A stretch of 64,000 nucleotides of DNA from a bacterium (GTDB lineage: Bacteria > SAR324 > XYD2-FULL-50-16), in contig JAVVEA010000015.1 of NCBI GenBank assembly GCA_032250835.1, positions 1 to 64,000 of the forward strand. Direction: 5' to 3'. Positions 1 through 64,000 of this stretch are shown here, in pieces. Position 1 is the first letter of the stretch. The number at the start of each line of letters is the position of its first letter. The translations under genes were made by a program, and so were the position numbers. The notes beneath the pieces were generated by a model. It made no database searches. It was not told the DNA's origin and saw only the letters and a list, made by a program, of their open reading frames with translations.

Positions 1-170
1 CTGAAGATTGCTTAGAAAAAAAGATCAGGAAGATCGTCTAATCAAAAAGTTGTCTGGACAAGTGGGTCCACTATACTACCTATAGGGGGTTGGAATAGGG
101 CGGGGCCGCGGGATGGATTTGCGTATGGTGCCCTACGCCGTCTATCGGTTGGAGCTTTAACCCAACCTTT

Positions 171-467
171 TCAAACATCAATATCAATATGGGTCCTTCC
201 GGCGGCGTCCTGGCTCTTGCCTTTGCGTTTGGGGAGGTTGTCTTGGGCGTGTTTTTTGATGTGAGAGTAGCGTTCGTCTTCGGCTTGGGCTTCGTCGGCT
301 TCGTCTAGTTCGCGGACCTGGCGGGCTTCTTCTTGGCGGCGTAGTTCGGCGATGGCCGCTTGGGCTGCGGCGACGTTTTGGGGGTTGTTGTACTGTGCCT
401 CAACGGCCTTTTGTACATGGGTGATGTGCCCCAAAGTAACCTGAATGTTATGGATTTCCCCACTCAT
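171..467 (-). CDS. Small hypothetical protein (Gln/Ala/Glu-rich helix, C-terminal HIDIDV)
   Basis: ATG at 467 has an AAGGAG RBS and overlaps the stop of the upstream STAS gene (ATGA), suggesting translational coupling. Confidence 0.7.
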   Translation of the reverse strand: MSGEIHNIQVTLGHITHVQKAVEAQYNNPQNVAAAQAAIAELRRQEEARQVRELDEADEAQAEDERYSHIKKHAQDNLPKRKGKSQDAAGRTHIDIDV

Positions 468-808
468 AAGCACTCCTTCAACTGTTTTTGCGCCGCCGCC
501 ATGCCTTCGGCGATCGGGGGTAACATGCCCGTGATTTCAAAGAGTTTGCGTAGCTTTTTTGAGGGGTCCATCAGCACCAACCGACCGCCTGATTCTTTGA
601 CTAAATGATTCAACGCGCCTAGGCCCGCCCCGGTGACCACCTCGGTCTGGCCGAGATCCAACAAAAAGGCCTCAACGCCGCTTTTTTGCAGCGCCTTAAA
701 ATGCCCCACCAACCGCATGGCCCCCGCTTCGGCCAACTGAACCGGTAGCTTGAGCAGTGCCGCTCCAGGAAGGTTTTCTAAGCTGTTGATTTCGACGTCC
801 GGTTTCAT
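464..808 (-). CDS. STAS-domain protein (anti-sigma factor antagonist-like)
   Basis: 114 aa with the STAS pattern LLDLGQTEVVTGAGLGAL...GGRLVL...LRKLFEITGM. Confidence 0.75.
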   Translation of the reverse strand: MKPDVEINSLENLPGAALLKLPVQLAEAGAMRLVGHFKALQKSGVEAFLLDLGQTEVVTGAGLGALNHLVKESGGRLVLMDPSKKLRKLFEITGMLPPIAEGMAAAQKQLKECL

Positions 809-893
809 GGCTTGGGTGCGCTTGGCGCTTGTCAGTTATGGGCCCTATGTGAGAGAATGGTAGACCTAATTGAAGCTTATCCCCGGTAATTTT

Positions 894-2531
894 ATGACTT
901 CCCGAGCCAACCTCATTTCGCACTTTAAAGGGAAAAAACCCCTTCTTAATATTATCCTCGATGGCTACGGCCTTGGCAAGGGTGACGACACCGATGCGGT
1001 AGCCCAGGCGCACACGCCCTTTATGGACCAACTCCGGACCAAATACGCCAACAGCCAGTTGCTGACTCACGGTCCCCATGTGGGTCTGCCAACTTTGGAT
1101 AACCTAGGCGGGTCCGAGGTCGGCCATTTGACGCTAGGTGCCGGGATGTTGATCGATCAGGGGAGTACGCTGATCAAAAAATCCATCCAAAGTGGTGCCT
1201 TTTTTAAACTGCCTGTCTTGGTCGAGGCGCTCAATCAAGCCCAAGATCATGCCTTGCACCTTTTAGGCCTGCTTTCAGACGGCAATGTCCACAGCCATAT
1301 CGACCACTTCAAGGCGATCATCGAAGCCGCCGCCATCCAAGGCGTGCCCAGGCTTTATGTCCATGCCCTGCTCGATGGTCGGGACGTAGGGGTGCAGACC
1401 GCCGAAATTTATGCCCAAGCATTGCTCGACCTTTTTGCCCGCATCAAGGCGCAACACCCTGAGTATGACTACCGTTTTGCCTCGGCTGGGGGGCGTGAGG
1501 TGATCACCATGGACCGCGACAACAACTGGCCTAAGGTCCAGCGCGGTTGGGAATGCCATGTTCACGGCAACAGCGGCCAGCTCTTCGACGGAATTTTAGG
1601 GGCCATCGAACACTTCCGCACCGAAACCCCCGGCATCACCGACCAAGACCTTCCGCCCTTTAACCTCAAGGGCCAAGACGGCAAGCCGGTGGTGATCGAA
1701 GATGGGGACGTCGTGGTCAGCATGAACTTCCGGGGCGACCGGGCCATTGAGATTTCTCAAGCCTTTGATGTCGAAGATTTTAAGGGCTTTGACCGAGGCC
1801 GCCGCCCGAAGGTTTATTTTGCGGGCATGATGGTTTACGACGAGGATACGGACCTGCCCAAAAATAAAATCATCCAAGGGGCCGAAGTGCCCAACCCCTT
1901 CGGCAAGCGCCTTTTGGGTCTGGGCATTCGTCAATTCCGTTTGGCCGAAACCCAGAAGTATGCCCATGTGACTTTTTTCTTTAACGGCGGCTACCGTAAT
2001 CCGTTGGACGCCTCGATGGAAGAATATGTCTTGATCGAATCCGACAAGATCGACAGCTTCGCCAAGGCACCGAAGATGAAAGCCCCCGAAGTGGCCGACA
2101 AGGCGGTGGAATTGATCTTGTCCGGGCGCTTTGGTTACGGTTTGATCAACTTTGCCAATGCAGACATGGTCGGGCATACGGGCGACTTCGAGGCCGCCAA
2201 AATTGCGGTGGAGACGGTGGATCAGGCGCTAGAAAAAATTTGTTCTGCCCTCGCCCAGGTTGGTGGAGTGGCGGTGATCACCGCCGACCACGGCAACGCC
2301 GATGAGATGAAAGTGCTCAGCAAAAAGACGGGCCAAATGGAACACTCGGCCAAACATAGCCTCAACCCGGTTCCGGTGGTGCTTTTTGACCCAACTTATC
2401 AAGGCGAATATAAGCTGCGCGAGAATCAGGCGGAACATCCCAACAATCTCTCCATGATCGCGGCGACCAACTACTTCCTTTTGGGTCTGGAGCCGCCAGA
2501 AGATCTGGCCCCTTCCCTTTTTGAACTCTAG
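894..2531 (+). CDS. gpmI: 2,3-bisphosphoglycerate-independent phosphoglycerate mutase
   Basis: Motifs ILDGYG, SEVGH (catalytic Ser), LSDGNVHSH, DGRD, NFRGDRA, ETQKYAHVTFFFNG, NADMVGHTG, TADHGNA. ATG at 894 preferred over TTG at 870. Confidence 0.95.
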   Translation: MTSRANLISHFKGKKPLLNIILDGYGLGKGDDTDAVAQAHTPFMDQLRTKYANSQLLTHGPHVGLPTLDNLGGSEVGHLTLGAGMLIDQGSTLIKKSIQSGAFFKLPVLVEALNQAQDHALHLLGLLSDGNVHSHIDHFKAIIEAAAIQGVPRLYVHALLDGRDVGVQTAEIYAQALLDLFARIKAQHPEYDYRFASAGGREVITMDRDNNWPKVQRGWECHVHGNSGQLFDGILGAIEHFRTETPGITDQDLPPFNLKGQDGKPVVIEDGDVVVSMNFRGDRAIEISQAFDVEDFKGFDRGRRPKVYFAGMMVYDEDTDLPKNKIIQGAEVPNPFGKRLLGLGIRQFRLAETQKYAHVTFFFNGGYRNPLDASMEEYVLIESDKIDSFAKAPKMKAPEVADKAVELILSGRFGYGLINFANADMVGHTGDFEAAKIAVETVDQALEKICSALAQVGGVAVITADHGNADEMKVLSKKTGQMEHSAKHSLNPVPVVLFDPTYQGEYKLRENQAEHPNNLSMIAATNYFLLGLEPPEDLAPSLFEL

Positions 2532-2542
2532 CCATAAAAAAC

Positions 2543-3586
2543 ATGCTCAGTTTCACCCTAGGCGAAATTGCCGCTCAATTAGGTGCCCATGTTGTGGGCG
2601 ATGCCAACGTTAAGATCACCGGTCTTTCGGGGATTGCTGAAGCCAAGGCCGGTGACATCACCTTCTTGGCCCACCCGAAGTATAAATCCCAGGTGGAAAG
2701 TAGCCAAGCTACGGCTATTATGGTGGGACCGGACGTTGAGATCGAAGGCCGTAACGTGATCCAGGTGGAAAACCCACGCCTTGCCTTCGCTCGTTTGATG
2801 TGGATTGCTTTCCCGCGCAAACAAGAAGTGCCGGGCATCCGGCCCCAGGCCATCGTGGGTGAAGGAGCCCAGGTCGCCGGCAGCGCCACCATCTACGACG
2901 GAGCTCATGTAGGGCCCAAGGCCAAGATCGGCGAGCGCTCGGTGATCTATCCGGGTTGTTATGTCGGCGAAGGGGTAGAGATCGGTGAAGATTGTCTGAT
3001 CTATGCGAATGTTGCGGTTTTAGAAGGCACCAAGATCGGGAACCGCGTGGTGGTTAGTTCGGGCACGGTGATCGGTTCTGAAGGCTTTGGTTATGAACGC
3101 GACGGGGACCGGCATTATAAAATCCCCCAAGTTGGCGGGGTGATCATCGAGGACGATGTCGAAATCGGCGCGCTCTGCGCCATCGACAAAGGTTCGATCC
3201 GGGCCACTATTTTGGGCCAGGGAACCAAACTAGACAACCTCATCCATATTGCCCACAACTGCGTCTTGGGCGAGAACAACTTGGTCTTGTCTCAAGCGGG
3301 CTTGGCTGGATCGGTCAAGACCGGGCAGAACGTCTATTTTGCCGGGCAGACAGGTTGCATGGACCATATGAAAATCGTGGATTTCGCCCAAATCGGTGGC
3401 CGTGCTGTGGTCACCAACGACATCACCGAAGCAGGCCTTTACTTTGGCTATCCCGCCCGGCCCCATGCCGAATGGCAAAAAGCCTCGGTGACCTTTTACA
3501 AAACGCCAGAAATGAACAAACGCATCGCTGAACTAGAGCGCAAGGTAGAGCAGTTGAGTGCGAAGTTAGAAGGCAAAGAAGGTTAA
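2543..3586 (+). CDS. lpxD: UDP-3-O-acylglucosamine N-acyltransferase
   Basis: Hexapeptide repeats plus IGSEGFGY, KIPQVGGVIIEDDVEIGA and TKLDNLIHIAHN. Confidence 0.95.
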   Translation: MLSFTLGEIAAQLGAHVVGDANVKITGLSGIAEAKAGDITFLAHPKYKSQVESSQATAIMVGPDVEIEGRNVIQVENPRLAFARLMWIAFPRKQEVPGIRPQAIVGEGAQVAGSATIYDGAHVGPKAKIGERSVIYPGCYVGEGVEIGEDCLIYANVAVLEGTKIGNRVVVSSGTVIGSEGFGYERDGDRHYKIPQVGGVIIEDDVEIGALCAIDKGSIRATILGQGTKLDNLIHIAHNCVLGENNLVLSQAGLAGSVKTGQNVYFAGQTGCMDHMKIVDFAQIGGRAVVTNDITEAGLYFGYPARPHAEWQKASVTFYKTPEMNKRIAELERKVEQLSAKLEGKEG

Positions 3587-4290
3587 TGGAAGCCGCGGTA
3601 TTGAAGCTGCTTCAAGAGGCGCTGGGCCATGATTTTGACGATCCAGTCTGGCTGGAAACGGCATTAACCCATAAATCCTACGCCCACGAGCACCAATGCG
3701 CCGATAACGAGCGTTTTGAGTTTTTGGGAGATGCGATTTTGCAATTCCTGATCAGCCAAATCCTCTTTGATAGCTACCCAGACCTTTCCGAAGGAATGCT
3801 CTCTAAGTTCCGCGCCGCCTTGGTTTCTGAAGAAGGGCTGGCTAAAATAGCACGCCGTATCGATTTAGGAATGTTTTTGCGGCTCGGCCGGGGCGAAGAT
3901 GCCAACGGGGGACGCGACAAACGCAGCATTTTAGCCGATGCCGTTGAAGCAGTGATCGCCGCCTGTTATCTGGACAGCCGGCAGGCTGATGGGCCCCAGG
4001 CGGCCCGCCGCTTGGTCCGCCGTCTTTTTGACCCCGAAGTCGAAGCGGTAGAAGAACGATTTGAGCGGATCGACCATAAAACAGACCTGCAAGAGCGGGT
4101 TCAGCGGGACAGACTAGGAGAAATCCTCTATCAAGTACGGGAAGAAAAGGGACCAGACCACGATAAAGAGTTTTTGGTAGAGGTCTTGGTTGGTCAAGAA
4201 AAGCTGGGTGAAGCCTGGGGCACCAGCAAGAAACGGGCAGAACAGAAAGCCGCCGTGATGGCGTTAAAAACCCTTAAGGAAAGAGAATGA
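3586..4290 (+). CDS. rnc: Ribonuclease III
   Basis: ALTHKS, NERFEFLGDAIL signature, ILADAVEA and a C-terminal dsRBD (GPDHDKEF, SKKRAEQKAA). Confidence 0.95.
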   Translation: MEAAVLKLLQEALGHDFDDPVWLETALTHKSYAHEHQCADNERFEFLGDAILQFLISQILFDSYPDLSEGMLSKFRAALVSEEGLAKIARRIDLGMFLRLGRGEDANGGRDKRSILADAVEAVIAACYLDSRQADGPQAARRLVRRLFDPEVEAVEERFERIDHKTDLQERVQRDRLGEILYQVREEKGPDHDKEFLVEVLVGQEKLGEAWGTSKKRAEQKAAVMALKTLKERE

Positions 4291-5018
4291 GCGAACGCTT
4301 GCAAAAGGTTATCGCCTCGGCGGGCATCGCCAGCCGTAGGGCTGCCGAACGGATGATCCGCGCTGGTGAAGTAACGGTCAACGGCGAATTGGTGACCGAG
4401 ATGGGCACCAAAGTCGACTTGGACCGGGATCATGTAGAAATTGGCGGTCGGCCTGTGCGCCCCAACCGCCACCGGGCCCGCTTGGTTTATGCGCTCTACA
4501 AGCCCCGGTCGGTGGTCACCACGCTACACGACCCCGAAGGGCGTGACACCATCGTACAATACTTCCCGCGAGTCAAAGAACGCCTCTTTCCGGTCGGGCG
4601 TTTGGATTACGACGCCGAAGGCTTGCTGCTCTTGACTAACGACGGAGAACTAGCCAACCAGTTGATGCACCCTTCGAAACATGTTTGGAAGGAATATTTG
4701 GTTAAGTTAAAGGGCCGTATCCCTTTAGGGCTGCTCAAACAACTCGAGTCCGGCCCGGTCATTGATGGCCGCAAGCGCCAACCGGTGAAGATACGTTTCT
4801 TGCATTACAAAAACGAAAAAACCTGGCTTTCCGTTTCTTTGCAGGAAGGGCTAAAGCACCACCTGAAAAAAATGTTTTTCGAAGTGGGCTTTTCGGTTGA
4901 AAAGATTAAACGATATAGCGTCGGCAACGTGGAACTCCAGGATATGCGCCCCGGACAATGCCGTTTGCTCGAAACTGACGAAATAAAACAGTTGTTGGAG
5001 CTCAGTTCCCCCTCATGA
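4287..5018 (+). CDS. rluB: rRNA pseudouridine synthase, RluB/RsuA family
   Basis: S4 domain ERLQKVIASAGIASRRAAE and catalytic PVGRLDYDAEGLLLLTNDG. Confidence 0.85.
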   Translation: MSERLQKVIASAGIASRRAAERMIRAGEVTVNGELVTEMGTKVDLDRDHVEIGGRPVRPNRHRARLVYALYKPRSVVTTLHDPEGRDTIVQYFPRVKERLFPVGRLDYDAEGLLLLTNDGELANQLMHPSKHVWKEYLVKLKGRIPLGLLKQLESGPVIDGRKRQPVKIRFLHYKNEKTWLSVSLQEGLKHHLKKMFFEVGFSVEKIKRYSVGNVELQDMRPGQCRLLETDEIKQLLELSSPS

Positions 5019-5572
5019 GGCTTGTTACCTTTCTAACTTTGTTGATGCTCTGTTTGGCCCCACGCCCGGCGAAAGCCGAATACCGGGCCTATCTGTTGGA
5101 AGTGTACGACCAGATCATGGGCAAGCAGTGGGAAGCGGCTACGGGCTTTGCCCCGGACCTCTATATCAACACCCACGGCGGCGGGAACCGACTTTCGGCA
5201 ATCATCAAAGCCACCTGGATGTGTTATGGGGACCTGTCTCGCTACCAGCCAGTTTGCCGGATGCCGCCCCCGAAAGACCCCAAGATCGAAGTGGGAGATG
5301 AAGTGGAGATCCGCTTAGAAAAACACATGACCCTGGGTTGGAAAGGCGTGGTTGAGTTAGGGCTTTGGCGTGAAGACCTAAAATCCAATGTCTATGGCGT
5401 GCGCTTTGGCGACCGCAAGAACATGTATGGCCGGTATTTTGAGTTTGACGTGAAATTGGTCAAAAAGAAAGACGCCGCTGTAGAGGTGCAACGGGACGGT
5501 GAAGCCAGCCCCCCGGATGCCGCTGTTGCGGGCGCACCCGAGACCTTACCGGCTGTAGCCCCACCTCAATAG
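5015..5572 (+). CDS. Hypothetical secreted protein
   Basis: Signal peptide ending in AKA; overlaps the rluB stop; Cys pair (TWMC...VC); beta-rich C-terminal domain and Pro/Ala tail. Confidence 0.7.
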   Translation: MRLVTFLTLLMLCLAPRPAKAEYRAYLLEVYDQIMGKQWEAATGFAPDLYINTHGGGNRLSAIIKATWMCYGDLSRYQPVCRMPPPKDPKIEVGDEVEIRLEKHMTLGWKGVVELGLWREDLKSNVYGVRFGDRKNMYGRYFEFDVKLVKKKDAAVEVQRDGEASPPDAAVAGAPETLPAVAPPQ

Positions 5573-5578
5573 GAATCC

Positions 5579-6295
5579 ATGAGCTTTGAAATCCCTCAGG
5601 GACAAGAAAAATACGACTACGTTCAGTCTAAATTCACCGAGATCGCCCAAAAGTACGACGTCTTCAACGACCTCATCACCCAAGGCTTCCACCGCTATTG
5701 GAAAAACTACGTTTGCGCTCAGGCGGCTCTTAAGCCCGGTGACCAAGCGCTGGATATTTGCTGTGGGACTGGCGACATCACCGAACGGCTGGGTCAGGCG
5801 GTGGGCCCGCAAGGGAAGGTGGTGGGATTGGATTTTAGCTTCGGCATGTTGCAGGTAGCCAAGTCTCGCGACCTGAAGTCGCAGCGCGTTTACCTACAAG
5901 GCGACGCCATGAAACTACCGATCGCTAGCGAAAAATTTGACGCCGTGACCGTGGGTTTTGGTTTGCGGAACTTGGTGCGGATCGAAGATTGTATGGCCGA
6001 GGTTTTGCGGGTGCTCAAGCCCGGCGGGCGCTTTGTGGTGCTGGATATGGGTAAGGTCAAGATTCCGGTGGCTAAGCAGGTCTTCCGCGCCTACTTCCAT
6101 TCGGTGGTGCCGCTGGTTGGCAAATTTTTGTACCCTGGCCAGGATATGTTTGACTACTTCCCCGCATCTGCCGAGAACTACCCCTCACAGGAAAAATTAG
6201 GTGAGATGTTACAGGGCCAAGGTTTTGAGCAGGTCCGCTTCAAAAATTTCCACCTCGGTAGCACTAGCGTGCATGTGGCGTTTAAGCCTGCTTAG
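5579..6295 (+). CDS. ubiE: Demethylmenaquinone/ubiquinone methyltransferase (UbiE/MenG)
   Basis: IAQKYDVFND, HRYWK, SAM motif LDICCGTGD, GDAMKLP, GFGLRN, RVLKPGG. Confidence 0.9.
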   Translation: MSFEIPQGQEKYDYVQSKFTEIAQKYDVFNDLITQGFHRYWKNYVCAQAALKPGDQALDICCGTGDITERLGQAVGPQGKVVGLDFSFGMLQVAKSRDLKSQRVYLQGDAMKLPIASEKFDAVTVGFGLRNLVRIEDCMAEVLRVLKPGGRFVVLDMGKVKIPVAKQVFRAYFHSVVPLVGKFLYPGQDMFDYFPASAENYPSQEKLGEMLQGQGFEQVRFKNFHLGSTSVHVAFKPA

Positions 6296-7143
6296 CGGGT
6301 CCGGCTGTATTGGGGCAACTCACAGAGTAGCGTAAAGCCCAGGGAATTTAAAATCGGGATCGCCGGAGAACTGGGCAAGGTTTCCACCAGAGCCAAATCA
6401 CTGCCCCAGTCTCGCGCCATTTCTAGGCGGATTCTTAAAAGGTCCGAAAAATAACCCTCACCTCGCTTTTCCAGCAGCACCGCTGCCGAAAACAAAATAG
6501 CCGTCCTTCCTCTTAAAAATAGAGCCGCACCGCCAATGGGTCGACCCTCTTCTAAGGCCATATAAAGCTTTACCGAAGGCATCTGGGTATAGGCGGCAAA
6601 GGTCTGCGGCGCATTCCATCCAATCGGCTGGCCGTATGCTTGGTCCATCACCTGAGCCCAGAGTTTCCCTTGCTCGGGGGAAATTTCAACAATGGTGCGT
6701 TTGGCGGAGAAATCAACGCTCCCTGAGGTGTCTTCTAAAGGCAGTGCCCAAATCAGGCGCGGGGCTTTGGCGTAATATTTTTTGGATTCTAGCAGGTCGG
6801 CAATGTTCTCGTCGCCCCGCGGCGACATTTCGACCTCGAAGGGGCAAAGTTTGGGCCAGTAGAAGGACTCACTGCGCGCTAAATCCTCGATGGGGTCGCC
6901 GCTTCCACCGAAGCCATAGACGCGGTTAAAAGGAGAGTCTTTACCGCCGTAAACAGCCAATCCACCAGCAATCGAAAGAAACCCAGCCGCGGCCTCGGGG
7001 TCGGTCTCGTTGCGGGTCTTGGCAAATTCCATCGCCAGAGCCATCCGGGCTTCTTCAGAGGTCCTTGACAGGGCGGGAAAACCGGCTAAAGGGCTGGGGC
7101 GGTTGCGGCGGTTACCTTCTTTGTTTTGAGATTGCATAGTCAA
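6292..7143 (-). CDS. GNAT-family acetyltransferase
   Basis: C-terminal GNAT pattern AAVLLEKRGEGY...RLEMARDWG...LGF; start codon uncertain. Confidence 0.7.
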   Translation of the reverse strand: MTMQSQNKEGNRRNRPSPLAGFPALSRTSEEARMALAMEFAKTRNETDPEAAAGFLSIAGGLAVYGGKDSPFNRVYGFGGSGDPIEDLARSESFYWPKLCPFEVEMSPRGDENIADLLESKKYYAKAPRLIWALPLEDTSGSVDFSAKRTIVEISPEQGKLWAQVMDQAYGQPIGWNAPQTFAAYTQMPSVKLYMALEEGRPIGGAALFLRGRTAILFSAAVLLEKRGEGYFSDLLRIRLEMARDWGSDLALVETLPSSPAIPILNSLGFTLLCELPQYSRTR

Positions 7144-7616
7144 TCCTGTGGCGTCAGGCTATCGCTGGTCAAATAACTATCGAAGCAGGAGCCGGTGGTA
7201 CGGCAAACCCTAAATTCGAAGTAATCCGTGTAGGCGTCACGGGAACGAAACAACGCCAAGGGTCGAGGAACGCCACGAGGGGCTTCGGCAAGATCCCGGC
7301 AATTTCCCGTAAAGCTACCCTGGTAAAATTGCAATTCCCAGTACGAATCCACCCGCTGGCGGAAGGCACGCAAGAAGCTGTCGTTACCGGAGATGGGTTT
7401 AAAGGTGCCCAAACACTGGGTCTCGCCTTGTTTGAGGTAAACCAGCAGCTTACCCGAGCGGTTCTCAATCAGCAGGTCCATGGGCGGGGCGGGTGCCTCG
7501 TTTAGCTCTCGCGCTTTGCCAGCATAGACTCTACCCTGATCGGGGATGACCGGTTGCTTAAGGTGACAAGCGGTCAAGACCAGCAGAAACACCGTTAATA
7601 AAACCAAGCGGAGCAT
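7140..7616 (-). CDS. Hypothetical lipoprotein
   Basis: ATG at 7616 gives MLRLVLLTVFLLVLTAC, a lipobox LTA-C. Confidence 0.65.
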   Translation of the reverse strand: MLRLVLLTVFLLVLTACHLKQPVIPDQGRVYAGKARELNEAPAPPMDLLIENRSGKLLVYLKQGETQCLGTFKPISGNDSFLRAFRQRVDSYWELQFYQGSFTGNCRDLAEAPRGVPRPLALFRSRDAYTDYFEFRVCRTTGSCFDSYLTSDSLTPQD

Positions 7617-7624
7617 AGGACCCC

Positions 7625-9367
7625 TTAGGCGTTCATTTGGCGTTCCTTTTCCTTTTCGAACTGCTTCATCTTTTCTTCGTGTTCGACCATCTTCTCCCAT
7701 CGAGCCACGAGATCATGCAACTCGTTGGTCTTTTTAAGGCCCTTATAGAGAGCCGCCAACTGAAGGAAAACACTTTTATCTACTTTCTTGCGTAGCGCCG
7801 ACTCGTATGCTTGGATGGCTTTGAGGTAGTTTTTCTTGGCCATCCAGGCTTTGGCTTCGGAAATCAGCTTTTGCCGCTCGACCTCAACCTCTTTGTCTTT
7901 TTCAGCCTTTAAGAGCCCGTTGTATTCTTCAAGCAGCTTCTCTTCTTCGTCATGTTGCTTCAACTGCCCGAAAACAATCGCGGCGGTTTTCACCGTTTCG
8001 GGCAGGCGCAATACGTTTAGTGCCTTGCGGAAGTAGTCTGAAGCGGGCTTAAATTTGCGGTCTTCTAAAAGGCTGGCGCCTTTTTCGAAGTAGTAATCAT
8101 GGATTTCTTTGAGTTTCTCGTCGGCGGCGCTGGAGTTGGGCTCAAGGTCCTTTAGGGTACGGAAGGCCGATACGGCATCGTCGTACTTTTTCATTTGGAT
8201 ATAGAGCGTACCCAATCGCTCCCAAAGCTTGGGGTCTGGGATTTCGCTAGAAGCGATTTGGTAAAAGTTGAGCGCCTTTTTAAAAGACCCGTTGTCGTAG
8301 GCGTCATGGGCCATGCGGACCAATTCTTTCATCGAATAGATCCCGCCCGACTTCTCTAGCAGTGCCGCCGTTTTGATCAGGTACTTGGCCATCACAAAAC
8401 GTTTCCCCTGGCGCTTGTACATCAACCCCAGGTTGACGTTGTAGAGGCGGTTGAATTCGTTTTCGCCGAGCAGACGGTTGAGCAGCGTTATGGCACCTTC
8501 AAGGTCGTTGCGCTTGGCTAAGACGATGGCCTTGAGTAGGTCGACATATTCAAAGTCGCTGACCGAAATCCGGGTCAACGCTTCGTCCACCTCGCCGAGT
8601 TTATCTTCCATCAAGGCATAGACCGCCAAGTTGTAGATATGGTCTTTGGCGTTGGCGGCGTCTTCTTCTACTAAGCGCTTAAATTCGTCGATCAGGTCTT
8701 CGGGCTGCGCTGCTTTGGGGGCTTCTTTGATTTTGCGGATTTCGAAGTCTAAATCTTTGGCCTCTACTGCAAAGCCCTGGGACTCTTTTTGTTCTTTTAA
8801 TAGCTCTAATTCTTGTAGCCTTTCGGTCCGCGCGGCCTCTTTCTCTTCGGTGATTCGCTGGGTCATGGTTTCGACCAGCTTGGAAGCACCGACAAAATCC
8901 GGGTAAATGTAGTCGTCGATGCCGTCAAACATCGATAAAGCCGACTGAACCGCATCGTCATATTTGTCAACCCGCGCCATCGAAGCAGCTAGGTTGTAAA
9001 AGGCGGGCTGGTAGTCTTTTTTGGCTTTTAAGGCGAGCTTGTAAAGGGATTCGGCCTGAGGGTAGTTTTTTAGTTCCCGCGCGAAGTTGCCTAGTTTGTT
9101 GGCCAATTCGTAATCGCCGTGGTTCCCCTTGATCAGGTTCATGCCCAGCGAAAGAGCGGCCTCGATTTGTCCCGTGGCGGCGGCTTCGTCTAACTCTTTT
9201 TTGATGCGCGGATAGACTTCGTCCTTGTTGAGCGCCATGGCCTTATCGAATTCGATCATGGCCCGGTTGAAGAAATTTTCGCGAAGGTTCTTTAGCCCTT
9301 CGGTCATATGCTCTTCAACTTTTTCTCGGATTTTGTCTTCGCTGCTCTTTAAGAGGCCCTTCAGCAT
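7625..9367 (-). CDS. Tetratricopeptide repeat protein
   Basis: Many TPR-like helical repeats (e.g. LWERLGTLYIQMKKYDDAVSAFRTLKDLEP); GGAG RBS; no signal peptide. Confidence 0.85.
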   Translation of the reverse strand: MLKGLLKSSEDKIREKVEEHMTEGLKNLRENFFNRAMIEFDKAMALNKDEVYPRIKKELDEAAATGQIEAALSLGMNLIKGNHGDYELANKLGNFARELKNYPQAESLYKLALKAKKDYQPAFYNLAASMARVDKYDDAVQSALSMFDGIDDYIYPDFVGASKLVETMTQRITEEKEAARTERLQELELLKEQKESQGFAVEAKDLDFEIRKIKEAPKAAQPEDLIDEFKRLVEEDAANAKDHIYNLAVYALMEDKLGEVDEALTRISVSDFEYVDLLKAIVLAKRNDLEGAITLLNRLLGENEFNRLYNVNLGLMYKRQGKRFVMAKYLIKTAALLEKSGGIYSMKELVRMAHDAYDNGSFKKALNFYQIASSEIPDPKLWERLGTLYIQMKKYDDAVSAFRTLKDLEPNSSAADEKLKEIHDYYFEKGASLLEDRKFKPASDYFRKALNVLRLPETVKTAAIVFGQLKQHDEEEKLLEEYNGLLKAEKDKEVEVERQKLISEAKAWMAKKNYLKAIQAYESALRKKVDKSVFLQLAALYKGLKKTNELHDLVARWEKMVEHEEKMKQFEKEKERQMNA

Positions 9368-9428
9368 ATATACTCCGCCCTCGGAACGCGCACGTGGGGA
9401 ACAATAAGTCGAATGAGAGAACTAACAG

Positions 9429-9516
9429 TTTTACCTAAATTTGACCAGACAAAAGCGTTAAGCCCTTCGGAGCCGAAATGCCCTGACCGTTAATGCTAGG
9501 TCAAATTTGGACAAAA
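9429..9516. repeat. Nested inverted repeat / long intergenic hairpin
   Basis: TTTTACCTAAATTTGACC (9429-9446) pairs with GGTCAAATTTGGACAAAA (9499-9516); inner AGCGTTAA (9454-9461) pairs with TTAATGCT (9490-9497). Confidence 0.55.
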
Positions 9517-9536
9517 TTCAAGAGAGGTCTAGATTT

Positions 9537-10916
9537 TTACCCTTCTCTGGTGGGTACCGCGATTTGAAACTGCTTGATTTTGGCTTGCAGTTGCTCGCGC
9601 TTTAGGTCCAATTGATCCGCCGTCTGACTTAAATTCCAGCCATTCTTTTTTAATGCAGAATCAATGAACTGACCTTCAAAATGTAGCAGCGCTTCGTTGA
9701 GCCCCTTAGGAAAATCACCTACCTGAACCACTTCAGCATTGCTCAGCCGAATCACCGGGGGAACATGGTTCAATTCGATCACCGGCTCGCGGACCATGAT
9801 CACCATGCGCTCAACAATGTTTTTTAACTCACGGATATTGCCGGGCCAATGGTATGCGACCATGGAATCCAAGGCTTCAGGAGCGATACTTTTGCGGGCA
9901 AAATCGCCGGTTGAGGCTAACTGAGCAATGAAATAATCGATTAAAACCGGTATGTCTTCGGCCCGCTCGCGCAAGGGGGGGACCTCAATGGGGATCACGT
10001 TGAGGCGGTAGTAGAGGTCGTCGCGGAAATTACCGGAGTCGATCTCGTCGGCCAAGTTTTTGTTGGAAGCCGCAATGATGCGCACATCTACGTGATGTAA
10101 GTCCGTTCCGCCGACGCGCTCAAATTGTTGTTCCTGTAAAACCCGCAATATTTTTGCCTGGGTTTTAAGGCTCATGTCGCCGATTTCATCTAAAAAAAGA
10201 GTGCCGCCGTTGGCTTGGTCGAATTTGCCAATCTTGCGCTTAGTGGCCCCTTTAAAGGCTCCCTTTTCGTGCCCAAACAGCTCGGACTCGATCATGTCCT
10301 CGGGAATTGCGGCACAATTCAAAGCCACAAAGGGGCGGTCTCGGCGGCGGCTTTTTAGGTGGATTTGTTTGGCGACCAGTTCCTTGCCGGTGCCGTTGTC
10401 GCCGCGGATCAGAACCCAGCTGTCGGTCGGAGCGGCCCGTTCGATCTGTTCTAAGACCGCTTTGATCTCAGGCGAGTGGCCGATAATCTCGCTGTTGGAG
10501 TAATCGGGGCGGCTTTTCAGTAGTTCGTTTTCGCGGCGTAGGGCTTCTTCGCCTAAAGCGTGCTTGAGCGTAAGCAACACCTTTTCCAGCGATAGCGGCT
10601 TTTCGATGAAATCATAGGCCCCCTTTTTGGTGGCCTTGACGGCCGTTTCGATGGTGCCGTGTCCGCTCATCATGATCACCGGAGCTTTGAACTCGTTGGC
10701 GTTGAGCCAGTCTAAGAATTCCAGGCCGTCCATTCCGGGCATCCAAATATCAAGCAATGCGGCCGAAAAGAACCCCTCCGCTTCGCCTTCGATCCGCTCA
10801 ATCGCTTCATTTGCGTTGACTGCCGTGGTGCAGCGGTATCCTTCATCTTCTAAGATGCCTTTGAGGGCTTCTAAGATGGAAATTTCGTCGTCTACCAGTA
10901 AAATACGCTCGGACAT
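9537..10916 (-). CDS. ntrX: NtrC/NtrX-family response regulator (REC-AAA+-HTH)
   Basis: LLDIWMPGMDG, MMSGHGTIETAV, Walker A GDNGTGKE, Walker B LFLDE, WPGNIREL and a Fis-type HTH; lies downstream of an NtrY-like kinase. Confidence 0.85.
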   Translation of the reverse strand: MSERILLVDDEISILEALKGILEDEGYRCTTAVNANEAIERIEGEAEGFFSAALLDIWMPGMDGLEFLDWLNANEFKAPVIMMSGHGTIETAVKATKKGAYDFIEKPLSLEKVLLTLKHALGEEALRRENELLKSRPDYSNSEIIGHSPEIKAVLEQIERAAPTDSWVLIRGDNGTGKELVAKQIHLKSRRRDRPFVALNCAAIPEDMIESELFGHEKGAFKGATKRKIGKFDQANGGTLFLDEIGDMSLKTQAKILRVLQEQQFERVGGTDLHHVDVRIIAASNKNLADEIDSGNFRDDLYYRLNVIPIEVPPLRERAEDIPVLIDYFIAQLASTGDFARKSIAPEALDSMVAYHWPGNIRELKNIVERMVIMVREPVIELNHVPPVIRLSNAEVVQVGDFPKGLNEALLHFEGQFIDSALKKNGWNLSQTADQLDLKREQLQAKIKQFQIAVPTREG

Positions 10917-10933
10917 CGGGCAATCAGGGATGT

Positions 10934-13150
10934 TTAGATGGGCAGTTCGATATTGAACTTAGTTCCCTTTTCTATATTTTCGAGGCGAATAAATCCACCA
11001 TGATCTGAAATGATTTGCTGCACAATCGCCAACCCTAAGCCGGTGCCTTCTTTTTTGGTGGTCACGTAGGGATCAAAAATGCGCGGCAGCATGTCTTCGG
11101 GGATGCCGCAGCCATTGTCTTCGATTTCCACCAACACGTGCCCTTCTTGGGCGTGCATGGAACTGGAAACCTTGATCTGACCTTCTTGCTCGCCGCCCAG
11201 TGCCGCGATGGCGTTGTCGATCAGGTTGGTGAACACCCGCTTGATTTGTTCCTCATCGAGCAACATTTCAGGCATAGGGTCTTCAAGGTTTAATTGCAGT
11301 TGCACTCCCTTGGGGAGGCTCGATTCAAAGAGCGCAACCACGCCGCTTAAGATTTGGTTGAGGCTGGTAGGGACCGGGTTGATCTCCGGTAGCCGGGCAA
11401 ACTTACTGAATTCATTAACCATATTCTTGAGGTGGTTGACCTCGTTGACGATGGTGGCGGTACAGGTATCTAGCAGCTCCACATCGTCCACCTGTTCTAG
11501 GTACTTTTTGCGGATACGCTGGGCCGATAGTTGGATCGGGGTCAGTGGATTTTTGATTTCATGGGCAATGCGCCGAGCCACTTCTTGCCATGCTTTGGCA
11601 CGGGTGCTGCGGTCGATTTCGGTCAGGTCGTCGACCACCAACAGCTGCCCCAAAGGCTCTTCCTTGGGGTTTTTTAAGATAAATAATTCCAGCGCTAAAT
11701 GGATCGCCTTTTTATCGACCATCAAATGGGCCTCACGGCGGTAGCCCTGTTGACCCGCCGCCTCCATCTCGGCCTTCATCTCTTCCAGCAAGCCTGTTTG
11801 GTCCTTACCTAAAACGCTACGGTAGTGTTTACCGAGGATTTTCGGGCTTTTGACCTGATACAGCCGAGTTAGATAGGGATTGATGCCTTTTATGTAACCC
11901 GAGTTGTCGATCAGTAAGATGCCGTTTTGGATGTTTTGGACCACCAGCTCCACGAAGATGTTGCGCTCCTCCAGCTGTTGGTTGGTTTCCACCAATTCTT
12001 CCTGACTAGCCGCCAGCTTACGTCGGTTCTGTTGCAACTCTTTGGTCATTTTGTTGAAGCTTTCGAGCAACAGACCAATTTCGTCTTCTTCTTGTAGGTT
12101 GATCTGGAAGTCTAAATCGCCTTTGGCGATGCGCCGCGTCCCTTCCACCAAGATTTGGATTGGCTCGACGATGCTTCGGGCCAAATAATAGCCGAACCAA
12201 GTCCCACCGAAGATGATCAAGAAGGTGAAAAAGAGCAGGTAGGTGGTCAAACTGGTGCGCAGCGGGTCTTCGATGCTCATCAGTTGTTTTTGCTCTGCTA
12301 AGTTCTCGCGCAGTCGGGTCAAGTCGCCGTAGAAGCTTCCCTTTAAAACCTCTACTACTTCAAGTACATGCGGGCTTCCGTCGATCTCAAAGGGCAATAA
12401 CACCCGCTTGATTTGCGCATCTTCCATTTGGGTGGTCAAGGAAGGCAAACGGGTAGCATTGGCCTGAAACATTTCGGGCGGAAGGGGCCGCCAAAAACGG
12501 TCCGTAGCTCGGTCTAAAAACCAATTTTCTTCAAAGCCAAATCCCGGCCCGTAGAGCGCTAGCCCATCGATCTGGTATCGCTCCAATTCTTTGCGGAACC
12601 AAAGACTGCGCGCCAAAGTACGCTTGAAGAGCTTTTGGTTTCCCTTAAGCTTGTAGTCTTCAATGATGATTTTTCCCTGGTTATACAGGGCCTTCTCGCG
12701 GCGTTCGTCGAAGTTTTGCAGCACCTGACCGGCGTTACCAAAGGCCCCCGAATACTCTCCCTTGAACCAAACATCCAAACTGTTCCGCAGCAGGCCGTTG
12801 GCAATAAAAAAATATAAAACCAGCGGCAGAGAACTGACCAAAATGAACCCCAAGGTCAACTTGGACTTGAGTTTAAAGCCTAATTTACGGCGCTTGCGCT
12901 CATAAACGAGCTTGATCAAGTTGCGCAGAACCAAAAAGATGGCCAGCAGCAACAAAACCGCGTTTAGATTGATCAGTAAGAGGATGTCCAGATTGGACTC
13001 GAAGGTCTTCCAATCGCGGAATTCGCGATAGTAGAAGTTCAGCGACAGTAAGGCGATAGTGATCAGCCCCAGGACCACCACCAGGCCGATCCGGTTACGG
13101 ATCAGCCGCTGGTGTTCGGGGGTGGAAACAAAGCGTTCCTTTTTGGCCAT
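10934..13150 (-). CDS. ntrY: NtrY-like membrane sensor histidine kinase (HAMP-PAS-HisKA-HATPase)
   Basis: N-terminal TM helices, HAMP, H-box AWQEVARRIAHEIKNPLTPIQLSAQR, NLIDNA, DNGCGI, GTGLGL. Start placed at ATG 13150. Confidence 0.85.
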   Translation of the reverse strand: MAKKERFVSTPEHQRLIRNRIGLVVVLGLITIALLSLNFYYREFRDWKTFESNLDILLLINLNAVLLLLAIFLVLRNLIKLVYERKRRKLGFKLKSKLTLGFILVSSLPLVLYFFIANGLLRNSLDVWFKGEYSGAFGNAGQVLQNFDERREKALYNQGKIIIEDYKLKGNQKLFKRTLARSLWFRKELERYQIDGLALYGPGFGFEENWFLDRATDRFWRPLPPEMFQANATRLPSLTTQMEDAQIKRVLLPFEIDGSPHVLEVVEVLKGSFYGDLTRLRENLAEQKQLMSIEDPLRTSLTTYLLFFTFLIIFGGTWFGYYLARSIVEPIQILVEGTRRIAKGDLDFQINLQEEDEIGLLLESFNKMTKELQQNRRKLAASQEELVETNQQLEERNIFVELVVQNIQNGILLIDNSGYIKGINPYLTRLYQVKSPKILGKHYRSVLGKDQTGLLEEMKAEMEAAGQQGYRREAHLMVDKKAIHLALELFILKNPKEEPLGQLLVVDDLTEIDRSTRAKAWQEVARRIAHEIKNPLTPIQLSAQRIRKKYLEQVDDVELLDTCTATIVNEVNHLKNMVNEFSKFARLPEINPVPTSLNQILSGVVALFESSLPKGVQLQLNLEDPMPEMLLDEEQIKRVFTNLIDNAIAALGGEQEGQIKVSSSMHAQEGHVLVEIEDNGCGIPEDMLPRIFDPYVTTKKEGTGLGLAIVQQIISDHGGFIRLENIEKGTKFNIELPI

Positions 13151-13157
13151 CAGCTGG

Positions 13158-14348
13158 CTAGAACTCGAAGTTCTTAGGCAGTACGGCAATGCCGTCGGAG
13201 ATGAAGAAGAACTTTTTCTCTTCTTCAAGGTTGACGCCGACCATCTTAGAATCGCCGATTGAGACGCGGTCGTCTAAGATAGCGTTTTTGATGATGCAGT
13301 TTTTACCGATGGTGGCGTTGGCGACGATGATCGAGTTTTCGATTTCTGTGCCCTCCCCAATGGTTACGTTGCGGCCAATCAAACAATTGGTGATCTTGCA
13401 ACGTTCTAAGTGGGAGCCAGAGCCAACGGTGCTGTTGACCACCTCGCAGTCTTCTAGATAGGCCGAGGGGAGCTGCTCGCCCACCGTCCGGATGCGCCAA
13501 TCGTCTTTGATCAAGCTGCTAGAGTCTTTAAGGTTCAAGAACTCCATGTTGGCATCGTAGAAGGACTGGATGGTACCTACGTCTCGCCAGTAGTTTCCAT
13601 AGCGACTTTTAACAAAGTCAAAACCCTGCACCCGGCAGCGGCCCAGCATGCTGGGGATAATGTTCTTGCCGAAATCGTGGGCGGTGGCTTCGCGCGCGTC
13701 GGTGGCCAATTCGCGGACTAAGGCATCGGTCTTGAAGATGTAGATGCCCATGTTGATGTGGCAGACCGGAGAATCGCCGGGGATCATGGAGGGATCTTTG
13801 GGCTTCTCGATGAAGCTGGTGATCTCGCCATCTTCGCCGACCGTCAAAACGCCGAACTGGTCGGATTCTTTTTTGTCGATCTCTAAAACCGCCAGGGTCA
13901 GGTCGGCACCGGAGTTGACGTGCTGTTGGTACATCTCGTTGAAGTCCATATTGTAGATATGGTCTCCGCTTAAGATCACTACATGCTCAGGACGGTGGTC
14001 TTCCAGTAAGTGCACGTTTTGGAAGATCGCGTCGGCGGTGCCAGAATACCACTGCTCGCTGATGCGCTGCTGTGCCGGCACGGCCTGCATAAACTCACCC
14101 AATTCGTGGGCCAAAAAATTCCAGCCTAGGCGCAGGTGCTTCTCTAGCGAGAGGCTTTTGAACTGCGTCAAAACGTAGACTTTACGCAAGCCGGAATTGA
14201 CGGCGCTCGAAAGCACCCAGTCAATGATACGGAATCGAGCAGCGAAGTGGACCGCCGGTTTGGATCGGTCTCTAGTCAAGGGGTAAAGACGACTACCTTT
14301 TCCGCCAGCGAGCACAAAGGTGAGCACGTTGCTATTGCTAATGGGCAT
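13158..14348 (-). CDS. glgC: Glucose-1-phosphate adenylyltransferase
   Basis: LAGGKGSRLYPLT..RSKPAV, WYSGTADA, LSGDHIY, FIEKP, DFGKNIIP, YWRDVGT and a C-terminal beta-helix. Confidence 0.95.
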   Translation of the reverse strand: MPISNSNVLTFVLAGGKGSRLYPLTRDRSKPAVHFAARFRIIDWVLSSAVNSGLRKVYVLTQFKSLSLEKHLRLGWNFLAHELGEFMQAVPAQQRISEQWYSGTADAIFQNVHLLEDHRPEHVVILSGDHIYNMDFNEMYQQHVNSGADLTLAVLEIDKKESDQFGVLTVGEDGEITSFIEKPKDPSMIPGDSPVCHINMGIYIFKTDALVRELATDAREATAHDFGKNIIPSMLGRCRVQGFDFVKSRYGNYWRDVGTIQSFYDANMEFLNLKDSSSLIKDDWRIRTVGEQLPSAYLEDCEVVNSTVGSGSHLERCKITNCLIGRNVTIGEGTEIENSIIVANATIGKNCIIKNAILDDRVSIGDSKMVGVNLEEEKKFFFISDGIAVLPKNFEF

Positions 14349-14360
14349 AATCGGGAGCTC

Positions 14361-14738
14361 CTATTCTTCTTCCTGGTTAGCTAGAATCTCTTGGGCTTTT
14401 TCGATCAATTCGCTCAAGTCGCCACTTTTGACGACATAACTCGTCGCACTCCAGGTCAAGTAGTTGTCCTTATAGTGGGAGTAGGCCGAATGGATGATCA
14501 CCGGCAGGCCGCGCTGGGTGCTGATGATCTTCTCTAAGGCCTCAATGCCGTCCATGCCGGGCATCTTGATGTCTAGTACCACCAAATCGACTTTCTGGTC
14601 TTTTAACACCTGTAGCCCGTTAAAGGCGCTATTGGCTGTTAAGACCGTAAGCCCTAGATCGCTGAATTCCAGTTTGAGGAGCTCGCGTACGTTTTCTTCG
14701 TCGTCGATCACCAGGATTTTCTTCGGAGTTTCGCTCAT
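14361..14738 (-). CDS. Single-domain response regulator
   Basis: ILVIDDE, LVVLDIKMPGMDG (phospho-Asp), HSAY, YVVKS. Confidence 0.9.
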   Translation of the reverse strand: MSETPKKILVIDDEENVRELLKLEFSDLGLTVLTANSAFNGLQVLKDQKVDLVVLDIKMPGMDGIEALEKIISTQRGLPVIIHSAYSHYKDNYLTWSATSYVVKSGDLSELIEKAQEILANQEEE

Positions 14739-16510
14739 GATTCCTCTTGTTTATTCACGGTAGGCAGCGAGATGGTGAACGTCGTCCCTTTGCCTGGAAG
14801 GGAGTGTACGGTGAGCATGCCCTTATGCTCTTCAACTAGTTTCTGTACCACCACCAATCCAAGGCCCGTGCCGTTTTCTTTGGTGGTATAGTAGGGCGAG
14901 AAAATTTTAGCTTCTTCCGCTTGGGGGATGCCCGGACCGGTATCTTGGATTGTGATTACCACCATGTTACCTAATTCATTGGCTAAAATCAAAAGCAATC
15001 CGTCCTTTTCCATCGCTTCAATGGCGTTTTTGACGAGGTTGTTGATGATTTCAAATAGGTGGTGTTCCTTGATGCGGATATTCGGTAAGTCACCTTTGAT
15101 GTTGATATTAACCGAAATGCGGCGGTTGTGGATTTCTTCTTCTAATAAAGCCACCACGCGGTTGATGGTCTTAGCGGCGTCACAGTCGGTTTTCTGTTCG
15201 TCGGCTTTGGGGCTTTGGTCTAGAATATCGTTTAAGACTAATTCTAAGGTGGCGACAGTTTCGACAATCCGTTGGACCGGGTCGTAGTTGATGTCCGCAG
15301 GCTCGATCCGTTTGTACACCCGTCGGGCAAAGCCGCCGATAATCGCCATGGGGCCGCGGATCTCGTGGGCCATCTGGGCGATCAACTGACCTTTAGCGGC
15401 CAGTTTTTCCTGGTGCATCAGTTGGGCCTGAGATTCTTTGATCTTCAGGTTGGTCTGTTTGATATAGGTGATCGACTCTTCGAGCTTGGTTAAGAGCTTG
15501 ACGGTCTCGATCACCTCGGTGGTGACCTTGGCGAAGTCGGTCAGGGCCTTGATGTTGATGTCGGTAATGGCGTGGCCAGTGACCGAGTTATCGGCGACTA
15601 ATAGGCCCACAGATTGCCCGTGCCATAGTAGCGGAACCAAAATACACTCAGAGGCATGCAGGGTTTCGCGCAGCCAGTTAAAGCTAGGGTGCCCGGCCAT
15701 GGGCGAGCTGTCGTTGATCAACTGATACTTCTGGTTGAACAGCGTCTGGATCAAGATGTGCTCTGGGTCCGCCAAGCTGACGCTGATCTCGCGCACTAGC
15801 TGGTTGATCCAAGAATCGTCGTGGTTGCCGCTAGATTTATAGAGGTCGATCATTTTGGTCAGCGTCGGCGGGCTGGCGCTGAGTTCATGATAGATCCTTC
15901 CGGCTTCTTCGCGGTTCGCCGGGCCGATGGCTTGGACCCCTTTGAGTTCCTGGTCGTCCTGATCCACCAGCAACAAGAGGCAGCGGTTGAACTTAAGCCC
16001 TTGGCCGCTGGTCACCGCCACTAAGATTGCGTCGAAGATTTCGCGCATCTGGGGGGTGAGGTCTTTGCCGTGGAAGAAATGGAACCGCTCGACCAGTTCC
16101 ATCATCTTGTTGTTTACATAATGCTGGAGTTCCGTCGCTTCGGTGATGTTGGCGAAGGTGATCAGCTTGAAGTTTTCTTCGTCATGCAGGCTGTGCATGG
16201 AAAGCTCGACATCCATGATGATGCCGCTGCGCTGGGCCATCTGGGTCCGGTGGTTGATGACCGAGCCGTTGTGGCTGTCCAACTCTAAAAGCTTTATGTA
16301 CTCTTCACGGTTCGGGGTATGGGCCGGGAGAAGCAAATGGAAGGGCTTGCCGGCAACTTCTTCAGCGCTATAGCCAAAGTGCTCCGCCGCCGGACGGCTC
16401 CAGATCACTACTTGGTTCTCGCCATCGAGCAACATCCAAGCGTGTAGGATCTTGTCCATGTTGCGGAACAAAAGTTCCTGCATCTTAATTGGGGCTGAAT
16501 CAGGGCTCAT
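14735..16510 (-). CDS. Cytoplasmic PAS/GAF sensor histidine kinase
   Basis: PAS (FGYSAEEVAGK), GAF-like region (FNRCLLLL...VPLLWHGQSVGLLVADN), H-box MAHEIRGP, NLVKNA, DTGPGI, GTGLGL; no TM helix. Confidence 0.9.
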   Translation of the reverse strand: MSPDSAPIKMQELLFRNMDKILHAWMLLDGENQVVIWSRPAAEHFGYSAEEVAGKPFHLLLPAHTPNREEYIKLLELDSHNGSVINHRTQMAQRSGIIMDVELSMHSLHDEENFKLITFANITEATELQHYVNNKMMELVERFHFFHGKDLTPQMREIFDAILVAVTSGQGLKFNRCLLLLVDQDDQELKGVQAIGPANREEAGRIYHELSASPPTLTKMIDLYKSSGNHDDSWINQLVREISVSLADPEHILIQTLFNQKYQLINDSSPMAGHPSFNWLRETLHASECILVPLLWHGQSVGLLVADNSVTGHAITDINIKALTDFAKVTTEVIETVKLLTKLEESITYIKQTNLKIKESQAQLMHQEKLAAKGQLIAQMAHEIRGPMAIIGGFARRVYKRIEPADINYDPVQRIVETVATLELVLNDILDQSPKADEQKTDCDAAKTINRVVALLEEEIHNRRISVNINIKGDLPNIRIKEHHLFEIINNLVKNAIEAMEKDGLLLILANELGNMVVITIQDTGPGIPQAEEAKIFSPYYTTKENGTGLGLVVVQKLVEEHKGMLTVHSLPGKGTTFTISLPTVNKQEES

Positions 16511-16610
16511 CTAGTTGCTTTGGAGGCGTCAATCGGTTAAAGGTAATCTATCCGCAAAAGCGGGGTTTGTCACCTGCTGAAGAAAACACTGCGAGAAATT
16601 TGACGCTTTC

Positions 16611-16841
16611 ATGATAAATTTGACGCCTTTAAGCGAAGACCATCCTCTCTGGGTAAGCGCCGAGGACTATAACCGGCTAAAAAACCTAAAACACCAAGAG
16701 GACTGGTCGGTTTGCACCTCCCAATTGGAATGGTTGGTGAAACTACACTTTGTGCGCCGATGTTTCAAAGAAAAACGGATCGATACCGATAAATTTACCA
16801 AAACCGAGCGAGAACTAGTCACCGCTTGGCTCTCTAAATAA
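16611..16841 (+). CDS. Small hypothetical protein (76 aa)
   Basis: Fills the gap before the hybrid kinase on the same strand, with protein-like composition (3 Trp); no recognisable family. Confidence 0.55.
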   Translation: MINLTPLSEDHPLWVSAEDYNRLKNLKHQEDWSVCTSQLEWLVKLHFVRRCFKEKRIDTDKFTKTERELVTAWLSK

Positions 16842-16872
16842 CCTGCCCTTGGGGCCTGCTGGAGTCTCTTAA

Positions 16873-19800
16873 ATGCGCCTGAAGATATTGCTGCCGCTGT
16901 TGGCGGTCCTGTTGGGGGTTGCCTCGGTTTGGGGTGCTTGGCAGGGGCACTATAGCCACCGAGAGGCCCAATCCCTGCGGCAGGTGCAAGCTCGTTTGGA
17001 AGCTGCCCAATCCCAAATAGACCAGCAGGTTCTAGACCTAAAGAAGCGGCTGGGCCTGTTAGAACTGTGGGCCCCGCAAAATCAAGAGTTGGCGCAATTG
17101 GCTTTAAGGGCTGAGCAGGTGGGGCTTAAGATCAATGAGGCTTGGCGGATTGAGCAATGGCCCAAGCGGATGCGCAGCAGCAACCTGCGCGAGTTACGCC
17201 GCCGGGCTAATGCTGAGGTGGAATTAAAGATCACTCCCGAATTACTGGCCGGTACCGATGATCTTTGGGTGGTGGTCGACAATCTCCCGCCGCAGGCCGA
17301 ACGTTTAGGCGAAGTATTGGTCCAGAAGCCTGACGCCCAAGGTTTAAAGGCTTCGGTAGACGTCGGACTGCAACAGGCCGGACCGGGTCCTTGGTTTGGT
17401 TTTTCGCTGCCAATGGACGAAGGCAACCCCCAGTGGGTTTTACTCACCCTGGATCCATCGGCCTGGGCCTTGGAACTGACCCAAGGCATTTCGCCGGACT
17501 TGGGCCTGGAAGTGAGTCGGCAAGGGGATTCTCTGTTAAAGCGAGCGGCTCCGGGGGGCGGCACTCAACATTCCGTTAAAATTGACGCTTCACTGGTTGG
17601 GCTAGACTGGCAGTTTCAGGTGGTGGCTTTTGCTCCCCCCGCCGCGTTGATCGGCGAGCAGTCGGAAATTTTACTAGAAGTGGCTTTGTTGTTGTTGGGT
17701 CTGTTGGCGGCCTTTGGGCTGCACCGGTTGGCCCAAAACCTTGAAACCACCCAGGCCGAACGTGCCTTATGGCAAGCCCGCACGCTTTGCTTTAAGCAGG
17801 GCCTTGAGGAAGTACGGCCTGAATTTGGGCTCCAATCTGCTCTCACCGCTGCTTTAGAAGCTGTCTGCCGTTACGCCAATTGGCCTCTGGCGCACCTTAC
17901 CTTGCCTGACGAAAGCCGGCAGCAGGCCCAATTGAATCTTTGGTTTGAACAGGTCGAGGGGAATTTTAAGAGTTTTATCGACGCCGCTGAGTCGCGAAAT
18001 TTTCAGTCTGGCGAGAGCTTGGTGGACCGGGTGTTGGCCCATGAAAAGATTGTTTGGATAGAAAACATCAGTGAAGACGTTAGCTTTTCACGCATCAAGA
18101 TCCAATATGATTTTGGCGTAAAAACGGCGGTCGGCTTTCCGGTGATGATCGGCGGTGACATCGTGACGGTCTTGGAGTTTTATAGCGACCAAGAGTTAGC
18201 CTGGAATCAGGACCAGATCGATTGGACTGCCGGGATCATCGCCCAGGTGGGTGTGTTGTTGGACGCATACTGGGCGATCCAAAGCCGCCGCCGTCTAGAA
18301 GGACGCTTTGAGGCGGTCTTTTCTCAGGTGGACGAGCCGTTGCTGTTACTGAACAACGACGCTCAGGTGGAATCGGCGAACCGGGCCTTTGAAGTGGCCA
18401 CGGGTTATAAACAAGTTGAATTGATCGGGCGTGGGTTGGACCTCTTGTTAGGAGACCACGAAAAACTGATCCAACAAACCCATCAGGCTATTGTCGAAGG
18501 GAACAAATTACCCTTCAAGCGGCAGTTGAAGACCCGCAGAAAAGACGGGCAACTGATTGAGTCTACGTGGTTTTTTAGCCAAAGCGAGACCGACGGGCGT
18601 AAGACGCTGATTGCCAGTTTTAAGAGCGAGGCCCCGGCTCCGGCCAAACCCAAAGCTACGGTCGCACAGACCTTATCGAGCGGTTTTGAAGCCCAGAGTC
18701 GGATGGCCGCCGAAAACCGCCTGCGGGGCGACTATCTAGCCACCTTAGGTAAAGAAGTGCAGACCCCGGCGCTGGCTGTTTCGAATCTAAGCCGCCGGCT
18801 GTTGCATCTACCCAAGGCCGAAGACCGCCAGCCATTACTTCAGGTATTGAGTCAGTTGAGTGATCAAGTCAGCCGCAAGCTCACCCGCGCCATGGAGTTG
18901 GCGCGGCTTGAGTCCGGTGGGTTGACCTTAACCGAGCATCCCTTTGATTTGCGCCGCTTGATCGGGCGCACCTTAGATCGTTATGCCGATCAGGCCCAAG
19001 CCAAAGGGCTAGATATCTATTCCTACATCAATACCGAAGTGCCCTTTTTCTTAGTCGGCGACCCGCAACGGATCGAGGAGGTGTTGTCGATTTTGGTGGA
19101 AAACGCGGTGACTTACACGGCCAAAGGGGATGTTTTCTTGGAGGTGATGGCCCTCCAGCAGCAAAACCAGTCGGTTGAACTGGTCTTTAAAATCACCGAT
19201 ACCGGGCCAGGGATCAGCAAAGAGCGCCTTTCGGTGTTGAGCCACCAAATCACCGGCAAGCCTAAGTCCGCTAAAGAAGCGGACTTACCGGCTCTGGGCT
19301 TAAGGCTTGCGAACGGCTTGGCGATCCGTCTGGGCGGCGGTGGATTGCGCTTTGCTGCGGGTTCTTCAAAGGGTTTGAGCGTTTCGGTTAACGTGAAGCT
19401 CTCGGTGCAGCCGGAACAACAGGGCCAGGGCATTACCTTGGTCCGTGACCTTTCGGGGGCCCGGATTTTGGTGTTAGAAGCCCACGAAGGGCTGGGTCAA
19501 GTGTTGCAGAAGTACCTTCTGGCCTGGGGGGCTCAGCCTTTGGTCTTAAAAGGACCGGCAGAGTTATTAAAACTGGGGAACGAAAAGAGTCTGCATGGTC
19601 ATGTGGCTGATCTGGTGGTCTTCGATGGCTTGGCCGCAGGCAGCACCGCCGAGGAGCAGCTAGAATCGATCCGCAAGCAAGCGCCGGATATCCCGATCCT
19701 TTGGTTGGGCGACCGGAAGAGCCGTAAACTCCCGCCGGTTGAAGCGAGGTTGCAGCCCTTGGTGTACTTATCTAAGCCCGTTAAAACCTTAGAGCTCTAC

Positions 19801-20238
19801 CCCTTGTTGATGCAGCAGTTGGGGCGTTGGGATAAGGAAACGGCGGCCCAAGAGCCGGGCCCCGATTTGGGGATTTTGGTGGTTGATGACAAAAAGGCTG
19901 AGGCCCAATTGGTGATCCAAGCGCTGGAAGAGGCGGGCTTCGAGGTGGAATTGGCCCAGTCGGCCCAAGAGGCGATGGAAGCCTACCGGTCTGGGAATTT
20001 TGGGTTGGTCCTGGCGGACTTGAGTTTGCCCGGCACCGATGGGGTGGAGTTGATCCGCCGCATCCGTAACCATGACCTGGGCGAGCAGGGCTTTACCCGG
20101 CCGATCTTTGCCATGGTGGGCCATGGGGAAGGTGAGCGCCGTTTGGCGGCTTTTGAAGCCGGTGCCGACAATGCGCTACCCAAACCGATGGACCCCCGCC
20201 TGTTGGTTAGCTTAGTTAAAGATGCCTTGTATCTTTAA
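16873..20238 (+). CDS. Membrane hybrid sensor kinase-like protein (TM-periplasmic-TM-GAF-PAS-HisKA*-HATPase*-REC*-REC), likely a pseudokinase
   Basis: Domain order typical of BarA/RcsC-like hybrids, but the H-box reads LGKEVQTP (no His) and the G2 box PALGL; the terminal REC is intact (VVDD, LADLSLP, KP). Confidence 0.8.
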   Translation: MRLKILLPLLAVLLGVASVWGAWQGHYSHREAQSLRQVQARLEAAQSQIDQQVLDLKKRLGLLELWAPQNQELAQLALRAEQVGLKINEAWRIEQWPKRMRSSNLRELRRRANAEVELKITPELLAGTDDLWVVVDNLPPQAERLGEVLVQKPDAQGLKASVDVGLQQAGPGPWFGFSLPMDEGNPQWVLLTLDPSAWALELTQGISPDLGLEVSRQGDSLLKRAAPGGGTQHSVKIDASLVGLDWQFQVVAFAPPAALIGEQSEILLEVALLLLGLLAAFGLHRLAQNLETTQAERALWQARTLCFKQGLEEVRPEFGLQSALTAALEAVCRYANWPLAHLTLPDESRQQAQLNLWFEQVEGNFKSFIDAAESRNFQSGESLVDRVLAHEKIVWIENISEDVSFSRIKIQYDFGVKTAVGFPVMIGGDIVTVLEFYSDQELAWNQDQIDWTAGIIAQVGVLLDAYWAIQSRRRLEGRFEAVFSQVDEPLLLLNNDAQVESANRAFEVATGYKQVELIGRGLDLLLGDHEKLIQQTHQAIVEGNKLPFKRQLKTRRKDGQLIESTWFFSQSETDGRKTLIASFKSEAPAPAKPKATVAQTLSSGFEAQSRMAAENRLRGDYLATLGKEVQTPALAVSNLSRRLLHLPKAEDRQPLLQVLSQLSDQVSRKLTRAMELARLESGGLTLTEHPFDLRRLIGRTLDRYADQAQAKGLDIYSYINTEVPFFLVGDPQRIEEVLSILVENAVTYTAKGDVFLEVMALQQQNQSVELVFKITDTGPGISKERLSVLSHQITGKPKSAKEADLPALGLRLANGLAIRLGGGGLRFAAGSSKGLSVSVNVKLSVQPEQQGQGITLVRDLSGARILVLEAHEGLGQVLQKYLLAWGAQPLVLKGPAELLKLGNEKSLHGHVADLVVFDGLAAGSTAEEQLESIRKQAPDIPILWLGDRKSRKLPPVEARLQPLVYLSKPVKTLELYPLLMQQLGRWDKETAAQEPGPDLGILVVDDKKAEAQLVIQALEEAGFEVELAQSAQEAMEAYRSGNFGLVLADLSLPGTDGVELIRRIRNHDLGEQGFTRPIFAMVGHGEGERRLAAFEAGADNALPKPMDPRLLVSLVKDALYL

Positions 20239-20247
20239 CCAAAGGCT

Positions 20248-20865
20248 CTAGATCATCCCTTCAGCAGGAAGCTCCAACGCGCCGGGTCTAAGCACCCGGT
20301 AGCGGGGGGCTTGACGCAAATCTACCAAAGTCGAAGGCAAACCGCCAGGGCAAGGGCCCGAGTCCAGCCACAACCTCGGTAAGCCACCTAGCTGTTGCTG
20401 GGCCTCTTGCCGGTGGGTGCAGGGGGGCGCTCCGCTGCGGTTTGCGCTGGTGCCCACCCAGGGGCGTCCCGATTGCTCTATCAGTGCGGCCAGCTCGCTG
20501 TGGGCCACAAAGCGAAAGGCGACCCAGGGTCCAAGTGCGTTTAAATTGGCCGCCAATCCACAGGCGGGCAGGATAACACTTAAAGGGCCTGGCCAGTGGG
20601 CTTTAAGGAACTCTAGGGTGGCGTCGTTGAGCCCCGTTGTGTATCGGGCCAACATCTCAAAACCCGAAACTAAGACCAACAAAGGCTGGTTTAAAGCCCG
20701 TTGTTTGAGGTGGTAGACTTCAGCCACGGCGGTTTCGTCGTCGGCGAAGCAGCCCAAGGCGTAGAAACTTTCGGTGGGAAAAAGAAAGCAGGCCCCCGGT
20801 TGGGAGGCCTGCTGCAAAAAGGTTTGGGACTCGGCAGGTGCCAGAGGTAGATGGAAACCGGACAA
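20248..20865 (-). CDS. tsaC: L-threonylcarbamoyladenylate synthase (TsaC/YrdC/Sua5)
   Basis: FPTESFYALGC, KQR..NQPL, WPGPLS, TSANRSG, PSTLVD. Start uncertain (TTG 20865 or TTG 20907). Confidence 0.9.
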   Translation of the reverse strand: MSGFHLPLAPAESQTFLQQASQPGACFLFPTESFYALGCFADDETAVAEVYHLKQRALNQPLLVLVSGFEMLARYTTGLNDATLEFLKAHWPGPLSVILPACGLAANLNALGPWVAFRFVAHSELAALIEQSGRPWVGTSANRSGAPPCTHRQEAQQQLGGLPRLWLDSGPCPGGLPSTLVDLRQAPRYRVLRPGALELPAEGMI

Positions 20866-20870
20866 GGCCT

Positions 20871-22964
20871 TTAGCCCTTTTCGGTCAACCGCCAGATACC
20901 GTCCCAATCGGCGGCAGGCGGGTTTTTCATCAGTTGCTTGCAGCGCTCAAAATAGACGATGCTGGGGCCGTCGTTGGGGTCGATTTTAAGGACCTTTTGG
21001 AATAAGATGGCCGCTTCCTTAAAGCGCATGGCTTTATAATATTTCAGGGCATTTAAGTAGGCTTCTACTACGTCTGCTTTGATGCCGCTGGTCATGCCCT
21101 TGCGTTCTAGTAGGTCGTAAACCACGATGGGTTCGTCTTTGCCCACCACCGTGATTCGGTCTAGTTCCCGCACGTCGATGTCGTCTTTGGCCAACTCATA
21201 GGTAAACTCAGAGATCATCGAATAGTTTTTGTAAAACTTATTGGCCCCTTCTAAGCGAGCCGCCAAATTCACGGCGTCGCCCATCATAGTGTAATCCATC
21301 CGGGTCTTGCTACCCATGTTGCCCACTACCATAGGGCCACTGTTGATGCCCATCCGTACGTTTAACAGCGGGCGACCCTCGGCCTTTAGCTCTTCGCGCA
21401 TTAGGGTAAGCCGCTTTTGCATGTCGATGCTGGCCCAACAGGTGCGGGTGGCGTGGTCCGGCTGGTCTAAGGGAGCGCCCCAGAAGGCAATGATTGCGTC
21501 GCCCTCAAATTTATCGACGGTGCCATCATACTTCGAGATGATGTCGCACATGTCGGTCAGGTAGTAGTTGAGCAAGTTGACCAACTCTTCGGGAGTTAAG
21601 GACTCCGAGATGGTCGAAAACCCCGCGACGTCGCTAAAGTAGGCGGTCATCACCCGGCGTTCACCGCCGAGGCTCAACTTGTCGGGATCTTCAACCAAGG
21701 CCTCGATCACCGCGGGGCTCAGATACTGGCCGAAGGCCCCCTGAATGAAGCTGCGTTCCTTGCGTTCTTGGATGAAGAGATAGACGTTGATGGTAAAACT
21801 GCCGAGCATCATGGCCAAAAGGCCGTAGCCCATCGATAATTTTACGTCCAGATAGACATAAGTGACGACCCCCAGGGTGACGTAGGCGGCCACCAAGAGG
21901 ATCACCAGGGGGAAGCGGAACTTGGGGTCCGAAACGAAATGAGCGGCCAGCAATAAGATCATCAAGATCAACAGCACCGCAGCTTCGGTGGTGCTACTGG
22001 CTGGTTGGAGCGGAGCCCCTTTAAACAGGGTGTTGACTTCTTGAGCCATCACTTCAACCCCGTAGACCTCTCCGACCAAGGTGTCGAAAATATCGTGGCT
22101 GACTTCGCTGGTATCGCCTAACAAAACAACGCGGTCTTTAACCAAGTATTGGAGCTCTTCGACCATATCTTCGTCTTCTCGGTCGAAATCCAACAGGGCC
22201 ATACCGGGGATACCCACAAAGGGATCACGGCTCAAAAAGCGCACTCCGCCGTCTAAGCGCGAGTAGTCGATGACCAAATCCCCCCATTGGTCCAGATGAA
22301 CCCGTTGGTCACCGATGAATAGTTTCTTGCCTTCAAAGTGCGGCTTGACGCCCAAGTAATTGGCATAGGCCAAAATAGCAACGGGCCATTCGTTGAACTT
22401 CTCTGCCGCTTCGGGGTAAATCCGCAGACGGTTGAGCATGGTGCCGGTAGCTAGGTGGTTGCTATAGGCTGTCTGGGTAGCGTTTTTGATGGCTTCGGTG
22501 GGGTAGTTGACGCTTTTGATCTGCCCCTTTTCGATTTTTAACATAGAAACCACCAGGTTATTGCCAGCCCTTTTAAGGCTTTCGGCAATTACGGGGTCCT
22601 CGTTATAGCTAGAGGGGAAATCCATCAACATGTCGACGACGATCACCTTGGCACCTAAAAAGGAGAGGTTCTCCACAATGGTACCCACATCGGTGCGGCG
22701 AAGCGGGAAACTGCCGTACTCCTTAAAGAAGCCCTCGTCGAGATAGACGATGCTGATTTTATCTTTGGTGAAGGTGCGTTGTTCTTCGTCGCCCGAGCCG
22801 TTGCGGACGATATGGCGCGCCGATAGGGTTTGGTTCTCTAATCCAGAGAACCACTCAAAATGCTCCGCTGGGATCATGGCCAGGAAAATAGCCAGCGCGA
22901 TATAGAGGTCATACCGTATCAGCAGGTCTTTCATGGAAAACTGCTGTTTCTTCTTTTTGGCCAT
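20871..22964 (-). CDS. CHASE2-domain class III adenylate cyclase with C-terminal TPR-like tail
   Basis: CHASE2 (VYLDE, GAKVIVVDM, YGVEVMAQ), 3 TM, catalytic FSDVAGFST / DKFEGDA / YTMMGDAVNLAARLE; the Lys and Thr indicate ATP specificity. Confidence 0.9.
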   Translation of the reverse strand: MAKKKKQQFSMKDLLIRYDLYIALAIFLAMIPAEHFEWFSGLENQTLSARHIVRNGSGDEEQRTFTKDKISIVYLDEGFFKEYGSFPLRRTDVGTIVENLSFLGAKVIVVDMLMDFPSSYNEDPVIAESLKRAGNNLVVSMLKIEKGQIKSVNYPTEAIKNATQTAYSNHLATGTMLNRLRIYPEAAEKFNEWPVAILAYANYLGVKPHFEGKKLFIGDQRVHLDQWGDLVIDYSRLDGGVRFLSRDPFVGIPGMALLDFDREDEDMVEELQYLVKDRVVLLGDTSEVSHDIFDTLVGEVYGVEVMAQEVNTLFKGAPLQPASSTTEAAVLLILMILLLAAHFVSDPKFRFPLVILLVAAYVTLGVVTYVYLDVKLSMGYGLLAMMLGSFTINVYLFIQERKERSFIQGAFGQYLSPAVIEALVEDPDKLSLGGERRVMTAYFSDVAGFSTISESLTPEELVNLLNYYLTDMCDIISKYDGTVDKFEGDAIIAFWGAPLDQPDHATRTCWASIDMQKRLTLMREELKAEGRPLLNVRMGINSGPMVVGNMGSKTRMDYTMMGDAVNLAARLEGANKFYKNYSMISEFTYELAKDDIDVRELDRITVVGKDEPIVVYDLLERKGMTSGIKADVVEAYLNALKYYKAMRFKEAAILFQKVLKIDPNDGPSIVYFERCKQLMKNPPAADWDGIWRLTEKG

Positions 22965-23047
22965 CTTTACGCTCTCGGTTGAAGGTCTTTTCCCAGGCTT
23001 ACCAGTCTTTTGCCTTTGCTACAAGAGCCTGACTGCCTGCTAAGAAC

Positions 23048-23087
23048 AAAAAAAAAGGGCACCTCCTTGGCAGGAAGTGCCCTTTTT
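23048..23087 (-). terminator. Intrinsic terminator after the FecR-like gene
   Basis: On the minus strand: GGGCACTTCCT-GCCA-AGGAGGTGCCC followed by a run of 9 T. Confidence 0.85.
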
Positions 23088-23110
23088 AGGGACCTAAAAG
23101 CAAATTCCTT

Positions 23111-24076
23111 TTATTCTTCGGTCAACTCTTTGTACTTGGTCATTTCGTTGCGGTAAAGCTCGTCTAAGAAGAGTTGCTTTTTGATCACCCAGAAGTAATA
23201 GGGATAGATGTCCTCATCGTCCGGGTTGGCCTTGAGGTAGTCGCGGTATGAATCCATAGCGGCTACGTAAAGTCCTTCTTGCTCGTAAAGCTTGCTCAGC
23301 AGGGCATCGTTGCCCGGAAAGGCCTCTTGGATTTGTTTAGCCTGCGCAGCGAGCTCACGCTCCTTTCCTTCAGAAAGCCAGCTTAGTTGGCGGTCTAGCT
23401 GTTCGCGGCCTTTGCGGTAAGGCTTCATGGTGAAGACCTTCTTGCCGCTTTTAAGGACGTCAATGCTGTAGACCACATTGCCTTTGAAGGGCTTCACTTT
23501 AAGACGGACCAGCTCTTCTTTGGTCGGCGATACTTTATACACCTCGTTGCCTACTTTCACTTCATAGGAGAACTGCTCACCAGCAGATTCAAAGACGATG
23601 TAAGGGTAGGCGTCCGAAAGGGTTAGCTCGCGGGCTGATTCGACCTCAACTTTTTTAGAACTAGCAGCGCGGCGCACGGTGGTATAAGACTGGCTTTTGT
23701 CGAAGCGCTTCATCAAACCGGCCACCAAGGCGCTGCTTTCTCCGGCAGCGGCCAATTTACCCTTCTTGGCCACTAGCTTGCCGTCTTTAACGATAAATTC
23801 GGTGTTGGGGCCTAATTCAAAGGTATCGCCACTGGCTTGTAACATTACTTTACCGGAGCCATCGGCACCGCTACGGATCAGGTAGTCTGCTTTGAGGAAT
23901 TTGTTGCGGCGCACAGCACGCCACTTTTTGCCGTCTTTGGAGTACTCGACCTCGCCTTTGACTTGGCTTAAGACCGCAACCGGTTCATCGGGGGCAGCAA
24001 TAATCTCGGGTGCTTGGCTAAAACCAAAGCTCATCGTTAATGCCAAAGCAAACAGGAAAGTTAGCAACTTGCTCAT
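23111..24076 (-). CDS. Secreted protein with an N-terminal FecR-like beta domain and a C-terminal TPR-like region
   Basis: Signal peptide; VKGEVEY...LIRSGADGSGKV..GDTFELGPNT resembles the FecR N-terminal pattern; helical C-terminus LYEQEGLYVAAMDSY..YLKANPDD. Confidence 0.65.
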   Translation of the reverse strand: MSKLLTFLFALALTMSFGFSQAPEIIAAPDEPVAVLSQVKGEVEYSKDGKKWRAVRRNKFLKADYLIRSGADGSGKVMLQASGDTFELGPNTEFIVKDGKLVAKKGKLAAAGESSALVAGLMKRFDKSQSYTTVRRAASSKKVEVESARELTLSDAYPYIVFESAGEQFSYEVKVGNEVYKVSPTKEELVRLKVKPFKGNVVYSIDVLKSGKKVFTMKPYRKGREQLDRQLSWLSEGKERELAAQAKQIQEAFPGNDALLSKLYEQEGLYVAAMDSYRDYLKANPDDEDIYPYYFWVIKKQLFLDELYRNEMTKYKELTEE

Positions 24077-24132
24077 GTCGAATTCCTTCTCATCGGGTTG
24101 CGGCCCCCTTAGGCCAATGTCTATTTAGGTAC

Positions 24133-24161
24133 ATTATAGGGTATCCCATTAGCAGGCGCAA
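24133..24161 (-). promoter_or_regulatory. Sigma70-type promoter for the FecR-like gene
   Basis: Minus strand TTGCGC-17 nt-TATAAT, 57 nt upstream of the ATG at 24076. Confidence 0.65.
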
Positions 24162-24175
24162 GAGCACAAGTTGAC

Positions 24176-24964
24176 TCAGAACTCTAACTCAAGGTCACGA
24201 TTGACCTCAAAGAATTTAGAATGTTTGCGTAAGCGATTGAAGGCTTCTTCTAATCGGTCCAGTAGCGCAAGTTCCTCTTCATCAGGGTTAGCAAAGCTGA
24301 AGACCCCGGTCAGACCGCCGTTTACTGCGTACCCCGCAGTTTGGCTGCGCAGCTTCGATAAGATGCGTTTGGCCTGCTGTGAGTCCGTCGCTGGGAAACC
24401 AAATAAGAAACTTTCTTTCCCGTAGTGGGCCGCTAGATCGCCCCAGCGGATCAATTCGGCGAAGCGGCGGCCTAGTAGGTGGATCGTTTCGATCGAAGAG
24501 GGCTCTTTGGGCCCCAGAAGTGCTACGGCAAAGGGGGAATCGGCGCGGCGCGCTTCTTCGATCTTTTCGCTTAAAAGTCGTTGGCCTAGTTGCTGGTTAT
24601 ACAGACCGGTTTCTTTGTCGTAGACCGCTTGTTTGGACATCTCGGCCTTGCGCTCGGCCAGTAGCTTGACCGCTATCGCCTGATCTTCGGGCTGGTCCAG
24701 GGCTTCGGATACCATGGCGTATAGCTCTAAATCTTCAAGCCTCAATTTTTTATAGATCGCGAGCTGTTGCGTATCGTGGCCCAGCTTGGTGGCGAGATCG
24801 GCCAAAATCTGTGATTCTAGTTCGATCATTTTGCGCAGCCGCTCCAACAGCTCCGCCCAGTTGCTGTTGTCTCGGTCCGCCCGGTTGTAGCGTCTTAGTA
24901 TCTGCATACGGGTTTCGTATTGGTGCAGATCGATTTCACAGCGGCAATGGACAACAGGTTTCAT
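24176..24964 (-). CDS. Degenerate GGDEF-domain protein
   Basis: YDKETGLYN, FAVALL and RWGDLAAHYGKESF in place of RxxDxxxRxGGEEF. ATG at 24964 has a GGAG RBS. Confidence 0.65.
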   Translation of the reverse strand: MKPVVHCRCEIDLHQYETRMQILRRYNRADRDNSNWAELLERLRKMIELESQILADLATKLGHDTQQLAIYKKLRLEDLELYAMVSEALDQPEDQAIAVKLLAERKAEMSKQAVYDKETGLYNQQLGQRLLSEKIEEARRADSPFAVALLGPKEPSSIETIHLLGRRFAELIRWGDLAAHYGKESFLFGFPATDSQQAKRILSKLRSQTAGYAVNGGLTGVFSFANPDEEELALLDRLEEAFNRLRKHSKFFEVNRDLELEF

Positions 24965-25149
24965 GGGACTTCTCCGAGGGGGATCGCTGGTGTTTGGGAT
25001 TAGTTTATCATAGCCGAGGCGGTTCTGTGGATCATTTCTTCGTAAAATCGAGCGCCAACCCTGGTTGGCAAGGGTTGCCAGATTGTTAGGCCCGGCGTAG
25101 GATGGACCAGATAAATTCACTTACCTGCCAAACGCTTGTGTAAACTACG

Positions 25150-26502
25150 ATGAACAAAGAGCAACGCTGGTCTAAATCTTCTTGGCAAACCCTGGTGGCA
25201 GCCCAACAACCCAATTGGCCCGATCAGGCGAGCTATGCTTCGGTTTTGGCTGATTTGGAGCGGTTACCGCCCTTGGTTTTTGCTGGCGAGGCCCGCAAAC
25301 TAAAATCGGATATTGCTCGGGCCCAACGGGGCGAAGCCTTTTTGTTGCAAGGCGGAGACTGTGCCGAAGAGTTTGCCCGTTGCACCGCTCCGGCGATCCG
25401 CGAGACCCTCAAGGTGATCTTGCAGATGTCGGTGATCCTCACCTATGCCGGTGAAAAACCGGTCATTAAGGTAGGGCGCATTGCCGGACAATACGCCAAG
25501 CCGCGCTCCAGCGACACCGAAGTGATCGACGGTCTAGAATTGCCCAGCTACCGTGGAGACATCATCAACAGCCCGGAATTTACCGAGGCGGCACGTCTGC
25601 CCGATGCGGACCGGTTGCGCCAGGGGTATTTTTATTCTGCGGCGACTTTAAACATCTTGCGGGGCTTCACTAAAGGCGGGTTTGCCTCTTTAGAACGGGT
25701 CCATTCCTGGAACAATGAGTTCGTGTCTAACTCCAAAGAAGGTAAGGGCTACGAACGACTGGCCGGTGAAATCGACAAGGCGCTGAAGTTTATTGGCACC
25801 ATCGGTATGGATATGGGCAAAGAGCGGGACCTGAACCAAGTGGATTTTTACACCAGCCACGAAGCCCTGCTTTTGGCCTATGAAGAAGCCATGACACGCT
25901 GTGACTCCACCACCGGAGAATGGTACGACTGCTCGGCCCATATGCTCTGGATAGGGGACCGAACCCGTCAGTTAGACGGGGCTCATGTGGAATTTTTGCG
26001 CGGCGTGCGTAACCCCATCGGCATGAAGCTGGGCCCCAACCACGACATCGACGAGATCAAACGGATTATCGACCGCCTCAACCCGGACAACGAACCTGGG
26101 CGCATGACGATGATCACTCGCTTTGGGGCGGATTTGATTGACGAGCACCTGCCTAAGGTGCTGCGCCAGCTTAAAGGTGAGGGCTACAACCTGCTTTGGA
26201 GCTGTGACCCTATGCACGGGAACACCTACAAAGCCGGTAACTACAAAACCCGTAGCTTTGAAGCCATTTTAAAGGAAATCGGGCATTTCTTCCATATCCA
26301 CCGCGCCGAAGGAACGATCCCCGGCGGTATCCACTTCGAGTTGACCGGCGAAGCGGTGACGGAATGTGTGGGCGGCGGTTCGGACAACCTAGAGGCGCAT
26401 CAGCTAGAAGAAAACTACCTGACCAGTTGCGACCCTCGGCTCAACGGACGCCAGAGCCTAGACATTGCCTTCATGATCGCCCATTTGCTTAAGCACCCCT
26501 AA
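25150..26502 (+). CDS. Class II 3-deoxy-7-phosphoheptulonate (DAHP) synthase
   Basis: LLQGGDCAE, GRIAGQYAKPRS, SYRGDIIN, WIGDRTRQ, CDPMHGNT, CDPRLN. Confidence 0.95.
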   Translation: MNKEQRWSKSSWQTLVAAQQPNWPDQASYASVLADLERLPPLVFAGEARKLKSDIARAQRGEAFLLQGGDCAEEFARCTAPAIRETLKVILQMSVILTYAGEKPVIKVGRIAGQYAKPRSSDTEVIDGLELPSYRGDIINSPEFTEAARLPDADRLRQGYFYSAATLNILRGFTKGGFASLERVHSWNNEFVSNSKEGKGYERLAGEIDKALKFIGTIGMDMGKERDLNQVDFYTSHEALLLAYEEAMTRCDSTTGEWYDCSAHMLWIGDRTRQLDGAHVEFLRGVRNPIGMKLGPNHDIDEIKRIIDRLNPDNEPGRMTMITRFGADLIDEHLPKVLRQLKGEGYNLLWSCDPMHGNTYKAGNYKTRSFEAILKEIGHFFHIHRAEGTIPGGIHFELTGEAVTECVGGGSDNLEAHQLEENYLTSCDPRLNGRQSLDIAFMIAHLLKHP

Positions 26503-26515
26503 CCCAAGGGAGTCC

Positions 26516-27295
26516 ATGCCGCGCAAAACCATCCCGCAGTTAAGGGCCCTAAAAGGCCAGACCCCCATTGTCGTGGCTACGGCCTATGACGCTACTTTGG
26601 CTCGTTTGGTAGACGCTGCGGTGGATGCTATTTTGGTCGGAGATTCTTTGGGTATGGTGGTGGCTGGGTTGGAGAGCACCCTAAAGGTCAGCCTGGATCA
26701 GATGGTTTATCATTGTTCCATGGTGGCTAGAGGCTCGAAATTGGCCGCCTTGATCGGGGACTTGCCCTTCTTGAGTTACCAACTAAACCCCGAGCAGGCC
26801 TTGGTCAGTGCTGGGCGGTTGGTGGTTGAAGGGGGGATGATGGCCGTTAAGCTTGAAGGTGGCAGCGAGTATGTTCCTCAAATCCGCAAGATTGTTGCCG
26901 CTGGGATTCCGGTGGTCGGACATTTAGGGATGCAGCCCCAGTGGCTCAACGCCTATGGTGGTTATGGCAAACAAGCCAAAGACGAAGCCGGGGCCCAGTT
27001 GCTTTTGCAAGATGCACTAGCCCTAGAAGCCGCCGGAGTGAGTCTGTTGGTATTAGAGAATATCCCCCATAAACTGGCCAAAGAAGTGACCGCAAAGCTG
27101 TCGATCCCTACCATCGGAATCGGGGCGGGCCCAGACACAGACGGCCAAGTGCAGGTCTGGCACGACTTGATGGGCATGGACCCAGACTTTGCTCCGCGCC
27201 ATGCGGTGCCCTTCCGGGCTTTAGGTAAAGAGGTGATGGAGGCTGCGGCCGAGTACGCCGCTGCGGTGCGTTCGGGTCAGTTTAACAGCAAATAA
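26516..27295 (+). CDS. panB: 3-methyl-2-oxobutanoate hydroxymethyltransferase
   Basis: TAYD, LVGDSLGMV, DLPFLSY, VKLEGG, GHLG, PTIGIGAG..TDGQVQV. Confidence 0.95.
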   Translation: MPRKTIPQLRALKGQTPIVVATAYDATLARLVDAAVDAILVGDSLGMVVAGLESTLKVSLDQMVYHCSMVARGSKLAALIGDLPFLSYQLNPEQALVSAGRLVVEGGMMAVKLEGGSEYVPQIRKIVAAGIPVVGHLGMQPQWLNAYGGYGKQAKDEAGAQLLLQDALALEAAGVSLLVLENIPHKLAKEVTAKLSIPTIGIGAGPDTDGQVQVWHDLMGMDPDFAPRHAVPFRALGKEVMEAAAEYAAAVRSGQFNSK

Positions 27296-27754
27296 CTATT
27301 TTAGGGAGTCCGCCGCCCGGCGGGCTGCTTCAAAAACCAACTTTAGCGGAACCTGGGCCTGCTCGGCTAGCTGCTTGCAGTCTTCAAACTCAGGGCTGAC
27401 TTGGGTGGTTTTTCCTTGGTGCTTGGCGATTTTTACCTGCACTTCTCCCCAGGGCGTTGCGACGGTGACCAAGGACTTTTCAAGGCGGTGCCCGGTGACG
27501 GCGTGGTAACGCAACCCCATGCTGCTGGTTTCGTTAAAAACAATCCCTTCAATGGTTTCTAGTAGCTTTGCTGGTAAAAGGCATTTGAGCATCAGCGCGG
27601 GCCGCCCCTTTTTCATGAGGATTGGCTGGAACCATGCATCTTTAGCCCCGGCAGCGAGCAACTGGTCTAACACAGGAGCGCAGAGCTCGGGGCTCATGTC
27701 GTCGATATTTGCACTTAATTCCAAAAGGTTGGCATCGGTGTGTTCGGTTTCCAT
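27296..27754 (-). CDS. larC: Stand-alone LarC C-terminal domain (nickel-pincer cofactor cyclometallase, LarC2-like)
   Basis: ANIDDMSPE, AGAKDAW..PILMKKGRP, ETSSMGLR, TPWGEVQVK, PEFEDC; only 152 aa. Confidence 0.85.
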   Translation of the reverse strand: METEHTDANLLELSANIDDMSPELCAPVLDQLLAAGAKDAWFQPILMKKGRPALMLKCLLPAKLLETIEGIVFNETSSMGLRYHAVTGHRLEKSLVTVATPWGEVQVKIAKHQGKTTQVSPEFEDCKQLAEQAQVPLKLVFEAARRAADSLK

Positions 27755-28350
27755 CAAGCGCTCCGCTCATATTTATCACGCCACTGGTCGTAGCTTAACC
27801 CTAAATGTTCGGCTTTGCGCTGGCGGTGGGTTGTCAGGTAACGTTGGGTGAAGAGATAGGCGAGGATGGATAAAGGGATGGCCCAAAAGAGGCTACCGAT
27901 CACCATGGGGTAGCCTAAATCGAGGATCAAAAATCCTATCCCTTCTTTAAACATGTCCCAAGACGAGGCCCCTTGGGCGTGGGTGATTTCTTCTAATCGT
28001 TTGGTGAACTCTTGGTAAGACATCACCCCCTCATTGGCACCGACCACCGCAAAGAACCAATTCCCGGTGACCAAAAATCCATAATAGAGCGGCCCCATGG
28101 TGACAGGATTGCTCAGCCAGACCATGGCGGTGCTGATCACTAAGTCAAACTTGCGGCGCAGCAGGTATTTAAAGACCAACCAGCTTCCGAAGACTAGGCT
28201 CATCTGGATGCCCACCGTCGGCGTCATCCCTAAAAACATCCCCACCGCTGCGCCTAGAGCTGCCTCGGGTATGGGCGCGTGGCTTTCTAGGATGGGCTTG
28301 ATGATGTGTTGGTTTAGCTTGTCTTTAAAGACCTTCCAGGGTCCTTTCAT
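27754..28350 (-). CDS. DUF2062-family membrane protein
   Basis: ALGAAVGMFLGMTPTVGIQ, WLSNPVTMGPLYY and two further hydrophobic segments. Confidence 0.8.
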   Translation of the reverse strand: MKGPWKVFKDKLNQHIIKPILESHAPIPEAALGAAVGMFLGMTPTVGIQMSLVFGSWLVFKYLLRRKFDLVISTAMVWLSNPVTMGPLYYGFLVTGNWFFAVVGANEGVMSYQEFTKRLEEITHAQGASSWDMFKEGIGFLILDLGYPMVIGSLFWAIPLSILAYLFTQRYLTTHRQRKAEHLGLSYDQWRDKYERSA

Positions 28351-28357
28351 GGGGTCC

Positions 28358-28963
28358 TTATTGGAGGCTGAAACGGATGGGTAACAGCAGTTCCCCCTTT
28401 AATTGGGAATCTGGGTGTCGCTGGCGTAGGACTTGCGCAATATCACCTCGGTGTTCCTTTAGCAGCTCTAAAGCTGCTGCGTCTAGCCTGGGATAGCGAC
28501 TGCTTTGCGCCAAGTCTAGCTCGGTGATTTCTAACTGAGGCCCCCATACCACCCGAACTGAAACCACCCCCTCTTCACCGCGCTTGCGTGAAGCCCTTGG
28601 GTAGTAGCGGTTTAGGTCCACCTGGGTCAGGTAGGCTAAGATTAGGTTCTTTAGCTCCTCGGGGTTCGGCGCTGGGTCGGCTTGGTTTTGTGCTTCAGCT
28701 TCGGGCTCCGGCTCGGTGTGTTGAGACATCGCTGGTTCCGTTGCCACCGATTTTTTGGGTAGCTTGTTTTTGAGGGTCTCGGCGGTTGGTTTGGTTTGGC
28801 TCGGTGGGGAGAGCCAAAACCGACTGAGACTTAAAGGCTGCGGCGTAGGCCCAGAAGACTGAGCCTGCGGGGCCTCCATCCAAGAAAGAGCCGCCCACTG
28901 TAGCCCGAAGCATACCATGAAGAGCAGGCCTAAACGAAAGGAGGCGCGGTTGGTGGTCTTCAT
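28358..28963 (-). CDS. tonB: TonB-family energy transducer
   Basis: N-terminal TM, Pro/Glu linker (EPEPE), YYPRASRKRGEEGVV, SSRYPRLDAAAL, PIRFSL. Confidence 0.8.
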   Translation of the reverse strand: MKTTNRASFRLGLLFMVCFGLQWAALSWMEAPQAQSSGPTPQPLSLSRFWLSPPSQTKPTAETLKNKLPKKSVATEPAMSQHTEPEPEAEAQNQADPAPNPEELKNLILAYLTQVDLNRYYPRASRKRGEEGVVSVRVVWGPQLEITELDLAQSSRYPRLDAAALELLKEHRGDIAQVLRQRHPDSQLKGELLLPIRFSLQ

Positions 28964-29376
28964 GGAGCCCACTGGCTTTGGATTTGTAGATTCGAAAACT
29001 GGTGCTCACTCAGGAAATTCATCACCCGCACCAACTCTTCAACCGGTAGGTCCCGTTGGGGGAGAATCCGCACCGGTCGGTTGTATTCGTCCCGATGGGC
29101 TGCCAAAAAGGCGCGGCTGAAGGCGGAAAATTCTTGGTAGGTTACGCCGCTTAAGTTCCAGGTCTGCCGGTCTAGCTCAATGGGGATGTTGGGGGCTGTT
29201 TCTGGGCTTGCCTGCGGGCGGCTGGAACTTTGGGCTAATTGGAGATGGGTGGTGATTTGGGTGGTGCCCATGGTCAATAACAAGAAGACCAAGAGGGTAA
29301 ACAAAACATCCACCATTGCCGTCAGGTCTAGGGCTTCTTCTAAATGGCTTTGGGCTTTAGGCGGTAAGCCGATCAT
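28960..29376 (-). CDS. exbD: ExbD/TolR biopolymer transport protein
   Basis: DLTAMVDVLFTLLVFLLL TM helix with the conserved Asp. Confidence 0.85.
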   Translation of the reverse strand: MIGLPPKAQSHLEEALDLTAMVDVLFTLLVFLLLTMGTTQITTHLQLAQSSSRPQASPETAPNIPIELDRQTWNLSGVTYQEFSAFSRAFLAAHRDEYNRPVRILPQRDLPVEELVRVMNFLSEHQFSNLQIQSQWAP

Positions 29377-29894
29377 AGGGTCACCTCTAGGCCGTGGTGG
29401 CTTAGCGTCAAGGCTTCGGTTGCGGTTTTTAAGCGGTTTTGGGCCTTTAAGGCGAAGAGGCTGTGTCCCAGCAGCGCCGGGATAGCGATGATCAACCCGG
29501 CGGCGGTGGTGGTCAAGGCATGGCTGATCCCTTCGGCCACCAAGGCGGGTGTGATGGGCCGGTCTTGTCCGGCGATGGTTTCAAAAGCTTCCATCATCCC
29601 GAAAACGGTCCCCAAGAGGCCTAAGAGGGGGCTGATCGCCGCCAGGATACGTAACCAGGGCAGAAATCGGGTCAGCTGAGCTTCGGCCTGGGTGAGCAAT
29701 AGATTGGCCAGGGCTTCTCCAACGGGGCCGGGGTCTTTGGCTTCTTGGGGGCGCAACTGGGTAAAGCGCTCTGCCAAACGCTCGGCGGTCGGTGCCGAGG
29801 CTAGGAAAAACCAGGACCGCTCGGCTAAAATAGCCAAGACCAGACTAGAACAGAGCAATAAGGGTAGAGCCAGCGGCCCCATAAGTTGCAGCAT
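29373..29894 (-). CDS. exbB: ExbB/MotA/TolQ proton channel protein
   Basis: SPLLGLLGTVFGMMEAF and GISHALTTTAAGLIIAIP. Confidence 0.85.
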   Translation of the reverse strand: MLQLMGPLALPLLLCSSLVLAILAERSWFFLASAPTAERLAERFTQLRPQEAKDPGPVGEALANLLLTQAEAQLTRFLPWLRILAAISPLLGLLGTVFGMMEAFETIAGQDRPITPALVAEGISHALTTTAAGLIIAIPALLGHSLFALKAQNRLKTATEALTLSHHGLEVTL

Positions 29895-30046
29895 TCTTAA
29901 AATTCGGCGTTGTATTCAGGTTAGAGGAGCTTTTTCACTCAAATATAGTTTTTTGTCCAATCTGTAAATTGTCCCTTTTCATTGGTTTGGTGAGTCTATA
30001 TAATAACACACTTAATCCCAACCGGTTCTATCAACGGAGGTAACCA

Positions 30047-31594
30047 ATGGACCCGAACCGTATCCACATTTTCGACACGACCTTAAGAGACGGAGAGCAA
30101 TCACCTGGATGCAGCATGAACAAAGAGGAAAAGCTGCACATGGCTCGCCAACTCCAACGGCTCGGTGTGGATAGCCTGGAGGCGGGTTTTGCGGCCTCTA
30201 GTCCCGGTGACTTTGAGTCGGTCCAGATGATCGGACATGAATTGAAGGGCCCCAAGGTCGTGACGTTGTGCCGGGTGATCGATTCGGACATCGACGCCGG
30301 AATCAACGCCTTAAAGGGGAGCTACAACTGGGGTATCCACTGCTTCATCAGCACCAGTGATTTGCATTTAAAAGAAAAGCTGAAGATCGACCGGGCCACG
30401 GCCATTGCGCGTTCGGTACGCGCCGTGGAACGCGCTGCCTCGGCTACGGATTCGGTTGAGTTTTCTTGTGAAGATGCCACCCGCTCGGACCCGGACTTTT
30501 TGGTGGAAATCTGCTCGGAGGTGGTCCGCGCTGGGGCGACGATCTTAAACATTCCCGACACCGTGGGTTACACCACGCCCGGCGAGATGTATGCGCTGAT
30601 TGACCGCTTGAAAAACGAGGTCTACCGGGGCGACGAGGTGATCTTCTCGGTGCACAACCACAACGACCTAGGGTTGGCGGTGGCCAATAGTTTGGCGGCG
30701 GTGCAGGCTGGCGCGCGGCAGGTGGAATGCACCATCAACGGCATCGGCGAGCGGGCGGGCAACGCCAGCTTAGAAGAGTTGGTGATGGCCTTGAAAGTCC
30801 GCCATCAGTATTACCAGATCGAAACGGGCATCGATTCAACCCAGATCATCCACAGCTCTCGCTTGTTGACCAAGCTAACGGGACAGTTGGTCCAGGCCAA
30901 CAAAGCCATTGTGGGTGACAATGCCTTTGCCCATGAGTCGGGTATCCATCAAGACGGGATGATCAAAAACCGCCTGACCTATGAGATCATGACCCCCGAA
31001 TCGGTGGGTTTGACCAAGTCGAATCTGGTTTTGGGCAAACATTCGGGCCGGGCGGCATTGCTTGAGCGTATCCGCGAACTGGGGTATCAGGTCGGTGAAG
31101 AGGAGATCAAGCGGATCTTCGACGAGTTCAAGAAGCTGGCAGACAAAAAGAAGGTGGTCTACGACGAAGACATCGAACTTTTGATCGCCGGTGACCGCGT
31201 CCAGCGAACCGAGAAGTACAAACTGCTGCAACTCAACGTATTTTCGGGCACAGACTCCTTACCTACGGCTACCGTTAAAATGGAAGCCGATGGAAAGGAA
31301 CTAGCGCCCCACTCGGCCTTGGGTGCCGGACCGATCGATGCCGCCTTAAACAGCATCCGTGAAATCTTGGGGAGTGATTGCGTGCTCACCAAGTTTTCGG
31401 TTAAGTCGATCACCGGTGGTACCGATGCCCAGGGGATCGTTTCCATTGGGATCGAGTCCGAAGGGATCAGTGCTTCAGGGCGCGGGTCGGAAACGGATAT
31501 CTTGGTCGCGGCGGCGAAGGCCTTTGTTGACGCCTTAAACCGACTTGAGATCAAGAAACAGACCCAAGGGATTCGCCAGCAAGCGGCGGTTTAG
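30047..31594 (+). CDS. leuA: 2-isopropylmalate synthase
   Basis: [50 protein letters not shown] and a regulatory C-terminal domain; GGAGG RBS. Confidence 0.95.
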
Positions 31595-31617
31595 TTTAAG
31601 TCCTTTCCTTAAAAAAT

Positions 31618-31657
31618 GGCCTCTAGGTTTGAACTTTTAATCTAGGGGCCTTATAAT
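31618..31657 (+). promoter_or_regulatory. lon promoter overlapped by an inverted repeat
   Basis: TTGAAC(31629-34)-17 nt-TATAAT(31652-57); GGCCTCTAG/CTAGGGGCC dyad (31618-31650) spans the -35 box and spacer. Confidence 0.6.
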
Positions 31658-31707
31658 AATGGCCAAGCCCTTCCCACTACCCGAACTCCCGGCAGGAAAG
31701 CCTCCTT

Positions 31708-34131
31708 ATGTCCGATCAAAACGAGTCAAAAATCATTAAGATCCCCATGTTGCCGATGCGCAACATCGTGGTCTTCCCGCACATGACCACGCCTTTTTTT
31801 ATCGGCCGCCAGCAGTCTATTGAAGCCCTCGAAGAAGCGCTCGCTAATGACCGGCGCATTTTTGTGGTCGCTCAAAAAGACCCGATGATTGAAAAGCCCG
31901 GCGAAAACGACCTCTATGAAATCGGCACCGTCGGCTCGATTTTGCAGATCATGCGTCTACCCAACGGCACCATCAAGGCGCTCTTTGAAGCCCAGCAGCG
32001 GGGCCGCCGCAAAAAGGTGGAACTTGACGGGCCTAGTTATCAGGCCGAAGTAGAACTGCTAGATTGTGAGCCCGCCGAAACGACCGAAACCGTGGCTTTG
32101 GTCCGGTCGGTCAAAGACGAATTAAAAAACTTCCTCAAGCGCGTCACCAAAGGGATTGATTCGGCCGAAAAGATTCTTTCGGGCGACTACAACCCCGGTG
32201 AGATGGCCGATTTGATCGCGCCGCTTTTGACGCTAGAAATCCAGCGGCAGCAAGAATTGCTGGCAGAGTTAAAAGACCAACGCCGCCTCGAATTGGTCTA
32301 TTCGCGCATGCTTGAAGAAGAAGAGCATAAAAAGCTCGAGCAAAAGCTTAAGGAACGCGTCCAAGGCCAGATTGGCCGCACCCAAAAGGAGTATTACCTC
32401 AACGAGCAGATGAAGGCGATCCAAAAGGAACTGGGCGCCGAAGATGCCAAAGAGGAATTTGACGAGTACGACGACAAGATCAGAGAAAGCGGCATGAGCG
32501 AGGCGGCCCGTGAAATGGCCCAGAAGGAGCTGAAGAAGCTCAAGTTAATGCCGCCTATGTCTTCAGAAGCCAACATTGTGCGGACCTTTATCGATTGGTT
32601 GGTGACCGTCCCCTGGAAGGCTGAGACAGATGACAACCTTTCGGTGGACCATGCCCAGCAGATTTTAGATGAAGACCACCACGGCCTAGACAAGGTCAAG
32701 GAACGGATCATTGAATACATTGCCGTAGCCAACCGAGTAGGCAACCTGCGCGGGCCGATCATCTGCTTGGTGGGCCCTCCGGGCGTTGGTAAAACCACTT
32801 TGGCCCGCAGTATTGCGCGGGCCATTGAGCGTAACTTTGTGCGCCTGTCCTTAGGTGGCGTGCGCGACGAAGCGGAAATCCGGGGCCACCGCCGCACCTA
32901 CATCGGCGCGATGCCCGGCAAAATCGTCCAGAGCATGAAAAAAGCCAAGACCAACAATCCGGTCATGTTGCTTGATGAAGTGGATAAGATGGGCCAAAGC
33001 CACCTGGGCGACCCTGCTTCGGCGCTGTTAGAGGTCTTGGACCCGGAGCAAAACAAAGAGTTTATGGACCATTACCTAGAGGTCGAATACGACCTTTCGA
33101 ACGTAATGTTCATCTGCACCGCCAACAGCTACAGCGACATCCCCGGCCCGCTGATTGACCGCTTAGAAGTGATCAACCTAGAGGGCTATTCGGAAATCGA
33201 AAAACACAAGATTGCCGAGAAGTATTTGGTGCCCCGCCAGCGCAAAGAAAATGGGTTGAATGAAGAGGATTTGGTCTTTACCCAAGAGGGTATCTTAGAG
33301 TCGATCCGCCACTATACCAAAGAAGCGGGGGTAAGGAACTTAGAACGGGTGATCGCAAAGCTTTGCCGTAAGGCGGTGACCGATCTGGTCAAAGACGAGA
33401 GCCAAGGCGTGATCACCGTCGATGGGGCCAAAGTGCGCGAGTATATGGGCGTCCATAAATACGATTCCGACAAGATCGACCAACACAACGAAATCGGGAT
33501 CGTCAATGGCCTAGCTTGGACCAGCGTCGGCGGCGAGGTCCTGACCATCGAAGTCAACGTCATGAAGGGCACCGGCAAGATCCAACTGACCGGTAAGTTA
33601 GGTGACGTGATGAAGGAATCGGCCCAGGCGAGCTTAAGCTTCATCCGCTCGAACGCCAATAGCCTAGGTATTTATTCTAAAGTATTCGGCGATTTGGACA
33701 TCCATGTGCACGTGCCCGAAGGGGCTACGCCGAAGGACGGACCCTCGGCGGGTATCGCCATCACCACCGCGTTGGTTTCGGCCTTAACGGGCATCCCGAT
33801 CCGCAAAGACGTGGCCATGACCGGTGAGATCACCTTGCGCGGGAAGGTGCTGCCCATTGGCGGCTTAAAGGAAAAGCTGCTGGCCGCCAAACGCAACCGG
33901 ATTGCGCAGGTGTTGATTCCCGTAGAAAACGAAAAGGAGCTAGTGGAAATCGACGCCGAAATCCGCGACGGCCTGACCATCCACTCGGTAGTGCATGTAC
34001 GCCAAGCCCTCCAAGCGGCTCTAGAGCGCGAACCTCGACCAGTCGATGACAAAGAACTAGAGGCAAACACCCCGGTCCCCATCCCCGAGGGCTCCGGTGC
34101 CTTTGGACAGATTTCGGCGAACCACCACTAG
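31708..34131 (+). CDS. lon: ATP-dependent Lon protease
   Basis: LonN domain, [28 protein letters not shown] (catalytic Ser), IGGLKEK (catalytic Lys). Confidence 0.97.
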
Positions 34132-35063
34132 TGAGCCCGCCGAAGATTTTGGTGTTGCTGGGTCCCACGGCTAGCGGAAAGACCGAATTCGGTCTGGCGC
34201 TGGCCCAGGCCTTAGACCTAGAGATCATCTCCGCTGATTCTATGCTGGTATATAAAGGCATGGACATCGGCACCGCTAAACCCAGCGCCGAGGAACGGGC
34301 GCTGGTTCCCCACCATTTGATCGACATCCTCACCCCAGACCAACCCTTTAATGCGGGCCTGTTCCAGCATTTATCTGACCAGGCCATTGGGGACATTATC
34401 GGGCGCGGCAAGAACGCGCTGTTGTTAGGGGGCACAAATCTATACCTGCGGGGCTTAGTAGACGGGTTGATCGAGATTCCAGCGGCTCCGGCGGAGATAA
34501 AAGAACCGATTTACCGTCAGTTAGAAGCCGAAGGGGTCGGCCCGTTGTACCAGCAACTTAGCGCACTGGACCCCCTGGCGGCGGCGGAACTTCACCCGAA
34601 CGACTCCAGCCGGATCGCCCGGGCTTTGGAGGTGTTCCGCTATACTGGGCGCTCGATTAAATCCTGGCAGGCCGAACATGCCTTTGCCCAAAGTCGTTAT
34701 CGGCCCTATTACCTCTGTGTTGATCGCAGCCGCGAGGAGTTGTACCAACGGATCAACCGCCGGGTGGAGCTGATGGTTGCCGCCGGGTTGGTGCAAGAGG
34801 TTCAAGGGCTCTTAGAACAGGGCTATGATCCCAGCCTGCCCTCGATGCGGTCCATTGGCTATAAACAAGCGGTGGACTTCCTGATGCACCGGTGCGACGA
34901 TGTCCAGATGGTCAGCCGAATCCAACAAGATTCGCGTCGTTTTGCCAAAAAACAACAGACCTGGATCCGGCAATTGCCACAGTTGCATGCCCAGCTTCCA
35001 GGTGCGCCTGAAGCCTCTTTACTGGCCGACTTGAAACGGTTTTTATTTGATGAAGATCCCTGA
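34131..35063 (+). CDS. miaA: tRNA dimethylallyltransferase
   Basis: GPTASGKT, ISADSMLVYKGMDIGTAKP, PHHLID, RALEV, SIGYKQ, FAKKQQTW. Confidence 0.95.
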   Translation: MSPPKILVLLGPTASGKTEFGLALAQALDLEIISADSMLVYKGMDIGTAKPSAEERALVPHHLIDILTPDQPFNAGLFQHLSDQAIGDIIGRGKNALLLGGTNLYLRGLVDGLIEIPAAPAEIKEPIYRQLEAEGVGPLYQQLSALDPLAAAELHPNDSSRIARALEVFRYTGRSIKSWQAEHAFAQSRYRPYYLCVDRSREELYQRINRRVELMVAAGLVQEVQGLLEQGYDPSLPSMRSIGYKQAVDFLMHRCDDVQMVSRIQQDSRRFAKKQQTWIRQLPQLHAQLPGAPEASLLADLKRFLFDEDP

Positions 35064-35619
35064 TTATAGCCCAGACCACTGGTTAGAATATCTCCGGCTT
35101 GATGACCAGAAATTACTGACCCGAGCCCGGCGTGATACCTATAAATCCAGCGGAAAGGGTGGGCAAAAGAAAAATAAAACCGAAAATGCTATCCGCTTGG
35201 TTTTGGGCCATCTTTTGGTTAGCGAGACGGGCTCTCGCAGCAAAGAAGAAAACCTGATCGGGGCGGTGAGAAAGTTGCGGCTGGCAATTGCGCTGGACTT
35301 CCTTAAGGGCAGCGAACTCCGCAAGAGTTTAACGCAGCCGCCCGTTGAGGTGTTGCCCTATTTAAACCAGTCGGAACTGCGGATCAACCCTAAGAACCGG
35401 GCTTTCCCGTTCTTTGTGGGGTGGTTTTTGGACCGGTATCTCTTTAGGCGCGGCGATTGGGAGGCGACCATCAAAGACTTGGGTACCACCAAGAGCCAAG
35501 CCAATAAGTTCGTCGAACGCAACCGCGCCCTGATGGGCGCTCTGGGGCAAGCAGATGAATATTTGCTGGTGTTGAACTTGATTGAGGGGACATCGGCCCC
35601 CACGAAACCGGTAGTTTAA
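35050..35619 (+). CDS. Peptide chain release factor-like protein (GGQ/RF-1 domain)
   Basis: YKSSGKGGQKKNKTENAIRL...RSKEEN...KLRL; lacks the codon-recognition domains. Confidence 0.75.
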   Translation: MKIPDYSPDHWLEYLRLDDQKLLTRARRDTYKSSGKGGQKKNKTENAIRLVLGHLLVSETGSRSKEENLIGAVRKLRLAIALDFLKGSELRKSLTQPPVEVLPYLNQSELRINPKNRAFPFFVGWFLDRYLFRRGDWEATIKDLGTTKSQANKFVERNRALMGALGQADEYLLVLNLIEGTSAPTKPVV

Positions 35620-35697
35620 GAGTTTGTCGTAAGGAGAAATCACTTGCCCAAAGGGGCCGAAAATGGCACTCCAGAGGGAAGGAAACCCGCTTTAAAC

Positions 35698-36570
35698 ATG
35701 AAGACACAACGGATTAACAACCGAGTTTTGATTGCCGACGATGAGCGCAGCGTGCGCCTGTTGCTGAGCCAGTTTTTAGCCAAAAAAGGCTATGAAGTGC
35801 TCGATGCCAGCGACGGGAGTCAAGCTGTTGAGTTAGTTGAGCAACAAAGCCCCAATATCTTGCTTCTTGATGTGTCCATGCCGGAAATGGACGGTTGGGA
35901 AGTCTGCCGGGATCTCCGCCAAGAATCCAATTACCCTCTGCTTTATATCATTTTGATGACGGGGCATGATTCGCCCGAAGATCAGGCCCGCGCCGAAAGG
36001 GTCGGGGCCAATGCTTTCTTACCCAAACCCTGCGACTTAACCGACCTAACCAATCAAATTCGTTTAGGTTTTAAAGAGTTAGAGTCCAGGCGCGCCGTTA
36101 TGCTCGACGGATTGACCCACCTCTACAACCGCGACCAGTTTTTTAAAACCCTCAAAACCTGCGAAAAGTCGATCCTGGAGGACGACGATGACCCCTGCGG
36201 TCTTTTGGTCTTTGACTTAGACCACTTCAAGCAAGTCAACGAAACCTTTGGCCATGAGATTGGCGACCAAGTCTTAGGGGACTTTGCCGAGATGTTGGGC
36301 CAAGCGACACGCAAAAACGACATTCCCGCTAGATTGGCCGGTGACCGCTTCGCGGTCTTATTGCCCGAAACGGGCAAAGAAGCGGCCATCATGATTGCCT
36401 CACGCATCCAGAAACGCTGCGTTGAGATGGAACTACCCGAAGGCATCAAACTCTCGGTCACCACTGGCGGGGCTTTTTTTGAAAGCAGCATCACCGATAT
36501 GTTTGATCGAGCCGAATTGGCCCTCACCCAGGCCAAGTCCCAAGGGCGCGGGCTAGTCCAGACCCTTTAG
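35698..36570 (+). CDS. REC-GGDEF response regulator with a variant AGDRF motif
   Basis: REC (IADDE, LLDVSMP, KP); DGLTHLYNR, FDLDHFKQVNETFGHEIGD, RKNDIPARLAGDRF. Confidence 0.85.
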   Translation: MKTQRINNRVLIADDERSVRLLLSQFLAKKGYEVLDASDGSQAVELVEQQSPNILLLDVSMPEMDGWEVCRDLRQESNYPLLYIILMTGHDSPEDQARAERVGANAFLPKPCDLTDLTNQIRLGFKELESRRAVMLDGLTHLYNRDQFFKTLKTCEKSILEDDDDPCGLLVFDLDHFKQVNETFGHEIGDQVLGDFAEMLGQATRKNDIPARLAGDRFAVLLPETGKEAAIMIASRIQKRCVEMELPEGIKLSVTTGGAFFESSITDMFDRAELALTQAKSQGRGLVQTL

Positions 36571-36601
36571 CGGAACCATAACGCCTGCTTGCAAGGTAAC
36601 G

Positions 36602-38404
36602 ATGTCGATGAAACGAGCCTGGTTGATCTTTTGGTTTTTGGTCCTAGGCGGCTCCTGTGCCTGGGCCTTCAATCCGGCCCACCTCGACCAACTCGTTAAA
36701 GATAGAAAATGCCCCGGCTGCGATCTTTCCAGTTCCGCACTACAAGACGCCCAACTGGCCGGTGCCCAGATCCAAAACGCTAACCTCAGCCGCGCCAACC
36801 TAAACGGTGCCGACTTGACCGGTGCCGACCTGACTGGCGTCAACTACCAACAAACCTATTTTGAGGCCGCCACCTGGACCAACGGGGAGGTCTGTAAAAA
36901 GGGCTCCTTTGGCAAGTGCATCACCGCCACCATGGAGAAGCTGCTCTCCGCTAAGACCTGCCGAGATTGCTCCTTGCCCTTCGTCATGTTGCGAGATACC
37001 TACTTGCAAGGTGCTTTTCTGCGGGGAGTGGACTTAAGGGGAGCCAATTTAGAAAAGACGGTTTTCGTTAACGCCAACCTTCAATTAGCCAATTTAACCG
37101 GAGCCGACCTGCGCAAAGCTAACTTGACCGGTGCGGAGATTAACGGGATTAAGTTAGAAGGGGCAAATCTGGTGGGTGCTCTTTGGATCAATGGGGAGCC
37201 CTGTGGTGATGGCTCCATAGGCATGTGCCTGACCCCCGAATGGGCCCAGCTGATAAAGGAAAAAAGCTGCAATAACTGTAGCTTGATCATGGTCAAAAAG
37301 CCCCAGTTGGACCTAGTCGGCGCACAGCTGATTGATTCTAACCTCCGAGAAGGCAACTTCGCGGGCAGCAACTTCACCAACGCCAACCTATCCGGTACCG
37401 ATTTTAGCCAGTCCGATTTGACCGGGGCCATTTTCAGCGGTGCTACCTTAGCGGGGGCTCGCTTTATCCAAGTTAGCTTCGGTGCCACCTACTTTAGAGG
37501 CACTAAATTTCAGGAAGTGCGTATTTCAGACGCCAAAATGGCCGGTTCGGACTTTACGGGCGCTGAATTCGGCCAGTCCGAAATCATCGGCTCCGATTTA
37601 AGCGGCAGTAAATTCATGAACAGCAGCTTCCAGGGAGCTGATTTTACGGATAGTAATCTAAATAAATCTATTTTCGAAAACCTAGAGTTGGGCAACGTCC
37701 GGCTCAACGGGGCTACCTGGGTTGACGGACAACAATGCCAGCAAGGCAGCCAAGGCTTTTGCGTGACTCCATCGGTGGTGCGGGCGATCAACCAAAAGGA
37801 GTGCCCTAAGTGCAGTCTGGTCTATGCCAACCTATCCTCACGGAACTTGACCCAGGCCAAGCTGGCTGGCTCGAAGTTCTATCGGGCCAAATTGATCGGT
37901 AGCGACCTGACCGGTGCGGACCTCTCAGGCGCCGACATGACCCAGGCGAATCTGACAAATTCAGACCTTGCCTTCGCGAACACTACCGGAACGCAGTTTA
38001 CGGGAGCCCTCTGGCCCGACGGAGTTATTTGTCAGGAAGGCTCAGTGGGCAACTGTGTCCACGACACCTACAAGACCTTAATGGCGGACAAAAAATGTAA
38101 AGCCTGCAGCCTGCCCTTCATCAACCTAGAAGGTAAAAGCTTGGCTTGGTTTAACCTAAACGGTTCTAGTTTGATCGGCGCTAAATTAGGTAGGGCTAAT
38201 CTTACCGGTGTTTTCTTGGAGAACACCAACCTTTCTAAAGCTGACCTACGCGGGGCCAGACTGGTGTCTGCGGACCTCACGGGAGCTAACTTGAAGGGGG
38301 CGAACCTAGAAGGGGCCGACCTTTCGGGGGCAACCTGGACCGATGGAAGCATCTGCCGCCCCCACTCGGTGGGAGAATGTTTGACTGAGAGGGCCGGCAA
38401 ATGA
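36602..38404 (+). CDS. Secreted pentapeptide-repeat protein with five Cys-capped modules
   Basis: Signal peptide ending in AWA; A(D/N)LxG repeats; five CxxC and five Wx(N/D)GxxCxxxSxGxC motifs. Confidence 0.9.
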   Translation: MSMKRAWLIFWFLVLGGSCAWAFNPAHLDQLVKDRKCPGCDLSSSALQDAQLAGAQIQNANLSRANLNGADLTGADLTGVNYQQTYFEAATWTNGEVCKKGSFGKCITATMEKLLSAKTCRDCSLPFVMLRDTYLQGAFLRGVDLRGANLEKTVFVNANLQLANLTGADLRKANLTGAEINGIKLEGANLVGALWINGEPCGDGSIGMCLTPEWAQLIKEKSCNNCSLIMVKKPQLDLVGAQLIDSNLREGNFAGSNFTNANLSGTDFSQSDLTGAIFSGATLAGARFIQVSFGATYFRGTKFQEVRISDAKMAGSDFTGAEFGQSEIIGSDLSGSKFMNSSFQGADFTDSNLNKSIFENLELGNVRLNGATWVDGQQCQQGSQGFCVTPSVVRAINQKECPKCSLVYANLSSRNLTQAKLAGSKFYRAKLIGSDLTGADLSGADMTQANLTNSDLAFANTTGTQFTGALWPDGVICQEGSVGNCVHDTYKTLMADKKCKACSLPFINLEGKSLAWFNLNGSSLIGAKLGRANLTGVFLENTNLSKADLRGARLVSADLTGANLKGANLEGADLSGATWTDGSICRPHSVGECLTERAGK

Positions 38405-39306
38405 ACCAACCGGTAGAATTGCTGATCTTAGCGGCGGGCTTGGGTAGCCGCTACGGAGGGGATAAACAGCTCGATTCCTTTGGCCCTTCGGGGGAGAGCC
38501 TGATGGAATACGCCTTGTTTGATGCCAAGAAGGCCGGTTTCGAGCGGGTGGTTTTTGTGATCCGCCACGAGCTAGAAGAGCTTTTCGCTAAAAAGGTGTT
38601 GCGCCCCTACCGGGCTTGGTTTGAAGTGGATTATGTCTTTCAGGAGGTATCGGACCTACCGACGGGTTTTGTTTTACCCGCCGGGCGCAGTAAGCCCTGG
38701 GGTACCGGTCACGCCGTCTGGTCTGCGCGGAACAAGATCCGCCATCCCTTTGCAGTGCTCAACGCGGACGACTTTTACGGCCCCGGTGGGTTTGCGCTGA
38801 TGGCCGAATACCTGGGCCAACTGGGACCCTCAGACACCGACTTCGCCATGGCCGCCTACCACTTAAAAAATACCCTTTCAGAGTTTGGCACCGTCAGTCG
38901 TGGCTTGATCGAGGCTCAAGACGGGTATTTGGTCCAGTTGAGCGAATGCACCCAGATTGGCCGAAGGGAGCAAGGGATTTTTGATTTAACCGCCGAACCA
39001 CCCCGTCCGCTAGACCCAGACCAGCCGGTGAGCATGAATTTTTGGGGCTTTTCACCGGCCATCTTTCAACTGCTAGAAGAAGGATTTACCCAATTCTTGA
39101 GTCACTCTAGTGCGGACCCAAAAGCTGAGTTTTTTATCACCACCCCCATAGACCAAGCGGTTCGCGAGCAAAAGGCCAGCGTTAAGCTGCTTGATTGTCG
39201 TGAACATTGGTTGGGCGTTACCCATCCACAAGACAAACCATTGGTTGTCGAGGGGCTTCGACGTAGGCACCAAGAAGGCCTCTACCCGCGCAACCTCGCC
39301 CCATAA
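38401..39306 (+). CDS. Sugar-phosphate nucleotidyltransferase family protein
   Basis: LAAGLGSRYGGDKQ, KPWGTGHAV, NADDFYG, VSRG, SMNFWGF, WLGVT. Confidence 0.85.
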   Translation: MNQPVELLILAAGLGSRYGGDKQLDSFGPSGESLMEYALFDAKKAGFERVVFVIRHELEELFAKKVLRPYRAWFEVDYVFQEVSDLPTGFVLPAGRSKPWGTGHAVWSARNKIRHPFAVLNADDFYGPGGFALMAEYLGQLGPSDTDFAMAAYHLKNTLSEFGTVSRGLIEAQDGYLVQLSECTQIGRREQGIFDLTAEPPRPLDPDQPVSMNFWGFSPAIFQLLEEGFTQFLSHSSADPKAEFFITTPIDQAVREQKASVKLLDCREHWLGVTHPQDKPLVVEGLRRRHQEGLYPRNLAP

Positions 39307-39330
39307 GTTTGGGGAAATAAGGAACTTACC

Positions 39331-39795
39331 ATGCTGTTGAGCGAATACATCCGTGCTGAATCGGTATACCTGGGGCTGCAAGCCACCGAAAGTCCGGCTG
39401 TTTTAGAAGAACTGGTGACCCAACTGGCCAGGGCCTTGCCGATTGAAGACCCCGCTTTGTTGACTGCCGCTTTGATTGAGCGTGAGGGACTTTCGACTAC
39501 CGGCATCGGCAAAGGGATAGCCGTCCCTCATTGTAAGAGCGCCCAAGTCGAAGAACTGGTCATCTTGTTAGGCCGTAGCGCTCAGGGCGTTGAGTTTAAG
39601 TCTTTAGATGGCCAGCCGGTACGCCTCTTTTTCTTGCTGGTAGCGCCCATGTCTGCGGCCAGTACCCACCTAAAGGCATTGGCCAAGATTGCTCGGATGG
39701 CCAAACAAGAAGAGGTGATCCAACGCTTTTTGTCTTTGGAAACGGCCCCAGAGGTCTTTGCCTATCTCCAAGAGTTAGACCAACAAATGGATTGA
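39331..39795 (+). CDS. ptsN: PTS EIIA (Fru/Ntr-type)
   Basis: EREGLSTTGIGKGIAVPH (phospho-His), LDGQPVRLFFLL, HLKALAKIAR. Confidence 0.85.
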   Translation: MLLSEYIRAESVYLGLQATESPAVLEELVTQLARALPIEDPALLTAALIEREGLSTTGIGKGIAVPHCKSAQVEELVILLGRSAQGVEFKSLDGQPVRLFFLLVAPMSAASTHLKALAKIARMAKQEEVIQRFLSLETAPEVFAYLQELDQQMD

Positions 39796-39801
39796 ACCTT
39801 G

Positions 39802-40197
39802 ATGAAAATATTACTGATCACCCACGGCAATTTAGGCCAAGAGATGTTGGCCATTGCCCAGGAAATGTTAGAAAAAGATTTGAGTGCACGAGTCACAGCC
39901 ATTGGGCTTCCCCTGCAAGGCAGCCATACTGACTTTGCTAAGGAGGTACATTTGGCGATTGAATCGGTAGACCCGATGGACCGCGTGGTGGTCATGACCG
40001 ACGTCTTTGGCGGTACCCCCTCTAACTTGGTCTTACCCTACCAGCAGGCCGGTCGGCTGGAGATGATTACGGGCTTGAACCTGGGGATGTTGATGCATCT
40101 GTTGACCCTCGACCTGAGCGGAAGCCTGGAAGATATCTCGCGGGAAATCAAGCGGGCCGGGCAAGAGGCGATTTTAGTTGCCGGAGATTTTCTGTGA
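39802..40197 (+). CDS. PTS EIIA (mannose-type), stand-alone
   Basis: LITHG (phospho-His), TDVFGGTPSN, GLNLGML. Confidence 0.85.
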   Translation: MKILLITHGNLGQEMLAIAQEMLEKDLSARVTAIGLPLQGSHTDFAKEVHLAIESVDPMDRVVVMTDVFGGTPSNLVLPYQQAGRLEMITGLNLGMLMHLLTLDLSGSLEDISREIKRAGQEAILVAGDFL

Positions 40198-40538
40198 AAT
40201 CGGCCCCTTGGGCGTGGCGGTTGCTAGCGCGCCTGTTGGATTTGGCCCTGGTCGCCCTGTTGCACCAGATCGCTGGCTTGATGGTCCCGCTTGACTGGCC
40301 TTGGCTGTTTAGTTATCTGGGATACGAGCTTATGGTGCCCCTCTTAGGGGGGGTGAGTTTAGGCAAGTTCTTGACCGGACTCAAGGTGCAGCGCAACACC
40401 GAACAGACCGCGGCGGTTGGCCCTTTGGTGGCCCGTGAGCTGATTCTTTTCCTTTTAGGGCCCTTGGTGGCTTTGGGTGCCTGTCGAGGCCCTTGGTTAC
40501 ATGACCGAATCTTAGCGACTCAAGTGGTGCATGGCTAA
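40194..40538 (+). CDS. RDD-family membrane protein
   Basis: RLLARLLD, GVSLGKFLTGLKV, LHDRILATQVV. Confidence 0.75.
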   Translation: MKSAPWAWRLLARLLDLALVALLHQIAGLMVPLDWPWLFSYLGYELMVPLLGGVSLGKFLTGLKVQRNTEQTAAVGPLVARELILFLLGPLVALGACRGPWLHDRILATQVVHG

Positions 40539-41838
40539 ACAATACATTATCCGCTGTCCTATCCACGGGTCCATGGACTTCTCACCTCGTGAGATGACCT
40601 TGATCGACGGCCCCTTTTTTCAGCGCTTACGCCAAATCAGCCAATTGGGTTTTGCCTCCTTGGTCTTTCCAGCGGCGACCCATACCCGTTTTGCCCATAG
40701 CCTGGGGACGGCGCACTTGGCGGGGCGGGTCTTTGATCAGCTGGAATTAGGCTTGTCTCATGATTTGCGCGGAGACTATGAAGAAGAACAATTGGTCTAC
40801 GCCCGCCAACTTCTGCGCTTTGCTGCGTTGTTGCATGATATCGGTCACCCGCCCTTTTCTCATGCCGCTGAATCGGTTTTACCCCCCCTTTCGGCCCTAC
40901 CGGTTCCGCCTTATTTCGCGCCGGAGATAGACCGGCAAGCCACCCATGAGGACTATGGCTATGCGGTGATTTACCGTTTATACCAGGAGGGGGTCTTTGC
41001 CGAAGAAGAGGCTCGCGATTTGATCGCGGTGCTCTCGAAACGGGTCACGCCGAGCCCTAGGCTCAACGGGCGCAACGGAGAGGCTTTGATCTTCCCGCTG
41101 CTATGTCAGTTGATCAACGGAGAGATTGACGTGGACCGGATGGATTATCTGCTACGTGACGCCTATACTGCCGGGGTTCCCTATGGCCGTTTTGACTTAG
41201 ACCGAATGATTGCCAGTATGTCCGTTTACCGGGCCGAAACAGGATACCACCTAGCGCTACGCGAAGATGACGTGGCGACCTACGAAAATTTTCTGCTGGC
41301 ACGCCAACATATGTTCCAGCAAGTTTATTTCCACAAAACCTTAGGCGCCTTCACCCACTACCTCAAGTGCGCCTTCGCGGGCGGCGAGGTGGCTTTGCAA
41401 ATCAGCGGGGATTTAGACGAGTTTGTTGGCTTGACTGAAGCCAAGGTTCGTCAGGCCTTAGCCGAGGCCAAAGACCATAAATGGGCCGGTAAGATTCTGC
41501 GCCGTGAGCGCGCCAAGACGGTCCAACGGCTCCAGAGCGAAGACCCAGCGCACTTAGAAGAAGTTACCTGGGCCAAGGCAGTGCTGGACGAAGTGGGTAT
41601 CGAGAGTTTCATTTCCACCTCGTCGAACCGGTTTTCTTCGCAAGTTAAAGGCCAGGCGGCGGATTCCACCACCTTGATGGTCTTAGTAAAACACTTCGGC
41701 CAGATCCAAGCCCGTCCTTTAGCGGACTGTTCTGGACTGCTTAAAGCCTGCGAAAGCAAAATATTGATCACCCAGTTATACGTAGAAGCCGCCGATTACC
41801 AAGGGGCGGTGCAAGCGATTCAAGAAAGGTTGCCATGA
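40531..41838 (+). CDS. HD-domain phosphohydrolase (SAMHD1/YwfO-like dNTP triphosphohydrolase family)
   Basis: PIHG, FQRLRQISQLG, HTRFAHSLG, LLHDIGHPPFSHAAE, DVDRMDYLLRD, QVYFHK. Confidence 0.85.
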   Translation: MAKQYIIRCPIHGSMDFSPREMTLIDGPFFQRLRQISQLGFASLVFPAATHTRFAHSLGTAHLAGRVFDQLELGLSHDLRGDYEEEQLVYARQLLRFAALLHDIGHPPFSHAAESVLPPLSALPVPPYFAPEIDRQATHEDYGYAVIYRLYQEGVFAEEEARDLIAVLSKRVTPSPRLNGRNGEALIFPLLCQLINGEIDVDRMDYLLRDAYTAGVPYGRFDLDRMIASMSVYRAETGYHLALREDDVATYENFLLARQHMFQQVYFHKTLGAFTHYLKCAFAGGEVALQISGDLDEFVGLTEAKVRQALAEAKDHKWAGKILRRERAKTVQRLQSEDPAHLEEVTWAKAVLDEVGIESFISTSSNRFSSQVKGQAADSTTLMVLVKHFGQIQARPLADCSGLLKACESKILITQLYVEAADYQGAVQAIQERLP

Positions 41839-42860
41839 AATTGACCCTACGCAAACCCGACGATTTCCACCTGCATCTGCGCGAAGGGGACCGGATGGCC
41901 GCAGTGGTGCAAGACTCAGCCCGCTGGTGCCGCCGCGCCCTGATCATGCCCAACCTCAAGGAGCCGGTACGCAGCACCCAGGCGGCATTGGATTACCGTG
42001 ACGAAATTTTAGCCGCCTTACCTCAGGGCGGCTTTGAGCCTTTGATGAGCCTCTACCTAACCGACCGAACCACACCAGCCGAGATCAGCCAAGCCAAAGC
42101 TAGCGGGGCGGTGGTGGCCGCCAAGTTGTATCCTCAAGGGGCAACCACTAATTCAGATCTGGGCGTAAGCCATATTGAAGGACTTTATCCGGTCTTAGAA
42201 GCCTTAGAAAAAACCGGTATGGTACTCTGCATCCACGGCGAAGTGACCGCGCCGGAGGTGGATATCTTCGACCGAGAAGCGGTTTTTTTAGATCAGGTTT
42301 TGGACCCACTGGTCCGGCAGTTTCCGGGTTTGAAGGTGGTGTTGGAGCATGTCACTACCGCTGAAGGAGTGGCGTTCGTCGAAGCGGGCGGTCCTAATCT
42401 GGCGGGAACCTTAACGGCGCACCATCTGCTGATCAATCGCAACGACCTCTTGGTTGGCGGCATCAAGCCCCACCATTACTGTTTGCCCGTTGCCAAACGT
42501 GAAAAGCACCGCAAGGCGTTACTGAAGGCGGCGACTTCGGGCAGCCCCAAATTTTTCTTAGGCAGCGATTCGGCCCCGCACCCCCAATCGGCTAAAGAAT
42601 GCGCTAGCGGCTGTGCTGGGGTTTATACCGGCTATGCGCTGCTACCCTACTACGCCGCTGCTTTTGAATCCGCTGGGGCCTTAGAGGCTTTAGAAGATTT
42701 TGCTTCGCGTTTTGGGGCGGAATTTTACGGCTTACCGCTAAATGAAGAATCTTTGACTCTAGTGCGTGAACCCTATCTGATTCCGAACAGCCTGGAGTAT
42801 GGTTCGGATGCACTTATTCCCTTCTGGGCCGGGCAACAGGTTGCCTGGAAACTTCAATGA
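41835..42860 (+). CDS. pyrC: Dihydroorotase (E. coli type)
   Basis: DDFHLHLR, IMPNL, KLYPQGATTNS, LEHVTT, YCLPVAKR, GSDSAPH. Confidence 0.95.
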   Translation: MKLTLRKPDDFHLHLREGDRMAAVVQDSARWCRRALIMPNLKEPVRSTQAALDYRDEILAALPQGGFEPLMSLYLTDRTTPAEISQAKASGAVVAAKLYPQGATTNSDLGVSHIEGLYPVLEALEKTGMVLCIHGEVTAPEVDIFDREAVFLDQVLDPLVRQFPGLKVVLEHVTTAEGVAFVEAGGPNLAGTLTAHHLLINRNDLLVGGIKPHHYCLPVAKREKHRKALLKAATSGSPKFFLGSDSAPHPQSAKECASGCAGVYTGYALLPYYAAAFESAGALEALEDFASRFGAEFYGLPLNEESLTLVREPYLIPNSLEYGSDALIPFWAGQQVAWKLQ

Positions 42861-42914
42861 TTTAAGTGGCTTGTTTTGATTTTGGCGGAAATAAGGAAAA
42901 CACCTGATTTATTC

Positions 42915-42944
42915 TTGCCATATTTCAGGAAATTCCCCTATACT
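42915..42944 (+). promoter_or_regulatory. Sigma70-type promoter for the small Cys/His protein
   Basis: TTGCCA-18 nt-TATACT, followed by a GAGGAGGAG RBS before the ATG at 43000. Confidence 0.55.
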
Positions 42945-42999
42945 CGAAATGACAGGAGAGCAGAAGGAAGGCCTCTTAAACTTTTGAGGAGGAGAATGC

Positions 43000-43224
43000 A
43001 TGAACCGTCTACGCCAAAATAGTGTCTGGTTGGATTCATTGTTTGAGGCTCAATCGGAGTTGCTGAACATGCCTTGCCATAAAGGCGACCACGCCCAAAG
43101 CTGCCGTGAACAAGATGTTCCCGGTTGCGACAAGGAGCGTTGCGCCCACTTATTACAGAGGACCCAGGAAGCCCAGGTCCGCTTGGCCCAAAAGGGCTAC
43201 CCCCAGTTTGGCCTGAGCGCCTAG
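43000..43224 (+). CDS. Small Cys/His-containing hypothetical protein (74 aa)
   Basis: Strong RBS and candidate promoter; core CHxxDHxxxC-x7-C-x4-CxH. Confidence 0.65.
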   Translation: MNRLRQNSVWLDSLFEAQSELLNMPCHKGDHAQSCREQDVPGCDKERCAHLLQRTQEAQVRLAQKGYPQFGLSA

Positions 43225-43225
43225 T

Positions 43226-43960
43226 TCACACGTTGTAGCCGCCGCTGACGATAAAATTATTACCTGTTTGGTAGGTCGAGTCTTCGCGGAAGATGAGATC
43301 GAAAATGGGGAATAGGTCTGCATACAAGCCGAAACGCCCTTGGGGGATGTATTCAGCGGGGTCTTCGGACTCCATCACGATCGAATTAAACAAGGTCCCT
43401 GGACTGATCACGTTCACGCTGATTTGCTCTGGACCCCATTGGGCCGCGAGGCTGCGGCTAAAGGAAATCACCCCCATTTTTGCGATATGGTAAGCCCAGG
43501 CTTTAGCGCTGGTGACCCGTTCGCCCTTGGCGTAAGCAAAATTAACCACCCGGGGCCGCTTAGATTTGCGCAGCAACGGGTAGGCTCCTTGGCACATCAA
43601 GAAAACCGAATCCATATTGTTGGAAAACACCTGTTTATAGTCTTCGAAGGAGGTCTCTAAGATCGGTGCTTCATGATAGTCCCCCACAACGTTGATCAGG
43701 CCATCGAGACGGTCGGTTTCCTGTCCGATCTTTTTATATAGAGCTTTGACCGATGCTGGATCGGTTACATCGGCCTGGATCGGACGGGCCATCTGGGGCC
43801 CGAATTCCGAAACCAATTCTTCGGCTCCTTGGTGGTTGGAATGGTAGTTTAAATAAACCTGGGCTCCACGGCTCAGCAGATACCTGGCGATAGCCCCACC
43901 GGTACGGGTGGCCGAGGCGGTCATTAAGATCACCGTTCCGTCAAAGTTCCTTGAATTCAT
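43226..43960 (-). CDS. Short-chain dehydrogenase/reductase (pteridine reductase/FolM-like)
   Basis: N-terminal TASATRTGG, ADVTD, YHIAK (YxxxK), VNVISPG, VSGG. Confidence 0.8.
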   Translation of the reverse strand: MNSRNFDGTVILMTASATRTGGAIARYLLSRGAQVYLNYHSNHQGAEELVSEFGPQMARPIQADVTDPASVKALYKKIGQETDRLDGLINVVGDYHEAPILETSFEDYKQVFSNNMDSVFLMCQGAYPLLRKSKRPRVVNFAYAKGERVTSAKAWAYHIAKMGVISFSRSLAAQWGPEQISVNVISPGTLFNSIVMESEDPAEYIPQGRFGLYADLFPIFDLIFREDSTYQTGNNFIVSGGYNV

Positions 43961-44161
43961 ATCCAGCGTAGGGGAATGGGTTGGGTGTAGGTTAGTATAG
44001 CGGGCTTGGCGCGAGCTGGGAAGACTGGGATGGGCATAGTCGGCAGCACTGAACGATTGATCACGTAATAAGCTGTAAATATTATTTAAATTAATGTAAA
44101 ATATTCGGTTGATTTCAGCGCTCCCTGTGGCACACTAGGCTTTTGCATACCCAGGCAGACT

Positions 44162-45577
44162 ATGTGCGGCGTATTTGGTTTTACTGGTCATCCCGAGGCG
44201 AAACAGATTCTTCCGGTCATTTTGGCCAGTCTGCAACACCGCGGGCACGACGCAACCGGGATTGCCGGTTTGGTCGCCGAAGGACCTAACTGTATCGACA
44301 CCATCAAGGAGATGGGCCGCGCCAGCCGTGCCATCACCACCGCTAAGCTCGATAAGTTCATTGGCGACAGCTTCATCGCCCATACCCGCTATTCGACCCG
44401 TAATTCTTCTTCTTCGCTGCGCGAGATCCATCCCCACTGGGCCCAGAGCATGCAGGGCCGTTTGGTGATCGTCACCAATGGTGATTTGCTCAACGTTGAC
44501 GAGCTGCTAGAATACATCGCCAAACGCAAGGTAAAGGTTTACACCAAAAACGACGCCGAGATCATCGCCGCCTTGATCAACATCCAAATCCGGCTGCGTG
44601 GGATGGACATGATGGAGTCCATCACCGAGGTGATGCGCCTGACCAAAGGCGGCTACGCCGGGGTGGTGATGACCGAAGACGACCCCAATATTTATGCCTT
44701 CAGGGACCCCTGGGGCATCCGTCCTTTGCATTACGCGGAGTTTAACTTGGGCGGGCAGCTTTGCCGTGCCGTCTCCAGCGAAACCTGTTCCTTTGACCTG
44801 ATCCAGCGATACGACGCCGTCAAATATCCTGACGGAGCCTACCAGACCCGTGAAGTGGCGCCTGGGGAGATCATATCCTTCTCTAAAGAAGGCACCCCGA
44901 CCAACCGCTTCCATTCTACCCGTTTCCCTGACCAGTTGGGCTGTGTCTTTGAAGCCATCTATTTCTCCCGGCCAGACAGTATCTTACGGGGGGTGACTTA
45001 CCAGACCCTGCGCGAGCGGATGGGCAAACAATTATTTCAGGAAGCTGGGGTCGAGGCAGACTTGGTGACCGCCGTGCCCAAAGGGGGCATCCCTTCGGCA
45101 GTAGGTTATGCCAAAGCAGCGGGCCTACCCTATTCAGTGGCGATTCTAGAAGAGCCTTCGACCGGGGGCTTGCGTAGCTTCACCACCAACCCCAAAGACC
45201 GCATGGCTTTAGCTAAGATGAAGTATAGCATCTTAAAAGATGTGGTCTTAGATAAACGCGTGGTGGTGGTTGATGATTCGATTGTGCGCGGCACCACCGC
45301 CAAGCTTTTGGTTAAAAGTCTTTATGAGGCCGGAGCCAAAGAGGTGCATTTGCGGATTCCCTGTCCGCCATACAACCATCCCTGCCACTACGGCATCGAA
45401 ACAAAGGACCCGAAGACCCTGCTCAGCCATGGGCGCAGTAACCAAGAAATCTGCGAGATTTTGGGGGCCCATTCGCTTTATTATCTCTCCATTGATGGAC
45501 TTTACGAGGCCTTAGACATGGAGCGCAGTAAGTTCTGCGACGAATGCCTTTCGGGCCGCCAGCCTTTCGATATTTAG
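44162..45577 (+). CDS. purF: Amidophosphoribosyltransferase (divergent)
   Basis: N-terminal MCG nucleophile, LQHRG, HTRYST, RDPWGIRPL, CVFEAIYFSRPDS, PRPP loop VDDSIVRGTT and Fe-S Cys (PCHYG, FCDEC). Confidence 0.85.
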   Translation: MCGVFGFTGHPEAKQILPVILASLQHRGHDATGIAGLVAEGPNCIDTIKEMGRASRAITTAKLDKFIGDSFIAHTRYSTRNSSSSLREIHPHWAQSMQGRLVIVTNGDLLNVDELLEYIAKRKVKVYTKNDAEIIAALINIQIRLRGMDMMESITEVMRLTKGGYAGVVMTEDDPNIYAFRDPWGIRPLHYAEFNLGGQLCRAVSSETCSFDLIQRYDAVKYPDGAYQTREVAPGEIISFSKEGTPTNRFHSTRFPDQLGCVFEAIYFSRPDSILRGVTYQTLRERMGKQLFQEAGVEADLVTAVPKGGIPSAVGYAKAAGLPYSVAILEEPSTGGLRSFTTNPKDRMALAKMKYSILKDVVLDKRVVVVDDSIVRGTTAKLLVKSLYEAGAKEVHLRIPCPPYNHPCHYGIETKDPKTLLSHGRSNQEICEILGAHSLYYLSIDGLYEALDMERSKFCDECLSGRQPFDI

Positions 45578-45754
45578 TCCTTTCACCACCTCTGCTGCTG
45601 CTTTATTTCTTTGGATTTTTTCGGGAGACCCTCGTCCTTTTTTTTGGTCTATTCGAATTGTCGCATATACGACCTTTCAAACGTTGTTTTGAAATCGGTA
45701 AGGGTTCTTTGCCTCTCGCTTGGAGGTCTGTTGTATTTTTTTTACACAACCTAC

Positions 45755-45793
45755 TTGTGAAGGTTTGCCAAAGAGTATTTTTTTAGTTAAGTT
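45755..45793 (+). promoter_or_regulatory. Putative nuo promoter with a Rex-like operator over the -35 box
   Basis: TTGTGAA-GGTT-TGCCAAA (45755-72) matches TTGTGAA-N4-TTCACAA at 11/14 positions; promoter TTGCCA-17 nt-TAAGTT. Confidence 0.35.
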
Positions 45794-45880
45794 CGGACCG
45801 ATTTGAGCTTGTGTTGCGGGCTACCGGGTCTAAAGAGCTCGGGCGCTCCACAGGAAACAAACTATATTTTGGATTGTTCT

Positions 45881-46282
45881 ATGCTGTTTAACTTCGGCGT
45901 AGCCGCGACCTTCCTGGTCGTCATGGCCGCCTTCTTGGGTGTCAACCTCTTGGTTGCCCGATTGCTGAGCCCCCAAGCGCCCAGTGCCGAGAAGGCCGCA
46001 CCCTATGACTGTGGTGAAGCTCCGGTGGGTGTGGGTTACCGACAGTTTAACCTGCGCTTTTATCTAGTCGCTTTGATCTTCGTGATCTTCGATGTGGAGA
46101 TTGCCTTCATGTATCCGGTGACCGTGGTTTTTAAGGACCTGACCTTTGATGGATACGGCAGTCTGGCCTTTGTGGAGATCGGTATCTTCGTGTTGATTCT
46201 GACCGTTGGGTTTGTCTACGCCTGGAGCGTAGGTGCCCTTGACTGGGTCCGCGAACAGCTCCAAGAGGAGACTAAATCATGA
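45881..46282 (+). CDS. nuoA: Complex I subunit A
   Basis: [24 protein letters not shown]. Confidence 0.95.
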
Positions 46283-46770
46283 ACAACCTACTCAACACCT
46301 TCGATAACGACGGGATCGTCTTGACCACTTTGGATCAAGCACTCAACTGGACCCGTGCCAATAGCTTGTTTTACATGCTCTTTGGTTTGGCTTGTTGCGG
46401 TATCGAGATGATGCAGACCGGCGGCCCCCGCGGCGACCTGGACCGGTTCGGCTCGGTTCCAAGGGCTTCACCGCGCCAATCTGATTTGATGATTGTGGCC
46501 GGTACGGTGACCTTAAAGATGGCCAGCCGCGTTAAGGTGCTCTATGATCAAATGCCTGAACCGAAATATGTCATCTCCATGGGGAGTTGTTCGAATACTG
46601 GCGGCTTGTTCCAACCCGGCTACTCGGTGCTTCACGGTGTTGACCGGGTGATTCCGGTGGATGTTTACCTGCCCGGTTGCCCGCCGCGGCCCGAAGCTTT
46701 GACTTCTGCGCTGATCGAGATCCAAAAGCGGATCATGGCCGAGCGTTACCTTCGCAAGCAAAAGGACTAA
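46279..46770 (+). CDS. nuoB: Complex I subunit B
   Basis: [34 protein letters not shown] (N2 cluster ligands). Confidence 0.97.
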
Positions 46771-46779
46771 GGAGTGCCC

Positions 46780-47277
46780 ATGGAGACCCAAAACATCCTC
46801 CCGCTACTCCAAAGCAAGACCCAAGGGGCCTTGGAGTTGATCGAAGACGCCTATGGCGCTACGATCAAGGTCCCGGCCGAGGCCTTGTTGGAGGTTTGCC
46901 GCGCCGCTAAAGAATCGCCGGAACTAGCCTTTGACTGTTTGATGAGCCAAACGGGCAGCCACGTAGGCGAGTCGATCCAACTTTTTTATGTGCTCTTTTC
47001 CTACCAGCACAAACATGAGTTGATCTTGACCAGCGAGGTCCCCTTGGGCGGAAGTATCGACAGCGTTGCCGGCCTTTGGGCGATTGCCGATTGGCTTGAG
47101 CGCGAAACCTTTGACCTATTAGGGGTGAGCTTTAAGGGCCACCCGGACCTGCGCCGGATTATGTTGCCTGAAGACTGGGAAGGGCATCCGTTGCTGAAGG
47201 ACTACCCGACTCCGATGGAGTACAACGGGATTGACAATAGTCCTTCAGAAATCACTCAAAGCTTTAAAGTGAAATAA
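46780..47277 (+). CDS. nuoC: Complex I subunit C
   Basis: WLERETFDLLG..F.GHPDLRRIMLPEDWEGHPLLKDY; AAGGAG RBS. Confidence 0.95.
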   Translation: METQNILPLLQSKTQGALELIEDAYGATIKVPAEALLEVCRAAKESPELAFDCLMSQTGSHVGESIQLFYVLFSYQHKHELILTSEVPLGGSIDSVAGLWAIADWLERETFDLLGVSFKGHPDLRRIMLPEDWEGHPLLKDYPTPMEYNGIDNSPSEITQSFKVK

Positions 47278-47288
47278 GGAGCCACCAG

Positions 47289-48410
47289 ATGGGTAAGTCG
47301 CTCAAAACCGAGATCATGACCATCAACATGGGTCCCCAACACCCCTCGACCCATGGTGTGATTCGGTTTATTATCAAAACGGACGGTGAAATCATCCACG
47401 AGTGTATCCCCGATGTGGGCTACCTGCACCGCTCGATCGAGAAAATTGCCGAGGCGGTAAGCTGGCAAGGCTTTGTGCCTTATACGGACCGGGTGGACTA
47501 TCTGGCCGCTATGAACGCCAACTGGGCTTATTGTACGGCCGTCGAGAAGATGATTGGAGCCGAGGTTCCCCGCCGGGCCGAGTTTATCCGCGTGATTGTC
47601 GGCGAGCTCAACCGTATCTCTAGCCACCTGATTGCCATCGGTGCCACGGCCATGGACTTAGGGGCCTTCACTCCCTTTATCCAACTATTGCGAGAACGCG
47701 AGTACATCAACGACTTGCTGGAGATGGCCTGCGGTGCACGTCTGACCTATAACTACATCAGCATTGGTGGGGTCAACTGGGATGTACCGCCGAACTGGAC
47801 CGAGAAGATTGGCGAGTTCTTAGACCATTTTGAGTTGGCGATGGAGCAGATGAACCGGTTGATTTCTTATAACCGTATCTTCATCAACCGGATGGCCAAC
47901 TTGGCGACGGTCTCGGCCGAGACCGCCATTGACTATTGCTTCGTGGGGCCGAACCTACGTGCTTCGGGCGTCAAATACGATCTGCGTAAAGACATCCCCT
48001 ACAGTGTATACCCCGAGTTGGATTTTGAAATTCCCGTCGGCGAAGGCCGCGAAGGGGCCGTAGGCGATTGCTATGACCGCTACTATGTAAGGGCCATGGA
48101 AATCCGCGAATCGATCAAAATCTTACGCCAAGCGCTTAAGATGATGCCCGAAGGCGAATTTCAAGGCAAAGTAAAAAACAACATCAAACCCGAAGCTGGC
48201 GTGGCTTATGTCCGCCACGAAACGCCCCGAGGCGATACGGGATATTTGATTCAAGCAGATCAAAAAACTTCACCTTACCGATTGAAGATCCGTACCGGAA
48301 GCTTCACGGCCATGGCGGCGATACCCGAACTAGCCCAAGGCGTCTTCATTGCCGACTTGGTGGCCATTATCGGATCTTTGGACGTGGTCGCACCGGAACT
48401 GGACCGTTAA
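47289..48410 (+). CDS. nuoD: Complex I subunit D
   Basis: NMGPQHPSTHGV, GYLHRSIEK, DRVDY (quinone-site His/Tyr), ELNRISSHL; no NiFe CxxC motifs. Confidence 0.97.
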   Translation: MGKSLKTEIMTINMGPQHPSTHGVIRFIIKTDGEIIHECIPDVGYLHRSIEKIAEAVSWQGFVPYTDRVDYLAAMNANWAYCTAVEKMIGAEVPRRAEFIRVIVGELNRISSHLIAIGATAMDLGAFTPFIQLLREREYINDLLEMACGARLTYNYISIGGVNWDVPPNWTEKIGEFLDHFELAMEQMNRLISYNRIFINRMANLATVSAETAIDYCFVGPNLRASGVKYDLRKDIPYSVYPELDFEIPVGEGREGAVGDCYDRYYVRAMEIRESIKILRQALKMMPEGEFQGKVKNNIKPEAGVAYVRHETPRGDTGYLIQADQKTSPYRLKIRTGSFTAMAAIPELAQGVFIADLVAIIGSLDVVAPELDR

Positions 48411-48422
48411 CCGACGAGTAAA

Positions 48423-49676
48423 ATGCTGATCGAATCCATGACTTCCCTGGGCGTCCCCGAACTGGTGGCGCAATTGATCTACGCCGGATTGGTGGCCTTT
48501 ATGTGCATCAACTTCGTGGCGGTATACGCCGGTTTGATCTCGGTGGTGGAACGCCGTGTGGCCGCTAAGATGCAGTCACGGGTCGGACCTAACCGGGTAG
48601 GGCCCAATGGCTGGTTGCAGTGGCTGGCCGACGGCGTCAAATTGATCTTAAAGGAAGACCTGATCCCCGCAGGGGCTGACCGCTTGCTGTTTAAAGCGGC
48701 CCCGATGATTATGGCAGTGGGTGTGGCGGCGTCCTTTGCGGTGTTGCCTTGGGGACCGGCTCATGCAATCGCCGCGGACCTGAACGTGGGGATCTTATAC
48801 CTGATCTCCATTTCGGCATTGGTGGTCATTGGTATCTTGATGGCCGGTTGGGCTTCTAACAACAAATGGTCGCTTTTAGGCGGCATGCGTGCGGCGGCCC
48901 AGATCGTTACCTATGAAGTGCCGGTGGCCATGGGCTTGCTACCAGCGATCATGATTGCTGGCTCCTTGGCCGTTAGTGACTTGGTCAACGCTCAAGGTTG
49001 GGCTCCCTGGGACTGGGTAGCCTTCGATAACCCCTTCGCCATGTTGGGCTTTCTTTTGTTCCTTACGGGCAGCGTTGCTGAATCAAACCGGACGCCTTTC
49101 GACTTGACCGAAGCTGAATCAGAGTTGGTGGCCGGTTACTCGACTGAGTATTCAGGCTTCCGCTTTGCCATGTTCACGCTTGGTGAATTTGCCAACACTT
49201 GGGTGGTTGGGGCTATCTCTGCGGCTATCTTTCTTGGTGGCGGCTTGGTTCCCCCGATATTAGCCAATGTCCCCGGTGCTGCGGTAGGCGTGTTCATACT
49301 CAAGACCTTGTTTATGGTCTTTGTGTTGATGTGGTTCCGCTGGACTCTGCCGCGCTTCAGAATTGACCAGATGATGGACTTCTCCTGGAAGTACATGTTA
49401 CCCCTGGCGCTGTTGGCCTTCTTTGGCCAGTCGATCTACTTCTTGGCTACCTGGGACAGCCTAGTGGCTCAGTCGGTAGTCAGCCATCTGATGGTGCTGA
49501 TCTTTCTGGGCGTCTTCTTTGTCTTCATCAACCGCGTGTTGATCAACTACCGCCACCAAGCAACGGTGGTGAACAGCTATAAGACCGAAACGGACTATTT
49601 GGTGAAGACCGGCAAGATCGTTTTAGCGGCCCCGAAAGAGGCCGCCGCCGATTCATCAGAGCAGGAGGAAGGATAA
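48423..49676 (+). CDS. nuoH: Complex I subunit H (C-terminally extended)
   Basis: ERRVAAKMQSRVGPNRVG, ADGVKLILKED, AESNRTPFDLTEAESELVAG, RWTLPRFRIDQ. Confidence 0.97.
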   Translation: MLIESMTSLGVPELVAQLIYAGLVAFMCINFVAVYAGLISVVERRVAAKMQSRVGPNRVGPNGWLQWLADGVKLILKEDLIPAGADRLLFKAAPMIMAVGVAASFAVLPWGPAHAIAADLNVGILYLISISALVVIGILMAGWASNNKWSLLGGMRAAAQIVTYEVPVAMGLLPAIMIAGSLAVSDLVNAQGWAPWDWVAFDNPFAMLGFLLFLTGSVAESNRTPFDLTEAESELVAGYSTEYSGFRFAMFTLGEFANTWVVGAISAAIFLGGGLVPPILANVPGAAVGVFILKTLFMVFVLMWFRWTLPRFRIDQMMDFSWKYMLPLALLAFFGQSIYFLATWDSLVAQSVVSHLMVLIFLGVFFVFINRVLINYRHQATVVNSYKTETDYLVKTGKIVLAAPKEAAADSSEQEEG

Positions 49677-49680
49677 CCCC

Positions 49681-50319
49681 ATGAATATGACCCCCAAAGG
49701 CTCTCCGGTGAAGGTTTACTTCAATAACGTGCTCAACGGCATCAGCAGCATGTTTGAAGGGATGAGCATCACCTTAGCCAGCATGTTCACCCGCGCGCAA
49801 ACTGTGCAGTATCCCGAGGTGGACCCCCGCTCGGTGGCTTCACAACGCCAAAACTATAAAGGTAATTTCCGGGGCATGCCCGAGAATTACCGTGGATTGT
49901 TGGACGTTGAGATGGACATCTGCACCGCCTGCTTGATCTGCATGCGGGCCTGCCCGATCGACTGCATCGTGATCACCAACGTCAAATGCGACAAGCGGGT
50001 GTTCAACGGACGCAGCGGCAAAAAGGCGGTCCAGACCCGCGCGGCTACCCGCTTTGATATTGATCTGGGTAAGTGCATGTTCTGTGGACTTTGCACCCTG
50101 CCCTGCCCGACCGGTGCGATCTTCCATACCAATGAGTTCGCCTGGAACAAAGAAGACTTAGATAGTTTGGTCAAACGTTTCGTAGACCCAGAAACCGGGG
50201 CCGCTGCACAGAAGCGGGCCGAAGAAATTGCCCAGGAAGAAATAGCTGCTAAGGCTGCTAAAGCTGCTGCTAAAGAGGCAGAGCCTAGCAGTGGCGATAG
50301 CTCATCCGAGGAGTCTTAA
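49681..50319 (+). CDS. nuoI: Complex I subunit I (2x[4Fe-4S])
   Basis: TVQYPE, CTACLICMRACP and CMFCGLCTLPCP. Confidence 0.95.
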   Translation: MNMTPKGSPVKVYFNNVLNGISSMFEGMSITLASMFTRAQTVQYPEVDPRSVASQRQNYKGNFRGMPENYRGLLDVEMDICTACLICMRACPIDCIVITNVKCDKRVFNGRSGKKAVQTRAATRFDIDLGKCMFCGLCTLPCPTGAIFHTNEFAWNKEDLDSLVKRFVDPETGAAAQKRAEEIAQEEIAAKAAKAAAKEAEPSSGDSSSEES

Positions 50320-50323
50320 CCAG

Positions 50324-50821
50324 ATGGTACAGAATATATTTTTCTTGATTGTGTTGGTCTTCACCTTGGGCATGGGCCTTTACGTAACGGTGGGGCAAAA
50401 CTTGATCCGTTCAGCCTTCGCGCTTTTCTTTACGCTCTTTGGCATGGCCGGGTTTTATATTTTGCTTGGTGGTGACTTCATTGCCATGGTCCAATTGTTG
50501 GTTTACGCAGGCGGCATTGCCGTACTCTTGACCTTCGGGGCTATGTTGACCGCTGAGGTGGACAGCCCCTTCCAGTCAAACCAGTTATTTAATGGTTTTT
50601 GGACCTTTGTTAGTGGGGTGGGCTTCTTCTCGCTGATCTATTACGTCTTGATGGAGACTGACTGGCCCTTAAAGGCGGCAAACTACCATGAGCCGACCAC
50701 CAAAGAGATTGGCCGGTTGTTGCTCCAGCAATACATCTTACCCTTCGAGGTGATCTCCTTTTTGTTGCTAGTGGCCATGGTGGGCGCGATCTTCTTAGTT
50801 CAAAAGGGGGACCGACAATGA
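50324..50821 (+). CDS. nuoJ: Complex I subunit J
   Basis: QLLVYAGGIAVL and YILPFEVISFLLLVAMVGAI. Confidence 0.95.
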   Translation: MVQNIFFLIVLVFTLGMGLYVTVGQNLIRSAFALFFTLFGMAGFYILLGGDFIAMVQLLVYAGGIAVLLTFGAMLTAEVDSPFQSNQLFNGFWTFVSGVGFFSLIYYVLMETDWPLKAANYHEPTTKEIGRLLLQQYILPFEVISFLLLVAMVGAIFLVQKGDRQ

Positions 50822-51129
50822 GCTTAACCCTGATTTTGGCGGCCAGTACCGCCCTCTTTGCTTTGGGCACGGTGATGTTCATCTCCCGCAAAAACAGCAT
50901 CGCCATCTTGATGGGTGTTGAATTGCTGATGAACGCAGCGGCCTTGAATTTTATGGGCTTTTCTTATTACAGTCCGGCCAAGGATCATCCCTTGGACGGT
51001 CAGATATTCGCCCTCTTTATCATCTTGATTGCTGCGGCCGAAGCAGTGGTAGCCCTAGGCATCGCCATTGCGGTCTATAAAGAATACGCGCACGTTCAGG
51101 CCGACCAACTGAATCAGTTGGAAGGATAG
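50818..51129 (+). CDS. nuoK: Complex I subunit K
   Basis: MGVELLMNAAALNF and IAAAEAVVALGI. Confidence 0.95.
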   Translation: MSLTLILAASTALFALGTVMFISRKNSIAILMGVELLMNAAALNFMGFSYYSPAKDHPLDGQIFALFIILIAAAEAVVALGIAIAVYKEYAHVQADQLNQLEG

Positions 51130-51163
51130 CCGAAGTTTTGGAACCTAACGGAACGAAAAAACC

Positions 51164-53251
51164 ATGATCGAATCCCTGATCCCTTTAGTCCCCATCTTGC
51201 CGCTCTTCGGAGCCATGGTCATGGGGTTCTTCGGCAAGCGAATCCAGGCCGCCTTCGGTGAAAATCTGACCGGAATTTTAGGCTGTACTGCACCCGCATT
51301 GGCGGCGCTGATCGCTTTCGGCAGTTTCTTTGAGTTGATCAGCCTGCCAGAAGAGGCCCGAGTGTTTGTCATCAAACTGGGCCAATGGGTCGGCGTGGCC
51401 GACTTCCAGGTAGAGTGGGCCTTCCGCTACGATCCGCTTTCGGCCTTAATGTTGATGATCATCACCGGCATCGGCACGCTCATCCATATCTATTCGATGG
51501 GCTATATGCACGGCGACAAGAGCTTTTGGCGCTTCTTTAGCTACATCAACCTGTTCCTCGCGGCTATGTTGATGCTGGTCTTAGGCGACAACCTCTTGAT
51601 CATGTTCTTGGGCTGGGAAGGGGTAGGCCTCTGCTCTTACCTGCTGATCGGCTTTTGGTTCACCAATTCGGATTACGCCTACGCCGGACGCAAGGCCTTT
51701 ATTGTCAACCGGATCGGTGACTTAGGCTTTTTGACCGGTATGTTCTTGCTGATTTACTTTTCGGCCATGCATTACGACATCGTGACGTTAAGTTACGGAG
51801 AATTAGCCAACCGCATGGAGGTGCTCTCTAAGCTTCAGATTTGGGGCCTGCCCATGTTAGAGGTGACGGCACTGGCCTTCTTCGTTGGGGCCATGGGTAA
51901 ATCGGCTCAAATCCCCTTGTATGTCTGGCTACCCGACGCGATGGCCGGTCCGACCCCCGTTTCGGCTTTGATCCACGCGGCCACCATGGTGACCGCAGGC
52001 GTCTATATGATTGGCCGCATGTACTTTATGTACAGCATGGCCCCGATAGCGCTGCAAACCATTTCTTTTGTCGCCGCCGCTACCTGTTTCCTCTCGGCGA
52101 CCATCGGCATGGCCCAATATGACATCAAAAAGGTGTTGGCCTATTCGACGGTCTCTCAGCTCGGTTACATGTTCCTGGCCATGGGCGTCGGCGCTTATAG
52201 CGCAGGGATCTTCCACTTACTGACCCACGCCGCCTTTAAAGCTGCTTTGTTCATGGGCTCCGGGGCGATTATCGTCGCTTTGCACCACGAACAGGACATG
52301 CGCAAGATGGGTGGCTTGCTCAAGAAAATGCCCGTCACCGGTTATAGCTTCATTGCCGCGACGCTGGCGATCATGGGCTTCCCGTTGACTTCGGGTTTCT
52401 TCAGTAAAGACGAAATTCTTGAGAAGGCCTTCGAGCATGCCCCGGCCCTTTGGGTCTTGGCCTTTACCGCCGCAGGCATCACCAGCTTTTATATGTGGCG
52501 CTTGGTCTTCATGACATTCTTCGGGAAGTACCGGGGTGACGAGCATACCTGGGATCATTGCGTTGAGCAGCCCAAACGCACTACCGTACCGGTAGCTATC
52601 TTGGCGGTGGCGGCTTTGACCTTAGGCTTCTTGAACGTGCCCGACTTCTTGGGTGGAAGCTACAGCTTCAGTAACTACTTGTCGCCGGTGGTCAAAGATA
52701 TGGATGGCCACGCGCTCGAAGCTGGAGCGGTGCTTCATGCCGCTGCGGAACATGCCGCTGAGGCCGAAGAACACGGCGACCTTTGGATCGAATGGGCCTT
52801 GATGATTGGCTCGGTTCTTTGGACCTTCATTACCGCCGGATTGGCCTACTACTACTACATGAAGGCTCCCCAGCAGCGCGAACGACTGATGGCCAAGGCC
52901 GGTCCCAAACGAATTTTTCAGGTTTTACACGACAAATATTATGTCGACGAGTTCTACGACTGGGCTTTGATCCGGCCGTTGATCCGGTTGTTCCGTTTCT
53001 TAGCCAACTTCGACAAATACGTAGTCGATGGAGCGGTCAACCTAGCAGCCTTTTTAAGCAAAGGCTTGGCGCAGATAGCCGGCTTCCTCGACAAAGGCAT
53101 TGTTGACGGTATTGTCAACGAATTGGCTTGGTTTTCCCAAGCAACCGGCAAAGGCTTTAGCTTGATGCAAAGCGGGCGAATCCAAGGTTTGGTCGCCAGT
53201 ACGCTGGTACTTTTCACTGCGGTATTCGCATTGTTGATCTTTGTTCTTTAA
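51164..53251 (+). CDS. nuoL: Complex I subunit L
   Basis: GWEGVGLCSYLLIGFW, GKSAQIPLYVWLPDAMAGPTPVSALIHAATMV, HAAFKA and a lateral helix region. Confidence 0.97.
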   Translation: MIESLIPLVPILPLFGAMVMGFFGKRIQAAFGENLTGILGCTAPALAALIAFGSFFELISLPEEARVFVIKLGQWVGVADFQVEWAFRYDPLSALMLMIITGIGTLIHIYSMGYMHGDKSFWRFFSYINLFLAAMLMLVLGDNLLIMFLGWEGVGLCSYLLIGFWFTNSDYAYAGRKAFIVNRIGDLGFLTGMFLLIYFSAMHYDIVTLSYGELANRMEVLSKLQIWGLPMLEVTALAFFVGAMGKSAQIPLYVWLPDAMAGPTPVSALIHAATMVTAGVYMIGRMYFMYSMAPIALQTISFVAAATCFLSATIGMAQYDIKKVLAYSTVSQLGYMFLAMGVGAYSAGIFHLLTHAAFKAALFMGSGAIIVALHHEQDMRKMGGLLKKMPVTGYSFIAATLAIMGFPLTSGFFSKDEILEKAFEHAPALWVLAFTAAGITSFYMWRLVFMTFFGKYRGDEHTWDHCVEQPKRTTVPVAILAVAALTLGFLNVPDFLGGSYSFSNYLSPVVKDMDGHALEAGAVLHAAAEHAAEAEEHGDLWIEWALMIGSVLWTFITAGLAYYYYMKAPQQRERLMAKAGPKRIFQVLHDKYYVDEFYDWALIRPLIRLFRFLANFDKYVVDGAVNLAAFLSKGLAQIAGFLDKGIVDGIVNELAWFSQATGKGFSLMQSGRIQGLVASTLVLFTAVFALLIFVL

Positions 53252-53287
53252 CCAACCGACCGAAGGTCTTTACACTCTCTTGAGGTT

Positions 53288-54796
53288 ATGATGAGTCACA
53301 TTCTGTCATGGGTTGTTTTCCTCCCCTTGATCGGGATTCCACTTCTGTTCCTGCTACCCAAGGATAAAGGCAAGTGGATTGCCTTGGGGGTGACCATCGC
53401 CGATTTTCTGATCGGTATGCCCGTGATCATGGGCTACAACAAGACGATGGTCGGCGTCAGTAATCCTAGCGAGATGCAGTTCGTTGAACGGTTTTCCTGG
53501 ATTCCTAGCTTGGGCGTCGAGTATTCGATCGGCGTGGATGGTCTGTCCATTACCATGATCCTCTTGACCTTGTTGATCGGGATCTTGGGCGTCTTGGCTT
53601 CTTGGAACGTTAGCCAATTCGAGCGTGGATACTTCTCGATGTATCTACTCTTGCAGACCGCCATGTTAGGCGTCTTCGTGGCGCTGGATTTGGTGCTCTT
53701 CTTTATCTTCTGGGAAGTGATGCTCTTCCCTATGTATTTCTTGATCGGTGTCTGGGGCGGTCCGCGCCGGATTTACGCGGCCATCAAGTTCTTCTTGTAT
53801 ACCCTCTTCGGTGGTGTGGGTATGCTGTTGGCCTTTATCGCCATGTGGTACTACGCTCCGGGGGAACGGACCTGGGATATGGTTGAACTGCTCCAGCGGG
53901 TTGCCGCAGGCGGTCAGTTTGACGGACCTGACATCTTCGGGGTGGCCTTCACCAAGATGGTCTTCGTGGTGCTCTTCATTGGCTTTGCGATCAAAGTGCC
54001 GATCTTTCCCTTCCACACTTGGTTGCCTGACGCGCACGTCGAGGCCCCCACGGCAATCTCGGTGATCTTAGCCGGTGTGTTGCTGAAGATGGGGACTTAC
54101 GGTTTCTTACGGATCAACTTTACCTTGTTCCCCGAAGCCTTCGACTGGTTCCGTGACTTCTTGGTTGCCTTAGCGGTGATCAACATCGTCTACGGTGCGC
54201 TCTGCGCCCTGGCGCAGTCCGACTTAAAGAAGATGGTCGCCTACAGCTCAATCAGCCACATGGGCTTTATTTTGCTCGGTATTGCTGCCGCCACGCCCCA
54301 GGGCATCAACGGCGCTATGTTGCAAATGTTCAACCATGGTACCATCACCGCCATGCTCTTCTTGTTGGTCGGTGTGGTTTATGACCGTGCCCACCACCGC
54401 CAGATCGACGGGTTCGGCGGCTTAGCCGCTAGGACGCCGGTCTTTGCCGCCTTGACCAGCGCGGCCTTTATGGCTGCGGTTGGTTTACCTGGCTTCTCCG
54501 GCTTTATCAGTGAGTTGCTGATTCTTGCAGGTAGTTTTAAAGTTTACCAGGTGCCCACCATCATTGCCGGTTTGGGCATCATCTTCGGTGCTGGATACAT
54601 GCTCTGGGCATACCAGCGCGTGTTCTTCGGCAAGTTGAACGAGAAATATGCCGATATGCCCGACGTAAATCGGGTGGAGGTGATTTCCCTGTTGCCCCTG
54701 TTGGTGATCGTGGTCTATCTCGGGATTTTCCCCAACAACCTGATCGTCTTCTTCGAGGCTTCGATGAACCACATCAGCGAACTGTTGCTGCACTAA
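53288..54796 (+). CDS. nuoM: Complex I subunit M
   Basis: FIFWEVML.PMYFLIGVWGG, KVPIFPFHTWLPDAHVEAPT, YSSISHMG. Confidence 0.97.
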   Translation: MMSHILSWVVFLPLIGIPLLFLLPKDKGKWIALGVTIADFLIGMPVIMGYNKTMVGVSNPSEMQFVERFSWIPSLGVEYSIGVDGLSITMILLTLLIGILGVLASWNVSQFERGYFSMYLLLQTAMLGVFVALDLVLFFIFWEVMLFPMYFLIGVWGGPRRIYAAIKFFLYTLFGGVGMLLAFIAMWYYAPGERTWDMVELLQRVAAGGQFDGPDIFGVAFTKMVFVVLFIGFAIKVPIFPFHTWLPDAHVEAPTAISVILAGVLLKMGTYGFLRINFTLFPEAFDWFRDFLVALAVINIVYGALCALAQSDLKKMVAYSSISHMGFILLGIAAATPQGINGAMLQMFNHGTITAMLFLLVGVVYDRAHHRQIDGFGGLAARTPVFAALTSAAFMAAVGLPGFSGFISELLILAGSFKVYQVPTIIAGLGIIFGAGYMLWAYQRVFFGKLNEKYADMPDVNRVEVISLLPLLVIVVYLGIFPNNLIVFFEASMNHISELLLH

Positions 54797-54829
54797 GAAG
54801 GCTCAAAGAATTGAAGCAAAGGTTATAGG

Positions 54830-56257
54830 ATGTTCAATACGCTACCCTTTCTCGCATTTTTGCCGGCCCATATTCTGCTCGCTTTGGCTATGCTCTTCTT
54901 CTTTGCGGGGAAGGCGGTGCCGGGCTTGAGGAAAATGCCGGTAACCCCGCTTTTTCTGTTGGTCTTGGCCGGGGCCTTCGCCTTTGAGGCGATGGGTGAA
55001 GGGTCCCACGAGATCTTCTTTGGGATGATTGTGGTCGATAGCTTCTCTAGGCTCTACGACCAGATATATTACCTCGTCACGGCCATTGTTGTCTTGATGT
55101 TGCACTATTCAGACGAAGTGGACCGCGACAATGACTGGGAAAACTTCGGTCTTTTGTCTTGCTTGTTGCTGGGCATGATGTTCATGACCAACTCTAGCCA
55201 CCTCTTGATGGCCGTGATCGGCATCGAAATGGTTTCTTTGCCTAGCTATTTGCTGGTGGCGATGAATCGCAAGGTGGCTGCGGCTAAGGAAGCGAGCTTG
55301 AAGTATGTGCTCTTCGGCAGTTTCGCCACGGGCATCATGCTCTACGGTATGTCTTTGCTCTTTGGTCTGACCGGGTCTTTGGCCTTCGCCGATATTTGGA
55401 GTGGTTTGGACGGCTCTGTGGTGGGCTCACCGGTCTACTATTTGGCGATTGGTATGACCTTAGCGGGTATGGCCTTTAAAGTCGCTGCCGTGCCCTTCCA
55501 CTTCTGGTGCCCTGATGCTTACCAAGCGGCTCCGACCCCGGTGACTGCGTTTTTGAGCGTGGCCCCAAAGGTCGCTGGTTTGGCTTTGATGATGCGCTTT
55601 TTTGCCGAGCATATGGCGGTACAGGGCGAGAGCTTGACGCTGATGTTGTCGATCATCTCCATGGCAACCATGACCCTGGGCAACTTTGCCGCTCTAAAAC
55701 AGACCGACATCAAACGGCTGTTGGCTTATTCGTCTATCTCTCACGCCGGGTTCTTGTTAATGGGGGTCACGGTGCTGAACGCTGACGGGCGTCAGGCGGT
55801 GTTCTTTTATATCCCCATCTATCTTTTGATGAACTTAGGTGCCTTTATGGTGGTGATTTTGCTCTCAAAGGAGCAGAATTTTCAAATCAGTTCCTTTAAA
55901 GGTGCCATTAAAGCCAACCCATTATTGGTCGTGGCTTTTGCGGTTTGCAGCTTCAGTTTAGCGGGTATTCCGCCCTTCGCTGGATTTGTGGGTAAGTTTT
56001 ATCTCTTTAAAGCCAGCTTAGAAAAAGGTTTATACCTGCTCTTGCTGGTGGCGGGGATCAACTCGGTGGTGGCACTCTTTTATTATGTGAACGTCCTTAA
56101 GGTGATGATCATTGATAAAGAAGCCCAGCCGATGGTCCCACTGACCCAACGAATCCCTCTGGTTTTTGTGACCAGTTGCGCTGTGCCGCTCGTCTTTTTA
56201 GGCATCTATTGGGTGCCTTTATTACACTGGGCCGAAAAAGTTCGACTATTCCAGTAA
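54830..56257 (+). CDS. nuoN: Complex I subunit N
   Basis: EASLKY, FKVAAVPFHFWCPDAYQAAPTP, KRLLAYSSISHAG, SLAGIPPFAGF.GK. Confidence 0.97.
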   Translation: MFNTLPFLAFLPAHILLALAMLFFFAGKAVPGLRKMPVTPLFLLVLAGAFAFEAMGEGSHEIFFGMIVVDSFSRLYDQIYYLVTAIVVLMLHYSDEVDRDNDWENFGLLSCLLLGMMFMTNSSHLLMAVIGIEMVSLPSYLLVAMNRKVAAAKEASLKYVLFGSFATGIMLYGMSLLFGLTGSLAFADIWSGLDGSVVGSPVYYLAIGMTLAGMAFKVAAVPFHFWCPDAYQAAPTPVTAFLSVAPKVAGLALMMRFFAEHMAVQGESLTLMLSIISMATMTLGNFAALKQTDIKRLLAYSSISHAGFLLMGVTVLNADGRQAVFFYIPIYLLMNLGAFMVVILLSKEQNFQISSFKGAIKANPLLVVAFAVCSFSLAGIPPFAGFVGKFYLFKASLEKGLYLLLLVAGINSVVALFYYVNVLKVMIIDKEAQPMVPLTQRIPLVFVTSCAVPLVFLGIYWVPLLHWAEKVRLFQ

Positions 56258-56297
56258 ATAAGCCAACCAAAAGGGTCGGTTCGGATAATAATTGGGT

Positions 56298-56326
56298 TTG
56301 ACGGAGCGGGGTCGGACCCATACAAT
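56298..56326 (+). promoter_or_regulatory. Near-consensus sigma70 promoter upstream of PFOR
   Basis: TTGACG-17 nt-TACAAT. Confidence 0.7.
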
Positions 56327-56403
56327 CACAGACGGCGCAATGGTATCCATCAAAGGCCGATGGACCCTCCCGCGAACGCATTGAATTATCTTTCAGGTAC
56401 TCC

Positions 56404-59400
56404 ATGAGCAAGCCCAAATATCCCGGTATCCGAACCACCACGAACGGCAACACTCTGGTTGCCTACTACACCGAAGCGCGCATTGCCGAGGCGGGGATTT
56501 TTTACCCCATCACACCCTCGACTGAAATGGGCGAAAACTTTCAGCTTTCCTTTGCCCAAGGGGAATTGAACGTCTTTGGTCAGGTCAAAATTGCCTTGGA
56601 AACCGAAGGTGAGCACGCGGCCCAGTCGGGCGCGATTGCCGCTTCGACGACTGGCAAACGGGTGGTCAACTTTACCTCCGGTCAAGGTGTGGTCTATGGC
56701 GCTGAGCCTTACTACCATGCCCCTAGTAAATTTAGCACCATGGTGCTCCAGATCGCGGCGCGCGCACTGACCAAGTCAGCGTTGAACGTCCACTGTGGAC
56801 ACGACGACGTCTATTCGGTCTTAGATACCGGCTGGACCATGTTGTTCGCTAAAGATGCCCAGCAGGCCTCGGATCAATCGATGATCCTGCGCCGGGTCAA
56901 TGAGCTGAGCCTCAACCCCGGCATCAACTGCCAAGACGGCTTCTTGACCAGCCACTTGGAGCGTACCTTCTTGATCCCCGAAGCCGAACTGATCCGCGAG
57001 TATCTGGGCCGTCCTGAGGACATGATCGACTGCCCCAATGAGTCGCAGCGTCAGTTATTCGGACCCAAGCGCCGCCGTGTTCCCATTGGCATGGACCTGA
57101 AGAGCCCCGTTTTGATGGGCCCCGTCCAAAACCAGGAACACTACATGGGGGGCGTGATCGCTCGGCGCAACCACTTCGTTGAGCCGATCTTAGGCTTTTT
57201 AGAGCAAGCCTACGAAGAATTTGGCAAACTGACGGGCCGCAACTATGGTTTGATCAGCCAGTACAACTGCGAAAAGGCGGATACCGTCTTCGTATCGCTA
57301 GGCTCCTCGGCTGAAAACATGGAAGCCGCCAGCGACTACCTTAAAGGTAAAGGCCAGGAATCCTTTGGGGTGATCCACCTCAACGTGATCCGCCCCTTCC
57401 CCGAGGCCGCAGTGGTCAACGCCCTGCGCGGTAAGAAGAATGTGGTTATCTTAGAGCGCATGGACGACCAGACCGCTTCAGATAACCCGATGGCCCGCGA
57501 CATCCGCACCGCTTTATCTAAGGCTCTGACCAATTCAAAGACCAAGGCCTTTGACTACCTGCCTTCGATCACCGATGCCGAAATGCCCCGCCTCTTCAGC
57601 GGCGTCTATGGTTTAGGCAGCCGCGACTTCCGCCCCGAAGGCGTGTTGGGTGCCTTTGACTTTGTGACCGGCAAGTCGGCCCGCCAGGATGGCAAGAAAG
57701 CCTCTGATGGCGTCAGCTTCTTCTACGTTGGGGTGGATCACCCCTACTCGGTTGAATCCCAAGACAAGCCTAGCCTCCTGCCGGACGGCTCTATCGCCAT
57801 CCGCTTCCACTCCATTGGTGGTTGGGGTGCGATCACGACCGGTAAAAACTTGGGCGAAATCATCGGTAGTATCTCTAACTACGTAGCCGAACGCGATGGG
57901 TTGTTTGAAGAGAATGGCTCCCCTAAAGAGGTCTTCCATATCTCGGCGAACCCTAAGTATGGCTCAGAAAAAAAGGGTGCCCCGACCAACTATTTCTTGG
58001 TCGCCGCTCCTGAGCGGATTCGGGTTAACTGTGATTTGCGCCACGTAGACGTGGTTCTTTGCTGCGACCCCAAGGCCTTCACCCACACCAACCCGCTCAA
58101 CGGGCTCAACCCCGGCGGCGCGTTGATTATCGAGACCGACGAAACCACTTCAGCAGGGCTCTGGGGCCGCATCCCCAAGCAGTACCGCCAGTGGATCATC
58201 GACAACCAAATCCGCATCTACGGCTTGGCCGGTTTTGCGGTGGCTCGCAACGCCACGGAGCGTGAAGACCTCCAGTACCGTATGCAGGGCAACAGCTTCT
58301 TGGGGGCCTTCTTTAAGGTCTCTCCGATGCTCAAGGATTACAACATCCCCGAAGATGGTTTCTTGGAAATCGTCGAGGCCCAGTACAACAAAAAGTTTGG
58401 ACGCTTCGGCGACGCCGTGGTGTCTTCAAACATGACCGTAATGACCGAAGGCTTTAAGGGCGTTTGGCAAGCCGAATACGGCCAAGTGGACGATGTCGAT
58501 GGCTCGGCCATGCGCGGTCCCCGCTTGCTTCCGGTTAGCGGTAAGGCTCGTTTCGACGAACATGACGAAAAAGGCAAGCAAACCGCTAAGGTTCCTTACC
58601 ACTCAGTTGAAGCCTACAATGCTGAGTTTAAGGCGGGCTACGGTTACGACCAGCCCTCTACGGTGTTGGCTTCGACCGGTGTGATGGCTGCGGCTTCTGC
58701 GGCGACTAACTCAAAGTATGTAAGCCGCCGCCGGGTGCCGATCTTTTACCCGGAAAACTGTACCCAGTGTATGGCCTGCATCACCTCCTGTCCCGATACG
58801 GCTATGCCGAACGCGGCCCAGGACATCAGCACTGTCTTGAAGGCGGCTATCTCTAATTACGTTAGCGATGCCGCTGCCGTTAAGGTTCTGCTAGACGCAG
58901 TCCCCAGCTTGGATCAGAGCCTACGCGAAGCGATGATGTCGCAGATTCAAGAGAACAAAAACGAGGCCAAGAGCTTTACCGTTCTGGTTTCAGAAGCCCT
59001 TAAGACGGTAGACGTCTCTGAAGCGGCTAAGCAAGAGTTGTTGGGCATCATCGAAAAGGTCCCCATGGCTTACGCCAAGAGCCGACCGATCTTCGAGTTG
59101 CCCGAAAAGAAAGAAAAAGGCGCAGGCGGCCTCTTCACCATCATGATCAGTGACCTCTGCAAGGGTTGCGGTGAGTGTGTGGTGGAATGTGGCGACCACA
59201 AAGCCCTTTCAATGATCGAAGAAACCGAAGAGATCAACGGTGAGCACGCCACGGGTATTGCCTTCTTAGACCTGCTGCCGGACACTTCTTCTAAGTTCTT
59301 GGGTAAGTTTGACGCGGCCAACATGGTGGAAACCTCTAAAGGGGTGCTGCACAACCACTTGATGATCCGCACCAACTATGACGCACTGGTTTCTGGTGAC

Positions 59401-60978
59401 GGTGCCTGTGCTGGTTGTGGTGAAAAAACCGTCCTTCGGGCTACGGCGACGATCACCGAAGCCTTCATGCGGCCTTTGTACCACGAGAAGGCCAACCGCC
59501 TTGAAGGCAAAGCTAAGAGCTTGGTTTCCGGTGGGGTTAAGATGCTGGCGGACCTCAAAGCCAAAGACGAAGAGGCCTACAAATGGTGGCGTGCAAGCTT
59601 GCTGCACCTAGTTATGGGCTTCGGCGGCGAGAACGAAAAAGACAGCTTGGTCCAGATGGAAGGCTTTGGTGGCGATGACGCCGAATTGATCAACGCCTTG
59701 GATCTGGTCTTGCGCCAAGACGCCTTCAACCACCGCGATTTGCGCGCTGTGGACGGTCGTTATGCCAACGGTATGAGTGTGATGATGATGACCAGTTCGA
59801 CTGGTTGTAACTCGGTTTATGGCTCAACCCACCCGAACAACCCGCACCAGTACCCCTGGATGAACAGCCTGTTCCAAGACAGCCCCACGCTGGCTTGGGC
59901 CTTTGGCGAAACCATGATCATGGACCACTCGAAACGCTCCGTATTACCTGAGCGGATCGCCGATGCCTTGATCGAAGGTAAGGGCTTGACCCAGACCCAG
60001 TACTTCCGTTTCACCCACTTTACCGATGCTGAGATGACCGATCAGGAAATCTTGGAACTGCCCAAGGTTTGGGCCATCGGTGGCGACGGCGCTATGGGGG
60101 ATATTGGTTTCCAGAACCTCTCTAAAGTGGTGCTGCAAAACCGGCCCAACGTGAAGTGTCTGATGCTCGATACCCAAGTCTACTCGAACACCGGCGGTCA
60201 GAACTCTGACTCTTCGGTAATGCCCGGTGGTTTCGACATGAACCAGTACGGTAAGGCTACCGAAGGCAAGATGATCGAGCGTAAGGAAGTGACCAGTATC
60301 CTGATGGCGGGCCATGGTAGCCCCTTTGTGGCACAGGTAAGTATGGCCAACTCGGCCAATCTCCTCAAGGCCGTCTTGGACGCGGTAACCTACCGTGGCA
60401 CGGCTTATATCCAAAGCTTCACCACCTGCCAGCCGGAGCATGGCGTGGCCGACGATGTGTCGACCGTACAAGCTCAGTTGGTGCGTGACTCACGGGCTAT
60501 GCCGGAACTGGTCTTTAATCCTTCAGAAGGGGAAACCTACTACGAGGCACTTTCTCTTAAGGGCAACCCGAACGCTAAAAACGACTGGTTGATCAAAAAA
60601 GACCCCGAAGGCAATCCTTACAACTACACCGTAGCCCACTGGGCGACCACCGAAGCCCGCTTCAGAAAGCACTTCTTTAAGGTCGAAAAGGGTGGCGAGG
60701 CGCAGTTGGAGCATTTGGATTCAGCCTTAGCACGCCTCAGCCAGGACGACGTGGTTTACCGCCGGTTCCTAATTCCCGGCCACCGTGCCTTTGTGCCGGA
60801 AAAGGGGGTGTATATTTTGGTTGAAAAGAAGGGCAAGATGGTCCCCATGGGCATCAGCCGTCAATTGGTCTTATTCTGCGTCGAGCGGCGTAAGAACTGG
60901 CGGATGTTGCAGTCTATGGCAGGCGTCCCCAACGAAGATTACAAAGCCCAACGCGAGCATTTAGCTTCGTTGAAGTAA
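56404..60978 (+). CDS. nifJ: Single-chain pyruvate:ferredoxin/flavodoxin oxidoreductase (NifJ-like, long form)
   Basis: YPITPS, FTSGQG, IAAR, YGLGSRDF, CTQCMACITSCP, CKGCGECVVEC, ACAGCGE, STGC, TPP motif GGDG...DTQVYSNTGGQ. Confidence 0.9.
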   Translation: MSKPKYPGIRTTTNGNTLVAYYTEARIAEAGIFYPITPSTEMGENFQLSFAQGELNVFGQVKIALETEGEHAAQSGAIAASTTGKRVVNFTSGQGVVYGAEPYYHAPSKFSTMVLQIAARALTKSALNVHCGHDDVYSVLDTGWTMLFAKDAQQASDQSMILRRVNELSLNPGINCQDGFLTSHLERTFLIPEAELIREYLGRPEDMIDCPNESQRQLFGPKRRRVPIGMDLKSPVLMGPVQNQEHYMGGVIARRNHFVEPILGFLEQAYEEFGKLTGRNYGLISQYNCEKADTVFVSLGSSAENMEAASDYLKGKGQESFGVIHLNVIRPFPEAAVVNALRGKKNVVILERMDDQTASDNPMARDIRTALSKALTNSKTKAFDYLPSITDAEMPRLFSGVYGLGSRDFRPEGVLGAFDFVTGKSARQDGKKASDGVSFFYVGVDHPYSVESQDKPSLLPDGSIAIRFHSIGGWGAITTGKNLGEIIGSISNYVAERDGLFEENGSPKEVFHISANPKYGSEKKGAPTNYFLVAAPERIRVNCDLRHVDVVLCCDPKAFTHTNPLNGLNPGGALIIETDETTSAGLWGRIPKQYRQWIIDNQIRIYGLAGFAVARNATEREDLQYRMQGNSFLGAFFKVSPMLKDYNIPEDGFLEIVEAQYNKKFGRFGDAVVSSNMTVMTEGFKGVWQAEYGQVDDVDGSAMRGPRLLPVSGKARFDEHDEKGKQTAKVPYHSVEAYNAEFKAGYGYDQPSTVLASTGVMAAASAATNSKYVSRRRVPIFYPENCTQCMACITSCPDTAMPNAAQDISTVLKAAISNYVSDAAAVKVLLDAVPSLDQSLREAMMSQIQENKNEAKSFTVLVSEALKTVDVSEAAKQELLGIIEKVPMAYAKSRPIFELPEKKEKGAGGLFTIMISDLCKGCGECVVECGDHKALSMIEETEEINGEHATGIAFLDLLPDTSSKFLGKFDAANMVETSKGVLHNHLMIRTNYDALVSGDGACAGCGEKTVLRATATITEAFMRPLYHEKANRLEGKAKSLVSGGVKMLADLKAKDEEAYKWWRASLLHLVMGFGGENEKDSLVQMEGFGGDDAELINALDLVLRQDAFNHRDLRAVDGRYANGMSVMMMTSSTGCNSVYGSTHPNNPHQYPWMNSLFQDSPTLAWAFGETMIMDHSKRSVLPERIADALIEGKGLTQTQYFRFTHFTDAEMTDQEILELPKVWAIGGDGAMGDIGFQNLSKVVLQNRPNVKCLMLDTQVYSNTGGQNSDSSVMPGGFDMNQYGKATEGKMIERKEVTSILMAGHGSPFVAQVSMANSANLLKAVLDAVTYRGTAYIQSFTTCQPEHGVADDVSTVQAQLVRDSRAMPELVFNPSEGETYYEALSLKGNPNAKNDWLIKKDPEGNPYNYTVAHWATTEARFRKHFFKVEKGGEAQLEHLDSALARLSQDDVVYRRFLIPGHRAFVPEKGVYILVEKKGKMVPMGISRQLVLFCVERRKNWRMLQSMAGVPNEDYKAQREHLASLK

Positions 60979-60994
60979 GCTTTTAGAAACCTAT

Positions 60995-61027
60995 AAAAAA
61001 GGGTCGCTTCGGCGGCCCTTTTTTTTT
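60995..61027 (+). terminator. Intrinsic terminator after PFOR
   Basis: GGGTCGC-TTCG-GCGGCCC followed by 9 T and preceded by A6. Confidence 0.9.
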
Positions 61028-61136
61028 GCCCTCCAGTTGGCTTGATTTAGGAAAACAAGGGGTTTATTAGCCTTCTATCGGTCATTCATTTTTTTGAGCC
61101 TTTTAATGGGCATTTCACCTGCGTCATCTGGCAACC

Positions 61137-61724
61137 ATGTCTGCTTTGTTGAGTGCGCTGCGCAAGGAGCCTGAACTCTCGAAAGTCTTAAGATCTCTGC
61201 TGGAAGACTCCCAGCCGAGGTTAGCCCTGATCCAAGAGCTATCCAAACATCGTTTGCTGTACTTTGCTTACGGTTCAAACCTCTTAAGCAGCCGTATCCA
61301 AGCGGCCAATCGGGCACCCGGTGCGGTCAGTCTCGGGGCCGCGCAACTGGAGGGACATTGTCTAGTTTTTGATCTGCCAGGGATGATCGAAGGGGAAACC
61401 GCAGGAGGCGGCGTGGCCAATATCCGGCCCAGTCCGGGGGCGTCGCTTTGGGGGGCTTTGTACTGGATGCCACAGCCGCAGCTGGTGCGGTTAAACAACC
61501 TAGAGGCCGGGTTTGGGTACCGCGTCTTGTTTGAGCCAGTAGTCAGCCCGGTCTTTGGGGTCTTAAAGGCCTATTATTATTTGGCTGAGGCTCAGTTGGT
61601 GGTCGAAGCTGCGCCTACAGAGGTCTACCGGCGGTATTTGATCGACGGAGCCTTGGAACAGAGGTTGCCCGAGGGGTATCGGCAGCAGCTTCAGAGTCAA
61701 ATGGACCGCCTACAGAAAGCATAA
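61137..61724 (+). CDS. Gamma-glutamylcyclotransferase family protein
   Basis: YFAYGSNL signature, ANIRP..G..LWGALY, LNNLE, PTEVY...LIDGA.E..LP..Y. Confidence 0.8.
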   Translation: MSALLSALRKEPELSKVLRSLLEDSQPRLALIQELSKHRLLYFAYGSNLLSSRIQAANRAPGAVSLGAAQLEGHCLVFDLPGMIEGETAGGGVANIRPSPGASLWGALYWMPQPQLVRLNNLEAGFGYRVLFEPVVSPVFGVLKAYYYLAEAQLVVEAAPTEVYRRYLIDGALEQRLPEGYRQQLQSQMDRLQKA

Positions 61725-61772
61725 AAAAAACCCCCAAACAAAGCCGGAATTTGGAGGGGCTCTGTTTGGGGG
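61723..61772 (-). terminator. Intrinsic terminator of the amtB-porin-PII unit
   Basis: 15-bp stem on the minus strand (CCCCCAAACAGAGCC / GGCTTTGTTTGGGGG, one G-U pair) followed by 8 T. Confidence 0.8.
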
Positions 61773-61859
61773 TCTTTAAAAAATCCTAACAACGGTGCCA
61801 AGCACCGTTTAACGGGGAGGGGCCTTGAAAAATAAAGCCCCACCTTTTCTTAGGATGAT

Positions 61860-62213
<354 letters not shown>

Positions 62214-62251
62214 TTATGGGTTATAGGCCCCGAAGGGCCCGGTTCCTTTTC

Positions 62252-62989
62252 TTAGAAGGAGTAGTCAACAGACATCCAGAATTCATTGTGCAGACGATCG
62301 GTTTTGTCGGTCTGCTGAACTACTTGGGTTTTGTTGAAGCTGGCGCTGGCCTGATCGTTGATGGCTTTCGACATCGACAGGGTGATGATGCCACTGGTTT
62401 CAGGAGCGATACCGGCGCCACCTAACCACTCGTGGTTGTAGGTACCACCACCGTAGGTGATGCCTACGTCATAGCCCAAAGCCGCGGTGCTGTAGCCAAT
62501 TTCGATCCAGTTTAGCATGATCGACTCGTCTGCTTTTTCGCCAGCACCCTTGGTGGAGGCATCAGGCAGAACTAAATACAAGGTAGCCGAGATCGCGTCC
62601 ATTCCGTAGCCAACAAAGACTTCGTTCTGGGTGCCGATGTTCTTGCCGTCAGCATCGGTGCCGAAGCTTTTCCAGTCATAAGAGTACATGGTCAAACCGA
62701 AGCTTAAACCAGATTCCATCTCATAGATAGCGTAGTAGTCGGTTTCGTGAGCACCCGAAGCAACCGCGTTCCAGTTACCCAAGGTCAAACCGGGCATAGC
62801 CGCGAAGGTGAAGTCCAAACCACCGCTGAACGAGGTGTTGTTGCCGTTTTGGGGCACACCACGCCAGATGTAGTTAGACAAGACGCTAGCGTTGCCAGCG
62901 ACGGAAACCGATTCTTCGGCGTAAAGGGTAGAGCCAAAGCCCATCAGGGCCAAACCGATTACCATGCCTTTAATTGCTTTGCTGAACAT
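62252..62989 (-). CDS. TorF-family (TIGR02001-like) putative outer-membrane porin
   Basis: Signal peptide, SNYIWRGVPQ, SGGLDF, ETDYY, amphipathic beta strands and C-terminal aromatic DYSF; AGGAG RBS. Confidence 0.75.
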   Translation of the reverse strand: MFSKAIKGMVIGLALMGFGSTLYAEESVSVAGNASVLSNYIWRGVPQNGNNTSFSGGLDFTFAAMPGLTLGNWNAVASGAHETDYYAIYEMESGLSFGLTMYSYDWKSFGTDADGKNIGTQNEVFVGYGMDAISATLYLVLPDASTKGAGEKADESIMLNWIEIGYSTAALGYDVGITYGGGTYNHEWLGGAGIAPETSGIITLSMSKAINDQASASFNKTQVVQQTDKTDRLHNEFWMSVDYSF

Positions 62990-63138
62990 GTGATATTCTC
63001 CTAAGAGTTTGTTATTAACGGGTTCCCCCCTGGGTTCGTGCGCCCAGGGGGTATGCCTGAACCATATGGTACCAAGCGCCCCGATGCGACCTTTGGGAAC
63101 CCTATGTTCCCTAAGTTTTATAAAGCCTAAAGGCTCGA

Positions 63139-64000
63139 TTAAGAGCGTGCCGTGAGGCTGCTGATGTTGAAGTCAGCATAAGCCGCAGCGCCGTGCTCGC
63201 TGTAATCCAAGCCAACCAATTCTTCTTCTTCGGTTACGCGGATGCCGATCGTCATGTCGATGAGCTTGATCAAGACAAAGCTGCTGCCGAAGGCCCAAGC
63301 ACCGATGCTCACCACACCGATGGCCTGATTGACCAACATACCAGCACCCCCGCCGTATAGTAGGCCGTTCTCGGCGTCAACCAAGCCCAGCAACAAGGTA
63401 CCGATGGCACCAACCACACCGTGAACACTGATCGCGCCGACGGGGTCGTCAATTTTCATGGCATCCAAGGCCAACACGCTGAAGACAACGGCCACGCCGC
63501 TGATTGCGCCGATAAACATAGCACCTACCGGGGTTACGTTAGCGCAACCGGCCGTGATACCGACCAGACCGGCCAAAGCACCGTTGAGGGTCATCCCGAC
63601 GTCCGCACGCTTGTACTTAGCGAAGGTGACGAAGAAGGCAATCAAAGCGCCCACCGCAGCAGACAAGGTGGTGGTCACCGCGATCAAGCCGATCGAGGTA
63701 TCAGCACCCATGGTCGAACCGGGGTTGAAGCCGTACCAGCCCATCCACAGGATGAACACACCCAAGGTAGCCAAGGGGATGTTGTGTCCGGGGATAGCGC
63801 GGGATTTGCCGTCTTCGGTGAACTTGCCGATGCGGGGGCCTAAGACCAACACAGCGGCCAGAGCAGCCCAGCCACCAACAGAGTGGACAATGGTAGAGCC
63901 GGCGAAGTCGGTAAAACCAACGTCACCCAACCAGCCACCGCCCCAGCCCCAGTGGCCAGAGATCGGGTAGATCACGGTGGTGACCAAAACAGAGATCACT
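63139..64000 (-). CDS. amtB: Ammonium transporter (5' part lies outside the window)
   Basis: DFAGSTIVHSVGG, GPRIGKF, GWYGFNPGS, NGALAGLVGITAGC, IDDPVGAISVHG (both pore His), EELVGLDYSEHG. Confidence 0.95.
   Translation of the reverse strand, partial: VISVLVTTVIYPISGHWGWGGGWLGDVGFTDFAGSTIVHSVGGWAALAAVLVLGPRIGKFTEDGKSRAIPGHNIPLATLGVFILWMGWYGFNPGSTMGADTSIGLIAVTTTLSAAVGALIAFFVTFAKYKRADVGMTLNGALAGLVGITAGCANVTPVGAMFIGAISGVAVVFSVLALDAMKIDDPVGAISVHGVVGAIGTLLLGLVDAENGLLYGGGAGMLVNQAIGVVSIGAWAFGSSFVLIKLIDMTIGIRVTEEEELVGLDYSEHGAAAYADFNISSLTARS

Follow-up and report, generated by a model that had tools for sequence, protein, structure and literature searches.

Recurrent linkage of a headless complex I operon with a PFOR-type oxidoreductase gene in a SAR324 bacterium: a possible coupling through ferredoxin

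The stretch of DNA analysed (64,000 nucleotides of contig JAVVEA010000015.1, hereafter the window) contains the genes of a complex I devoid of its NADH input module (N-module, nuoEFG), followed on the same strand by a gene for a long, single-chain 2-oxoacid:ferredoxin oxidoreductase (OFOR) of the pyruvate:ferredoxin oxidoreductase (PFOR) type. The cofactor ligands are intact, and the linkage of the two recurs in relatives. The reading tentatively preferred here, to which we give a little less than an even chance, is that OFOR and headless complex I are coupled via a soluble ferredoxin, in the oxidative direction and as separate units sharing a ferredoxin pool. The new part is the recurrent PFOR-type/nuo gene linkage, since the feeding of 11-subunit complex I by PFOR through ferredoxin has already been published as a hypothesis (PMC11238625, in the extracts available).

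Results

The nuo operon

Eleven contiguous genes of the + strand correspond to nuoABCDHIJKLMN (ORF listing and Pfam), as the sequence-only reading had described. The end of nuoD (48410) and the start of nuoH (48423) are separated by 12 nt (ORF listing), thus leaving no space for nuoEFG in the operon. The features are as follows:

44162..45577, + strand: purF (amidophosphoribosyltransferase), Pfam GATase_6/7 and Pribosyltran
45881..46282, + strand: nuoA, PF00507, 112.6 bits
46279..46770, + strand: nuoB (cluster N2 carrier), PF01058; NF011393, 267.5 bits, above cut-off
46774..47277, + strand: nuoC, PF00329, 125.2 bits
47289..48410, + strand: nuoD, short 373-aa form, PF00346; NF004739, 433.8 bits, above cut-off
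48423..49676, + strand: nuoH, PF00146, 361.8 bits, residues 26-333 of 417
49681..50319, + strand: nuoI, Fer4 families; NCBIfam NuoI models
50291..50821, + strand: nuoJ, PF00499
50818..51129, + strand: nuoK, PF00420
51164..53251, + strand: nuoL, PF00361 and PF00662; NF005141, 670 bits, above cut-off
53288..54796, + strand: nuoM, PF00361
54830..56257, + strand: nuoN, PF00361

The nuoA ORF is open from a TTG at 45803, its likely start being the ATG at 45881. NuoB contains four Cys in total (39 and 40 in tandem, 104 and 134) and NuoI two CxxCxxCxxxCP motifs (translations). His22 and Tyr71 of NuoD align (alignment to Nqo4 and NdhH) with the quinone-site residues of Thermus thermophilus Nqo4, which we take to be His38 and Tyr87; the claim that this site is kept thus stands. 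A check of the NuoB, NuoI and NuoD sequences and alignments shows that the N2, N6a and N6b cluster ligands are intact, as are the His and Tyr of the quinone site. NuoH has a C-terminal extension of ~80 aa. The C-terminal tail of NuoI is rich in Lys, Ala and Glu; it is kept in the aligned orthologues of the family and order (16 rows) and is missing from the Fibrobacteria copy of the same alignment. The nuo genes encode a complete headless complex I, i.e., the Q-module plus the proton-pumping membrane arm.

The gene purF is a conserved upstream neighbour of the nuo-OFOR block and no functional part of it. An 80-aa ORF (45544-45786) was considered as a small carrier and rejected: it overlaps the end of purF and has no family match.

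Search for an N-module elsewhere in the genome

The genome is 97% complete. It contains no second nuo operon (tblastn), and none of its proteins reaches the cut-off of the NuoG model (profile search). Complex1_51K has three matches: two RnfC and one NuoF-like gene, the product of which scores 479.6 bits on TIGR01959, below the cut-off of 558.65. This gene and the single NuoE-like gene of the genome share a transhydrogenase-like cluster on contig 13. The cluster includes a 1013-aa protein whose NuoG-like N-terminus is fused to a GltD-like part and which is without a molybdopterin-like body; we presume a likeness of this cluster to Stn/Nfn. As judged from gene content, an N-module for the nuo complex is nowhere plausible in the 97%-complete genome, although its absence is not absolute because of that degree of completeness. 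The search proposed in the sequence-only reading has thus yielded NuoE/F-like proteins solely in the GltD-fusion cluster.

The long OFOR

The next + strand gene starts 146 nt after nuoN and is of PFOR type, in agreement with the earlier reading:

56404..60978, + strand: long-form single-chain OFOR, 1524 aa (Pfam domains, alignments)

Its domain order (POR_N, PFOR_II, POR, Fer4, TPP_enzyme_C) is that of PFOR, domains I, II, III, V and VI being present in order. It had been called a complete single-chain PFOR: the single chain and the domain order hold, whereas the canonical status does not, the score on TIGR02176 (NifJ-type PFOR equivalog) being 346.8 bits, below the cut-off of 911.35. The protein shares with canonical single-chain PFORs (NifJ; Desulfovibrio africanus 1b0p, Moorella 6cin) the three [4Fe-4S] Cys motifs and the GDG TPP motif, all invariant across 13 sequences, as well as two residues of the pyruvate site, Thr (in YPITPS) and Arg (in AAR), which align with Moorella PFOR 6cin. 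It differs from the canonical PFORs of the family by an identity of 26% and by the ~350 extra residues of its clade in three main insertions (~72 aa within the ferredoxin domain, ~105 aa following the CxxC of the proximal cluster, and an extension at the C-terminus). The «giant PFOR» is, on these alignments, a non-canonical enzyme belonging to a widespread, uncharacterised and usually stand-alone long OFOR clade. None of the papers listed in the literature searches concerned this clade, judging by title or abstract.

The genome contains no canonical PFOR (profile search) and no PDH-type enzyme, the sole E1_dh match being a stretch of 68 positions (26 bits). The long-form OFOR would thus be the sole kind of pyruvate/acetyl-CoA oxidoreductase found in the genome. 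Among 18 family relatives, 10 have the long OFOR, 4 a canonical PFOR and only 1 both. OFOR is, by its motifs, catalytically complete, and pyruvate is probably its substrate, because (i) the Thr and Arg are conserved, (ii) PDH and canonical PFOR are missing, and (iii) the distribution is largely complementary to that of canonical PFOR.

When the entire window is translated in six frames, CxxCxxCxxxC motifs are confined to NuoI and OFOR, so that the window has no separate dicluster ferredoxin gene, as had been noticed before. A strict motif scan of the genome gives only one small dicluster ferredoxin candidate. PF00258 (flavodoxin) has no match in the genome.

The nuoN-OFOR junction

Three signals surround the OFOR gene:

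56263..56279, strand not assigned: small hairpin just past the nuoN stop, followed on the + strand by a weak T tail (the hairpin scan places it on the - strand)
56298..56326, + strand: predicted sigma-70-like promoter for OFOR, TTGACG-17-TACAAT, 10/12 matches
61001..61027, + strand: predicted intrinsic terminator, 7-bp GC-rich stem, TTCG loop, nine T

The terminator, already pointed out in the earlier reading, was read directly from the sequence and is absent from the list of the automated hairpin scan. The promoter-like signal of OFOR, also part of that reading, is the best of 9 such sites in the region, a number that represents no excess (mean of 10.2 in shuffles); the TTGAC...TAnAAT arrangement is kept in two relatives (G003 and G010). 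In two others (G006 and G013) a terminator-like hairpin with a T run lies between nuoN and OFOR. Thus nuo and OFOR are probably separate transcription units.

Gene linkage across relatives and phyla

The order purF-nuoA..N-OFOR is kept in 6 genomes of the family. One genome from another family has it too, with Nuo proteins of just 34-79% identity; purF precedes nuoA in 7/7 relatives having the nuo-OFOR block. This arrangement is, from its distribution, ancestral in the order. In a basal genus (G001) a canonical nifJ-type PFOR (1688 bits) lies 126 nt after nuoN on the same strand, and G008 has a canonical PFOR 7.4 kb past nuoN, also on the same strand. Both G008 and G011 miss purF upstream of nuoA. 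A non-PFOR-type gene follows nuoN in 7 of the 16 family genomes where this gene is readable (genera g5 and g10; NAPRTase and isochorismatase where scanned). In this sister clade nuo has been relocated and OFOR remains beside purF, which lies immediately upstream of it. The purF-OFOR linkage is as persistent as the nuo-OFOR one, so conservation may partly be plain collinearity. The relocation of nuo in the sister clade and the promoter-like site that OFOR keeps for itself speak against one common operon and against a physical complex.

Of 64 loci for which 1.5 kb or more upstream of the gene is available, one, from Fibrobacteria, shows nuoB..N and then a long OFOR of a different clade. The long OFOR is found in 2/31 Fibrobacteria genomes; one of the two copies sits on a 3.2-kb contig that includes 1 kb ahead of the gene, where nuoN is not found, hence the pairing was seen once. 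This pairing is of independent origin. In other phyla, 77 of the best 80 loci show neither nuo nor rnf nor purF near the long OFOR. When 150 ORFs flanking other-phyla loci were scanned with Pfam, no recurring partner and no ferredoxin or flavodoxin appeared. At an Opitutaceae locus (L020) the rnf genes lie 2.8 kb from OFOR; they are missing in the closest relative of this locus (L015) and were treated as chance.

The nuoN-PFOR synteny, which the sequence-only reading had proposed to look for in relatives, thus recurs. The link looks selected rather than accidental because of (i) the ancestral block, (ii) the canonical PFOR in the same slot, (iii) the independent Fibrobacteria case and (iv) the rnf-embedded paralogue described below.

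The rnf-embedded paralogue and carbon metabolism

The genome encodes two Rnf complexes. One locus carries rnfB, C, D, G, E and A of the usual families, as in known Rnf operons; unlike these, it contains a paralogue of OFOR (OFOR2, 1491 aa) inserted between rnfB and rnfC, with gaps of 12 nt and 7 nt, and korAB after rnfA. PPDK and a PEPCK-like gene also lie beside OFOR2 and korAB. The order rnfB-OFOR2-rnfCDGEA is found in 6 genomes of 2 families, and no description of the rnfB-OFOR-rnfC layout was found in the literature.

The genome also contains an ATP-citrate-lyase/citryl-CoA-synthetase-like (ACL/CCS-like) pair (Citrate_bind 54-57 bits, above cut-off, with 0/14 control genomes positive), four [NiFe]-hydrogenase loci and a single haem-copper oxidase; it has no RuBisCO. 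Together with korAB, PPDK and the PEPCK-like gene, the ACL/CCS-like pair, the hydrogenases and the lack of RuBisCO would fit a reductive TCA cycle. The cycle is not established since the ACL-like large subunit gives a weak match.

Comparison with known systems

Among the closest systems is the Nuo of Desulfitobacterium hafniense, also nuoABCDHIJKLMN without nuoEFG, for which the extracts of PMC11238625 propose PFOR and ferredoxin as input and report that it is needed on pyruvate and lactate: rotenone stops growth on these two substrates and not on H2. According to the same extracts, its PFOR is ordinary and the PFOR and ferredoxin genes are not close to nuo, whereas here a gene of the long clade adjoins nuo. 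In Campylobacter jejuni, flavodoxin is the donor to complex I (Weerakoon and Olson 2008, cited in PMC4453560), and the operon differs by its two substitute genes for nuoE/F. Here the 12-nt gap holds no substitute gene and no flavodoxin is matched, and a Campylobacter-type complex was thus rejected. An F420H2 dehydrogenase (Fpo) was also rejected, the scores for FpoD (317 bits vs. 600), FpoH (252 vs. 475) and FpoL (405 vs. 1050) being all below cut-off.

Cyanobacterial and chloroplast NDH-1 (ferredoxin:plastoquinone oxidoreductase) is also without NuoEFG and has ferredoxin as donor; among solved structures, NuoD matches cyanobacterial NdhH best (6hum_H, E 5.6e-92). Additional subunits of NDH-1 (NdhS, NdhV, NdhO) dock ferredoxin; their genes are missing from the operon here (Pfam, operon only). 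Ferredoxin reduced by PFOR has been discussed for cyanobacteria (PMC8887894, in the extracts available).

Discussion

A headless complex I is unable to bind NADH, so its electrons have to be exchanged with some carrier of low potential. In the coupling tentatively preferred here, pyruvate would be the substrate and ferredoxin the carrier: OFOR would convert pyruvate and CoA into acetyl-CoA and CO2 and reduce a soluble ferredoxin, which would be re-oxidised by headless complex I at NuoI. Electrons would then pass from N6a/N6b to N2 and to quinone, with proton pumping, and the quinol would be oxidised by the single haem-copper oxidase. The common ferredoxin pool would explain why nuo and OFOR are kept adjacent. 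That neither has a ferredoxin gene linked to it speaks against this coupling. OFOR2 would be the partner of a second ferredoxin circuit, linked to NADH and probably biosynthetic. The pairing of nuo with a different version of the enzyme in relatives supports the published hypothesis of a feeding of headless complexes by ferredoxin.

The «pyruvate to quinone» direction claimed in the sequence-only reading is not established, because a reductive-TCA-type gene set is also present. It is possible, though somewhat unlikely, that the proton-motive force drives headless complex I from quinol to ferredoxin and that OFOR is a pyruvate synthase (acetyl-CoA + CO2 to pyruvate) in autotrophic or anaplerotic assimilation. 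The ACL/CCS-like pair absent from the control genomes, korAB, PPDK and the PEPCK-like gene beside the rnf-embedded OFOR, and the four hydrogenase loci without RuBisCO all favour it; reductive-TCA autotrophs, e.g., Nitrospira, have been proposed to run a complex I without NuoEFG in reverse, which was counted in the same sense. However, the two Rnf complexes could already give reduced ferredoxin from NADH, the lack of a PDH-type enzyme means that heterotrophic pyruvate oxidation also needs an OFOR, the ACL-like large subunit matched weakly, and the 11-subunit physiology in the extracts of PMC11238625 favours the forward direction. The adjacency could also be without function, i.e., an inherited purF-nuo-OFOR order in one order of bacteria, plus chance. 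This is improbable in view of the non-orthologous canonical PFORs after nuoN in G001 and G008, the lack of purF upstream of nuoA in G008 and G011, the independent Fibrobacteria pairing, the paralogue embedded in rnf operons, and a rough, uncomputed estimate of ~1 in 1000 for a new junction hitting one of 1-3 PFOR-type genes among ~3000. It must be noticed that purF, which has no respiratory role, is equally conserved in the block, that one clade split nuo from OFOR and lost neither, that the long OFOR stands alone in 77/80 of the best loci elsewhere, and that the two are probably separate transcription units, all of which speaks for this reading.

The direct docking suggested in the sequence-only reading, in which OFOR binds NuoI/B/C/D in place of NuoEFG as a pyruvate:quinone oxidoreductase with no soluble carrier, found no support and is very improbable. 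It would account for the ~350 extra residues, the conserved charged tail of NuoI and the lack of a ferredoxin gene in the window; but the insertions belong to a clade that is stand-alone in most phyla, a canonical PFOR without them occupies the same genomic slot, genera g5 and g10 (7/16 genomes) have nuo apart from OFOR, which stays with purF, OFOR has its own conserved promoter-like site and in two relatives a terminator-like hairpin before it, and the NuoI tail is present also where nuo adjoins no PFOR. The complex prediction of NuoI (alignment of 16) with OFOR 760-965 (alignment of 13) gave 0.01 and 0.00, for a mark of 0.32, and counts neither way. The wider idea that PFOR-type enzymes are docking input modules, with OFOR on NuoI as a pyruvate:quinone proton pump and OFOR2 as a subunit of an Rnf variant (pyruvate:NAD+ ion pump), free ferredoxin being unneeded, is scarcely less doubtful. 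Least probable of all is an ordinary NADH dehydrogenase completed by the contig-13 NuoE/F-like proteins: no NuoG reaches the cut-off in the genome, the NuoF-like score that could speak for it (479.6 bits) is itself under the TIGR01959 cut-off, and the fusion of NuoG-like and GltD-like (NADPH module) parts resembles electron-bifurcating transhydrogenase/hydrogenase-type modules, even though split nuoEFG genes are known in other bacteria, e.g., Desulfurobacterium (PMC12724263, in the extracts available).

An earlier survey, as it appears in the extracts of PMC11238625, found no common partner for the widespread 11-subunit complex I. The PFOR-type gene after nuoN (two non-orthologous enzymes, two phyla), the rnf-wired paralogue and the largely complementary occurrence of long and canonical enzymes across the family point to PFOR-reduced ferredoxin as a physiological partner. 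This evidence names concrete proteins for reconstitution and draws attention to two large uncharacterised clades of OFORs of 1500-1680 aa, common in Acidobacteriota, Verrucomicrobiota, Planctomycetota and others. Pyruvate oxidation in these bacteria would, if the proposed ferredoxin coupling is true, yield proton-motive force while bypassing NADH.

The nuo operon and its neighbours in the window

The source draft genome (G000) has 3.66 Mb and is 97% complete, the window being its contig 6. Eleven contiguous genes, nuoA, B, C, D, H, I, J, K, L, M and N, are identified on the + strand by Pfam and NCBIfam models, with nuoD ending at 48410 and nuoH starting at 48423. The ORF of a single-chain 2-oxoacid:ferredoxin oxidoreductase (OFOR, 1524 aa) begins 146 nt beyond nuoN. 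Thus ORFs, domain models and sequence confirm as written the arrangement described in the sequence-only reading, i.e., an eleven-gene nuo block without nuoEFG, a PFOR-type gene next, then an intrinsic terminator. The nuoA ORF opens with TTG at 45803; the ATG at 45881, formerly taken as its start, is the first ATG within. The features are:

44162–45577, + strand: purF, upstream flank of the nuo block
45881–56257, + strand: nuoA to nuoN
56404–60978, + strand: long OFOR
61001–61027: hairpin with nine T after the OFOR, read from the sequence and absent from the pattern-scan list
Beyond the nuo genes, on the flank other than that of purF: AIG2-like gene

Elsewhere in the window (23111–24076, − strand), a protein has the Ig-like and C-terminal domains of MtxA (magnetotaxis protein) and DUF7354. 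A locus of a relative (L142:5670–8570) gives a weak match to the MamA model (84 bits vs. a cut-off of 200).

Cofactor sites and missing head of complex I

NuoB has exactly four cysteines (39, 40, 104 and 134), tandem pair included, and NuoI has two CxxCxxCxxxCP motifs. The quinone-site His and Tyr of NuoD, said earlier to be kept, are found as His22 and Tyr71, aligned to His38 and Tyr87 of Thermus Nqo4.

NuoD (47289–48410) is a short form of 373 aa; between its residues 293 and 295 it is missing a stretch of about 25–40 residues that Nqo4, NdhH and the mitochondrial 49-kDa subunits have. Only MBH/MBS-type subunits and one NuoD entry align with it over the full length. NuoI (49681–50319) ends with a Lys/Ala/Glu-rich low-complexity tail (residues about 170–212) and has a conserved extra Cys, Cys103, in an insertion separating the two cluster motifs. 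The aligned orthologues of the family and order retain tail and Cys alike, the copy of Fibrobacteria having neither.

Genome-wide, only a NuoE/F-like pair beside a GltD fusion recalls nuoEFG: tblastn with all eleven proteins gives no second nuo operon (other matches being only two Mrp-like antiporter genes, contig 40), and no protein of the genome scores over the NuoG model cut-off. Complex1_51K matches three proteins in the genome, i.e., RnfC of two rnf operons and one NuoF-like protein (479.6 bits, under the TIGR01959 cut-off of 558.65). The NuoF-like gene adjoins the only NuoE-like gene of the genome and that of a protein whose NuoG-like N-terminus is fused to a GltD-like NADPH module:

Contig 13, L005:5676–11019, − strand: NuoE-like (177 aa), NuoF-like (592 aa, extra 2x[4Fe-4S] domain), fusion protein (1013 aa)

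This cluster looks like an electron-bifurcating transhydrogenase-type module; its layout is akin to that of bifurcating transhydrogenase or hydrogenase modules and not to that of a complex I head. A rubrerythrin gene adjoins it. No flavodoxin was found in the genome; a candidate dicluster ferredoxin of 97 aa is encoded on contig 38.

The long OFOR and its clade

The Pfam domain order of the OFOR is POR_N, PFOR_II, POR, Fer4, TPP_enzyme_C. It scores 346.8 bits with the equivalog model of NifJ-type PFOR (cut-off 911.35) and shares 26% identity with the canonical PFORs found in the family; among solved structures, Moorella PFOR (6cin, E 5.5e-66) is the best match. It differs from canonical PFOR by smaller insertions and three main additions:

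806–886, about 72 residues: within the ferredoxin domain
1016–1128, about 105 residues: beyond the proximal-cluster CxxC
1429 onward: C-terminal extension

Among 13 aligned clade members, neither the three Fe-S motifs nor the GDG motif varies. The alignment with 6cin shows conservation of the two residues that contact pyruvate in solved PFORs, the Thr in YPITPS and the Arg in AAR.

The closest named homologues belong to «Candidatus Lambdaproteobacteria» MAGs (79% and 74% identity). The long clade is large: 8000 proteins were scored, of which at least 5989 have E ≤ 1e-3, and the best 120 are all 1491–1683 aa long with at least 60% identity. In one-genome-per-species contigs 600 stretches were matched, and at least 593 of them encode a relative; the hosts are Acidobacteriota, Verrucomicrobiota, Planctomycetota, Bacteroidia, Gemmatimonadota and others. 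Its names in the sources go no further than «2-oxoacid:acceptor oxidoreductase family protein» or PFOR, and the literature searches made found no description of this clade.

Conservation of the adjacency

The analysis covered the whole family of the window (19 genomes), in 16 of which the gene after nuoN is readable. The purF-nuoA..N-OFOR block occurs in the same order in six other family genomes and in one genome from another family of the order; the Nuo proteins of the latter share only 34–79% identity with those of the window. In 7/16 (genera g5 and g10) the gene after nuoN is not PFOR-type (NAPRTase and isochorismatase, where scanned). The OFOR tree unites the copies of the order (support 99), with that of the other family basal and the purF-only ones nested; in the NuoN tree, seven OFOR-adjacent and seven other operons are sister clades (support 95 each). 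Both trees make the block the ancestral arrangement, from which nuo moved out once. In three genomes of g5 and g10 (G015, G018 and, via locus L007, G009), purF is followed immediately by the long OFOR and nuo lies on a different contig, so that purF is no less constant a neighbour than nuo.

For the promoter-like signal attributed to the PFOR gene itself, the intergenic alignment has a TTGAC-N17-TAnAAT pattern conserved in three genera. Two relatives (G006, G013) have a hairpin with a T run between nuoN and OFOR. The nuo block and the OFOR are probably transcribed as two units.

In the basal genera g2 and g9 the long OFOR is missing and a canonical NifJ-type PFOR (>1680 bits) is present. That of G001 begins 126 nt beyond nuoN, in the same orientation; that of G008 lies 7.4 kb downstream of nuoN, same strand, with three ORFs between:

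G008 contig 28, L129/L142: 1383-aa TPR-CHAT-staphylococcal-nuclease protein, Bro-N protein, 142-aa ORF

These look like a defence or mobile insertion splitting an earlier nuoN-PFOR junction. No purF is found upstream of G008 nuoA, and the G011 contig ends 430 nt after nuoN. Inertia hardly accounts for a non-orthologous PFOR of the same presumed activity in the position behind nuoN, and we rate this case as the most telling for the adjacency.

In a Fibrobacteria locus (L023), nuoB-C-D-H-I-J-K-L-M-N is followed by a long OFOR of a different clade. This is a further independent nuo-OFOR pairing, seen once among 31 Fibrobacteria genomes searched. NuoB-like and NuoC-like matches share one 397-aa open frame there (L023:39–1232), which may be a NuoB-C fusion or a wrong start assignment. 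Among the best 80 OFOR loci of other lineages, upstream sequence extends for at least 1.5 kb in 64, and nuo adjoins the OFOR in one of these 64; rnf is nearby in one locus, and 77/80 have neither. A Pfam scan of 150 flanking ORFs of these loci gives no recurring neighbour.

The rnf-embedded paralogue

A second long OFOR of the source genome (OFOR2, 1491 aa) is 37% identical to the nuo-linked one and belongs to a second widespread clade, for which 7999 proteins were scored and at least 4197 have E ≤ 1e-100. rnfB and rnfC flank its gene at distances of 12 and 7 nt:

Contig 17, L006:5168–17422: rnfB-OFOR2-rnfC-D-G-E-A, then korAB-type two-subunit OFOR

Genes for PPDK and for a PEPCK-like protein precede this cluster; the downstream side encodes a 542-aa protein that has Fer4_13 at its C-terminus. 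The rnfB-OFOR-rnfC order is also present in G006 and G010, and in G026, G033 and G031 of another family of the class, i.e., in six genomes of two families in total. So both ferredoxin-type ion pumps of the organism have a PFOR-like gene attached. Many members of the OFOR2 clade (P0125–P0135 and others; Bryobacteraceae, Hydrogenedentes, Myxococcota and others) have about 1647 aa and an extra Fer4_13 domain, and may therefore contain a built-in acceptor. The paralogues might divide labour, the nuo-linked copy being catabolic and the rnf/korAB-linked one biosynthetic.

Substrate and physiological frame

The genome contains no canonical PFOR, and E1_dh gives a single match, of 26 bits over 68 positions, within a frame of 664 aa. 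Among 18 family relatives, 10 have the long OFOR, 4 canonical PFOR, 1 both and 5 neither; it must be noted that two of these five are only 68% complete, and that for large genomes part of the first-look candidates was scored. This largely complementary distribution supports pyruvate as the predicted substrate. The genome has one haem-copper oxidase and no cytochrome bd.

The genome has four [NiFe]-hydrogenase loci, no RuBisCO, and a pair of citrate-type genes that may be an unusual ATP-citrate lyase (ACL) or citryl-CoA synthetase:

Contig 42, L140:5006–9079: 438-aa protein with ATP-grasp_2, Citrate_synth_N and Citrate_bind

In the 908-aa protein beside it, the first 300 residues resemble succinyl-CoA ligase alpha and the other 600 are matchless. 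A H+-pyrophosphatase gene adjoins the pair. A reductive TCA cycle is possible, hence also reverse operation.

Proposed coupling of the OFOR to complex I

The sequence-only reading, in which the PFOR feeds the complex via a ferredoxin or docks directly instead of the N-module, is partly supported. A soluble ferredoxin would couple the OFOR to the headless complex I. We tentatively favour, as the likelier direction, an oxidative nuo-linked copy: electrons would pass from pyruvate to ferredoxin, NuoI and quinone, with protons pumped. The same coupling run in reverse ranks second, as a less probable direction, for which the ACL/citryl-CoA-synthetase-like pair, the hydrogenases and the lack of RuBisCO speak.

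Coincidental adjacency is rather improbable and ranks third. It would agree with the OFOR loci of other lineages (77/80 without nuo or rnf, no recurring neighbour), the 7/16 operons with a non-PFOR gene after nuoN, the equal faithfulness of purF and the probably separate transcription units; against it stand the block in the other family of the order, its ancestral position on the trees, the canonical PFOR behind nuoN in G001 and the Fibrobacteria locus. Direct docking of the OFOR on the complex, ranked fourth, is very unlikely. Recruitment of the contig 13 NuoE/F-like proteins to the complex is the least credible, given the sub-threshold NuoF-like score, the GltD-fusion neighbour and the lack of a NuoG over cut-off.

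Relation to known systems

Partial complex I operons and alternative donors are well documented in the account of PMC4453560, which cites the flavodoxin-using C. jejuni. For D. hafniense, PFOR and ferredoxin are proposed to feed the 11-subunit enzyme on inhibitor and proteome evidence (PMC11238625); according to that article, an earlier survey gave no common partner of the 11-subunit complex. The function of Prevotella NuoABCDHIJKLMN is called open in PMC10542786, and for cyanobacteria PFOR has been connected with ferredoxins under aerobic conditions (PMC8887894). The PFOR-ferredoxin-headless complex I concept is therefore already known. What is new is: (i) the recurrent nuoN-PFOR gene linkage, non-orthologous replacement included; (ii) an OFOR embedded in an rnf operon; (iii) the recognition of the enzyme as a member of an unstudied long clade.
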